Numbered from the stretch's first letter, positions 1 through 64,000 are shown. The stretch is 64,000 nt of DNA from Yuukianura sp. NJ FZ-2021 (GCA_046563655.1 CM102290.1:6882001-6946000); one strand, 5' to 3'. The notes: a model not told the origin generated them from the letters alone. A program made the numbers and translations.

Positions 1-992
1 AACCTCGTTACTATTTTAGCTAATTCATTCTACTTTTAGTTTATTTCCAATTTAGGAGTCTTGTCCTCATAGCATTCAAATGCAATGGATGGTCACCGTC
101 CAACAAGCGAAAGCGATTAATTAATCGCATCGCAACACACGATTAATTCAACACATAGGTCAGGGACCTCGCTTCTCTTCAATCAACAGTCACTCGTCTG
201 CTAGACTAAATAAACTTTTGCAGCGGAAATCAACGTTCTAAACTTTCTGTATTCAATTCCATCCTTTCGTTTTGAACATTCGCGAACTGATGTTTTAAAA
301 CCAGAATTCCACAATCAGTTAACGGTTAACCCTAATTCCGAAGTATCCGCAAAAAGAAAACACAAAAGGCAGAAAGCATCTAAAGACTCCGCTCGTTTTT
401 TATGAATTTTTTACGGCGTCTTCTTTACTTTGGTTTCAAATAACAGTGCCATTCTCTGCAATTTTGTGTTCACATGTTTATCTGTTCTAAATTTAAGTAA
501 TGTTCTGCCTACAAGTGGGGCAAAATTCACTGCGGAGAGATTCCGAAAGGGAATTTGACCCCATTCCTTGAATCCATGTCATTTGTCTTGTTTGCCTTCA
601 ATTAAATAAAAATCAAAACATGAAAGTCAAAGGAAAGTGTTATTTTTGAGTATTTGAAAAAAGGCGCGCGTCTTGTGTAGCGTCCATTGTTTACTCGCTC
701 CGTTTGCTTAGCTCCTGTTTGCTGAATTGTATTTAAGTGTCAAATAGAAGTGCTAACAAAGTACTTTATCACTTCAGTTCAACAGTACACGAACCTATAA
801 CATGTCCAATACCATCGAAATCAGATTTGGCATTTTAGATTCATAAATTGCCAAAAAGGAATCTACTGGCTGCGTTTTTTAGCCTCTACGAGTACCATTA
901 TAACGTGAAACGCCCGACGCGCTTTCAAAATAACAAGAGTGTATCTCTGATTGATTCCTTCAAGTGAGAGATGGCATTTTTAAAAATCTTAC

Positions 993-1199
993 CTTTGGAG
1001 TTGACTGGTATCCGCCGTCGAGTCGATTGATGACACGATCTAAGCTCTTGAAGCGTGAGATGACTGGTGGGTCAGACTTTTTGGAAAGTGGGGTCAACGG
1101 TGGGGCTCTGAAGGAGTTGACTGGTGGGTTCTCACTGAGGAGGGGTTGAAAGCATATCGCAGTGAAGATCCAGAACGGAAGGGATGGGAAGATTCGCAT
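993..1199 (-). CDS. Putative first coding exon of a secreted protein; the rest of the gene is not identified and may lie left of the window
   Basis: ORF MRIFPSLPFWIFTAICFQPLLSENPP... has a signal-peptide-like N-terminus and ends at a strong phase-0 donor AAG|GTAAGA at 993/992. An alternative ATG is at 1232. Confidence 0.45.
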
Positions 1200-3528
1200 T
1201 TTGAACTGAATTTTATGGCACTTGTTGTCCATGACTGAGCAGTGTCCACCAAAGTTCCAGATATCTCATGACAAGAATCAACCCCCTTCGTCACACCAAA
1301 TTAGGAGAGTAGTTTTAATCGAATCTTCTTTCTGTCTGCACAGATCTACTCCAAACAATCTGTCACGTGGGAAGAGTACAGTTGTCCTTGTCACCTTACA
1401 TTTTGTTCCACGAGGACAATTTACAAGATCTTCTTCCAAAAGTTGGCGTTATTTTATGCATCTTCATGCTGCAAATCCTTGTATAGTTTTTTTTATAACT
1501 CTATAAAGTCACTGAGATTTTGATTTCGCACTTAGGCACTTGGGTATTGTCGACGTTGTCAAGAAATAAAGTTGTCTGGGTCGCTGGAGATGAGGCCCAG
1601 GGGAGTCTGGACTGCAGCCACTTTCCGCATGGGAGAATTGCGCTTATGAAGATGACCTTTAGTGACACGAAGATCTTTTAGGCTGAAACAAATAATAACG
1701 AGGAGCAGTAAAGTTAAAAAGTTGGACTATTACACCTCACGCTTGTCTTGTACTCGTAAGTGACTTTTCTCAGCAGTATCAAATTTTGATCTTGAAAATT
1801 ATTCTAAGACGTGAGACTTGACAAACGAGAACAATCAAATTTTATGCTTCTCATAAAGATCAGCCAGAGGAACAGAATAAAAAAAAACGTCACCCTCGTG
1901 TCTAACTCAAAGGGTAATAGCTGGTTGAGAGTTCCAAAAAATTGTCGAAAATTTATGAAGACAATTCAATTCAATGAAGAAATTGAATACCATGGTCGTC
2001 GTCTTCACAGTTCAAGATCTTGGGTTCTTATGAAATTGAAAATGTTCATTGTCAAATAACATTGCTACGTTACGAGAAATGGAGAATATCACTTAAGGTC
2101 ACGCCACTTCCAGGAAACTTATGAATCTCAAAATCCAAATGTTTTTAGTGCAATGTTACTTGACAGTTTTCTTCAAATTGATGACTTCCTCATCGTGCCA
2201 ATTCTTCACATAAAAACTTTTTTTGTTTATAACTCAATGAAATACGGGTTGTAACAAAATCAAATCAAATCTGCTGGTTTGTACAAAAAAAAAACAATAA
2301 AGTCAACTTGTTAAAATAAATGGAAAAGTTTCTGGAGAAAGTTTTCACTTACTTGCCTTATGAAGTTCTTCCCAATCCTTTCACTTCCTTCCTTCAAATA
2401 ATTGCCAACTTTTGGTCCTTTGGCTTGGCTCCACAAGTCCTGTATCGTTTTTCTTCTGGTTCTCGTTTTTTTTCAGAATTTTCCACGGCGAAATTTTTCT
2501 TACGAACATCAAGAAACTTTCTTCGATGACATTATTGTTGTGGAGGCTTGAGAAACTCTTCTTATACTCCTTTTTGGCAAAATGCCAAACAGAAAGACAA
2601 TACTGTGACAAAAAATTCGGTGAAAGCGAAACTATCGTGAAAAAATGCTTTTAGAAGAATTAGTTTTTTTTTATCAAAATGTGTACAAAGTGTTTGTTGG
2701 ATCCAAGTTTCACTAACCACTTTCTCCCTTGATAGCTTTCTTATTGTCCTAAAAGTCTATGAATCTTCCAATTCACTGCAAAATGATCCGCACTCTACTA
2801 GGTCTAATTGGCAACTGAAGCCCCTCTTCCAGAATATCGGAGTGGTCGAGTACAAGACTCCAACAAACTTTTCCGTGTTCACGTCTTTCTTCATTTGGCG
2901 GAACAATAAAAACGATGTGCTATTTGGTATTTAACGGTAAATTGTCGCTTACAGAAAACTGTAAATGAGTAATAAATAATAACTAACAAGTTTGAGTTAA
3001 GAAATTATGTTCATGCGCATAAATATTTTGTGTCATAAATGTCTTCTCGTTTTAGTCAAAACTGAAAAAAAAACACTCGTAATTTTTCTAATCTTTTTGA
3101 CTTTTACTGAAAAAAAGAAACTGTGCTGACTTTCCCTTGCTTTTGCTACAGCAGTGCGCAGTGGTTTATTTTACTGTTCATGGACCTCGAAATACTATTT
3201 GTATCCCAACTTAAAAAAACGTTTCATGTATCTACACAAACTGACAAGACGGATGGAATTCAGAATTATTGTGGCAAGTGAGTCCTATTGTGTGGTTCTG
3301 GTGGCTAATAAATCAATCACCGACAGTCTGAGATTGACACAATAGAAATTCGTGAATTTGCACGGGCAGAGACAGGGAATGCGTGACCCCAAGATGACAA
3401 AGACGAAGTCATCTTGAACTTGGAGCGATATGGGGACTAAAACCCTGTCGTTTCCTTATTTTGAAAGATTGCAAGCAGTTGCTATTGTTTGCAAGGGCTC
3501 TTTGATTTATGAAACGGAGAATCAAACT

Positions 3529-3868
3529 GGTTTCAGGTCATCTGCGCCTAAGCAAAGTGCGCCTCTCCAATATGCGCTAAAAAATGTGCGCCTCCATCCA
3601 AAGTGCGCCTCCAGCGAAAATGTGGCTTCAATCAATTAGCGCCTCCAGATCCAATCAGAAACCACCATTAACACTAACCAAACCTAACAGAAACCGTCGA
3701 GAAGAAATCAGTATGTATTGCGAAATTAAAAGCTTAACACCGCGCCGTCGGCGCGGGAAACTACAAACGCCTGGGGTGTGGATAACTACCTTTGTTTCAG
3801 AACTCCAACTTGTAATTGAATGAAACCTAAACCTATTTAATTGGAGCTGGAGCTGGAATGACCGGGGC
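3529..3868. mobile_element. Degenerate MITE (GGTTTCAGGTCA end, TGCGCC-repeat arm, central hairpin core)
   Basis: Left end resembles the GGTTCCAGGTCAAT ends of other elements in the window. It has repeated TGCGCC units and the hairpin CCGCGCC-GTC-GGCGCGG at 3740-3756. The right arm is decayed and there is no clean TSD. Confidence 0.45.
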
Positions 3869-3899
3869 GACTGGAACGCAGCGCAATGTTTTTTAGCTT

Positions 3900-5017
3900 T
3901 TACTTTTTCCTTCTGCTTGTAACAGTTGTCCATCCATCGGCGTCCACAACACCTCTGGTGGCTGCACTAGATTCTGCCTGGGTGACCCTGGATTCATGTT
4001 CCACAGGATCAATGTCCATTCCCTGAAACAAAGATTAATCAAAATGTAATTCATAAGCGTAAAGAATCAATTGCCTGGAAATGATAATGATTCCCGTTTC
4101 CAGTGAATATACATTTGCCAATCAGTAATCATACATGTACAAAGAAGTGTATGAACGGTAAGGGGTTATGTTTTAAAATTACCTCTTCCTCGGCACTTTC
4201 TTCTTCACTACTCTCATCGCCTTCGACTCGTGGAATAAGGTTCATCGTTGGATTAACTAAGCTCGATTTCTCAAGGATTTCTCTGAGTTTGGAAAAGTCT
4301 TGATCTTGGTACATTTTCCAATAAGATACTAACCGATTTCCTGCTTCGTCTAATGACCCATCTTCTATTCGCAGGTTAAAATTCAGATCCAGCGTTTCAC
4401 CAATCCATTCTCCCAATTCCTGACCACTGTCCAAATCTCCTGCATCCACAAAAGACAGAAAGGCATTAAAGCAACTTCCTTCGGGTTACATTTAATTTGA
4501 GTTTAGCCAACTGCATTCTATTCTGAATTACAAAAGCTGTCGTCTATAGGACGTTCATTCGGATTAAGCCATGATACAACCTTGTTGTAGGTTAACACAT
4601 CTGTACGCTAACAGAATGCAGCGGAATTTTGGAAATTATTTCGCAATGTTCATTAGTAAAGTGCTTTATCTTACTGTTTTCGTGGAAGCATTGCTCCGTA
4701 GCACCAACCATCAATTCGGTCATCCCATTAGACTGCTTGGCCATCGACGTCCCGATCTATGCGTCAATATCAAATCATACACTTTATCATATTTACTAAG
4801 CACTAAACCTGCATGTAACAGACTACATCGCTTTGCTATAACCAAGTAAATGCGATAGTACATTAACCGGCCGAGGCCGAGTATTATTAATTGTTCAAAT
4901 GGAATGGCTTACTTTAAATGCTTGCCAGTTTTCAAATACGTTACGGACGACAGCCGTGAATAGGTTGGCCGGTGCCATGGTTTGATACGATGGCGATGGA
5001 ACTGAAGATGCAGCCAT
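3900..5017 (-). CDS. TSR2: Pre-rRNA-processing protein TSR2 homolog (4 exons)
   Basis: Spliced translation MAASSVP...LFTAVVRNVFENWQAFK|IGTSMAKQ...|DLDSGQELGEWIGETLDLNFNLRIEDGSLDEAG...acidic tract...|...DADGWTTVTSRRKK*. The EDGSL and DGWTTV-RRKK motifs match TSR2. Introns are GT-AG and phase-consistent. Confidence 0.85.
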
Positions 5018-5084
5018 TCCGAAACCAATTCTTAATTAAAATTAAAAGAAAAGATCCAAAAATCCAAAGATCCAAAATGTGGGT

Positions 5085-5262
5085 ATTGCTGGCTCGGCGA
5101 GCCGAGCCAAGATAACTAAGTCAGTGATCCGAGCTGAGCCGATCCAAAAACTTCTTGGCACGTTCCGCAATCCGAGCCGAGCCACAAAATTAAGTACGCG
5201 ATCCGAGCCAGCCGAGCCGAACCAGTCAAACACCGCGAGCCATCCGATCCCAGCCTGGATCG
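5085..5262. repeat. Cluster of GATCCGAGCC/GAGCCGAGCC short repeats upstream of TSR2
   Basis: Many imperfect CCGAGCC/GATCC units in about 180 bp directly 5' of the TSR2 ATG. Confidence 0.5.
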
Positions 5263-5684
5263 CTATTTTGCCTCGTACACATGTGTGATTGATTATATAA
5301 AGAAGAGATTGCATATTTGAAATTTAGCTTTCGCGCGTGGAGGTTTAATTAAATCTCACAAATACATTTCATATGATAAATCTTAGAAGTCTTTGTTATC
5401 ATAATAGTGCAATTAAATTTAAAACAAAAATTAGATGCTGGAGTTACGATTAATACAAGTGAGTAGGGTAAAAGATGTTTTTTTTTTATTCATATGCTTT
5501 CTTTTAAAAAGATGAGAAATTAACAAAAAGGACAGCGTTACAAAAAAGACAATTGAAAGAAAAAAATCACAACATTTCAGAAGTCATTGGTTGTATAATT
5601 TAGTAATCGTAATAAATAAGCGAGGGAGCAACAAGGAGAGGATAATGACCTTAATCAGTATTTAGTAGTTATTAACCAGACAGT

Positions 5685-7845
5685 CTAGTCAGAAGCAACT
5701 TTCTTTGCGAAGGATGTCAAGGCTGAAATCTCGGTGGTGTCAGCACTTAGTCTACTGAATTCAATCTCCTCAGTTCCGCTGTTTGGGCTGTTATAAGGAT
5801 CTGGAATGGTACAACAAGCATAATTATTTTTGAATATTGTTAACTCTAGCAGTAAAGCTTTTCAAAATTAGAAACGTCTTACCTCGGTCAGGAAGCCAAC
5901 ATTTGTGGGAAGGTGCGTACAAGCAGAGAAGTGCAATGATATAGATGTTCCACATTCCATAAACCCCAGTATAAAAAGCGGAAGTGAACTCGATAGCGTT
6001 GTACTCCCCTTCCCACTTCCATTTGTCTTCCGAAGCTTGGCCCAAGATGAATCCAATGACAGTCATGGCAGCGCAGATCAGCGTCGTCAGCATCAGGAAT
6101 TTAAACCGGTAAATTATTCCTATAAAATACAACTTTTTGTGTGCAAACATCTCCACAATTCAATTCGACTGAAATTGAAACAGTTTTGTTTCCATTTACT
6201 TACCCTGGTAGTGAAGGCGTCTCACTGCTGACATAGTAGGAAGAGCGTTTCGCTTCGTACTGATATTTCGAAAAACTCGCCAGACCATCCATGAGAGGAA
6301 GATGAAGTACAGAGACGCCGAAATCCCAGCAGCAATAATCAGTGCCAATGCCAACTTTGTTCCAATAGGAGTGGCCCAAAGAGAATAGAACGGATTCACC
6401 AAATGTGTCCCTCTCTCGCAGAGATCAAAGAGGAATAGGGCTGTACATCCAGTCACTACGGCGCTCAAGTGCTTCCAGTAAGTTTTCAAGGAGTGGCGTT
6501 CCGCCGACGTTTCCTAAAATAAAATCAAGAAGTTTCTTCATTACCAGTTTTGCAGAGCATATAATTTAGCTCCATTTATTCAATTACCATGAGATGTTCC
6601 CCGGTGAAGACGAGCCAAAAGGACAGCAGAGTAGCATAAAACACTCCTTGTCTAATGTCACTGAGAAGAAGCATGTACGGCATGTCAAATGCTAACGTCA
6701 GCCATTCGATGGGAACGTTGAGTAGTTCTACAGAAACAGCCAAACTGAGGATCATCACCTCCAGAAGTACCGGAGGTCTTCCTTGTGTCTTCACACGATT
6801 CCAGTACCAGATGATACACCCCAGCACCAACGGGGTGAAGACGGATTTGAGCGAAAACCAAACTTTGGTAAATCCTCCATTTTGATGAATTGTTATCACC
6901 TCAATTTCATTCAAGTGACCTATTTTCTGCAAAACAAAACCAACCAAAGTGTGAAAACTGATATGTGTCAAACAAGTGGATCTTTTTTTTAAATTACCAA
7001 GTTGTAAAGATCCGTGGAATCATCTCGATTGACAGGAAGTCGGAGATTGAGTAAGTAAAAGTCATGGTGAAGAGAGCCCAATTCAAATAGTGGAATAAGA
7101 GAGCATCGGTATGTGTGACCTTCCTTGGGGTCATCAATAGTGCAGTCCAAAGTCCTTTCTTCCATGGATTCGGCGTACAACTTCCAGTCTTTATCCGAGT
7201 CGCCTTTATTACGATATGCCAGCCGTGCGTCCAGCCTTAGTAGAGCTCCGTGTTCTGTAATTTCAATCAAACTGAACTTCATAATGGTTAGAAAAATGTT
7301 AGGTCTATCCTACCTTTGTTGTCTCCAAAAACGTTCACTGTTATTTTCAGCACTTACCAACTTCATTTCCCTTCTCAAAAAGGATTGAAAACTGAAGAAT
7401 TCCAATCAGATTCTGCTGCCATCGTGAGTAATCCAAGTCTTTTATTCCCTCCTTTGGAAATGGAATTTGAAGTGCAAAGACAATGTTGTCCGCATGAAAA
7501 ACGTTTTCGTAGTGATCAATCATTTTGCATTTTCCGACTCCACGCGGGTAAAGCCATCGAGAACGATTACGGTCTGGATCGTAGCATTTTGTAGAGAGCA
7601 TTGGAGATGGGCTGGAAGGAGTTGGTGCTGTCCAACACAAATAAGAAAAAAGTTTAATAATTTCACATAATTTTAATATTCATAATTAATAGTTTAATAA
7701 TTCTAACTAATTGCTATAATGATTTGTAAGTTATCTTACCTAGAATTCCACCAATAAGAAAACATACCAATTGACAAAGTAGCAAAATACTAGTCAGTAC
7801 AAACAGTTTCCGTCCACTCAAATTTTCTAAAACTGTCCCAGGCAT
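5685..7845 (-). CDS. wls: Protein wntless (Wls/Evi/GPR177), multi-exon
   Basis: [14 protein letters not shown]..., [91 protein letters not shown]; stop TAG at 5685-5687. Confidence 0.97.
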
Positions 7846-8684
7846 AATAGCGTTAAAACAAACAAAAGTCCTATTGGAATACTTAAAAATCAGTAATGCT
7901 CATTAAGTTAACAATAGGATCGTCTTAAAAATTCTCAGCCTTGGTATTTTTAAATAAAAAATCGAAATCACAATTCCTAGGAAAGAAACTTATTATGTAA
8001 AATCACTAACTTCCGATCACAGGATTATTACTTCAAAAGTTATTAGTTTCGGAGGAAGCTTTCTCTAGAAATGTATGGATAGTGAAAAACGGTGACAGAA
8101 AAAACTGTCAACTAAAAAACAGTAAAACGGGTATTAATAGTCACTTTCTTTAGAGTCTGAAAGGTAGGGAAGTATTTTGCGACCCTCCTGACTCTCAAAA
8201 CCTGACTAAGAAAAAAAAAATCCCGGAGTAGATGCGTCGTCATAGGCTTTTGATCTTTCCCGAAGATCTTTTGTATAATCTACAATTCCTCATACTATAC
8301 ACGTTTTCCACCCAAAGGAAAAAAAACGCCCTTTCAACAAAGAGGAAACGTGAATTGTTACCAATTTTACCTCAAGGCATTTAAAAAAAAACTTTAAAAA
8401 TTCTACTGCAATTTTTTAGCTTGTGAGATTAGACCTACATCTTTCCGAATTTTTCTCTTCGAAAAGTTCTGCGCCTTCTGAACTGTGATATTCAACGAAA
8501 ATTGTCAAAATGTTTAATTGTCTTTACGAAATTATATTCGCATTAAACATAGAAATTAAGGTGTCAGACTTAACGCTAGCCCCTTTTCTTTTCAAAGAAT
8601 TTAAATTGTTCTTAAAAGTTTATTTTGGACAAATCTTACGTGTGCTCTCGTGCGACCGCATTTTAGAAGTAGTAAATATAAATC

Positions 8685-9860
8685 TCAAAATGATTTCTTG
8701 GTAAATACGCAAATACAAGTGGACTCCCCTGCCCTGCCTCCGAATGTAAACTTGCAGGTTGGAATTGTAGTTTTGAGCTGAAACCCTAAAACATACAAAA
8801 CTAGTAACCGTAGGTATATCTTTCATGAAAAAAAAATTATTCAAAAATTCGTATATCTTAAAATTCAAAAATAAAATAGAGAATTCGGATGACTTACACT
8901 TCGATGCATGAGATGTGACCTCTTCGGCAGTCCAGTTGCATGAAGCAATAACAAAGTATCCATCATCTTTCAGTAGTTTATAAACATTTTCCCAGTATTG
9001 GTCCCGCACAAAGGAATGGTCAGAAACTTCTGGATTCAGGCAAATGGCGTCATATGTCCCTCTAGTATTAAAAAATCTAGCGGTTATGGCTATTTTAGGA
9101 AATAATAATAATATATTTGAAACGATATTTACTTGTCAAGGCACACATTGTACTTTGCCACAAAATCCTCCTCTTTCATGTTGATCAGATCCACTACCTA
9201 AACCAAGTTCAGCAAAACAGTACAACTTCTTAATGTAATCAAAAAGTGACAATTTACCTTTACACTGACATCCGATTCTGAGAAACCAGGCATGGAGAAT
9301 AATTTTTCACAGAGTTTCACAGCATGCTCAGAGTAATCAAAACCGGTCAAGTTCTCCCAACCAAGTTCAACCTACCACAAATCAAACAAAATTCTTCAGT
9401 CGAAATAAAACAGTAGGCTGAAAGAGCATCCATTCAAGATATTACCAGTCGTATAATTGTGTCTCCATTCCCACAACCCAGGTCTAGAATGGACTCATCC
9501 TTCATGGAATTCTGGGTCAAATAGCTAAACACAGCGAAAGCAATAAGTCAAGTGAAACGTCGATGAATTAACGAATGTGTATCATCATGGTCGGCTTACG
9601 AGATCATCTTTTCAATTATCTGCGGACCGAACCAACCCTCTGGCTGAACTCCATTCATCACGTAATTCTGGAGAAAAAGAACAAATTGAATTTGTTCTAT
9701 TTGTCAAATCATTTAAATTAAACGTCACTCACATCTTTTAATTTATTAGTCATACCGCTACTGTTTAAAAATTTACCTGGAGTTCATTCTGGTACACCGT
9801 ATCCCAATGTTCTTTCCGCCCTAAGTACGATACCGGAAGTTCTTGCTCATCATCGCTCAT
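8685..9860 (-). CDS. EEF1AKMT2: EEF1A lysine methyltransferase 2 (METTL10/Efm4), multi-exon
   Basis: MSDDEQELPVSYLGRKEHWDTVYQNEL, GWFG, SAM motif ILDLGCGNG, DKGTYDAICLNP, FVIASCNWTAEE, FTFGGRAG. Confidence 0.92.
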
Positions 9861-10891
9861 TGCTAGTTGCCAAGGGTTGATTGTAGTGACTCACAGTTCA
9901 GACCAGTTTGGCAGTTCGACGTCCAGCACGAGTCCTGGCGCTACAATAATTAACTTATTGATAATTAAGGATTCAAGTTAAAATCAAACTTATTAAAAAC
10001 CACCTCCAAAACATCTCCCACAGTCCCACACTCCCAGTCAGCTAGTGCTATAAAAAATCTCCATGTGGATAACGATAGCATGGCACTAATAATAGTGAGA
10101 ATCTCCCCTTCCAGAATCAGATGTGAAGTGGGACAAAAACTCCTCATGGCTTCTCATTTTCACCCATCGCAATAGCGCATCCAAGAATTTCAACAGTGGA
10201 CGAGTTGTAACCATGTTCTTTGTGTCTAACGTTTAAAACTTAAGTGCTAACAGTTTAAGATACTTAAGTTTTAACACCAATAAATGACTTGTTATAAACA
10301 GCAGCAGAGTTCCAGATGTCAATATGTTTTAGGCATTAGCAATTGAATGGAATAAGTTCCCGGGAAAGATTTTTCTATTACCTCTTAGTTACTATAAAGG
10401 ACGCGGTTGCGGAAAACAAAACCATCAGTCAAATGCAAATGCAGGTCTTACATTTTATATGTTTTAAAAAAGTTAATAGGGAATTGATTAACATGCCGTC
10501 TTTTGTTCTACTGAGACCTATATAATTTACACTTTCAAATTTTCTTAATTGCAACTTGCACGAAAAAATATCTTGTACTATTTCTAAATTCTCCTCCCAA
10601 GTGCGTTGACGAAGACTGGGCATAGAAAAACCGTTAGACCGACTCCGCTTAAAACAATCTAAACAATTCAAATATTTTTTTTAGGAACTTTTAGTTTTAT
10701 TGGTAGTAATTTGGTGAAAAATATCTTCATACTAATTCTCAATCGTGAATTGGAATTCTACTCGCCTGCTTTGTTATCTGTTAGTTAAAACGGGATAAAT
10801 TAGAACAAGTCGATCAATGTATTGATTGTCCTATAATTGTAAAAGAATTATTTGTATTTTGTTGCAGAACTGGAGGTTAAAGGGAATCCAA

Positions 10892-12609
10892 ATGATCTCC
10901 CTAAGGGGTCGAGCAACGACTTGCGTCCGACAACTTACGGCACTAGCCAATTTTGGGTTGGAAGTAAGTACTAAATCAACAGCGGAAATTAATTCTGTAT
11001 AACCAGTCGTCATTGCTAGATGTTTTGGAATTTTTAAGGTTACGTTTTTTTCTTTCTAGAAGCAAGCTCAAATTCCTCATCGGTTCCTTCAAACCAGTTC
11101 TAAGGTCGCATCGGATCAGTTATTTGTTGTAAGTGAATGCAACCACTGCAATTATAAACAAAAATACCAATAAGAGGAAGACAGTATTAATTGAAGCCTT
11201 TTTGTTAAACTACAAGGTGTATTATTCAAGGCACTCTAAGAATAAGTTTCACTTTTCAACCTCAGCCTGTTGAATCAAAAATCGATTATAATTTCCGTTT
11301 CTAAAACAGCGCGTAACGTACGTGGCGTGCTCGCGTAACCTTACAGGAGCAGGCGTTTATTGCTTATGTTCGAAAGCATGTCCCTTTACCTCTGACTGAG
11401 TCCATTAGAGTTTAAGGTCGCTTAACAATATTACGACAAGTGAAAGAATCTGCTGCTTCCAGGCAGAATTATACGTTTGTATAAGGAATGTTGTAGTCGG
11501 CTCTCGTAGTTGTACGCAACCTACTTTAGCTAATAATTTTTTGTGAAAAATTTTTTTTTTTCTTCACTAAGTCTTTGATTTTGATTTTAGCATCGGGATA
11601 GCAAGGAAAATAGTGCAGATACTCCATTTGCGTTCACACAGGAAAACCTTAAGGTGTGTAACTGAACATGAATGTACCTAACCTAAGTACTCTAGACCTT
11701 CAATCGCCGTTCGGTGGTAATAACTTCTAATTTTTGAATAGAGAGCAGAGGCGATTCTTAAAAATTACCCTGAAGGACACAAAAGAGCTGCTCTGATTCC
11801 CCTCCTGGACTTGGCCCAGCGACAACATGGATGGTTACCAATTTCTGCTATGCATTGTGTTGCAGAATACTTGGGGATTCCACGAATGCGAGTGTACGAA
11901 GTAGCAACATTCTACACAATGTTTATGCGGTACGCCACACGTTGTCAAATATATAACAAGAACTTTCTTTTCGAAAGGCGCCTACTTTCTTATACTGTTC
12001 TCTTTGTCTACGCAGGAACCCAACTGGAAAGTATCACCTTCAAGTATGCACTACAACCCCATGTTGGCTTAGGGGCTCAGACGTTGTCATGAATTGTATC
12101 AAATCAAAACTCGGGATTCATCCTGGGGAAACGACAAAGGATGGGAAGTTTACCTTGAGTGAAGTAGAGTGTCTCGGTGCCTGCGTCAACGCACCTATGA
12201 TTGCTGTCAATGATGACTTTTACGTGAGTCTAGTTGTAAATGATGAGGATGACTTTTAAGCACGGGCGTTGAAGCATGAACTTTCGACTAAATGATTTGC
12301 ATTTAATGGTGCTCAGGAGGATTTAACGGAGAAGGATACTGTTGAAATATTGAATGCATTAACGGCTGGCGAGCAACCCCGACCTGGTCCAAGGTAACGT
12401 AGACAGATTGCATTTTAAGATTGATTACTTGTTGATTATTCATGCTTTATTTAAAAGTAGGAGGTGTCTGTTTCTTAAAACGGAGCTGAGCGTTATTCTA
12501 TTTAAATTATTGTAGGAGCGGACGATTTGCTTGTGAACCAGCTGGAGGTTTAACATCTCTAACAACTGAGCCCACAGGACCTGGCTTCGGAGTTCGAAGT
12601 GATCTATAA
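10892..12609 (+). CDS. NDUFV2: NADH dehydrogenase [ubiquinone] flavoprotein 2, 24-kDa subunit, mitochondrial
   Basis: Transit-peptide-like exon [15 protein letters not shown].., then [85 protein letters not shown]. Confidence 0.97.
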
Positions 12610-12953
12610 CCACGAACTGCAGTGTCGAACAACACAACATCGTCATGAAGCAATTTTTGAATTAAAACGTCACGTAGTACATCAGTTACTCTACAAAAAA
12701 AACTAAGCTAAAGCCGTTGAAAATAGGACGTCTCGTGTCAACGTACTAACTAGGACCACGTCACGTCTGAATAAAGTCAAAATTTAAAACGAACAGCAAG
12801 TTAGAACTTTTAAGAAAACATTGGATCCTGCTACCCTCAGCAGGATAGGATTTATTTACAAATAGTTTGTTATGGGTATATTTTGATTTGTGTAGTATGA
12901 GGTAATTAATTTTTAATTTGTTTCTGATTGGCGTTGGAGAAATGATCGGCGTT

Positions 12954-13742
12954 TCAATCTGAGTTGGCCCGCAAAACAACAGCGAGAATGGCCCCGACAA
13001 GAATCACGAGTCCAGCGACGGTACAGTGACCAACAGTTTTGCGTACGTCTTTGAATCGCGTAACTGTCTCCGAGTAACGAACCGCTTGATCGGTATACGC
13101 CTCAATACAACTGGTCAAGAACTTTGCAGGCTGACGTTCCGGTGGAGAAGCGGCCCGGAACAATTGAGTCTCCATTCTCGGGAAGGGTAGTCCGTAAGAA
13201 GCCCAATACTCGATCAGGCTTGTCCAGAAATTGTCTTGGTCTCGTACCTCTGGATAGTTTGTGATGTCTACCGGACAACCCAAAATTTCGAAAAATTCAT
13301 TGCGGCACTGGGCAAGTGTAGCCTCCTCTGTTTCGGCCGGGATGGCACAAATCGTAATGACTGTCTCTTCCTTGGGAGACAAAACACCGATGGAGTTCGG
13401 CAGGAAAAAGAACTTCCCTTCGTTCACATTTCGTACCTGTAATTCATAAAACAACCATGCGTTGAGTTGCCTCAAAATCTTAAATTACAGCGATAAAGTA
13501 TTATATAATTTGATGGCGACCTTGTAGGCGACCAAACAGTCTTGGACATTAGAAATTTTCAGTTCCGAGCAGTACAGATGACTGAGACCTTCAGACTCGG
13601 ACTTAGTGAAATGGCCTGGACCCAAAGTGAAAATGACGGATGGTGTGTCTTCGTATCCCGGAATGTATTCATGGAACGTAATTTTACAAGCCAACGGCGT
13701 GTCAACCGGGTCGTCAGCCGTCTGCAAGCCGCTTGTTGCCAT
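12954..13742 (-). CDS. Divergent MSP (major sperm protein)-domain, tail-anchored membrane protein (VAP/MOSPD-like), 2 coding exons
   Basis: LKISNVQDCLVAYK|VRNVNEGKFFFLPNSIGVLSPKEETVITI matches the MSP-fold pattern. The C-terminus is a hydrophobic helix TVAGLVILVGAILAVVL. Exons join at a phase-0 intron. Confidence 0.65.
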
Positions 13743-15220
13743 TGCTACTAATCTCCTTAGGATGACGGGCGAAAGTTTTGTCTCTACGTCAAATTGAAAG
13801 AAACGAGCTTTAAAAGAGGCGAATTATTATAATCAAGAATGAATATAATCAATTAGAATGTCCTTGAAGTTACCAAGATGCGTACCTTTGTAGGATATCC
13901 GGAGTTGCCGAGAAGTGTGTTGCGTTTAGTCAATCCAACCTGAGCGGCTTCTCAACAAATACTGAAACCAAATACCCTCATGAATGTTGTAAATAAAAGT
14001 AGTAAACAATCTTTTGGATGGATTTGTGAGACGTTACTAGGGCAGCAGAATTGGACGAAATAACCCACTCCGTCCATACGTAAAATACTACCTCTAACGC
14101 AATTAAAAGAGGGAGTGACACCCCGCGTTTGCTTACCATTTCGTGTCAGCCATTAAGGTTAGTAAAAAAAAAAGAAGCAAAATCACTGCTCAACAGTCCA
14201 AACTTTGCCACTTTCTCAAATGATTCACTGAACCAAGAAGTTCAAAGTTACAAAAGTTCAAACAAAGAACTGAAGCCAACGAACCATGGAGACGGCAGGT
14301 TTTCCATGCCGACGTTTGGAAATTTAGAGATAGCTTCAGAATTTCATCTTATTTCACTTGTAACTTTTTTCATATAAAGAGATAGAATTTGTATGCAATT
14401 TTTAGAACCATTTAAAACAAAACTCAAATTCTGATCAATATCTCTTATTCTGCGCTTAATGAATTTTTAGCGTCCTGCGAAAAGTTGTAAGCCCTTTTAA
14501 AGGTAAATAATTTGACGCGAATACCCCCCATTACCAGATCGCACATAATTATTTCGAATAACATCTACCCCAATTCAAATTTAATTGACCTTGTCACTGA
14601 GGGCGTCCATACATCAAGATGTAAAGAAGTAGTGTCAGGGTGTACAACTAAAACAGAATAACAATTACTGTAGTAGAAGCTAGTGTCTATCTACAGCCAA
14701 ATTGCTTTGCAGGCGCCATTTTTCTGTATTGAGAAGGCGTTTAGCACAAACAAATATTTTGTGTTTACTTCATCCCCAATACAGCTATCGGCAGTGCTGA
14801 GGTGGCAAGCTTGAAAAGCAGTGCCAGGTTAGGTCTCTATTAATAGGTAGGTAGGGAAGAGCGTACTGTAAACCTGACGGTGACGGTGGCACACCAAATC
14901 CTTACAGTACTTGATTGTAAGAACATGAGTTAGGGATTTCGCACACCAAAATACTGTAAGACGGTAAGACGGCTGGCGCGAATTGATTTTAAAGCTAGTA
15001 TTCCACTATGCAGAATTTTCTTTAAGCAAGTTGCAATTTTCTTTGCGCAAGCAGCACTTGAAACTTTTTTCTTCCTGATAACATCGCGAAAGTTTTTCTC
15101 CCTATTCCACTACGTGATTTTTTTTTGCGAAATCCATGTGTAAACAAACCCAACTGTTTACCAAAACCAAAAACAAAATCTAATTTATTTACCAGATTTT
15201 TGCCTCAACACTGGTTGATC

Positions 15221-16590
15221 ATGGACACTCTATCTTTAATTGGTCTTGGACTCATTTTAACGAATAAATTAAAAAGGAAAAAGCGACTAAAACCCAAATG
15301 TTGGGTAAAGAAGTGGATTAGACGTAGAAGTCAATTTGGTTGCGGATTACACTTGTTTCGTGAATTGTCAGAAGAGGAACCAAGTGACTTCCGGAATTGG
15401 CTTAGAATGGACAAGGTAAAATTTGATGAGCTGCTTGCATTAGTTGGACCCTCAATTCGAAAACAAGACACCAAGTTTCGAGAATCGATTTCGCCCGCGC
15501 AACGATTAGCACTTACCCTACGTTACCTTGCAACGGGTAAGATTCTATAAATCAGAAGGTTAGTGCAATGTTATAAACGCTTAAATTTTTTTTGAACAGG
15601 TGAAACACAAACATCCTTATCCTATGCCTTCAGAATTGCTCAACCGACCATCTCAAAGATAGTTTGTGAAACAACTTCAGCAATTGTTCTGGCTCTCAAG
15701 AATATCTATCTCGTACCTCCTAAAACTACTGCTGAATGGGAATCGGTGGCGGAGGGTTTTTGGGAATCTTGGCAATTTCCAAACTGTTTAGGGGCTGTAG
15801 ACGGAAAGCATGTGCGCATAGTTCCGCCAGCTGGTTCAGGGTCAGAATTCTACAACTACAAAAAGTTTTTCAGTATCGTTCTAATGGGCATTGTGGACAG
15901 CAAGTATAAGTTCCTTTACGTCGACGTGGGGACAAATGGAAGAGTAAGTGACGGCGGTGTTTGGGCTAAATGTGGAATAGCAAAGGCATTCGAAACTGGA
16001 GACGTCAAGGTACCTAAACCCGCAAAGCTCTCTCCAAATACGATTCCCACACCATATGTGCTGGTTGCTGATGACGCTTTTCCCCTGAAGCCATATTTGA
16101 TGAAGCCGTACCCTGGCCACTTTTTATCAAAGGAAGAAAGGATTTACAACTACCGGTAGAAGCTAGTATTAGCAGTGGTCAATTTAAAAATATGATATAC
16201 AATTATTTTTTAACTAGATTGAGTCGTGCCCGTCGTGTCGTAGAAAATGCGTTTGGCATTTTGTCGAACCGTTGGCGGTTCTTGCTGACCACCAATTTAC
16301 TGGCACCGGATCGTGTAGAGATGCAAGTACTAGCCGCATGCTGCTTACATAACTTCCTGATTCGCGACCATAAATCAAACTACATCAATGAAACGTTAGT
16401 GGACCGAGAAGATGAAAAGGGGAAAACGATACCAGGTGATTGGCGACGAGACTTTCCGGAAGGCTCTTACGAAAGGCCAGTCATGTGCAATGGCTTCAGA
16501 AGTTCAAGTAGTTCGAGAGAGATTCAACGAACATTCAAAAAATTTTTTTGTAACGAAGGCAGTGTTGATTGGCAAGAGGAAAACATTTAG
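15221..16590 (+). CDS. Harbinger DDE transposase (HARBI1-like), 3 exons, about 414 aa
   Basis: Exons 15221-15536, 15600-16155 and 16218-16590 join in frame without stops. Motifs LALTLRYLATG, GAVDGKH, YNYKKFFS, GRVSDGG, VADDAFPL and VVENAFG give an intact D-D-E triad. Confidence 0.95.
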
Positions 16591-16631
16591 TTAACGAAAT
16601 GTAACACTAGAAGTATGCCATATCTTATGAA

Positions 16632-17524
16632 TTAAGTACTATACTTTAAGTCAATAACTTGCTTCATAATATCTAGCTTGAACTTGTCCTTCCCTGCTGA
16701 TTCTGGAATTTGTTTCAAATACAGCAAAAGTTGGGCACAAAAGTGATCGTCACCAGTGTCGGATGATTTTTTTTTGATTGAATCCGAAATAGTTTCCATC
16801 AGCTCCATAGTCGCCTTCGCTTCATCTTGTTGTTGTTTTCTCTTCTTTCGTTCTTCAAGTGGCACACGATTATGCAGACTTTTGGAAGCCACAGGCGTTG
16901 AGAGACCGACTTTGGGACGTTGCGACTGAGCATCAGGCAATGCTTGCTCAACAGAGGTAGCATGGTCATTCGAAATTAGCCGAAATTCGGAATCCGCCAG
17001 GTCCACTTCGACAGAAGCTGAGGTGCTTCCAGATGCTTCAGGTTCGGACACTCCCAAAATCTCCTCAAACGTAAAAGGTTCTGAATCCAACGGCAATTCT
17101 GAATCAGTCGGTGATAGAGCCGACCAATTATCCTGGCTTTGGCGTTGCCGACATGAGTCAGTGAGGAATTCCAACGATTTATAAAACTGCCAACTTGGAA
17201 TGAAGACGTCTTCTGTACCATCTCCCGAATGTTCTACGTTAGCAAGCTTCTTTAATTTTAAATAGTATATTCTCATTTTTCGCCATTCTTCCTTTGCTTG
17301 TTTAGCTGTAGGAAAAAAAAGCGGGTTAATTACATTTTATAAATATTGTATAATCAATTGCGATTAGCAAAACTTTTACGTGTAATTGAGATTGTATTGG
17401 CCACTTGGATCCATCCCTCGTCAGTAGTGTTCCGCTTACTGTACTGCTCCGAAGCCGGATCCCAAAGATACTGCCTATCCCTCACTTCTTGTATCAAGAT
17501 GTGCTTTTGAGCAGTGGTCAACAT
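16632..17524 (-). CDS. Harbinger accessory Myb/SANT-like MADF protein with C-terminal BESS-like motif, 2 exons, about 272 aa
   Basis: Exon 17380-17524 gives MLTTAQKHILIQEVRDRQYLWDPASEQY...GWIQVA, and exon 16632-17305 continues ...EEWRKMRIYY...WQFYKSLEFL. The C-terminus is DDHFCAQLLLYLKQIP..KDKFKLDIMKQV. Confidence 0.88.
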
Positions 17525-19843
17525 TTTTAATCGTTACTTAACTTTGTTTAACTTTGTGGAACTCGGAGAAAAACTTATAGGTGGGTTTCATTTATTGGAA
17601 AAAAGGTTAAGGCAAATTTTTGAAAAGATTCGCGCGGCTGAGGAATTGGGGCAAGCTGAGACAAGGTTTCATGCAACCATGAAGAAAATTGCAATTAATC
17701 CCATTTCTTGAAACTTTGAAGAAAATTGCAATTCTACGGGTTTGCGCAAAGAATTTTTCAAGTTTTACTCGCTATTCCATTACAAACCATGCAACTCTGC
17801 AGAAAGTTTCATGAAAACTTGCAACTTTCTGCATAGTGGAATACTAGCTTAAAACAGAGTGATAAGAAAAGTCCAAACTCCAAGAAAAGAAAAAATTATG
17901 TCCCGACTGGTTGACCTAGCTTTCTTGACTATATTCGGTGGTACAAATTTTAATGGACTTGAGGGTTTACCATGTAAAAATTATAGTTACTATGTAGTAA
18001 TCCTATAAGAATACAGTTTAAATAAAATCCATTTAGTGTTAACTTGGGCGCCCTTAAATTTCTGAAAGCAAACTTTTGTCCTTTAAAATCTTAGTGAATG
18101 CAGCGTCGATTGTTGTATCCAATAGCCTTCGCTTCATTGTCTTTGTTTTGTTGATTCGCTTCAGTGACGTGTCCTCCTTCCAACTCCTAATGTAGAAAAA
18201 ACGAATCATCAGTTGGTTCATGTGGTGTAGCTGGTTAGAGTATTTGAAGTAACAAGGTTCTAAAACTTACAAACTTACGAATATGTAGTTCTCAATTTTG
18301 CTGCTGGAATGGATGAAACTGGGTTTCTGATACGGCACCGTACTTCAAGTCCATCCACTCCACAACTAGGGATTACTGGATTAATTGGTGCCGCAATGTT
18401 GTTCCATTTTTGTTGATTATGGTTATCCAGATCGATAGGAGTAATTCACTGACTCTTGTTTACTGTATTTGTTCTTGTAGATTTTTTCTTGAATAGTTTC
18501 TTCAATTGAATTCAGGAGACCGAATTAATTACCAGGGTTGAGTCGGAGGCCTACAAGAGCATAATTTAAGTTAAGACAGACATAAGTACATTAATTTTAG
18601 GTAATTTTGGTTCAAGTTGGTCACTTACGATTTGAATGTTCTCAGTTTCCAAATCCACGTTCTCAGCTTAATCCTATGGTGTCACCAGCTGAAGACTCAT
18701 GTCAGTTAAAGAACAAGTTAGTCAATTAATACTTACCAAACAAACGTAACTAACTGACATGACTTCTGGATGTTCCGAACAGCTGAGCAATTTAAGTTTA
18801 AAAAAAGTCTTATTTCAAAATAAGTATTCTGGCGCCAGAGAAAGAGTCTTAACTTGCCCCCGTTTTGCCCTCATCCTACAGTACAGTAAAAACCAGAGAC
18901 GTGTTTCGAAAAAAGACGAGTTTACTCTCATTTCTGACGGTGTGCTGGGTCCACAGTCAGAATCACAGTACCACAGTACCACAGTACGCTCTTCCCTACC
19001 TATCTAATGTAGCGCTGAACACTGAAGGTAGAAGGCAGAGAGGTTGCTTGTATCCACTACTGTATATTACTATATATGTACTTATTATATTTCGTTTTAG
19101 TTCTCTACATAATCGTATCAACATAAAACAGCATTCCATCAGAGTCGGAACGTGAGTACTTTGTCCGCGCCTAATCTCCGATTATTATTAGGATGGAGCA
19201 TTCTAATAATTCAATGTAGGCGAATATGTCTTATGCTTTGTTTTCGCTACTTTTCCTCTCCCGTCTTCTGAAAAGAAAGGTGTAAAAATCAACGGAGTGA
19301 ACAAATACCTGAAGCGGGGCATCATTTCTAATTAGCACGCAGTGATTGGAAAATCGTAGCCTAGTCGGTACCTATCTATTGAAAGTGTTTAGTAATTTTG
19401 GATGTTCGAATGGCAAAAGTTCATCTCGAGTACTCAGTTGTGTCTCAGCCTTATTCCAACCCACTGTGTGTTCATGGAGTATTCGGTCAGCGTAAAACAA
19501 ACAAAACGTAACCTATTCTGGTTTCAGTTGGTCAGGTCCGCTTTTCAAGAAGAAAGGCTAGAAATTCGTTATCGGCTTGAACCGGAATGTAAATTGGGAT
19601 TCAACAGTTTGACGACAGTGTCGAGATTGCAGACGTTTTCATTTCGGTAACTACGAGGTTGGCAAATTCATTAATCAATTATTTCTTGCTTCAGTCAGCT
19701 GATTGTCAAATCAGACACGACCCATGACAAAATGTTATTTGCAACTTTGTGGCTGTGGATGTTCGGCTAATCGTGATTGAGAATCAAAACGTGGACAGTA
19801 ACTTCTTCAGCCCGGGTCACCTCTTCGTGGGAACTGCAACGGC

Positions 19844-21971
19844 ATGCAGCTCCGGACATCATTGTTAACCTTCCGAACTTCTCGTCTATTGACTTCATTG
19901 ACTAATACCGTCCATCCGAGGTTTAAATCTGCTGAGGAAAGGCGAGATGTCTCAATGGAACGCAACTTTATTACCCCTGTACGAGCAATGACAGACTTCC
20001 TTCTCAAGTCTGGAGACTTACAAGGACTGCGAAAGACTATGAGAAGGTCACCACACGCCGATGAACCTCCAATAACGGTGTACTGGCGCAAAGACGTGGA
20101 AGCAAAGTGAGGAACGTTTGGGCGTTTTAAATACTGCAGAAAGAATTATTAACGTAGTTTATCTTTCTTTCTAGGGCCAAGGAGGTGTGGGGTTCACTTC
20201 AAGAGATGCAGACTGAGAAATTCAAGAGGGATCAAGAAACATTAGAATATAATGAAGGTAGGATAATATTATTAATTGCCTGGCACTATTATACGATTTG
20301 TCGTCCAAATTCATGTGTTGTATAAAATTGTTTGTATTTCTTTTTAATTTAGCAATCTTCAACGTTAAGCGTATCCTAAAGATGTATCGACAGCAGGACG
20401 CTGCAGAGCCTAAAGTACATTCCAGTGAATCGTCATACAGTCTCTCTTCTGGCTCGGGAAAAATCGTTCTGACAGCAGTAGCAATGTAAGAAAAGAAAAA
20501 GTGAAGGCTAATACGTTTACTGATTCTTTTTTCTTTTAGAAATGCAAGTAATTTCGTCATCAAGATATTTGCATGGTGGCTCACGGGTTCTCACAGTCTA
20601 TTTGCCGAGTCAATACACTCCATGGCTGATACGATTAATCAAATAATTTTGGCATATGGAATACACAAATCTACTCAGAAGGCAAATTTTGAGCATCCGT
20701 ATGGCTACACTCACATGCGACACGTAGCATCCCTCATTTCGGGGGTTGGAATATTCTGTGTCGGAGCTGGTCTTTCAATTTATCATGGAATCACCGGACT
20801 GATCCATTTAGAACAAATTGAATCACTTTACTGGGTAAGTCCTTTGCCACCCTCCGCCGATATGTAACATTTTACTCTTTTCGTTAAATTTTCGTTCACT
20901 GCTGCAGGCATTCTATATCTTAGCTGGTTCCATGGTATCGGAAGGAGCTACGCTCGTCATGGCAATTGCGAATGTGAAGAAGCGTGCACAAGAAGTTAAG
21001 ATGTCATTTCGAGACTTCAGTAAGTTTGATATAACGTTAGGAGCTACATGTTGAACTGTGCAGTTCATTTACTTTTTTTTCTTATTTGAGAATTCCAAAC
21101 ATTATTTTAGTTTTCCGTGGGCAAGACCCAGCACTCAACGTTGTAATACTCGAAGACGCAGCGGCTTTGCTCGGAGTTTTAATCGCAGGGATCTCAATGG
21201 GCCTTACCTCGGTGTATGGATCTCCAATACCAGATGCGGCTGGGTCGCTGCTAATTGGTGCTCTTCTTGGTAAGTAACTATTGAATGAAGAGCGAATAGT
21301 GGCTGAACTCTTTTAGTTACGAGATTATTTATATATAACAACCAATATAACATAACTAATACAACATGTATAACAATGATCACATAACCCGGTCCGTGTT
21401 TCGTTTCCAGGCGGCGTTGCTTCGTTCATTATCTACTCCAACAGTGCGGCATTGGTAGGGAAAGCAATTACCAAAGAAAAATTGGAAAGAATCAATTGTG
21501 CTCTGGAGTCAGATGTCATGGTCAGGGCCATTCATGACGTCAAGGGCATTGACATGGGCAACACCCAAGTGAGGTAAGTCACTGAAGCAAATAATGAATA
21601 TTCTTAAGTACAGTGAAAGTTAATGGAATTCATGGGTTTTAATATACCTCATCTCCTCGTTACAGGTATAAGGCTGAAGTTGACTTTGATGGAAGAGAAT
21701 TGACGAGATTGTACTTGGAGAAATTAGACATTGCTAAGATGTTGGAGGTAATGATCACTGTTTACTATAGAAATCCTTTTAATATTCTTACTCCATGTCC
21801 TTTGGTACACAGGAGGTGAAAAAGATGAAAGATTCAGAAGAATTTGAAGCATTTCTGCTTCAGCAAGGCGAAAACATCGTAGATACTTTGGGGGCTGAAA
21901 TTGATCGAATTGAGACAAAACTGAAGAAGGAGCATCCTGAAATAAGACATTGTGATCTAGAAATCTTATAA
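19844..21971 (+). CDS. SLC30A9: Zinc transporter 9 (mitochondrial cation-diffusion facilitator), multi-exon
   Basis: Transit-peptide-like MQLRTSLLTFRTSRLL, NFITPVRAMTDFLLK...RRSPH, GSHSLFAESIHSMADTINQ, HPYGY, VVILEDAAA, VRAIHDVKGIDMG, YKAEVDFDG, IRHCDLEIL*. The 5' start is somewhat uncertain. Confidence 0.93.
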
Positions 21972-22267
21972 GTGCCGCCGAACGGAAACGATCAAAGACT
22001 ATGATTGAATATCTACACGCTGCAATCAACTCTTTGAAATAACTTCTCAATACTTTTACTAATATTACCAGAACTAGTATTCCACAAGTCCAGAAAGAAT
22101 AAACACGTTTTACATTCATGTAATTACCTGTAATTTATTTACATAAGTCAAACAGTTAGTCAAACAGTTCATATCCAAAATGTATAGAAAATGTAAAAGG
22201 GCAAATCCTCACTGACAAATAGAATGATAGTAAATAGTAAAATGAGAATAGGAAAACAACGAGTCAC

Positions 22268-23977
22268 TTAAAATTGAACAGGCGGGTTTGGTGATGGAAG
22301 CATCGCTTCGTCCGAAATATCGATGTCTTGTGTCCAATCAATAGACATATCAGGATCGCAAACCAATTGTTGTGGTTGGATAACAATCGTACCCCAAACG
22401 GTAATTCTATCCACGATGTCTACGGAGACAATTCAGGGTATTAGATCATGACACTCAAAACTGAAACACTAGTAGTTAATTGGGCTACGGAAGCATTTAG
22501 AAGTTAGTTAAACTGACCTTTGTGTGGAGTTAATCCAAGTACTTCATTGTAGTTCCCTAGAGCCACAATGAGAAGCATATTCTGTGCAGCAGCGGTCATT
22601 TTGTCAGCTTCGACAGGACTGACCTCAATTCCACGCATAGTGGTAGCCGAGTACGTAGGTAGAAAAATTCCAGAGCTAATGAGTGATAGAACTCGGCGGA
22701 AGGCTGTACCCAAGGGAAGAGGCTGCAGTTCCACTGTATTCGTTACCGCAAAATGAGCCTACAATTAGGTTAAATTGTTACAATCTTATAGTAATCTTTT
22801 TAAATGTAAGTCTAACAGCAAACAAAAACTGTTACCAGTAAATCCAGCTTGAGTGGGGGTAGTGGTTTGAACTGATCAAACCGATTCCGGATGTCGCGCA
22901 GAATACGTACCAACACCTTGATGGTAGATGCGTTTGCGTTTTCTTCTACCCAACGACTGTAATAGGAACAAATGTAATAGCAATGCTTACATAGTAATTA
23001 GTGGACTCTCTGAGGCATTTGTAAATAATATTGAAAATCATACCTGTGCTTAATAGCCTGCCAATGCTCTCCCAGAAGCTTAGGATCCATGTGAATTGCT
23101 GGGTCCAGTTTCCTCATATTCTGAACAACAGTCGTGATCAAAATCCGAGCAGTTCCTTGCACATTTGTCAGATCAAATCCGTGGTCTGTCATAGTAGATC
23201 TTAAACCTAAAAGAATTTGATGAAACAATCATCGTGAAAACTCTTCCGTAACTTGTGAAAGAGTTTAGTAAAGCGGGGTACTTCTTTACATCCTGTTTCT
23301 TTAAGCTCTTCTGCCACTTTAGCGTGCAAGGCTTCCACCCCTTCCTTCGTCGGGAATGTTTTCAAAATTACAACAAAGTCCGCGGTTCGATGACCCGCTA
23401 AAATCGTCCCTTGTTTGAAGGATCCAACTTGGCGTATCTCGTCCACTTGCTGAAAGGATGCATTAAATTAGAACATTAGTAACACATTGAAACACATTGA
23501 CTAGCGTATACATTTAAATTCATACGCATTCAGTGAAAGTGCCTGGCGAGAGGATGATGTTCTCAATGATCGTCTGGACCCGGCTGACCAGATTTTGCAT
23601 CGCTTGCATCTCATCTACAGATGGAGTGATTTCACAGTTTCTTTTCAGTAAAGCCTAAACATAGAATTAAATATTACACAACAAAGAAATAAACAGAAGT
23701 CTTTTCTTTTAGGGTTAGCGCGAAACGATTTATCAACACTTACCGAAGTCAGAGCCGAATCATCCGGCTCCTCCGGTGCCCTCGGAAAAATATGCGGTGC
23801 AAACGTGAAATCAAATGGTATCTCTTGTGTGCTTGCACCCTGAGGGGTCATCGGCATAGGCGGAGGCCCCACCGGTGCCGGTGGCATAAACCCTCCGCGC
23901 CCACCTCCACGACCCGGTCCAACCCCAACCATACCTCTGCCACCGCGGCTACCTCCACGACGTGGATATCGATGCAT
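22268..23977 (-). CDS. ILF2: Interleukin enhancer-binding factor 2 (NF45), DZF domain, multi-exon
   Basis: RGG-rich N-terminus, [78 protein letters not shown]. Confidence 0.92.
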
Positions 23978-24271
23978 CAATATTTCTAATATTTCTTGTT
24001 CTGCTCCTTCTTACGATACTGCTCCTACGATACCAGGTTGTTGTGCCTTAACTAGGTTCAAAAGTAATTAAGAATTAAGTTAGAACTAATCAATCAAGGG
24101 GACGACAAACGAATCAAGAATCAAGCCGACCCCGCTCACTAATCTACAGAAGAGCCGAACAGATGAGAGATTTGGTTTAATATGGGCATGACTATTCAGC
24201 ATAATAGCAGACTCCTCAGCGTACCACGGTACCCCAACGCCAATGTACGGAAGCTTAAAAGGGCCAAATCA

Positions 24272-24845
24272 CTTCCCAGTGCTCGGTACTCGATGCCCAG
24301 TGCGCGGTGCGCGGTTCCCAGTACTCGATTCCCGGTTCCCAGCACTCGTTGCGCGGTTCCCGGTACCCGCTGCGCGGTTCCCAGTACTCGATTCCCGGTT
24401 CTCAGTACTCAGTGCGCGGTTCCCAGTTGTCGCTGCGCGGTTCCCACTACTCGATTCCCGGTTCCCAGTACCCGGTGCGCGGTTCCCACTACTCGATTCC
24501 CGGCTCCCAGTACCCGGTGCGCGGTTCCCGGTACTCGGTGCGCGGTTCCCAGTACTCGATTCCCGGTTCCCAGTACTCGGTGCGCGGTTCCGAGTACTCG
24601 ATTCCCGGTTCCCAGTACTCGGTGCGCGGTTCCCAGTACCCGCTGCGCGGTTCCCGGTACCCGGTGCGCGGTTCCCAGTACTCGATTCCCGGTTCCCAAT
24701 ACTCACTACTCAGTACCTGGCCCTCTCGCGCTTCCCACTTCCCAGTGCGCGGTTCCCAGTTCTCGCTTCCCACTACTCGGTACCTGGTCCTCGCTTCCCA
24801 CTTCCCAGTACTCAGTGCGCGGTTCCCAGTTCTCGCTTCCCAGTT
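24272..24845 (+). repeat. GC-rich 21-bp minisatellite array (left arm)
   Basis: Alternating units GTACTCGGTGCGCGGTTCCCA and GTACTCGATTCCCGGTTCCCA; these explain the 7-aa periodic ORFs in all frames. Confidence 0.95.
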
Positions 24846-25429
24846 GATCAGCTGATATTTAAATTTTAAAATCAATTTACCAAATCAATAAACATACAAC
24901 AAATTTGAAAACAACAGTTAGATATTTATTTAGGAAAACATTTTATTGAATTTATTTAAATTTTTATTGAATTAGCGAAATGATAATTGTAAACTTTAGT
25001 TATTGTTGAGATAATTGAGTTATTCCATGTAGGCAAGGAATAAAAGAATAAACGACTAATCCACCCGTGCTTTGATATAAATCCAAACAATACTCTAGCA
25101 CTAGAATTTCATCCATTTACATTTACCTAACCTAGCAAACGTCGGCGCAACTAAACCACAACCCTACTCAATTCAACTCATTTATTCTCAATATAATCAA
25201 TTAGTAGCTAAAAACAAGAGAAAAATTTGTGGGCGTCATTTTTATTTCCATTTTATTGTACAAACAATTTAACCTCTCCGTACATAGGTTACTAACGGAA
25301 TTTTTTGACATAACAGCACGTCTATTCGTCAGAATAGCCGATATCTCGGCTGCCCATAGGTTATGGAAAGTCGTGCAACATACTTCCCCCCGTAGTTGCC
25401 ACTGTGTTTCAGCATTAGTTCTAAACTAA

Positions 25430-26062
25430 CCTAAATTTTTTATAATTAAAATTAATTTTATTAATTAAATTAAATTAAATTAATTAATTATTAATTTAAT
25501 TATAATATTATATTATATATATTATATTAATTATAATATAATATAATTATATATAATATAATATAATTATAAATAATTATTAATTAATTATAATATTATT
25601 AATTTAATTAATTAATTAAATTTATAATTATATATATATATATGTATATATAATTAAATTTAAAATAAATTATAAAAAAATTTATAAAAAATTATATACA
25701 TATATACCGTGTGCGCCAGCGAAAAGAGTACACCCAAAAATCAGCAATTTGTTTAATTTCGAAAACATGGAGGGTAAACGAGCGGAATAACGCAATTTAC
25801 AAGAATTCCCGCATAGCGGATAGCGAAAGTTTCAAATTTTGAGTTAACATTCCCCGCATGTTTACATCAGTTTCAACTCGTCTCTATGGAAACAAAATTG
25901 GGGTGTACTCTTTTCGCTGGCGCACACGGTATATAATTTTATAAATATATATATATATATATTTATATATATATTTAAAATAAATTATAAAAAAATTTAA
26001 AAAAAAAATTATATATATATTTATATATATATTTAAAATAAATTATAAAAAAATTTAAAAAA

Positions 26063-26100
<38 letters not shown>
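25430..26100. repeat. (TA)n/AT-only low-complexity tract interrupted by a MITE
   Basis: Almost pure A/T with TA dinucleotide runs on both sides of 25707-25929. Confidence 0.9.
25707..25929. mobile_element. TA-target MITE (Tc1/mariner-like), 223 bp
   Basis: TIR CCGTGTGCGCCAGCGAAAAGAGTACACCC / GGGTGTACTCTTTTCGCTGGCGCACACGG, flanked by TA. Confidence 0.9.
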
Positions 26101-26101
<1 letters not shown>

Positions 26102-26494
26102 AATTGCCTTACAATTTGACAACTGTACCCATGAGTGCTATGGGGGTGAGGCCTGTGGGCAAGTAAATGGGGGTCACGAATAGTTGTCATGTTCAGATCC
26201 GTCGGATCTAAACATGCGCCGCAAGACGCGTTTTTAAATTTTGAAAACAATAGGTGTAATAATTAAAAATAATACATTTAATTAAATTTTTTACCCCCGT
26301 TTTAAACACTTGCAATTAAGATGTCCTAGAATAAGGAGGATTTGACCTTATTGTGACCTATTAATTAATTAAGAAATACTTGAATTTCACGTAAAGTCGT
26401 CAAGTTATAGACGGACCAGTTAATACAAAGAATAAAATTTTTGAAACAGAATACTATTTCATTGTTGAATATGTATTTCATTGTTGGATTTCAG

Positions 26495-27075
26495 TTAGTT
26501 ACAATTTTTAAGGTGGCGTTCGAAAAGATCCTTCCGGGCACTACGATACTGGCATTTTCTGCAACGGTAAGAATTGACATCGTCAGTTTGAAAATCCGCG
26601 AAATGTCTTGCGATGTCAAACCTGCGCCCACATGATTCGCCACATTGCAGACATAAGAAAGCCTGTCCCTTTTTCTCAAGATGTTTGAAGAGGGCAATGT
26701 AGTCAAAATCCTTCAAGTACTCCTCTGATAACGCTGGTCGTCTTGCTGCAGCGATAGGATTCCGGCTCGTAGATGTTGATGGCCTGGGCGCTGATCTAGG
26801 CTCCCTGTCCGCAGATGATGGTTGACGAGAACCATGTGCCTTTGTTACAGCTTTCTTTTCTGTAGCGTTGTTTCTAGCCTTGGGCGTTGATTTGGCTGAG
26901 GTTTTGCAGACACCCTTCATTGGTGATCCCTTTAATGGTGATCGCGTTGACTTACGGGCCTTTCTGTTGACGACCACTTTCTTCTGAGGTAAATCTCTTT
27001 TGCTGGTATTCTTTAGTGGCAAGAATTCCTCATCCGATGATGTTTCAGCTCTTCTGCGTCTTTGGTCCTGCTCTA
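26495..27075 (-). CDS. Terminal exon or fragment of a zinc-finger protein (basic Lys/Arg/Ser-rich region plus two C2H2/C2HC-like fingers)
   Basis: Open frame ...FLCLQCGESCGRRFDIARHF...YRCRKCQYRSARKDLFERHLKNCN*. The frame opens after AG acceptors with no ATG at its start, and no upstream exon is found. Confidence 0.5.
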
Positions 27076-27087
27076 CAACTAATTAGA

Positions 27088-27986
27088 CTCCTAAATGGGA
27101 AAATATTTCTCGGGCAAAGGATTAAAGTCGAGTTCGCAATACCGAACTTCAAATCTGCCAAATCATGTGACCAAAATTTCCGCTGGATGGTTAAGGTTGC
27201 TATAAAATCGCGTAAGGGACATCTCATTAAATATTCGATGGAAAGTCCTTAACTATTCACCTTCGGTTGTTTGTTTTGTACTAAAGATGCCGTACGTACT
27301 AAACCTGAAGTGATTAAAGTTATATGCTCGGACTTCAAAATCCAAATCAAGGATGAACGAGATTCCATCAACGTAATTTCCAACCGCGAAGGGTGGGATG
27401 TGGAAATCGTAACTGTCGACAAGTCAATCAGTGAAGATATTCTTGAGAAATTCCAAAAAAGAGGTATCTACTCTTCTGATTACTGCGTTTCAAGCGTGAA
27501 CATGTGGACGCTTAGTAGTGGATTTGGTGAGTTCTAGTTTAAAAAACCAGTCATAATCAAAGATCAAGAGGACATAATTTATTTCCATTTCGAATTGTTT
27601 ATCTAGATGGGTCTACTGTTTGCGCAAAATATTTGTTCCCACCTGAAAAAACTCTTCCGACTAACATTGAAGAATTGAACCCTCTCGTAATAATTCTTCC
27701 AACAGACGACGCAGATCGCGTGTATTAGGAAGAAATTGAGTAAACAAAAAATACGTTTTCCGTAACCATTTCCATTCACTACCCAAGAAAAAAAAACTCA
27801 TTATTTTTGTTGTTTTAAAAAAATAGGTTCATCGACAACGTCGAGTACTATGTACAACCGCGTAGCCGAGACAAGGCAGAATATAAGCTATTCATAATTG
27901 GAACTGTCAAAATTTTTGAAGAAGTAATGAACGTGATTATGCATTCTACGAAACGAAACCGGTTGCGAATTTTGGTGAACAGTTAG
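27088..27986 (+). pseudogene. Spliced pseudogene fragment beginning with an RRM C-terminal half
   Basis: LLNGKIFLGQRIKVEFA resembles the RRM alpha2-beta4 end. Phase-consistent introns at 27212-27286 and about 27740-27826; in-frame TAG stops at 27535 and 27726. Confidence 0.5.
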
Positions 27987-28297
27987 GCGAACAAATTTGC
28001 AAAAGAGTTTGCAAAAGACTTAAAAAAAAACGAAACGTACCAAGGTACCGTTTTTCCGGTATCCGGCAGTTCCAGATTCCAGAATACACCGATTCCGAAA
28101 CAGGCGTGGCTTTGGGGATTCCGTGACTTTGTTTTAGACACAACAACAACGTTAGTCAATTAGTTCATGCCTTTTGCCTTTCAGCAACCCACCCAGAACT
28201 TGACAATATGACAGGGACTAGTACCGATTAATAATAATGAGAATGAGAATCAAGTGATTTGGTAAATTGATTTTGAAATTAAAATATCAGCTGATCA

Positions 28298-29358
28298 ACT
28301 GGGAAGCGAGAACTGGGAACCGCGCACTGAGTACTGGGAAGTGGGAAGCGAGGACCAGGTACCGAGTAGTGGGAAGCGAGAACTGGGAACCGCGCACTGG
28401 GAAGTGGGAAGCGCGAGAGGGCCAGGTACTGAGTAGTGAGTATTGGGAACCGGGAATCGAGTACTGGGAACCGCGCACCGGGTACCGGGAACCGCGCAGC
28501 GGGTACTGGGAACCGCGCAGCGGGTACTGGGAACCGCGCACCGAGTACCGGGAACCGCGCACCGGGTACTGGGAACGGGGAGTCGAGTACTGGGAATCGC
28601 GCACCGAGTACTGGGAACCGGGAATCGAGTATTGGGAACCGCGCACAGAGTACTGGGAACCGGCAATCGAGTACTGGGAACCGCGCACCGGGTACCGGGA
28701 ACCGCGCAGCGGTACTGGGAACCGCGCACCGAGTACTGGGAACGGGGAGTCGAGTACTGGGAATCGCGCACCGAGTACTGGGAACCGGGAATCGAGTATT
28801 GGGAACCGCGCACCGGGTACCGGGAACCGCGCAGCGGGTACTGGGAACCGCGCACCGGGTACTGGGAACCGGGAATCGAGTAGTGGGAACCGCCCACCGG
28901 GTACTGGGAACCGGGAATCGACTAGTGGGAACCGCGCACCGAGTACTGGGAACCGCGCACCGGGTACTGGGAACCGCGCACCGAGTACTGGGAACCGCGC
29001 ACCGGGTACTGGGAACCGCGCACCGAGTACTGGGAACCGCGCACCGAGTACTGGGAACCGGGAATCGAGTACTGGGAATCGCGCACCGAGTACTGGGAAC
29101 CGGGAATCGAGTATTAGGAACCGCGCTCCGGGTACCGGGAACCGCGCAGCGGGTACTGGGAACCGCGCACCGGGTACTGGGAACCGCGCACCGGGTACTG
29201 GGAACCGGGAATCGAGTAGTGGGAACCGCGCACCGGGTACTGGGAACCGGGAATCGAGTAGTGGGAACCGCGCACCGAGTACTGGGAACCGCGCACCGGG
29301 TACTGGGAACCGCGCACCGGGTACTGGGAACCGCGCACCGAGTACTGGGAACCGCGCA
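28298..29358 (-). repeat. GC-rich 21-bp minisatellite array (right arm, inverted relative to the left)
   Basis: Units TGGGAACCGCGCACCGAGTAC and TGGGAACCGGGAATCGAGTAC; roughly twice as many copies as the left arm. Confidence 0.95.
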
Positions 29359-31368
29359 GTTAAACTCCAATGTATTGCTTATGGAGGAGGTAATCGGGAA
29401 GCGAGTTGGCACTTTTACGCTTCCGTAGATTTGAGTGCTTCTCTTGAATCATACTTTAATTTTTTTAAAACTGAATTTTTTCTTAGAAAAAGCATGGATG
29501 ATTAAATTCGACTACAAGCTCTCTAATCACAAATTCTTCCTGCAGCTAAATCAGTTTAGTAGCAAGAGAACACCATTCCCACTGGGAATTTCCCAGTTGA
29601 AGATGCTCCTCCGAAATTCTGAACGAATTTGTTGTTATATTATTTCGTTGTTTTATTTTTAATTTTCAGTACTAAAATGAAATTGGTTTCGAAGGAACAA
29701 TGAAACTCATCTCATGTTGGTCATCCGGAGCCACAATATTAGACAATAATGTTCGAATATAGAAAGGTTTGCCTCTGCAGGGGTCCGTATGAGAAAACAG
29801 GATGAACAAAATTGAAAATTATACTGCTTCCATCGAAATATGCTACCTAAAACTCGATTTGAACAGCAACTTATTGTACATTTTCAGTGTTAGGATATCG
29901 TATTTGGAGCCGTTAAGCATCCGAAGCCAACTCTACAGTTTCTTCACTCACAGGAATGACATTGGGCAAATGTATTATTCAAGTGAAATTGTTTCTTGTC
30001 ATAAACTTTGTATGGTTGCTTTGATTTAACAACAAAATTATTTTCTGGTAAAGTTTAATGAACATTTACATTTCAGTAGCGATGCTTGCAGAACTACAAA
30101 TTGAGTAACATTTGGGAATCCAATATTTAAGTGGAAACCGAGAAAGCGATTGGGCAAAGTATCCATTTTCCACATCTCCATTTACTCATTAAGGGAGAAA
30201 GGACGCTAGACCTAATAATATTTTAACAATACCAGGAGCTTGATCCAGTGCCCTTCCAGAACCTTCGCTTAGGATACCTCACGTGACCAAGGTTCAAATT
30301 TCATAATGTCAATATGCGGAAATATGCAAACAGTATAGGACAAATATAGAAAATTATCAAAATGTTTCATAATTTTTCAGGAACAAAAAACGGCTAAACC
30401 ATATTCGGTCCCAAGATTGTATTCAATGACGCCCTTGAAAGATTTCCATGTTGCCAACAGGTTAACTAATGACTTCATTATGAAATACTATGATCCCTTT
30501 TTTAACATTGATAGTGCAATTGCCTGTGTGAGGTCAAATATCATTTTTTATTGTTGCAGAAATGGAAGTTTTCAAAATCCGTGTTTTGAACCTAAAGGTA
30601 TATGTCAATAGATGTGACGATGGAATTTTGAATCACAATTTGTGATGAAGAGATTGAGATTGCATAATACCGGAAGAATTTGGATTACTGTAACCGAGTC
30701 GAGTTGTGCGTCTGAATTTTTTAAAAGAAAAAAAAAAAACAACATTTTTTGGGAAGTTGCGTGTAAGGGAACAGAAAGCTCTAGTTTGTTGAAACCCATG
30801 GATAACAGTTGTGTGTTTGTTAATGTTAATGATGAGTATGGAAGACAGCGAAAGATCAGATTACATAATAAAATCCTATAAAAAAAAATGAACGGAAATC
30901 AATTCGAGATTCACACATTTCTCTCTTCATCCACATATTCATATTCCGCTTTCTCTGTACAAATAAAAAAATTCGAATAACCCGACACAAAAAAGGCAAT
31001 ACTCTCTGTTATGTCAAACTGACTATGCGAGCTTTCAATTTGACACCAAAAAATCCTGTGTCAACGGACGAACCTATACTTCGGATTCTTAAGATTTTCT
31101 TAGAGGAAACTTTAACGGGGTTAGCTAGGAATTCGATAAAACGGTTTGAACGTTTGGAACGTAAGAATCAGCAATGCTAAATAAGATTTTTATGTTTTAA
31201 ATAAGAAAGAATCCTTACAATGAATTCCGGCACTTCTCCAACATTTTGCAAAGAACTCAAGCAATTTCCCAACATTTAAGAGTGTGAATGTTAAGAATTT
31301 TCTTTCTGTTTTCAAAATAAAAAGTAGGAAAATATGAAAGGTTTTGCCCAGTATTCACTTTTTCAGCC

Positions 31369-31551
31369 GGTTCAATGTAATTTGGCCACAAAGTGAAATG
31401 ACCAAAATTGAAAAGACCAGAAAAAAAAAGGCCAAAAAGAAAAATAGGTACAAATCAGGTAGCCTAAACCTAAGGTCTTTTGAATTCTAGCCTTTTCAGT
31501 TTTGGTCATTTCAATTTGGGTCAAATTTTTTGGACCATTTCATCGGCTACG
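31369..31551. mobile_element. Short palindromic MITE with asymmetric ends (MULE-like)
   Basis: Flanked by (T/A)TTTCAGCC direct repeats, with GACCAAA/TTTGGTC inverted arms and a central AAACCTAA. Confidence 0.6.
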
Positions 31552-32637
31552 ATTTCAGCCTTGTTTATTTTCAGTTTCGTGAATTCTAAATTTACAAAAG
31601 TCAATACATATCTGTGTGTTTTAATTTAATTTTCATTTGGTAATGTTGATTTTTTTTTTTTTTGCGCTGAACCTTTTTTTAGAAGTCAATCTTTTTAAAA
31701 ATCGGCATTTTTAGGAAGAATTACAAAACTGTAAAAGAACGATTTTTGAGATTTTTGGAAAGAATGAATCCGATCTGCACTTATGATAAATTCCTGAACT
31801 GCTCAAGAATGACTTGTTAATAAGAATGAAACTTTGAATTAAAAAGATAAGTCTCATTGTTCGAAATTTAAATCAAAAAATCTTGGTCTGAACCATGCAA
31901 ATTCTATTTTCATTAGCAACAATGAGTTTCCACTTATCGTTAGCGTTTCATTACGACCAAACGGGAAACTAAATTGTTTTTGTTACTATTTCGTGAATAC
32001 GGAACTGTCTCGAAATTTTAGAATTGTTTAACCTTTTGGAAGTTGAATGTCCCCCTTCCGGAACTTTCTCCTTTCTCCCTCATGGGCAGAACCATCCATC
32101 AGCAGAAATGCGCCAATCGTCTCGCGTGTCTCACTAGCTTATATAACCATCGAAACACCGAAGACGTTTTGTCAGTCCAACATCCTTACTTGCGACAGGC
32201 ACCAAACGTTGTTAGAGGTATGTCTAAACGTTTAGGTCACTAGTTCAACTTCACGTAGGGTGTGGTGGACAAGGTCTCGTAGAACTAACTAAGAGCTGAA
32301 AACAGTCCCTGTCAGACGTAACCCCCTCACACACCAATAAAAGTAAGATTCAAATATAGTGCTCCCAATAACGTCAGGTAGGTCATCGCAAATTACTAAA
32401 CCATAAAATTTAGAATTAGAAAAATTACGTGAAACATGGCTAGAGACTGCGAAACTTGAGATCACCCGACGCTAAAACTGATTCTAAAACCGGACGAGGT
32501 CGTGAAGTTCGCTAAAACAGTGGCCCCCCACAAGCCACAAAGTTCATCTTTCAGCTTCTTAATCATGTTAACCAAAGCTACACTTAACCTTTAAAACTCG
32601 AACTAGCAATTAACGACTTGCAGATGTATTTTAAGAT

Positions 32638-35600
32638 ATGAAACATACAAATACTGACGCCGCGCAACCCCGCATCCACCGTGACGCGACCTTTGGCCTC
32701 CTAAACACCACTACCGGACCGCGACTGCTGGACTCGTCACATGTCCCTGGAAGCTCCAACGTAGTGGATAGTTTAGCTCCTCCTTCGGATCCTCGGCAAC
32801 ACGGTTTACAAGGATTCCAGACGCTTCCGTCTCTGCAAGATACGTTTGGAGTGGCAAGGTACCAAGTTTATCAATCCATTACTAACCTGCAAAAATCTTA
32901 AATTAATTAAACTCGCGTGAGTCTGCATGTTGATGAAGAAAAAATCAAAATTTACCTTGAGTCGAGTGTGGGATAATTCAAAACTTGTTGGTAAACAAAA
33001 TCAACTCCGCATTCTTACTTGACTAATGAACTTCGATGATGGTTCCCCTGAATTCAGTATTGTTTAAGTTCCAATTTGGATTCCAACGTTAACGAGTCTT
33101 CCAATTTGCGAGATGCCTTAGTAATTAGCACTTCCAGAGAAAGTCGTTTATTTCATAAATAGAACTTTCGGCTCAATTACTAACGTCAAAGCTACCAACT
33201 GAAAACAGCGGACAAAGGTCGTTTCTGAACTAAATTCTAACCCAAGAAGTTCTTAAAAGCGGCATAAGTAATTCTTCATTTCAATCTAACTTCTTATAAG
33301 TAAGAGGTTCCACGAAACCTAGCAAAAAGATCCTACTTACGCGTAGCGCATTGAAACAATGTTGTGTAATTAATTGCATAATTCTTCCACTTGATGTTGT
33401 GGCATTGAGTTCCGTTGAAGTGGGAAAGTGTTTGTTTTATTGTAAATGAACTTTCCCCTGGACTTATTCACCCGTAAGTGTTCTCTGGAACAACTTAAGG
33501 AGTATTATTTCTATCATAGCGTTGAAGTAGTACTTGATTAATTGTGTAAAACACGTTTTACTTCATACTATCAGTTGTCCATAAGGAAATAAAGACAGAA
33601 CAAACTACTAATAAATTGTTCATATGGAAAGTTCTGGAGAGGTTTGTGCTTTCACTTGTTGCTTTTCCTGTAGCCGCCTCCAACATTATCTGTACAAAGG
33701 TTAGCTTCAGCTCAGACCTTTGTTTACAAAATTCAACTCATCCCTCCCGCGGAAATTCAAAATTTTATTCAACCATTTTCACCAAACCCGAAACATCATT
33801 TAATCCTTATTGACTAACTTCAAAATTTTAAAATTCATACAAAATTGAATGTATGGACTAAGCGTAAAGAAAAGGAATGATCTTTCTGAAAAAAAAATAT
33901 CTGAAAAGGACAAGTGGAGAATCAGAATGCAAAAATGACCAAAAAATTTATATATATACGAACTTTCACTTAAAGAATTTTCCAGCAGATTAAAGAATTT
34001 TCCAGCTCAGTTCATCTTACCTTGTGGATACTAAGACATTTCAGCATCTAAACTAAAATGTTAGTTCTTTGAAGTTATCGAGAGAATGATTTTGTGCTTT
34101 AATTTTAGAAACTCGAACTATGACCTTTTGCCCATGTCCAGCACATCCGCTTTCCAATACTCAGATTCACAATCACCGTATCATCCCCACGACATTCAAC
34201 GACAATTAAGTGCTACCTCTAGTCATGCAAAGTTCGACTCCTACTGCTCAAAACGGGAAACCCAGTTTGGATCTCCCCATTCGACCTTTGACCCAACCAC
34301 TTTCTACCAACAGCAACGTATTGACAGACAGTCCTCGCCCGGAACAGCCAGTCAACATAGTTACAGCAGTGGCGAAAACAGCGGACGCCCTGGACCTGCT
34401 GCAGCGCAGCATGAGGTCAAGAGGTCACGTCGAGAGACAATGACCTACCCCCAACACCATTCTGGCACAAAAAAGTCATGTTCTATGTCACCGTAAGTCA
34501 TTTTGTAACTTTAGTTAATTAAGCAAAGAAATGTCAGAATTTGGTGGACTTTGGGAAGGTGTGGATTACGACAATAACGTAATAGGTTCAAGTTTCCGTT
34601 TCAGTCCTTTCCTGATTGTTGGCTGTTGTATCCCGTTCCCAATTATTTTCTTTTGGCATGTCACCATCTTCCAGATCAAATTTGCATGCAAAAGTCTTTA
34701 CATTCCTACAACTTTTTAGAAATTAAAATCTTTTGGGTCTTGTGATTCCAATTCTGAATTCAAACTAATCAGCTAGTATAATAATGATGTCCAAATCTAT
34801 TCAGTTTTTCTCCTTATTTTTCTTTGTAAGTTTTTGACTGAAATCAATTAACTACTAATAACCCAAATTAGAACAAAATTATGTTGTGTCACTTTTACTC
34901 TGATGAAGCATCAAGTCAGTTTTACGATTTATACTCTTAAGTGTGTTTTCTAATGTTTTTAGCATCTCAACCAGGCGAGTGTTACATAATACAATTTGAA
35001 ACTGATGTAAACCATAATGCAGTACTCACAGCCAGTTCACTTGTGCTCTGTCAATCTTCTGCTTCATCTGAAATTGAATCATTCAAACTTTCCTCCCGCC
35101 CACTACTACCTTAATTTTGATTTTTTTTTTTGCCAATATGAGGGTGAATGTATTGAAACGAGTTCCTGGAACTAGAATCTGTATATGTAGCAGCACATCT
35201 CTCACTTGGAAATCCAATTAGTCTTGTTCACTTGTAGGTGTAAACGGAAACGTCCGTCGAAATGTAAAGTATTTTGTAGAAAGAAAAATAAGGCATGCTT
35301 TTTTTTTATTAGCATTGAAATGCCCCAAATTTTCGTTCACCACTAGGCTCAGTTTCCAACGCGCCTGCACATTCTTTTTTAGCGCGACAATTTCGAAAAG
35401 CGATCGGCATTTCAAAGTTTTATTTCTGGTTATTTTGCATGCTGGAATAACTTTAGAGCTGACGACAAAGAAGATTCAAGGACAACATGCAGCTCAAGGT
35501 GCACCGGAACCCCGCCCGCCGAATCTGCAAAAAAGTTGGCTGTTAAAATGAAAATTTTTACAACTTTAAATCGAGCGTCAGAATTTTTTATACGATTTCC

Positions 35601-38013
35601 ATTTTAACCGTAGGCAAAACCATAGTGAAATTGAGAAGCGACGACGGGACAAAATGAATACCTATATCACGGAACTGTCTCGCATGGTTCCTGTATGTGG
35701 TGGAAGTTCCAGAAAGTTAGACAAGTTGACCGTTTTGCGCATGGCAGTCGAACACATGAGAAACATCCGCGGAGCGGAGTCTCAATGTTACTCGGAAAAG
35801 CTGTACAAACCTGCGTTCTTGTCTGATACAGAAGTCAACCAGCTTCTGTCGCAGGTCACAAACTATCCCAAGTCAAATTAAAAACTTCAACCAATCAGAA
35901 TCATTTAATGCTTTTCGTTCTTTTCCAGGCCGCTGACGGGTTTCTGTTTGTAGTAGGTTGTGATCGTGGTAGACTTCTGTATGTGTCTGAATCCGTTTCA
36001 CAAGTACTCAACTTCCACCAGTCAGAACTATTGGGACAGTCATGGTTTGACATTCTGCATCCCAAGGACGTTGCAAAGGTCAAAGAGCAACTCAACGACC
36101 TTGCGCCCAGAGGAGAAAGGCTATTGGTTGACATTCGAAGTATGCATAACCACATTCTCTGAAGTATAGATCACATAAATTACAGAAAACTTAGCCTATT
36201 GAATATTGTTCGTTGCAGCAATGTTACCTGTCAGGGGAAATCATAGACAACATCATTGGGGCAGTCGACTTTGTCCGGGAGCTCGCAGAGCTTTCTTCTG
36301 CCGCATGAAATGCAAGCCACGCATTGACGTGAAACAGGAAGCTGGAGAGGTCGTTGACCCCCACACAACGGAAACGAATCATTACGACTGTTTCTCATCT
36401 GAAAGTACTGCGGAGAATTCGCAAGGTTTATATAACATTAGACTAACATTTCCTAACATTGCAGATTACTGTTTTTTAAATTGAATTACTTAAACGTGAT
36501 GTAACAGACAAAAAGTACAGTATAGTTTACTGCACTGGGTACATGAAACCGTGGCCTAGGTCAGAGAAGGAAGCGTCGGAAGGGGACAAAATGGAGGAAC
36601 AGGACACAGGGAACCTGTCATGTCTCATCGCAGTAGGCCGAATACTTCCGTCTCTACGCTACACTACGGCAACATCCACAGCCAGAGCACCAATCACGTT
36701 CAGCTCACGACATGCCGCCGACGGAAGATTTGTTTTTGTGGACCACAGGTACGTCTATACCTACGTTCGCCCTGCTAGAGGCAAGGAAATCCCAACGTCA
36801 TTCCAAAATTCAACAGTCGCTTTTACATTCGAATGTGAATTGGATAACGTGACCAAAAGATGGCGACCGGTTTGAAATGTGTTTAAATGCGTTGGTTTGA
36901 GTGTAGGGCTACCCTGATCCATGGATATTTACCACAAGAACTAATTGGAAGTTCCATGTACGGTTTCTACCATGCAGAAGACGTTGCACAACTGGCTCAA
37001 GTACACAAGTCGGTGCTATCTTCCAATTCAAGTGAACCAGTATTGACTACGCCCATGTATCGCTTCCGCACTGCTGACTCTTCCTTCATAGTTCTGCAGT
37101 CACAATGGTCTATATTTCGGAATCCCTTTACGCGGGACATCGAATGTCTCCTTGCTACCAACACTCTCATCGCGTTAGTCTTAAAAGAAATTTCCACAGC
37201 TTTGTTTTACTCGAAATCAGCGCCGATTGTTTATATTCTAGGTCAGATGATTCCAGTTTCTCGGAGTTGCAAGAAACAACAACTTTGTCAAAAAATGTTG
37301 ACCACTACGGGGAACCTGAGCGAATCTGTTCCTACCTCGATGGCCTAAGCAAAGACATTATTCAGGGCACGTCAAGTCCATGTGAACCAGCGACGTCGTC
37401 CACTGTAGCGCAGGAGCGAACTGCTGAAGACGAGCAGTCGCGAATTTTCTTTTCGACGGATCCAAGGAATGTCGCTGGTGAAGACGTTTTAAATGTAATG
37501 GGGACTTCTCTGATGGCAAATTTTGTTTCAGAATTTGAATCGACGTCGGCCAGCTCCCCTAACCCAACAGAGATTAATTTTCCTAACTTGGCCTCACCAG
37601 TGACTTCTGCTGGACAGTATAAATCTCCTTACACTTCAGTAGAAATTCAAAGTCTGGATGCTCCTAGACGCCCGAGTCCGTCTTCTGTTGGCATTCCATC
37701 TAGTTTGGCTGCCCTACTCAACAGCTCCGGTAAAAGTCTGGACTAAAAACATAGTCGTTGTAGTTATGAATTAATTGATACTATCGTGAGTAGTTTACTT
37801 ACTTAATTAATATTGGACTTCTTTGCAGAGGATGAAATGTCGTACCTGATGGACTGCACTGAAGGTGGGCTTGGAAGTGCTGTTCCGCAAGCATCCGTTG
37901 GTGGATCCACGCTTCAAGGAAATGAAGACACGGCCATGTCAATAATCCTGAGTCTTCTGGAGGGGAATCCAACGACCCCAGAACCTTCGGATATGTCATG
38001 GTCCTTGCCCTGA
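32638..38013 (+). CDS. cyc: bHLH-PAS circadian transcription factor CYCLE/BMAL1 with C-terminal transactivation region
   Basis: [120 protein letters not shown]-terminus [14 protein letters not shown]. The 5' exons 32638-32858, 34109-34492 and 35457-35498 are phase-consistent. Confidence 0.93.
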
Positions 38014-38185
38014 AGTAAGAATTCTGGTCAAAGTGGGGTCACAACAATATTAACATCTATTACACAAGAATGCGATTTAACTCAAACAAGATAAGAATTA
38101 TAAAAATGGTACAACTTCAATCGACAATATTTTTACCATTCCGTTGTATTAATTGTCATTAAAATTTAATAGGCTGGATTTCATA

Positions 38186-38419
38186 GGGAGCACGCCATTG
38201 GTTCAAATGCGAATTGGTTCCAAAAAATAATTGGTTCTAAACACTAGTTGTTTAGGGTATAAGGCTTAAATTAGGTTAGGTTAGGTAAGTTTAGGGTTAG
38301 TTTACTTATTTTAGATTAGGTTAGGTTAGGTTTAGGTATCAAAATTAGGTTTTAGAAGCAATTATTTTTAGAACCAATTCGTATTTGAACCAATTCATTT
38401 GAACCAATGGCATGGAACC
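38186..38419. mobile_element. Palindromic MITE with AATTGGTTC arms and a (TTAGG)n centre
   Basis: Ends GGGAGCACGCCATT / AATGGCATGGAACC, near-TSD ATTTCATA/ATTTCACA, and central TTAGGTTAGG runs. Confidence 0.75.
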
Positions 38420-38468
38420 ATTTCACATTGAGTAATTTAGATCTTTATTTCAGAACTGAATACATCTT

Positions 38469-41400
38469 TCATGGTGCAGTGACATTGTTACTGGTAATGT
38501 TGTCACAAGGTTCTGAAACATTGTTATGTAACAACTCCGTTGATGCCTTTGCGTTTTCTGTCATATTCACATGTACGTTCTCCAATGGAATGTTGGAACG
38601 CTCCACCCCCTAAAAAAATTGTTTTCATTTTAGAATCAAACTTGAATAAATTTGGCTTTAGAATGCTTACGCTCATAGCCCTAGTTGTTTGCCAGTACAT
38701 AAAGTAGAGAGGGATTGCCAACATTGATGATAGAGCGAGCAACCATCCCACAATTTGCGCCCAAAGTGGGTAAACGTAAATCTAAGAATAAGTATTTAAA
38801 AAAAAATTATTCCATTATGTTTGAAATGTTCAAAAGGTTTTACATAATATTTTTTAGCCATACAACTATAAGATTACCTTGTTATAGGTCAGCGGTTCGT
38901 AGTTGACAAAGTAGCTGACTAAGATGGACATGGTAAGAAGCGGCGTCAGATATGACCAACAAATTGGAAGCCAGTACCTCCAGAACGGATTCAGATGGTA
39001 TCCCAGCATCGTCTTGATATCGAACATCCACTGACCAATTCCAGGACTAACCCATGCTACAGCTAGACACTCGAAGAAGCAAACCCACAGAAGACACATT
39101 CCACTGGCAGAGTAGTAGTCGAAGAGTTGGAACACGAACATTCCACCCTGCGTTTAAAAAAAAGGAGTTCAAGCAAATCTTCAATACTTATATTTCAAGA
39201 AATAGAGAATTTTGTAATGTCGGGCAAGCGTTTATGTACATTGGTGACCATGGTTAATCCAATTAGGTATGACACGCCCGTAACAATGGCGACAAAGATT
39301 TGTCTCCGGTAGCCAACCCGAAGGTATCCGGGTACCACATCCACCACAGCAGTAACAAACCTATAACAATATTTTTTGTACCAACGTATTCCTTTCTTTT
39401 TAATGTAGATTTACGCACCCTTCAACCCCAACAAACTGAGATCCAATTCCCAACATTATGATCATGAGAAAGAAGCAAACGGAAAATATTCCTTGGGAAA
39501 GTGCTCCGCCCATCTGAAACATATAAAGACACATTGTGGTTGCACTTAATATTATTTATTTATTTTTATTGCATTTATTGTAGTTTTTATAAACTTACCT
39601 GAGCAATTGCTTTTGGGTAGGCAATAAACGCTAGCCCAGGTCCTTTCTCCGCCACTTCAGAAATTGGAATTCCTTGGTCATGCGCCATGAACCCAAGGAC
39701 AGAAAAAATAACGAATCCCGCATATAGTGATGTCCCACTGTTGCAGAATGCCAACAAAGTGCAGTCTTTGAGGAAGTCGTGGTGAAACTCATTATAGGAA
39801 CCCAGGGCTATCAAATAAAACCAAGGAAATAATTATTTCGAATTATAAATTTTCAAATGTTAGTATAAGAAACAGCAAAACATTTTTTTTTAAATCGAAA
39901 ATCATGCTGTGTTTAATACATACCCGTCATAGTCCCGAGAGCTATTGCATAACTGCAATTGAATTTCATTTGAGATTTCAGAAAAATGCTCCAATTTAGA
40001 AAATTGAATTTTAGTACCTGAAGAAAATTTGAGTCCCAGCATCGATCCATACCTGTGGAACACAAATAATTTCCCAAAATTCAAAATCCAGCACTTTCCT
40101 ATTAAAGGGCAACTAGGGCTTACTTGACCGCTTGTTAATTTAGAAAAGTCTGGTAGGAGGTAGAACTTGATTCCTTCCTGAATTTAGAAAAGTTCAATAA
40201 TGCGCATGACATAACCTCTACTGATGTTGTAAAATTTACTTTTGCAGAGTCAAGGTTTAACTCACTGTTCCAGTAACTTACCATTGCACCATCCAAGGTC
40301 ACACCTCGAATCAGTAGAATCGTCATCATCAAGTACGGGAAAGTGGCTACATACAAAAAAGTGCCAGGATGTAAGTAATCAAGCACTAAAAACTTTCCTA
40401 GAAACAAACATCACTTGAGGTAAATTTTTTGAAATTGACAAACCCGTAAAATAGACAACTTTCCCACTCGTTTTAATTCCTTTGAAGATGCAAAAGTAGC
40501 AAATTATCCATGCTAGCAGCAGAGTTCCAGCAAGTTCCCAACGAATGGATCCTATTTCAGAAATCCCTTTACTAATTCCAAGAACGCGATTTCTGAAATT
40601 AAAAAAAAAGTAGTTAAATTTTCGAATTACGGCATAATATGAAACGAAAATTAAATTTACTCCCAGTATTCAACAACAGCGTCCTTTCCAGTAGTGTTAA
40701 GTCCATCTTTCAGCATTGATGGATCGTAACACGTTTTCGTGTTCCAAGAATGTCCGCAATGAGCCCATGGTAATTCTGAACCCATTGAGGAAAACAAATA
40801 GTGAATCTGAAATTTCAATTCAGAGATCAAAGGTCACGATCAGGCTATTTCTCATAAATTCAATAAAAATCAAATGGTTTTCGGCTTACCGCCCAGGATA
40901 TAATAACAATGTAGTAGCAATTGAGCAGAAATGCAATTATTGCTGACGAGTAACCAATTCCTGCAAAAAATTTGAAGATTCTAAAATAAAACGTTACCAC
41001 TATAGCTTTAATTATTGAATATTTATTAAGTAGCTTTAGCTACTTTATAAATGTGTTTTTGTCCGTCATCACGTTTTCCGTCTTGTCCCCATAAGGAAAG
41101 CCGGTCCGTCATCGCGTTTTCCGTCTTGGCATAGCAGAAAGCATTGTCATTGCGTTTTCCGTCTTGGCATAGCAGAAAGCATTGTCATTGCGTTTTCCGT
41201 CTTGCCCCGTAAGAAAAGCCTGTCCGTCATCGCGTTTTCCGTCTTGGCATAGGGAACACCATTGAAAAAAGGTGAAAATATCCGCACAATTATCTCGGAA
41301 ACTACTGGATCGATTTCGTTCCGGTTTTCACCATTTAACAGCTAATGACCCGGGTGAGATCAAGTTTGCAAAATCATTCCCGTCAGTGACCTCATTCCGG

Positions 41401-43169
41401 GTCAAAATCGATCTCAAAGTTCACGTGAATTGTTAGATGGAGGAAGTGTGGGTATAAAAAACTCTGCTTGTGGGACTGGAAAGGTAAATGGCATGGGGGT
41501 TGGTTTTCTGCTTAGCAAAAAATGTACTACGCAGCAGTTCACCAACACACCCATGCACTGTCCAGTGCCCATTCCTTCTGTTGTTGCTTTATCCATATCC
41601 TACCTCTTCACATCTCTGCTTGACCTCACCCCCATTTGCATCGGGGGGGGGGGGTGAGAAAGTGGGGAAAACACTGCCGCACTCCCCCTCGGGTGGCGGG
41701 AAAGTGGGCGAAACACCCCCACTCCCCCGGGAGGGGGGTGCGGGAAACTGGGGGGACCCGCACCCGCCCCCACTTCCACTGGGGCCTGATTAGTCCTGTT
41801 TGTTTAAAAAAAACACCTAAACGCTAAAGCTACTTTTTTATGTGCGGTTTACAACCGGTTTATTTGTTATCTACTTATATAAAATCGAGACCCTGTTTAT
41901 CTGTGTGTGTGTGTGTGTGTGTGTCTGTTCCTCTACTCCTCCGGAACTACTGAACCGATTTGGACAAATGAGGTGTCCTTTTCTTCGTGAGGTCACCCCG
42001 AAGAGCGTAGGCTATGTCACATCTTGACCTGTGACCTTTGACCCTTGACCTAGCGCGATGACCTTACAAAATCGTACCAAACACAGGCAAGTGACGTGTC
42101 ATTCGAAAGCAGAGGTCAAGTGCAGTCCGCTTATGTATGGCATATTGACCTGTGACCTTTGACCCTTGACCCAGAGAGGTGACCTCACAAAATTATGCGG
42201 AACATAGGCATGTGATATATCATTCGAAAGCAGGGATGAAATGCAGACGATTGATGTATCACATATTCACCTTTGACCCTTGACCCAGAGAATTGACCTC
42301 ACATAAAAATTAAACCAAATATAGGCACGTGATATATCATTCGAAAGCAGAGATGAAATGCATACGATTGATGTATCAGATACCTGTGACATTTGACCCT
42401 AGACCGTCGGAAACATGGAAATAACATATTTTAAATTTATGTGGAAGTCAATGCAGGTGAATTCAGGCCCTAAATTTCCGTATAAGTAGAAATTCTACAG
42501 TAAATTGTTTCTACATATAAAACATTAATTGGGTGGACGGGTAGTTTTAGGGATTTCCGCCTGGGCAACGGGTAGGGTATGATATTTTCATAAAGATAGT
42601 CCAAGTGGGTCGGCATGTATCTCAAATCGGTAGCGGGTTCCCAAAAGTGATACCTTTTTCTATGTGTGTTCGTATACACTACCACAAAAGCTAGCCCCGC
42701 TTTCACAAGCGGGTATCATACCTTGTCGATAAATGAAATTAACTAAAACAATTTTCTGAATGTTTTTTTTAAATTTTACCTTTAAATATTTTGCAAACTT
42801 TCCACACTGTGATGCCACCTTGGCTGGTAAACTGTCCTAAAAATGAAATCCAGATTTAAAAAAATGTTGATTTGTAACGCCTTTTTTCGTTTGTTACCGA
42901 GTGCTACTTCTAAAATAAAAACTGGAATTCCGCCACATATTAAACAAATGAAGTAGGGAACAAGGAAAGCTCCTCCGCCATTTTTGTAGCAAAGATATGG
43001 AAACCGCCAAACGTTCCCTACAAACAGTAAATTCAATTAGCTGCGGCGTAATTTCCAATTTGAAAATCTTACCAAGTCCAATGCAGAACGCCATTGATGA
43101 GAAAATAAATTCGAGCTTATTGCTCCATTTCTCGCGTTCATGAAACTTTTGCCCACTTTCCTGAATCAT
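38469..43169 (-). CDS. SLC6 sodium- and chloride-dependent transporter, GABA/taurine/creatine subfamily, multi-exon
   Basis: [118 protein letters not shown]. Includes several very short exons. Confidence 0.93.
41028..41866 (+). mobile_element. DINE-1/HINE-like (Helentron-associated) non-autonomous element
   Basis: 5' palindrome AAGTAGCTTTAGCTACTT with subterminal inverted copy GCTAAAGCTACTT near the 3' end; 3' stem-loop CGGTTTACAACCG plus T-run; internal tandem repeats (CGTTTTCCGTCTTG), the ATCTCGGAAACTACT core and a G-rich block. Confidence 0.75.
41870..42725 (+). mobile_element. Non-autonomous Helitron with (GT)n and ~110-120-bp tandem repeats
   Basis: A|TC start (TCTACTTATATAAAA), (GT)n, and a 3' hairpin CCCGCT-TTCACA-AGCGGG about 12 nt before CTTG|T. 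No TSD. Confidence 0.75.
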
Positions 43170-44784
43170 TGTGCTTAAATTCAAATCGGACTTAACTAAA
43201 AGATTTTTCCAAACAATTGATTATTTTGAAGCACTTGACTATGGATGCAGGAAAGACGAAGTTGTAACTGAAGCTTTCGATGAAGAACAAGAACACGAGC
43301 AACTGAAGGGCGGGGTTGAAAAATGTTTAGTTCGGCACTTAGAATTGCAATTGAAAAAACAATTAATAATGGTTAGGACGAACTGTCTACAGACATGGTA
43401 AAAGGGTGACAGGATCAGAATCAGTTATATGGTCAGTTTCTGCTGCATGTACTTGGAAGTCACATCACGTCCTGGAGTTCCAGTTCTCGTTCCGTGTTCA
43501 TTGTCATTGCTAATCCTAAAAATTTTGCACGAGGGTGGAAACTTCTTCGTTGTCCAATCTATGGACAGAATAATTTGAGGAACAGGACACATATTATTGA
43601 CGTACTTAAGCTTGGATCAACATTGCTCTACGGTGATGCTCTTGGAGGCAGTTGAAGTACGGCTTGGATACACATCAACCCTATCATCATCCCCCATCTT
43701 GTCAAAGCTACAATTGCCCCTAATTGCTGCTCCTCGAGCTAAGTAGGATTGATTAAGCAATTGACTCTGCAGTTTGTTCAAAAGATACTCCAAAGGTTGA
43801 AAATGCTTCTGCAAATATATTAACTTAATTCCTGGAGCCTCGTGTTCCAAAAAAATTTCTGGAAGTTTGACTTTACCCCACTATGCGTTCTGTTTTTTGT
43901 TAAACTAAAGAAGAACAATTGACCTAAACTAATCTTCTCATCCGTTATGTCGCTTCCTTAATCTAACTATGTAACTTTCAAGGTTTTCAACTAAACTATC
44001 GATTCTGCCACAGTAATTCACTATATAGATTTTTTTTTCAGTTTCTCCCCAGTGCTATAGTTTTTCCACAATTTCTAAAAATAGCTGTGCGCAAACAACA
44101 TGGAAAAATACTACAGCAGAGGCTCTCAAATTGCAACACGCTGTGATTGGTGGGTTTGATTCGGGCGTACGGTAAAGCTGTTCTCTACTGGGCCTCCGAG
44201 GCGAGATGTTGAACCAGCAAAATTGAAAAATTGATTAGCTTTTAGGTTTTGCTCTCGGCAATAACTTAGGTTTTTACGGTGTGCAAAGCACGGAGTTGCA
44301 GGAATTGCGACAATCCTGATGCCGTAACTATGGCTTGAGGTAGAACAAAATCATAAATACTACAAAACTCTTCTTTCCGAGTGCAAACGTTTGCGTAACT
44401 CAAAAAATTTCCCCTGCAAACAGCTTCAAATAGAACAATATCGCATTACACGCGCACATTATGTTAGGCAAATATCGGATTTTGCCACTATATTTACCAG
44501 AGTTACCTTTGTTGTGAAAATACATGGTAGTTACGATACAGTAGTTCAGTTACATAATACAATTATTATACAAGTGAAAAATTATTTTTTGAGCTAACTT
44601 TTCCAAATATTTTTTTAAATGCATTAGAAGATTTCAGGTAACATAAACCCACTTAAATACATAAATGAATAAAAAGTTAAGATTTGAAGTTATTTATGTA
44701 ATGGGATGCCCAATTGTGTCCATACTAGCGTGTGAACCGTGTGTAGTGTGGTATTTTGTCCAGGAATTTTCAAGGACATTTTGG

Positions 44785-45324
44785 GGTCGAAGTAAACTTG
44801 GGCCCCCCGCCTGTCCCCACCCGTTCAAATCTTCGCGCTGCTTCAATTGTCCCCACCCATTGTACCCACCTGGTGGGGACAAATGTCCCCACTTGGTGGG
44901 GGCAAATGTGTACCCACCAGCCCTACACCGAGTCCCCCTGGCGTCTGAAGTGGAACTAGTGGAACTTCGAGCTGGCAACGTTGTAGCATTTCTCCATTGT
45001 ACCCACCCAGGGCAGATTTAATCAACATAGCGAAACACAATAACTTATAACTTACAGACGTAATCAGTATTGCGTGCTTAACCAAACCTAACGCCGCGCC
45101 TTCGGCGCGGGAAAATATAACAGGATTAACCTAATCAAAAAGGGAAAAAAACGTTGCCAGCTTGAATTCAGAGGTTACTGTATTGCCGCTAGGTGGACGT
45201 GCCGCTTTTGATTGTGGTGGGGACAAATGCATCCATCCGGTGGGGACACTGGGTGGGTACAATGGGAGCAGCGCGAAAATTTGAACGGGTGGGGACAGGC
45301 GGGGGGCCCAAGTTTACTTCAACC
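44785..45324. mobile_element. Palindromic MITE with GGT..ACC termini and 8-bp TSD (Merlin-like)
   Basis: TIR GGT(C/T)GAAGTAAACTTGGGCCCCCCGCCTGTCCCCACCCGTTCAAAT, TSD CATTTTGG on both sides, central hairpin at 45094-45110. Confidence 0.9.
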
Positions 45325-45497
45325 CATTTTGGGTGCTAATTTGTGTATGCTGGCTTTTAATTGCGTAAGCTTTTTTGTAACTTTGATTAATTGCTTTTCC
45401 AATTCCAGGTTGTAAGTAGTCTGCGATTACGAGTTGAAGTTTTTCAGTTAATCTGAATTCAAATCCCCTTCACATTATTTTCTCACCAGTAGAAGAG

Positions 45498-48318
45498 ATG
45501 TCGGATTCGAAGCTAAGACGTAAGGAAAACTTATAATTCAGTCTAACATTATTCACGGCAAATCACCGCAACACTTGGTTGGAGAGTAGCAATGGGGTCC
45601 GTTTTTCTTTTAGTGTGAGTTAGGTTATCAAATCAGGACACAGTGCACCTTCAACACCTAACCTAACCTAACTCAGGGACTGTGCACTGTGTCCTGATTT
45701 GATAAACATAGCTCACACTAAAAGAAAAACGGACCCCTTTGCTACTCTCCAACCCAACACTTAACATTATTACATTGGGTATTACTGACTACGAATTACT
45801 AATTGGGCTGGTTGGCAAGATGTGACTTTCACTTTTTAAGTTTGTTTTCTTCCATTATGCTGGATGACCCGAACTTGTACTTGAACAATATATTCAGTAC
45901 GATAAATTACGTTCGTGTAGATTCAGTATGTATTATGTATTTGAAGTGTACTATCGTGTACTAGTACCGATTTTTCTCAAAAAATTTTTGTAGAGGCCAT
46001 ATGGACCCCTGATCACGAAAATACAATTTTTTTTGAGGGGTCTCAAAAAAAAAATATTTTTTCGAAATTTTGAAAAAAAAATTTCGAAATTTTTTCTTGT
46101 GTCCGATTTTGCTCAAAATGAGTTTTTAGACTAATTCATGTATGGCAAACACGAATATGAAAGAATTTTTGTCCTAGGATGTAAGACAAAAAAGTTAGCG
46201 GTGCTGATATGATTTGACTCAATAAAGGTTTTGTGTTTCCCGCGCCGAAGGCGCGGTGTTAGGTTTTTAAAAGTTCGCAAAGCTGATTTCGTCTCGAGGT
46301 TAGGTTTTCTAAAGTTCGCTATACTGACTCCGTCTCGAGGTTAGGTTTCTTAAAGTTAAGGTTGTATTTGCGTCATATTCCGTTCAATTTTTCTTCCACT
46401 AACTTTTTTGTCTTACATCCTAGGGCAAAAATACTTTCATATTCGTGTTTACCATACATTAATTACTCTAAAAAATCATTTTGAGCGAAATCGGACACAA
46501 AAAAAAATTTCGAATTTTTTTTTCAAAATTTCGAAAAAAATATTTTTTTTTTGAGACCCCTCAAAAAAAATTGTATTTTCGTGATCAGGGGTCCATAGAG
46601 TGTTCACAGAAAAAATATGAAAAAAATCGGTGCTAGTACACGATAGTAAAATTTTTCCCAGTTATGTATTTGAAGATAAATGTTTGCTTCGGTTTTTTTT
46701 AGATACCCATTCCCAAGATGATGGGTACAAGCTGGAACCGGTCAGTCCATCCGAAAAGGAGCATTTTCCGTTCTCTAGATGTAGTAGCACTGGGTCACTG
46801 AACACTCCGTCCTCCTCTGCTCATAACACTGGTGAGAACTGTTATAGGTTATAAATTTTAAGGCGATTTGAAAAGAAGTCAGCAGATCTTCAGCAAATTG
46901 ATGCTGGTGATTAATGACTTTTGAATTAATTGCGGAAATAACGTCATTTTTTAAGGCGTAGCTGAATGAGTTGGAAGTATATTTACCGTCAACAACCTGA
47001 AAGTGTTTCCCTACATTGATGGCCGGGCCATGGGTAACGTGAACTAGTTGGTTATTCGGTTTTAGTTCGGGGTTAAAATACAATTTGACACTCGGCAAAT
47101 TTTATTTCCAGCCAATCGTAGATATTTTATCATTAAGAGCGATTGTCAAAGCTTCATTCTTTCGTATTTGGTATTGCTAGTTTTACCATGTAGATACTAA
47201 ACTTATTTCATCTGTTCTTTCGTGATTTTCTAGATGACGAAGATTCTGACGGAGGAAAGTCGAGCATGAGTTACAAAGAACGAAGACGTGAGGCACATAC
47301 ACAAGCCGAACAGAAAAGAAGAGACGCAATCAAGAAGGGCTATGATTCGCTGCAGGATCTTGTTCCCATGTGTCAACAGAACGACTCTTTAAGTGGATAT
47401 AAGCTTAGCAAAGCCACAATTTTGCAAAAGTCAATCGATTACATCCAAGTAAGTACTGAAGAAGGTTTTTGGGCAGACAACCTTGAAGGTTACGCTGAAC
47501 ATCATCGCTTAAGTTTTTTTTGTTGCTTCCTTTATTAAATACAGTTGTTTTAGACCACACGTCTTATTTTGACAGTGTATTGCTGGGTTGTTGGGAGATT
47601 TTTTTTTACTGCTGATACGATTTTTAGGTTTCATTTGGTTTGCTTTTAGTATTTGCTGCAGCAGAAAAAGAAGCAAGAAGATGAACTTGCAGCCCTTCGA
47701 AAGGAAGTAGTCGCCCTTCAGATTATGAAAGTCAACTATGAGCAAATTGTAAAGGCACATCAAAGTCAACAACCAGGAAACGCCTCACTTCAAGTGTCAG
47801 ATGAAGTCAAGTTTCAAGTGGTAAGTGCTGATCTGTTTATCACCCCTACAACATCCGACGTTTAGCGTGACACACCACGATACTAGAAAATGGCGTAGTT
47901 GTTTATTAGATTCCGACGGGATTCTGTATCTTTACATTCTACAATAGACAGCTAATACATAATGTGATTAATTGATTATGACAAACGTGGGACAAATTGT
48001 ACTTGGCAACGAATTGGTAACTTGAAACACTAAAATCTTTCAACTGACATGTTTTAGTTCCAGGCGATAATGGATACATTGTTCGTTTCTTTCGACGCCG
48101 GATTGAGCGTATCTAATTTCACAGAGTTGTCGGCCGGCGTCTTCAGCTGGTTAGAAGAGCACTGTAAACCGCAGGTAATTTAACGCTTAACATAACAAAA
48201 CCTTATACAATTCATGTTTTTACTCCTTATTTTAACCAACGATATTTGTCACTTGCAGACTCTCCGTAACATGGTGATTTCAATTCTGCAGCAGTTGAAA
48301 AGTCAAATGGGAATTTGA
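45498..48318 (+). CDS. Mlx: Max-like protein X (Mlx/bigmax), bHLH-ZIP, multi-exon
   Basis: KLEPVSP, SYKERRREAHTQAEQKRRDAIKKGYDSLQDLVP, KLSKATILQKSIDYIQ, LRKEVVALQIMKVNYEQIV, VSDEVKFQVFQAIMDTLF, FSWLEEHCKPQTLR. Confidence 0.95.
45577..45754. mobile_element. 178-bp palindromic MITE with 8-bp TSD and a (CCTAA)n loop, in Mlx intron 1
   Basis: About 73-bp inverted arms starting GGTTGGAGAGTAGCAA, TSD CAACACTT, loop ACCTAACCTAACCTAAC. Confidence 0.92.
45951..46646. mobile_element. 696-bp palindromic MITE with TA TSD, in Mlx intron 1
   Basis: TA|CTATCGTGTACTAG...CTAGTACACGATAG|TA with about 245-bp inverted arms. The centre holds the CCGCGCC-GAA-GGCGCGG hairpin and repeated GTTAGGTTT. Confidence 0.9.
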
Positions 48319-49075
48319 TTGTTCCACTATTAGTACTAACTCCCCAAAGGTCAATAGACCGTGCTACAACTCCCTCGTCTCGAAACTGGAAAACTGAAAC
48401 GGAAATTAATACTATATACACTTTAGTTTTGTAATCGAAAAATAAATTAGTTTTGCAAAATCCTTATCTGTTACGGATCACTTTATCTGCCATACTAAAG
48501 CAAGAACTGGAAAAGTTAAGCTCGAATCGTTCTTGTTAGGAACGAAAATTGATGAATAATGTGACATGGTGAAAGTACGGATTCCAAAAATATCCAAAAG
48601 CAAATATTTCTTGCAATTTAAATTCAAACTCCATGTTAACTATAGCAGTCAAACATTCATTAGTTAATATTTTTTTACTTGTTTTTTGCTAAGTTTTGCT
48701 CGAGACAAAGGAGCGACGCTTGAATCAATGGTTGCCCTTGAATATAAAAAGTGGCGGATGAATTTAGATTCTAAACATCAGTGGTGTTCTAAACTCTAAC
48801 TATGTTGTGATTATTTTATACAATCATATTAATATTATGTTATATTACAATTACGTTAATATTACGTTACACAGTTTTATTGATATTATGTTGTAACAAC
48901 TATTCTTTAATTGAAGTGGGGAGTTATAGTATTAATGTACATTTTTTAATGAGGGATCTGCGGAAATCTTCGACAATGTTGAGAGCGTTCTTAACAAACA
49001 CCTACTACCCTAGTTTGGTACTTAAAAAATTGTTCCGGTGACCTTCATCAACCTTGTTACATGTCGTCAAGTCGT

Positions 49076-49360
49076 TTAAGACGGTGACCTTTCGATCGTA
49101 ATGGTGTCGAGGCGGGTGAGGTCACATGACGTATGCTGAGTGGTCGTACTGCGAAGATGATTATGCTGGGAGGACTTGGATCGTCCAAAGTCTGGGCAGC
49201 AGAGGCGTCGTAGGACGCATGCGTAGCACAGAAGCAGAATGAAGACGAGTCCTGTACCGAAGACGACAATTGCAATTAGGGCTGCTGTCACTGTTTGTTC
49301 TTGAGCTCGTGTGTCACCAAAGTTTGATGGCGGGGAGCCACCACCCCCTATTGACCCCAT
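49076..49360 (-). CDS. Small (94 aa) single-pass membrane protein with a juxtamembrane Cys cluster
   Basis: MGSIG...TAALIAIVVFGTGLVFILLLCYACVLRRLCC.. shows a hydrophobic helix followed by basic and Cys residues. The ORF is GC-richer than its flanks and has an AG acceptor about 45 nt upstream. Confidence 0.5.
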   Translation of the reverse strand: MGSIGGGGSPPSNFGDTRAQEQTVTAALIAIVVFGTGLVFILLLCYACVLRRLCCPDFGRSKSSQHNHLRSTTTQHTSCDLTRLDTITIERSPS

Positions 49361-50522
49361 GTCTCCACGCTATTTTGTTGTCACTTGATCCGCTCCAAAG
49401 ATTCTAATTAAATAAGCATATCTTTAGTTTGAAACAATATTATCAACGTATGTTTCCTTTTCCTTATTTTTGAATTTTTTCCATAAACTACTGGCTAGAC
49501 ATTTCCTAAATTCACAAGAAACTTTTAATTCAATGTAACAAATAGCAAATCTTTCTGTTGATTTGTCGTATGAATACGTAGCAAATAACGCATGTGAATT
49601 CTATACTTATTTGGTACAGATGGCGTAAACCGTGAACATTCCATGAATGCAAATTTAAAACGAAAAATGAAATCTCATGCTGTTTTACGCCTTGCCATAT
49701 CCTCTCTTCCAAACAATAGGAGATGACACAAGGACGACATGAAGAGACGTTGACTCCAAACTTTCTCTTTTGTCAAAATATGGAAATGTCTACCGAGAAA
49801 AGTTTTTGGGACAGATCCTTGTCAGTGTCACTGTGAGCCTTTTTTAGAAACTGATCAATAACTACTATATTCCACAAACAATGCATCATCATTTTTCCAG
49901 CGCCATCCAGCTTCACTTTCTCCCAGCATTCCCGCCCCCTAAACACGGAGAACTCATTTTGTCACCTCGTTAGTTTCAAAACTTGGAACTTGAAGCCCCT
50001 AGGGAGAGGAGCTTGTTCCAAGTCAACATATTATAATCTTCGTTAAAGAGTGTTATAAAAATTTATTATCAAAATTTTATTAAAATTTGACTGTTTTTCA
50101 TTTAATTTCTGTACGAAAATGTATTTGTTGGTTCCTAGTTTTTTAATAACTCCGCTTTGGGCTCCAGCGTTTGCCCCCAGGGGGTGGGGTATGACGGTCT
50201 TTATACCGGATTTCTTCTAGGTACAACTAGGTCATTAATTTCAGTTTAGAATTTTGCTTTGTAAGCTGTCTTTTTCCTAGGAGAAAATCTTTGTTATAGA
50301 AACAAAGGAACCTCAACGTCTTCGCCTTAGGAAATCTTCTAACTAATCATTTTTTCCCCTAAATTCGAATTTGAGGAATGCTAACAAAGGTGAATGATTA
50401 TAAAATTCGACTTCGGTAAAAAGTTCAATTCGTCTTTCGTCTACTCGAGCTATGCAGTAATCCCTTTCAGTTGCATTTTCTTTTCGATTCGTTCAATTCT
50501 GCACCTTCTTCAGAGCTACCTA

Positions 50523-51000
50523 CGAAGCACGGCAATACATCAAAAAAAAGACATCAACTGAAGAGACATCAACCAGAAAGACATCAACAATGCAAACACA
50601 TCAACTATAAAAACACATCAACCCAAAAGACATCAACACAAAAGACATCAACAATGCAAACACATCAACAATGAAAAGACATCAACGTGTGGCTAGCTTA
50701 GCCTGCGGTACCGCGCCGAAGGCGCGGCGTTAGGTTTGGTAAAGCACACCATAGGGATTACGTCTGTAGGTTGGATTGTCTAAGTCTGGCTTATTACATT
50801 TTCAAAATTTCAAAAAAAAATCCTTATTTCTTTTCTGTTGATGTCTTTTGTTTTGATGTCTTTTCATTGTTGATGTGTTTGCATTGTTGATGTCTTTTGG
50901 GTTGATGTGTTTTTATAGTTGATGTGTTTGCGTTGTTGATGTCTTTTGTGTTGATGTCTTTTCAGTTGATGTCTTTTTTTTTATGTATTGGCATGGACCC
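50523..51000. mobile_element. Foldback MITE with GACATCAAC-repeat arms, asymmetric ends and 8-bp TSD (MULE-like)
   Basis: TSD GCTACCTA on both sides, ends CGAAGCACGGCAAT / ATTGGCATGGACCC, central hairpin at 50711-50727. Confidence 0.9.
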
Positions 51001-54000
51001 GCTACCTATGCAGTAACTGGGAACTCTTTGAGAAATTGAAACAAAAATTATGATGGTCCCTTACACTTTCTGTCCATAACTTTCATAACTGACGACAGTT
51101 TCTTTTAAGCAAAGCGGCCTATAATATAAGCAACAAAAATCTAAGCATGACAAAACCTAAAAGCATTATTTTATAGTGAACGATAATTTGGTTAATTGGG
51201 TTGATAGTTTTGGGCTTTAACGTTGTGTTAGGTTTGATTAGAATAATTTGAATCCTTACATAATTTAACCTGCTTAAATTTTGGTTTGGATATATTTTTG
51301 TTGTTTGGATTATGACATGGACTCCTTTGAAGCCAAGTTTTGGTGATTTGAGAGAGTAAAAGTGCCGCAAAGTGTGGAAGTCTTGTGAAAAGTTTCAGTG
51401 AAATACTTCACGGGTGCTAAAGTGAGTCGTTTGAAGTGGCTATGAACAACACCAGCAGGAATCATCCCTGGATACAGAGGCGCTTGCGCCCGCCTTCTTT
51501 GAATTAACCTATGGCGACATTAAGCAAATGAGGGCGCGGCACCCCGTTACACGTTTGTTTAGTTTTTGGAACATAAAATACCTGGAATTGCAAAGCTGAC
51601 TAATTACTTTTCACCATTTTTTATGTCTTCTCCACCCACTATGTTTCAAATCAGTTGCGTAGCTTGTACTAAAATGATTAAGATTGAACCGATTTCGACG
51701 TACTTTGGATTTAGGTGTTTAGAAAGCGTTTTTGAAGAGTCAAAAGTCATGAAATTCTCTCAATTTTACTTGACCTCCTGTGTTTTTGGAAAGTTCAATT
51801 TTGAATTTGAAAGTAAAAGCTTTCTCCAACAACCTTTTTTATTTACTTCGGAATAGATTGACAGAGAGCATTCTTGGATTGTTGAATATTTGTTTCTTAA
51901 AAAAAAAGAGAAGGAATTCAGGATACGGTAACTTTTGTGTAATAAACCTAAAATATTGTTGAAAACCTAAAGAATTTTCATAGGATTCATATAACGTATA
52001 GTCAAATATAGCCATGTTCACCTCAATTCTTATGCATTTTTTTGCTAACAAGTGAGTACACAAAAACAAAACTGTTTTCGATGGAATTTCATAAATTTTC
52101 AGACATCAAATCGGAACAATAAGCGCAGCAAAGAAACAATTCTACTCTGCCAAGAAAATAAAATTGATTTTGTTTTGTCTTGAATTGAAAATCTTTGATC
52201 GAAGTACTTTTAAATAAGGCAAGGGATCCTTATTTCCGTTGCTTTCTAACGTTAAATTGAAACTGACTTTTCACAGTCAAAGTGAGCAAACAAATTCCAA
52301 TTTCGAAAACTTTTGGATACGTTGGACCAAACAAAAAAGTAAAGAGCTGTAAAACCTTGAGCCGTTCAAGAAAGGATATTCGCACAAAAATTCATATTAT
52401 CAGACAAAGAATGCAATCCTCAATTACTAGATTACTTTACTATGTATTAAATTCGTAATTCTATTTCCACATAATTACATTTGTTTTGCAATTCTACAAG
52501 GTGTTAGCAACCTGTTCCGAGAATTTTATATTGATTTCTGACTAGCTCTCCCTTATTGTTTACACTGTTCCTATTTTTAGCATTCATTTAATCAGAACCT
52601 ATTGACTTTTGGCTTATGGTGTTTAAGTTCTATTATTTTGTGCAGTAGTGTTTGTTCCCAAGTTTCTCCACCCGGTGGTTACAGATTTTTTTTGTGTCGG
52701 ACATCATCTTAATTTGCGAAACGTAGTTTCGTTAGGACGTAAACTTTAGAGTTTGATTAATATTTACTACCAGCACACATCCTGAATCTGTCTTTACTTT
52801 GGTACATTGTTTCAAAGGCTTTGGGTTATACATTGATTCCAGGGAATACCCCTTAGGCATTTCCTGGAATATTAAACTTCCTAAATTTCCAGACGTTTGC
52901 GAAACGGATCGTCTTTTCTTTTTTGGCTTTTAGCACTATCGCTTCACAAACAACAAAGTGGAATTCTTAAAACGTCACAGGAAGTCCTTTCTCGGGAATT
53001 CGAACAACTACTTCTTATGATTTCCCAAAATGAAAAATGGGAAGTAAGTTCTAAGTGAAGCATTACAAATTTCCTCGGGGTGACTCACGGATATTCTTTT
53101 CAGGACTTTCACTAGCAATGATTTTGAGCACCTTCTGGCGAACTATTTTTCCGTTTCCCGAAAGAGTAATATTTTAGATTGTGTTGGATTTTGTTCAGTA
53201 ATTTTACAATTTTTATAATTTTTGACTAGTTTCAAAAGGCTAAGTTTTCTCCCTAATTTTTCTATATAATATGGACTAAGTACTAGCTATTGGGTAAGTT
53301 TGAGAAAAATCCTTCGTAGCGTTTGTCATTGAAAACTGTTCAAACTTTTACTTCTGATATGTTTTGTTTTGCGTGTTATTGGTATAGTGTGTATGTGTGG
53401 GAGTTATAGGGTGGCAGAAATAGCGTCTGGCCTTGGGCTTTTCTTGCTATTTGTTGTATTTTTTCCTCCTTTACACATACAGTATCATAAGAGGGTCGGT
53501 TAGGAATAAGAAGTGTGAAGAGATAGGGTTTTCCAATTATTAATTAAAAATCAGGTTAAGATCATCTTGAAATGATCAATTGGTTCAATTTGTAAAAATA
53601 AACATTCAATTTTCTTAAATTCACACGTCAGAGAGTAAAAGTCAAGTTATTTAAAGTAGTTTTCCACGGTCCTAAAGAAGGAGCATTAGACCGGGTAGGT
53701 TTGTGCTCCTACGAAGTGTCGGAATTCCTACAGTATTCTACAGATTGCTTTAAAGACGCTAGTAATGAATTCGAAAGAATTGAAAAAAGAATACATATGA
53801 CGTTGGTTTTTGGTATTACAAAGAATTTATTATAACTCAAAATAAGAGAAATATTGTAAAACCGGTAGGAAGCACACCAAAGAAGAATTGATTCTAAAAA
53901 CTTTGTTTCTAATCAGCCCCCTGCAAATGGCGCCCATAGCAACCAACGCAATTTTTTGTTTGTGACGTCACCAGCTGAAAAATACCGTAATCGTGAATTT

Positions 54001-54334
54001 GGAACCCGCTGGCATTTATGTAAACAAGATGTGTCTTACGGGTTTCTATAGGACACCACCAATAATTGGCAGAATTCCGGTATTTTCAGCGGGTGACGTA
54101 ATTTTTTTTTCCACATGGCAACCAAACAAACTTTCCATTCGCACTACCTAGTAGTATTCTATTTACCTTGGTTTCTAATGTGTTCATAGGATAGGTTTTT
54201 TAGAATCAATTTTTAAAAACTTTTTCGTTAGAAGGAATTCACTCGAAACAATGTCATGGGACCACACGGTAATCATTGGTTTTAACTAAACAAAACGCTG
54301 ACGTTACTAAATAAACCGTTGTAACCGCCGTATC

Positions 54335-54573
54335 CAAGGCAACTAAACAAAATGACACACCGCATTATATACCTAATTATTATAAATTATTATAATAATT
54401 ATATTATAATTATAATATTATAATAATATTATATATATATTAATATATATATTATATTATATATACATTATATATTATATATATTATTAATAATTATAAT
54501 TATAATAATATAATAGGTTTATATTATTATAAACCTATAGTAATACGGTGTGTCTTTTTGTTTAGTTGCCTTG
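54335..54573. mobile_element. MITE with CAAGG termini and 8-bp TSD (P-element/hAT-like) and an AT-only interior
   Basis: TIR CAAGGCAACTAAACAAAA(T/A)GACACACCG; TSD GCCGTATC at 54327-54334 and 54574-54581. Confidence 0.88.
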
Positions 54574-55483
54574 GCCGTATCCAACTAGCGAAATGTACGC
54601 GAACGTTTGCAGGGGTGACATTTATTCAATTGAAGCACCAGCTCAAATCACCAGCATAAAAGTTGTTTGGCTCAATGAAATGGACACCAGTTGTAGAGAT
54701 AATGGATTCAGTTTTCGTTAAAATAGTTCACTTTGACCTTTGAAAAAGAAGCATTGCACTTCCGGTCAAAGCGGCAGCGAATTAGAAAAACGGCGTGGCG
54801 AGTTTAGTATTAATTTTTTTTTAAATTCGTTGGCGTAGGTTCCGAATATGAAACCTTTTTGGTGGTCACCCCTTCTTCTTTGTAATATTGGGTGTATTAA
54901 GATTGTGATTAACAATGTGAATTTCTATTGTGTGACCAATAGATAATAATAAGAATGGTGGGCTACTTATGTCTCCGCGCTCTCTTCATGAAAACGAATT
55001 TCATGCAAAAAAAAATCGGAATTTTTTTTCGAATCGGAATCGGAAACGGAAAACAGTGGAAAGTGGGGTATCCGAGGGTAAATTCTTCCTCAGCACCATC
55101 GCTTAATCAACAAAAACTTCTTTTTCACAAAAGTACCCCTCGAGAGTAGATTTCTTCAGAGAGTAGCACGTTTCCGGTTTGTTCGCAAGAACCGCCAAAT
55201 GTTTCATGCAACAACATAGCGGACAATATGAAACCATTTTATTAACCAATCAGTTATTTGTGGTTTCGGTTCCTGGGATTGACAAGAACCAGAAACGTGT
55301 CGGTTCTCGGTTCCTCCCGTTGAAGGGAACTGAACCGGAACCTTCATGCCGGTTCGGTTCATTAAAGGGAACCTATCCGAGAACCGAACGGGGAACCGCG
55401 GTTCCGGAACCCTTGGGCACAGAGAACCTTGAAACTCTAGTCGCTAGTCATAGGCAGCAGATTCAATTTATTTTTAAAACTAA

Positions 55484-56256
55484 AGCCCGTATCACATTGC
55501 CGACGCACCTCAACTTTTTGCGTTGGATTTGAATCCAACGCGAGAAAAAGGCTATCACATTGGATTTGAGGCTGCGTTGAGTTGACGCGCGTTTTTTCTC
55601 AGCCTCAAACTCAACGCGACCTCAAAATCGGGGAGCTATCACACTGCCTCCTTCCGATTCAAAACTGACGTCGCGTCAAGAAAAGTTGACGCGATGAGAA
55701 GTTGAACTTGGTTCAACTTTTCTTTGCGTCAAAATTGAATCGTCTGTTTTTTTAATTGTTTACCATCTGCTATTTGAACTTTAACTAACTATGACATGGT
55801 TTAACTTCAGTTTCAAGTCAGGTAATGTCCATTTTGCATTACTGAATCAAAATATCGTTAGAAGTTCCGGCGCCGGACTTGTTATTTGTATTTAATTATT
55901 TTATTTAATTAATTTATGGGAAAATGGATGAAGAACCTTGACTTTAATGGGAAAGTTAAGAAACGGAAGGTCAAGCACTGAAATTGACCAAGAATTACAT
56001 TTAACCTCAGCTTCTCAGCTGTTCATCCATATCCAATACTTTTCTGCATGTTCCTCATAGGCTATAAGTCATAGCCTAGGATCAGTCATAGTAGGTGTAG
56101 GGAAATCTGTGCGTTTTTTTTGAAGCTGCTTTTTTTTCAACGCCAGAGCTCGCAGTGTGATAGCCTTCGGGTCTGCGTCAAAATCAACGCGCTTTAATTC
56201 TGAGCGTCAACTTTAAAGTTGACGCACGACGCAAGGCCTGCAATGTGATTCGGGCT
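55484..56256. mobile_element. Non-autonomous Harbinger-type element, 773 bp
   Basis: TIR AGCCCG(T/A)ATCACATTGC, TAA TSD, subterminal GCTATCACA and CAACGCG repeats. Confidence 0.85.
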
Positions 56257-57122
56257 TAAGAATGTTTTTGAAAGTTTTAGAAAAAGAAAGGAGAGAGAAA
56301 TCTTATTTTTGGAACCAAAGCTGGGAGTAATGAATAATCAGGAGGAGTATTATATCCTAGAAGTGTGGTGTTGGATGTGATGTTAAGGAATTCACAATTT
56401 TGACGTTGATGAATCTAGTTTGTTCGTCGCTGAAGAATTCAACGGCAGGACTGGCCTGGACTGCGGGGGTTTTAATTGAATTCCAGTGACTGACACTAAC
56501 TTTGAGCACAAGGAGGCTTTGGTTTGTGGGTTCTTAAAGAAAAAGCCTAACCTTGGCCTAAAGTGAAAGTGAATTTCTTTTCGCTGGAGGATTCCTGAAA
56601 TTTCTTAAAGGATTTACAGAACCATTCTGAAGATGAGGAGAAGCATGTGGGTTCTTGGGATCTACTACCATCATGAAGAAACATAGTCTTTTTTCCTTCA
56701 TGTAGTCCAACGTTTAAGATGGAGACTGCAAGGAAGAAAACACTTTCCCAAATTAGTGGATTATTTAGTTATAACATGGATTTTGTCTTTTAAAACTTCA
56801 GGCATTGCGCGGAAAAAAACAACGGAACCGGAGGAAGAAAGACAAAAGAAAAGTTTTTTTTTTTACTACAGTCACTTTGAAATCTGGTTCAAATCTTTAT
56901 TTGTCCACGCCAAAGTGTCTCCGCTTGTAACCATTTTTATTGCGACAAGAGCGTTGGAAAGGAAAAAAAAGTTCAACAAGTTCAATTCAACTTTGCACTA
57001 ATGTCTGCCTACAGTTGATGGCGCCAAAACAAGTTTTATTTATAGAAAAGCAAATTATCCACCGCCAGATCCAAACACAACAACAAAACTTGTCCAAATA
57101 AATAAAATAAAATTAAAGCTTT

Positions 57123-57531
57123 AAAAGCAAACCGGAGTGTGCGAAAGTAACGAAGATGGCGCTTAATTCCGATCCCGTGGGCGTGGGGGTGGATTCCCCA
57201 CTTTTCCTGCAGCTCCCCCTTCCGGAGTGAGTTGGTGGGCCCCTCTCCTGTCCCCCCCCCCCAGGGTGAGTGAGGGGTGTGTCCACTCACCCATTTTTTC
57301 GGTTTAATATTGAAAAGGTCAATGACCTTGACCTTTGACACGGAAGGAGGTCACTGATCGTAATGATATTATAAACCTGAATTGACCCGGGTCGTGAGAT
57401 GGTGATTGGTGTAAGCCGGAATGAAATTGGTACAGTAGTTCCCGAGCTAATCGCCGCTGACGTACGGCCAGCCATACAAACAAACAGACAGACAATGTCA
57501 AGCCATAAAGTAGCGAAGCTTCGCTACTTTT
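57123..57531 (-). mobile_element. DINE-1/HINE-like element (short copy)
   Basis: Perfect palindrome AAAGTAGCGAAGCTTCGCTACTTT, subterminal copy AAAGTAACGAAG, (GTCT/GTTT) microsatellite, and the shared core CTCGGGAACTACT..CCAATTTCATTCCGG..GACCCGGG. Confidence 0.7.
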
Positions 57532-60434
57532 GAAGCATCACGGAGTTAGGAACTCCGAATATGTTTCTTCTTCGTATGTGTATTTTTTTTTATGTCCACT
57601 TCTTATTTATTTATTTTCATAACTGTTTTTGTGTGATTTTAATGTGCTGTGGCGCTAGTTGCTGTTGAACGTTTGGGTGGTGGGCATCAGTCGTGTTTGG
57701 GGGAATCACTGCCTTGAATTTGCATTGATGGAAAGCAAAGAAAGAAAATGTGTTTAGGTTGAAACGAAAATTTTTTTTCCGCTGAACTTCATTCCTATAC
57801 AGAGTTACATTTCCACTGGGAAAAAATATCAGGAGAAATGGAGTAATTCACTTTCCTTTGAATAAAAAAACCTTTCTTTTGACTGCTTCGCTACATTAAC
57901 ATGTAAATCTTTTTGCAAAATTGTCAAAATAAATTCACAAGATTGTGTTTGTTTGCTCCACTTCTAGAATCTTACATCCTTATTACTCAAAGTCAGAAAA
58001 TATGAACTTCAAAGCCACCACCAATTTCTACTCAATCGGTCTTCCTTTAAGTTTTACAAATGGTCTACTTTTAAAACTAATAATAAGTTTTATTTTATAT
58101 ACAAAATCCCAACGAACGAACTACAAACCGTCACTTTAACGATAAAAAAATCCGAAATGATTTATATACGTTCACCAATGCAAATTCGAAGTAATATATC
58201 ATAATATTGAAAACTTTTGAGGAGAAAAAAAGGCTCAGTTTAGTGAAATAAAAAGACTTCGAACTACGACGCCAAATCAGATCCAGAGACGTCATTGCAA
58301 CCAAATGCGAGGAAAAAGTTTAAAGGAAAAAGAAAAAAAAATCCATGGAAACTGTTGAGCGTTGGAAATCTGATCTAGAAAATCTATTACTACGAATTCC
58401 GGAGTGGATGCCACCCCTTGTAAAAGTTTTATGATTTAATTCACAGATTCTTGGACAGGAGTTACCTCCCATGCCTCCATGTGAACACTTTTCCAATTCC
58501 ATGACGCCTGAACTTCGTTTTCCATCAAAATGGCGCTGGTTCTGTAGAACAGGATGACTTGGACTCATAAAGTTCCTTCCAGAACCCTCCGCCGTTCTCT
58601 TTACATTAGGCTTTCTCCACTTCAAACCAAATTTCCAAATTTAATAGCCTCAAATGTCGCCGCAGTTCGGTTTGAACAGCTCAGCACTTTGCCAGTCGTT
58701 GTCAAAGTGTCTACCCTATCGTATCCGAGAACTTTGACCTGTCTATATAGACACTCCAGTCTAGCTTTTGCTGTTCCTACTTTCTCTCTCGCCAGAGCTG
58801 AGGTGAGTTAGGAAAGTTAAGTGTGACGTAGCAGCACTGAACTTTGTATTTAAATTAACTTGCGGAGAGTCCAGAACAAATAGGATTGGTGGAACTGGAA
58901 CCTATAGTTGGCTGGAACTAGCCTATTCGGTGCTGCTACGGTGATGGTGATGAAGTTAATCTGAAATTGGATCCCATTAGGCCATGAAACACTGGTTGTA
59001 ATAGGACCGGTTACGTCCTTTGGTACACCGATCGACATTGGAGTAATTTGGGGCGCAAGGTTCTGAGCAACGCTTCATCCTGCACCGTGGGCGATGTTCA
59101 GGAACCAACCAACGGATTATTCTGTTTATGCTCAATTTGTCACCTGGGAACCACCGAACCAGTTGTACAATATATAAGTCAAGCCACTTCCACTTTTTAT
59201 AATTTAATACACTGAAAGGATGACGCTGACGCTACAGCCTTCATCCTGCGGTTAGGATCGATCCGAAAACTTAGTATGAAATTGCACTACTTTTCTTTCT
59301 AATTCTGCCCTCTCCAATGCTCCAAAGTAATTAGAAATGATGATGTTGTAATTGGGGTAATTAGAGACATCTGTAATTTGAAAAGTTACAAAATAAAACA
59401 CAAAAATAGAAAGAAGGAAAACAAAAACAATGTCAACAGTCTCCCTACGTGCTAAAATGTTTTCGACGTGGTCTGAAAAAATAAATTTCTATGGGAATAG
59501 GTGACCCCTTTCACTCAATGTGAAAAGCGCCAGTCACTACAGTGACTTCAATATATCGAAGGAAGTTAGAAAGCGGGACACTTCTGAGTATTTTCTTTTG
59601 CTAAAACATTTGGAATGTCATATAATACCAAACATAGAAAAAGTTAAATATTTTTCTACCGAAATATTTTTCTTAACAAGGAGATGAATCTAGAAATTGT
59701 CACAGCAGTACTTTCTCCAGTACAAATATCAAGCAAAGTATGCCCAGGCATTTTTATTATAGTTTTGGTAATATAGCGGAAAAATTGAAATTTCCAATCC
59801 TGTACCAGTGTATGTCATGCGCAAGGTAACATACTTTACAAGAACAATGAATTTCTTCGTACCATTTTAAATCCTCTGCTTTCACTTTCTTTCAGGCTGA
59901 AATCAGAAACCAAAAGACCATAAAAAATTCAGTTTGTTTTTTTTTACTATACAGAAGATTCTCCTGTTCTAGAAACTCGTTATTCGGCGAAGCGTCTAAA
60001 AAGCAAATCTGATATTTTTTTTTAAATCAACAATTTTTGTTTGAACAAAATCAATAGTTGCACAGGGATGACTATTCCTCCTCATTAAGTTTCTTTTGAA
60101 GTTTGCCAACGCTATGTGGCCACTCGAAGAATTCAAACGGCTGGATTACCAAACATTCCGCCGCCCTGAATTAAAGGCTTTTAGTTTGATAGAAAAGGAA
60201 GTACATCAAACCATTTCAGGTACGTTCGAAAGAGGTCAACCTTTGCGCGGTCAACGCGTATTACATGTTGTACCCTTTGTCATTTCTAAAATCGAAAAAG
60301 GCGGCAGCAAAAAACTAGTTTTTAAAATATAATTAAAATTTCAACAAGGTGGATGCTATCCGAATCGCCCCGACTCTGATAACTTAAGTCAAAATTACAA
60401 AGAAGATAGAATTCTATCTTCTGTGCACTGCACA

Positions 60435-61878
60435 GGGTGCAACCCAGTTGCAAATGAATTGGTTCAAAACAAATTGGTTCAAGAGTCCAATTGGTTCAAG
60501 ACGCAAATTGATTCAAAAACAAAGGAACCCAAATGGGAACACACCATTGGTTCAAATGAATTGGTTCAAATGAAAAGGTTCGAAACAAATTTGTTCAAGA
60601 GTCCAATTGGTTCAAGACGCAAATTGATTCAAAAACAAAGGAACCCAAATGGGAACACACCATTGGTTCAAATGAATTGGTTCAAATGAAAAGGTTCGAA
60701 ACAAATTGGTTCAAGAGTACAATTGCTTCAAGATGCAAATTGATTCAAACACAACACAGCGCAGCTTAAAAAACACGACAGTACCCTGACCGTACCCACC
60801 AATTGTACTCAGGATGTAGTACATTTGTACCTATAACAATCCAAAGCAACATGTCCACGTCCATCTGTAGTAATGAAATAAGCTCGAGGTTCAAATTAGG
60901 TAGCACCCCGTTACTCGTGGATTTAGTATAAATCCAAATCCTGTTTTATTTTCCCACGCCGAAGGGGCGGTGTTACGTTTTTAAATTTGTAATAAACCGG
61001 TTGTAAACCGCCCATACTGATAATAGCGAAGCATTAGGGCCCCCCGAAGGGGGTTTGTTCCCCCCACTTTCCCGCCTCCCCCCCCCGGGAGGAGTGGGGC
61101 TGTTTTCCCCGCTTTCCCGCCCCCCCCCCCGGGGAGTAGGGGTGTGTTCCCTCCACTTTCCCGCCCCGCCGGGAGAGTGTGGGTATGTTCCCCCCACTTC
61201 CTCACCCCCATGGGGTGTCGCAGTGATTTCAAAGCAAGGCGTGGAGAGGTGGAATCCGGATGAAGCAACAACAGAACGAATGAATAGCCGACTCTGGAGT
61301 CTGGACGCGTGTATATGTCAACTGCGTAATAGATTTTTTGCTAAGCAGAGAATCAAGTCCCATGCCAATTGCCTTTCCAGTCTCACAAGCAGAGTTTTTT
61401 GTACCCACACTTGCATTACAAATGACCTTTAAAATCGATTTTGACCCGGAAGCAGGTGACCTAGGGTCACACATTACATACAAAAGTTGTTCCCCTCGAT
61501 GAGATGAATAACTTTTGTAGAGGTCATTTTCTGGGTTACCAGGGATGAAAGCGGTTGACCTTGACCTTTGACCCGGAAGGAGTTGCCCCACGGGGGTCAT
61601 ATTCAATAGTGAATAGGTCCGGGTCATGAGATGGTCACTGGTGAAAACCCGGTTGAAATTGGTCCAATAGTTCCGGAGCAAATCGTTCTAATGTTTTCCG
61701 GGACAGACAGACGGACGGACGGACGGACAGACAAACCTCTTTTATCATAATAGCTTCGCTATTATAATAATGATTATATGCTAGGTTAGGTAATTTCTTG
61801 AACTTGTTTTTTAAGTTGGTTAGCTTTTGAACAAAGAACCAATTGGTTTTGAACCATTTGAACCAATGGCATGGAACC
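60435..61878. mobile_element. AATTGGTTC-arm foldback MITE with internal ~115-bp duplications, interrupted by a HINE
   Basis: Same arm repeat and AATGGCATGGAACC end as the 38186 element; degenerate core hairpin at 60954-60970. The left boundary and TSD are uncertain. Confidence 0.65.
60991..61768 (-). mobile_element. DINE-1/HINE-like element
   Basis: Palindrome ATAATAGC-TTC-GCTATTAT, subterminal copy ATAATAGCGAAGC, 3' stem-loop matching the 41028 copy (GCGGTTTACAACCGGTTTATT), (GTCC)n microsatellite and a G/C-rich block. Confidence 0.78.
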
Positions 61879-62767
61879 CTGCAAATTACCTTGTCTTACT
61901 ATATCGAACTATTTTTCTCAACACGGTACATAGTGCCAATATTTGGCATTCGGAAATTAGTTGATCGAAATCTATAACAGTGAAGAATAGAAAATCTTGA
62001 TGTTAGGTTTTCCATAACTTTACCTTTGTATACATTTACCAAACTATTATTTTCCAAACTGTATAAGTCCGTTTACGGTAAACGGACTTAGTTTAAGGTA
62101 AAACTTTTACCTTAGAGGGTAACAAATAACAAAATGGAGGATTTTGACATGCTTTTGAAATCCGACCCACTCTAATTACTTCCATTGTGCTAACTTTGAC
62201 TATAAAAAATATCAAATAATTGTGTCACAGACATACAATGAGCTGGAATTTTCTCGCAAAAAGAAGTTTTGGACTTAATGGGAAAACAAAACCCAAATTC
62301 AACTGTATTCCCAGATCCGTGTTGAGATAGAAATGTTTACACGTTGGAGAAATCTTTCTCCAACATCCCTTTACCTCTTTTCTGGCTAAAAATAAAGTTT
62401 CAATTGAAAGGATAACAACTCATAAGCTTGTCTCTTGCAATCAAGAACTGCAATTTTGTCACAAATTGTAATAAAGTATACATTACGTTACAAAGTATAT
62501 TTTTTATGAGAACTCAAAAAAAGCCATGCTGGTAAAAAAAACAGAATCACACAAAGAAGGAACTTTGACTTCTTTTCCAAATAAGAAATTCTTCGAAAGG
62601 GATGAATTTTGGATCGGGAAAAGAAAGCTGCATTATTTTTGGTTGTCGATGTTTTAGAATCCTGATCCTGGATTTCATGTTTTATAAGACTTCATATGAT
62701 TTTGAAATTCAAATGGCAAATCCTATTATGTTCAATACACTAACCCACACATACACTATTCGTCCAA

Positions 62768-63894
62768 CGATGCTGGTCAATTCGTAAGCTCAATTTCGTA
62801 AGCAGTCAGTTCGTAAACATCCCAATTCGTAAGCCGCCATCTCGTAAGCAGCCCAATTCCTAAGCAGTCAATTCGTAAGCATGAACAATTCGTAAGCACG
62901 GCAATTCGTAAGCATTTCAATTCGTAAGCAACCCAATTCGTAAGCAAAAGCAATTCATAAACAGCAAATTCGTAAGCACAGCAAATTCGTAAGCAAGCCA
63001 ATTCGTAAGCAGCAAAAATCCTAAGAATCTATTTGCCAATTCCTTGTGTTATGTTGGTTAAAGTAAACTTTGGTCCGTCGCCTGTCCCCACCCGTTTAAA
63101 TTTTCTCGCTGCTTACATTGTACCCACCCATTGTCCCCACTGAATGGATACATTTGTCCCACCACAACCAAAAGCAGTACATCCACCTAGCGGCAATACA
63201 GTAACCTCTGAATTCAAGCCGGCAACGTTTTTTCCTTTTTGATTTGGGAAATCCTGTTGTATTTTCCCGCGCCGAAGGCGCGGCGTTAGGTTTGGTAAAG
63301 CATGCAATACTGATTATGTCTGTAGTTTAACTTATTGAGTTTCACTATGTTGATTGCATCTGCCCTTAGGTTACCACGGCGGGTGGGTACAGATTTATCC
63401 CCACCAAGTGGGTACATTTGTCTCCACCCGGTGGGTACAATGGAAGCAGCGCAAAAATTTGAACGGGTGGGGACAGGCGGCGGACCAAGGTTTACTTCGA
63501 CCGTTATGTTGGCTGAATTTTGCAATTGTATCTAACATTTTCAATTCATTGCATCCAAAGTTTTGACAATGAAAAAACACAAATAATAATAATAATATAT
63601 ATTAACAATAATAATTATTAATTATAAATTACGAATCTCAAAGATTGGCTGCTTACGAAAATGAATGCTTACGAATTCACCATGCCTATCAATTTGATGC
63701 TTACGAATTTGGGTGTTTACGAACTGGCTCTGTTTACGAATTTTCCAAGCTTATGAATTAGGATGCTTACGAATTGGGCTGCTTAGGAATTGGGTTGCTT
63801 AGGAATTGGGCTGCTTACGAATTGGGTTGCTTACGAATTGACTGCTTACGAATTGACTGCTTACGAAATTGAGCTTATGTATTGACCTGGAACC
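62768..63894. mobile_element. Foldback MITE with TTCGTAAGC-repeat arms, asymmetric ends and 9-bp TSD (MULE-like)
   Basis: TSD TTCGTCCAA at 62759-62767 and 63895-63903; ends CGATGCTGGTCAAT / ATTGACCTGGAACC. Confidence 0.9.
63056..63502. mobile_element. Merlin-like palindromic MITE (same family as 44785) nested in the 62768 element
   Basis: TSD GTTATGTT, ends GGTTAAAGTAAAC / GTTTACTTCGACC, central hairpin at 63267-63283 in the opposite orientation to the 44785 copy. Confidence 0.9.
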
Positions 63895-64000
63895 TTCGTC
63901 CAATAGAGAAAGGAGGTTGTTTAGATTTTTATAAAAAGTGACATGTATACATAGGTATATTCTTAGACCACCGGTTATTTTTTTATGCTTAAGAAGAATG

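Follow-up and report, generated by a model that had tools for sequence, protein, structure and literature searches.

In the 64-kb window (the whole stretch of DNA that was analysed), one short cassette, a GAA-triloop hairpin followed by tandem units that begin with TTAGG, recurs in the loops of elements whose arms are largely unrelated. We read the cassette as loop DNA that passes among foldback-type MITEs by recombination, by template switching or by insertion of one element within another, and that only the spacer tolerates, a tentative reading to which we give a probability of roughly 0.45. The cassette has a defined anatomy and sharp edges of homology, is abundant, and is found with varied flanks, mosaic joins, loop-less relatives and loop nesting.

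The hairpin CCGCGCC-GAA-GGCGCGG with its GTTAGGTTT...GCAATACTGATT...GTCT tail stands at six loci, against 0.02 expected by chance in the whole 64 kb. A search with the 15-mer CGCGCCGAAGGCGCG at up to 2 mismatches placed it at 3741 (-), 45095 (-), 46241 (+), 50712 (+), 60955 (+) and 63268 (+); the palindromic 3741 site was counted on both strands, giving 7 rows for the six loci, a number reached in 0 of 100 shuffles. A profile built from the six copies returned the same loci plus the second tandem unit of copy B, and no further copy in the 64-kb window (next matches at E >2). All six places named by the sequence-only reading were therefore recovered, and none elsewhere in the 64 kb. The copies are as follows.

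45005..45117, minus strand: cassette A, with hairpin at 45094-45110, leader, a first unit and a degenerate second one, tail subtype 1 (profile match 45047-45117, E 2e-22)
63261..63372, plus strand: cassette A', with hairpin at 63267-63283, then unit 1 and a second unit that is degenerate, and a tail of subtype 1 (profile E 3.6e-22)
46235..46357, plus strand: cassette B, with hairpin at 46240-46256 and then 2.5 tandem 41-bp units (46258-46316 aligns with 46299-46357), tail subtype 2
50708..50815, plus strand: cassette C, with hairpin at 50711-50727, unit 1, a degenerate unit 2 and its own upstream leader, tail subtype 1
60948..61027, plus strand: cassette D, with a decayed hairpin (two stem mismatches) and a subtype-2 tail, split at 61028 by a 719-bp insertion and continuing from 61747
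3665..3763, minus strand: cassette E, with a hairpin whose loop is GAC and a subtype-2 tail

The cassette consists of a T-rich leader (GTTnTnTTTCC), the hairpin with its 7-bp stem, and about two tandem units of ~41 bp, each starting with TTAGG. A core of up to about 60 bp had been described earlier; that core is present, but the leader and the tandem units make the cassette longer.

The carriers are real, abundant cut-and-paste elements, mostly of two groups with 8-9-bp target duplications. They are given below with three related elements of the window.

44785..45324, minus strand: host A, a group I MITE with inverted ends GGTYGAAGTAAAC, 109-bp arms of GTCCCCACC-type motifs and the 8-bp duplication CATTTTGG
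63056..63502, plus strand: host A', of the family of A (89% identity), with the 8-bp duplication GTTATGTT
45951..46646, plus strand: host B, with ~255-bp AT-rich arms that are 88-90% complementary and a 194-bp loop
50523..51000, plus strand: host C, a group II foldback-like element with asymmetric outer ends, the 8-bp duplication GCTACCTA and arms of ~16-bp tandem repeats with GACATCAAC
60435..61878, plus strand: outer host of D, a group II element with asymmetric ends and AATTGGTTCAA-repeat arms (60447-60754 and 61836-61878), a kind also found in the MITE at 38186-38419
3529..3900, minus strand: remnant of host E, with putative boundaries, GGAGGCGC repeats of 17-bp period confined to one side (3541-3648) and an end ...GATGACC similar to group II 3' ends
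38186..38419, plus strand: group II MITE that lacks the hairpin and has a TTAGG-like array as its loop, with 10 TTAGG on the plus strand
45577..45754, plus strand: group I MITE with ends GGTTGGAG...CTCCAACC, the 8-bp duplication CAACACTT and the centre (CCTAA)3
62768..63894, plus strand: group II foldback-like element with CAATTCGTAAGC-repeat arms and the 9-bp duplication TTCGTCCAA, carrying A' in its loop

Hosts A, A', D, C and E fall into the two groups, and 8-9-bp duplications and ...ACC-3' ends are found in both. The shape of C and of the elements at 62768, 38186 and 60435 is that of foldback transposons, with long inverted arms of short tandem repeats around a loop, and duplications of 7-9 bp were found (GCTACCTA, 8 bp; TTCGTCCAA, 9 bp; ATTTCATA/ATTTCACA, 7/8). 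Host B has TA at the ends of its inverted repeats, yet positions 45935 and 46664 carry the direct repeat ATGTATTTGAAG of 12 bp, and the duplication type of B is ambiguous (TA or 12-bp repeat). Of the three end types that had been proposed, the 8-bp duplications of A and A' are confirmed and C also has 8 bp, but the TA of B does not stand as a clear type. The further proposal of a superfamily-independent module is weakened accordingly, since B, with its ambiguous TA, is the only exception to the two groups. The sole transposase remnant in the window is of PIF/Harbinger type.

Loop nesting was observed directly, in that A' lies within the loop of the element at 62768-63894 and the centre of 60435-61878 holds an A-like fragment with the cassette; both observations support exchange. 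The same centre also contains the 719-bp insertion, which sits at the hairpin tip ATAATAGC-TTC-GCTATTAT.

Comparison of the copies showed where homology begins and ends. Cassettes A and C are 90% identical over 62 bp with abrupt edges, on par with the 89% between A and A'. A and B share 68 bp, A' and B 110 bp, and B and E 78 bp at 82% identity. Identity of the cassette between hosts is thus 82-90%, while their arms and flanks cannot be aligned; when compared with A, the sequence upstream of the cassette in C, B and E scores 9-11, which is shuffle level (mean 10.1). The homology between D and A reaches ~100 bp further upstream (score 35 vs a shuffle maximum of 17), with 45/50 positions identical from leader to first unit and ~70% identity in the flank. 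Because A, A' and D share this wider homology and B, C and E share the cassette only, the six copies represent four independent contexts. The claim of six carriers with unrelated arms consequently holds for B, C and E, but the core of D lies in an A-like fragment and A' belongs to the A family. That a discrete module is common to elements with unrelated arms is supported by the sharp edges of homology. Shared length around the hairpin varies by pair from 62 to about 280 bp, a spread more easily reconciled with exchange endpoints that vary than with a single mobile unit of fixed extent. Tail subtype is independent of host, D having subtype 2 despite its A-like flank, an observation that supports exchange. 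No exchange event with both parents was caught among the six copies readable in full and the contig joints listed. A four-gamete test on combinations of upstream leader and tail gave no violation, and transfer is strictly required by C alone.

These comparisons also bear on descent within one superfamily, in which the cassette would be the ancestral loop of elements with 8-9-bp duplications, ...ACC-3' ends and fast-turnover arms of subterminal repeats. Four group II elements do have common termini (5' nGnnGCnnG..CAAT; 3' ATGGCATGGAACC or similar) with different ~16-bp arm repeats, and in C, E and the outer host of D the cassette has the same orientation relative to the asymmetric ends (3/3), so that plain descent would fit these three as well. 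The group II MITE at 38186 has its TTAGG tracts on the same strand, and D and A hold the cassette at the same relative place though their flanks are only ~70% identical. We nevertheless regard descent as unlikely: the abrupt identity of A and C, next to sequence that is unalignable, is too recent and too sharp for an old common origin, and C and E, both of group II, have only 22 bp in common. Host B, with its different ends and AT-rich arms, and the group I and II elements of the window that lack the hairpin (38186, 45577 and 62768) also argue against descent.

Contigs from four public runs, which represent at most two samples (three runs being one sample), extended the analysis. At least 26 contigs (X1) and at least 18 (X2) depart from host A at 45324 into differing flanks. 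Contigs likewise run out of the cassette into flanks that differ, at 46235/46236 (at least 8, at least 13 and at least 12 contigs; consensus agreement 0.58-0.69), at 50772/50770 (at least 11 and at least 3) and at 45049 (at least 7). Mosaic joints listed were A-C, from 45047 to 50769; A-B, from 45074 to 46243; and B-C, from 46539/46540 to 50685/50692. Relatives without the core had been called for and do exist for types B and C, both assembled at high depth; however, the whole loop is gone or replaced, and neither is a clean empty site. The C-type contig passes from 50669 to 50825 with 18 other letters between, and the B-type contig from 46177 to 46401. Another contig runs from 50503 to 51005 without element C and retains 11 nt rather than the 8 of an unoccupied site, which we read as an excision footprint. 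In summed contig depth, which is not a copy number and for which three of the four runs are one sample, the central bin exceeded either arm bin in 10 of 12 element-by-run comparisons, the exceptions being A and B in X2. As a counterpoint to exchange, deeper central bins could also mean that the cassette spreads by itself.

All six copies lie in the spacer between inverted arms, and spacers make up ~3% of the window. The central position noted earlier is thereby confirmed, but it is partly forced, because whatever stands between two arms is central by definition. Among 131 TTAGG/CCTAA pentamers, 28 fall in 1,970 bp of loops, delimited after being seen, vs 4.0 expected by length share. The motif TTAGGTTAGG, at up to 1 mismatch, has 18 matches vs 3.98 expected, 12 of them in loops by coordinates. 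The report of TTAGG/CCTAA in the centres of other MITEs is borne out, with enrichment that includes loops lacking the hairpin.

Another reading is a tiny element in its own right that inserts in palindrome centres or hairpin tips and is targeted by structure. Bacterial IS1397 targets REP loops. The confinement of the six copies to so small a part of the window agrees with an element of this kind, as do the central bins (depth again not being copy number) and the fact that elements with 8-bp duplications do enter loops and hairpin tips here (A' and the 719-bp insertion). Even so, we judge it quite unlikely. The cassette has no terminal inverted repeats, its shared length is not constant, and loop-less relatives lose the entire loop rather than the cassette alone. 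Duplications around the core were sought at the copies and none was consistent: 7/8 direct repeats seen by eye beside A, B and C stand at differing distances, with an estimated ~0.3 per element by chance. A bolder proposal, which we consider decidedly doubtful, is a 'loop parasite', a structure-seeking unit of an ultra-stable single-strand mini-hairpin with TTAGG-seeded repeats, which would colonise the broken or extruded tips of long palindromes, or be copied there, across transposon superfamilies. Templated repair (snap-back or template switch) or telomerase-type addition at loop breaks could then be the driver, and fragile perfect palindromes would become stable, amplifiable MITEs. The simplest products would then be seen at 45577, a 178-bp MITE with a pure (TTAGG)3 centre, and in the TTAGG array of the MITE at 38186.

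The hairpin itself raises the possibility of function. Stems are identical in four of the six copies, and the CCGAAGG heptamer, in which a C:G pair on a GC stem closes a GNA triloop, is present in five of six, with a predicted DNA fold of -9.6 to -10.7 kcal/mol in 5/6 copies. A selected cis-module, in which a factor of the host or the transposase recognises the hairpin or the TTAGG units, or in which these act in single-stranded form as a signal for priming or pausing, and which so raises MITE amplification, would be compatible with any of the proposed histories. Candidate factors would be a telomere-repeat protein or E2F, whose binding is putative; TTTCCCGC presumably fits the E2F consensus. 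The roles proposed earlier, which include telomere-protein binding, a nicking or priming signal and relief of palindrome toxicity, are putative. Plant MITEs are reported to have amplified E2F motifs (PMC5950925). The C-GAA-G mini-hairpin recognised earlier corresponds in its predicted fold (~-10 kcal/mol) to the mini-hairpin DNAs GCGNAGC/CCGAAGG of Hirao and co-workers, with a GAA loop closed by C:G; the excerpted account describes GNA triloops as unusually stable and CCGAAGG as assisting primase recognition at ssiA (PMC13037366). Natural examples in that excerpt are phage and plasmid single-strand origins and promoters, and it describes no role in eukaryotic transposons (PMC13037366). Retention of the D cassette at 45/50 beside its more diverged flank, and the TTAGG enrichment of hairpin-less loops, would also suit a selected module. 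Compensatory stem changes, in contrast, were sought among the six copies and none was found: the D mismatches are uncompensated, and E has a GAC loop that is not of the GNA type. Tail structure was no better than shuffles (z -0.7 to -2.2), and the B and C relatives lacking the loop reach high assembled depth. We therefore hold selection on the module to be improbable.

A rolling-circle end (Helitron, Helentron/HINE or DINE-1-like) inside MITEs was also considered. HINEs combine subterminal repeats that are palindromic with tandem repeats in the centre and runs of T (Thomas et al. 2014, PMC4067079), and the cassette recalls this anatomy in its short GC palindrome, its central tandem array of ~41-bp units (B has 2.5 copies, and A, A' and C about 2 each) and its T-rich edge; this leader has no terminus or empty site for comparison with a TT insertion. 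Unlike HINEs, the cassette has neither paired subterminal repeats nor a terminal position, and its carriers own inverted ends and target duplications. The paired 12-15-bp subterminal inverted repeats of HINEs, placed 2-4 nt inside the 5' end and 38-60 bp before the 3' end, were looked for and rejected, as each element has one palindrome and no second subterminal copy (15-mer, up to 2 mismatches). A canonical Helitron 3' end (a 16-20-nt palindrome ~11 bp before CTRR) was likewise rejected. Homology continues past the hairpin for 45-95 bp one way and ~12 nt the other, with no CTRR at either edge (the ~12-nt edge on the reverse strand reads GAAAnnAnAAAC), and the core is distinct from such an end. 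Cassette edges are fuzzy and internal to duplication-flanked elements, with no constant terminus (A/T insertion and 5' TC check). No Rep/helicase ORF was found in the 10 of 18 ORFs of at least 150 aa that were scanned, the remaining eight lying in satellite-like arrays at 24.2-24.9 and 28.3-29.5 kb. A rolling-circle origin is thus very improbable.

Exchange of loop DNA has its nearest precedents, by analogy, in coral CMITEs and Galileo chimeras. Among the CMITEs of Acropora, six families that differ in their inverted ends all keep a 75-bp internal region of unknown origin, for which a part in transposition has only been suggested (Wang et al. 2010, PMC2872659). The likeness lies in several MITE families with different terminal inverted repeats and an internal region better conserved between families than the ends, as was found here. 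CMITEs, however, are ~100 bp, TTAA-flanked and piggyBac-linked (PMC2872659), whereas the present hosts are foldback-shaped, 180-1,100 bp long and flanked by 8-9-bp (possibly TA) duplications, and their shared part is a hairpin with tandem units in the loop, with sharp edges. Assignment to piggyBac-type CMITEs (TTAA duplication, CCYT termini) failed, duplications being 8-9 bp (A, A', C, 62768 and 45577) or TA/ambiguous (B). The Galileo and Foldback transposons of Drosophila resemble the hosts in long tandem-repeat arms, 7-9-bp duplications and chimeric centres (PMC3573991; Tetris, PMC4079207). Some Galileo copies have the arms of one subfamily and the centre of another, for which ectopic recombination or conversion is invoked; the subfamilies involved belong to a single element, and the relationship of their arms is recognisable (PMC3573991). 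In contrast, the arms of A, B, C and E cannot be aligned, and the present hosts are not known to have a transposase partner.

We infer both the mechanism of loop exchange and the reason for central retention. The cassette occupies the non-palindromic spacer of very abundant, recently active, foldback-shaped non-autonomous DNA transposons; it probably has no mobility of its own and would travel with the transposing host. Transfer may occur when one element nests in the loop of another and is then trimmed, by ectopic recombination or gene conversion in the loop, or by template switching while an excision gap is repaired, and the shared hairpin and units could supply the homology. Insertions in the arms would presumably break the palindrome, and a long palindrome may need an asymmetric spacer for stability.

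The origin of new MITE families, and the amplification of some to thousands of copies, are still poorly understood. With one defined cassette present in the loops of several unrelated foldback elements, DNA exchange between transposon families can be followed by a concrete marker, and there is a candidate, open to test, for a spacer through which long palindromes become tolerable. The TTAGG tracts in palindrome centres also hint that loop breakage is linked to the addition of telomere-type repeats. If the cassette is merely a passenger, the locus is still a clear case of mosaic MITE evolution.

The cassette, a T-rich leader with a GAA-triloop hairpin and approximately 41-bp units starting TTAGG, is a genuine and distinct module carried in the spacers of abundant MITEs with a foldback shape. 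A search with the 15-mer CGCGCCGAAGGCGCG (up to two mismatches) matched the 64-kb window at 3741 (-), 45095 (-), 46241 (+), 50712 (+), 60955 (+) and 63268 (+), against a chance expectation of 0.02 and a number unmatched by any shuffle. These are exactly the six sites at which a sequence-only reading had placed its core. A profile of the six copies recovered all of them at E-values of 1e-16 to 2e-22 together with one extra tandem unit in copy B, and the 64 kb held no further match below an E-value of about 3. The copies read at full length are these six, all inside the window, and they and their host elements are referred to as A, A', B, C, D and E (hairpins at 45094, 63267, 46240, 50711, 60954 and 3740, respectively). 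Alignment of the copies gave the following parts:

Part 1: T-rich leader GTTnTnTTTCC, that of C differing
Part 2: CCGCGCC-GAA-GGCGCGG, a stem of 7 bp capped by a three-base loop
Part 3: approximately 41-bp unit, GTTAGGTTT..AAAG..GCAATACTGATTnCGTCTnnAG
Part 4: second unit, more degenerate

Since all four parts are common to the copies, the module measures approximately 105-120 bp rather than the core of up to about 60 bp initially proposed. Copy B holds 2.5 tandem copies of the unit (46258-46357). Scans for the core returned no matches in viral contigs and none for either of two patterns in metagenome contigs. Literature searches covering chimeric MITEs and MITEs that carry TTAGG or other interstitial telomeric repeats yielded no account of the cassette.

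Host classes were assigned from termini and target duplications, and three kinds of host were distinguished (group I, group II and B):

Group I: inverted ends GGTYGRAG..., nearly perfect, with duplications of 8 bp in the termini check
44785-45324: A, group I, 8-bp duplication CATTTTGG
63056-63502: A', group I, 8-bp duplication GTTATGTT
45577-45754: 178-bp MITE, group I, 8-bp duplication CAACACTT
50523-51000: C, group II, duplication GCTACCTA
62768-63894: 1.1-kb foldback-like element, group II, arms of CAATTCGTAAGC repeats, 9-bp duplication TTCGTCCAA, A' inserted in its loop
38186-38419: group II, duplication matching at 7 of 8 positions
60435-61878: group II, outer host of the D fragment
E: one-armed remnant, surviving end resembling group II
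45951-46646: B, AT-rich arms of approximately 255 bp, inverted ends flanked by TA
61028-61746 (locus 61020-61754): 719-bp GC-rich element inserted at the D locus rather than a host, 8-bp duplication ATAATAGC, approximately 75% identity to 41395-41753

Group II elements have the look of foldback transposons, with arms of approximately 16-bp tandem repeats that differ from family to family, conserved 3' ends (...ATGGCATGGAACC or similar), 5' ends unlike the 3' ends, and duplications of 8-9 bp. Three end types had been claimed for the carriers. The 8-bp duplications of A and A' and the asymmetric ends of C bear out two of these, but E is one-armed and the TA duplication of B is ambiguous because a perfect 12-bp direct repeat, ATGTATTTGAAG, also flanks B (45935-45946 and 46664-46675, 2 and 15 bp outside the inverted ends). 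Two explanations present themselves for the pair: a repeat that already existed at the target, or a target duplication of unusual length that comes with an asymmetric 3' extension. The D cassette lies inside a fragment homologous to family A (identity of about 70% over approximately 100 bp upstream; alignment score 35, where shuffled sequences averaged 10.1 and reached at most 17). Therefore, D is no independent host type, and the six copies reduce to A/A'/D, B, C and E, four contexts independent of one another. This fragment lies centrally in group II element 60435-61878 and was later split by the 719-bp insertion with its 8-bp duplication. The 719-bp element occupies the apex of a second, small hairpin, ATAATAGC-TTC-GCTATTAT (GCGAAGC on the opposite strand), and its own sequence opens with a further hairpin of the GAA-triloop kind (61041-61053, CCCCC-GAA-GGGGG). 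The D locus and the position of A' in the loop of 62768-63894 suggest that elements with 8-bp duplications tend toward landing in palindrome loops.

Between unrelated hosts, homology is limited to the cassette and its edges are sharp. A and C share 62 bp at 90%, matching the 89% whole-element identity of A and A'; A and B have 68 bp in common, A' and B 110 bp, B and E 78 bp at 82%, and C and E the hairpin only. Upstream of the cassette, the flanks of C, B and E resemble that of A no better than shuffled sequence does. One tail subtype occurs in A, A' and C and the other in B, E and D despite the A-like flank of D, indicating that the subtype is not host-bound. Strictly, a transfer is needed for C alone, and a tree could accommodate the remaining combinations. 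Descent within a single superfamily making 8-9-bp duplications, with arms turning over fast, is considered unlikely.

Contigs of four public runs, representing at most two samples, were compared with 44700-51100 at 80% likeness. The A, B and C elements are very abundant, their bins in run X1 reaching depths of 8,570-69,551 against approximately 193 in unique stretches, where depth is no copy number. When each element was compared in each run, central-bin depth exceeded the depth of either arm bin in 10 of 12 cases; A and B in run X2 were the exceptions. Contigs leave the cassette for differing flanks at 46235/46236 (at least 8, 13 and 12), 50772/50770 (at least 11 and 3) and 45049 (at least 7), and the joints listed include A-C, A-B and B-C mosaics. 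At the A boundary, 45324, at least 26 and 18 contigs exit. Copies lacking the core do exist among relatives of B (at least one contig skipping 46177 to 46401) and of C (at least one skipping 50669 to 50825, with 18 other letters between), but the whole loop is gone and no clean empty site is left. A self-mobile mini-element targeted by structure would account for the central position of the cassette. Target duplications sought around it by eye amounted to imperfect 7-of-8 repeats, inconsistently placed, which were treated as chance, and such an element appears quite unlikely. One X1 contig (depth 159.5 against approximately 193 for unique sequence) links 50503 to 51005 with 20 other letters between, an allele without the 478-bp C. 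At the junction 11 nt are retained, compared with 8 expected for an unoccupied site. This resembles an excision footprint, so element C may still be active or have been so until recently.

Both the heptamer CCGAAGG and the GAA loop with its C:G closing pair fit the mini-hairpin DNA described in PMC13037366, a review that also places CCGAAGG at the ssiA priming site. The hairpin alone is predicted to fold convincingly as single-stranded DNA (approximately -10 kcal/mol), while whole cassette pieces are predicted to fold little better than shuffles (z -0.7 to -2.2). Stems are identical in four copies, the loop of E is GAC, and the stem of D has two uncompensated mismatches. Compensatory changes, a suggested sign of selection, were absent among the six copies, so that covariation gives nothing in favour of a selected structure. 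A selected cis-module, a reading compatible with the others, is distinctly improbable. Rfam gave no matches across the window at gathering thresholds and only one 13.7-bit chance match in 63150-63420 at E-values up to 10, and a tRNA scan found none. A general excess of GAA/TTC triloop hairpins was rejected, as six of the eight in the window with stems of at least 5 bp are the four intact cassettes and two more at the D locus. That the arms arose from the hairpin by snap-back was likewise rejected, given that approximately 38 bp and 140 bp of non-palindromic sequence separate arms from hairpin in B. Paired subterminal repeats and a CTRR terminus, features of HINE and Helitron ends as set out in PMC4067079, were looked for and not found. 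Derivation from a Helitron or HINE end is extremely improbable.

TTAGG, the ancestral arthropod telomere repeat according to the abstract of PMC5528210, is concentrated in the loops. TTAGG/CCTAA pentamers numbered 28 of the window's 131 in 1,970 bp of loops against 4.0 expected by length share, these loops being delimited post hoc. TTAGGTTAGG with up to one mismatch gave 18 matches against 3.98 expected, 12 of them in loops. The central presence of TTAGG in other MITEs was confirmed at 45577, where (CCTAA)3 is essentially the whole centre, and at 38186, which has an approximately 100-bp TTAGG-like array. Relative to the asymmetric ends, the strand carrying TTAGG is oriented alike in all four elements of group II.

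Elsewhere in the window (G+C approximately 39%), a PIF/Harbinger-type transposase remnant (15596-17336; DDE_Tnp_4, E 2.4e-17, in two frames) adjoins a weak MADF-like ORF on the opposite strand. An approximately 42-bp-register tandem repeat forms two large inverted arrays, 24273-24887 and 28255-29359, approximately 3.4 kb apart, a satellite-like pair with identity up to 89% over 616 bp. Extremely AT-rich self-complementary arrays surround short unique cores (25430-25706, 25930-26100 and 54334-54574), and 25707-25929 has GC-rich inverted ends CCGTGTGCGCCAGCGAAAAGAGTACACCC; these are possibly another foldback family. An exon-like ORF at 36887-37348 with PAS_11/PAS_3 domains (E 2.7e-13; NPAS4, SIM or HIF type) marks the sequence as metazoan and no more narrowly, its look-alikes being arthropod or chordate, and places the MITE cluster in or near a bHLH-PAS gene.

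The reading we consider most probable, at roughly 0.45, is that the cassette is a passenger passed between families by exchange. A' and the D fragment show nesting in loops directly, the points around the hairpin at which homology stops are variable, mosaics joining two families are frequent, and the loop-less relatives have lost the whole loop rather than leaving a clean empty site. Published parallels are coral CMITEs, whose internal region is conserved (PMC2872659), and copies of Galileo that carry a foreign centre (PMC3573991). The families would swap loop DNA, with the cassette going along. Foreign DNA would be tolerated in the loop alone, since elsewhere it would break the palindrome, and the central position of the cassette would then be partly a survivorship effect.
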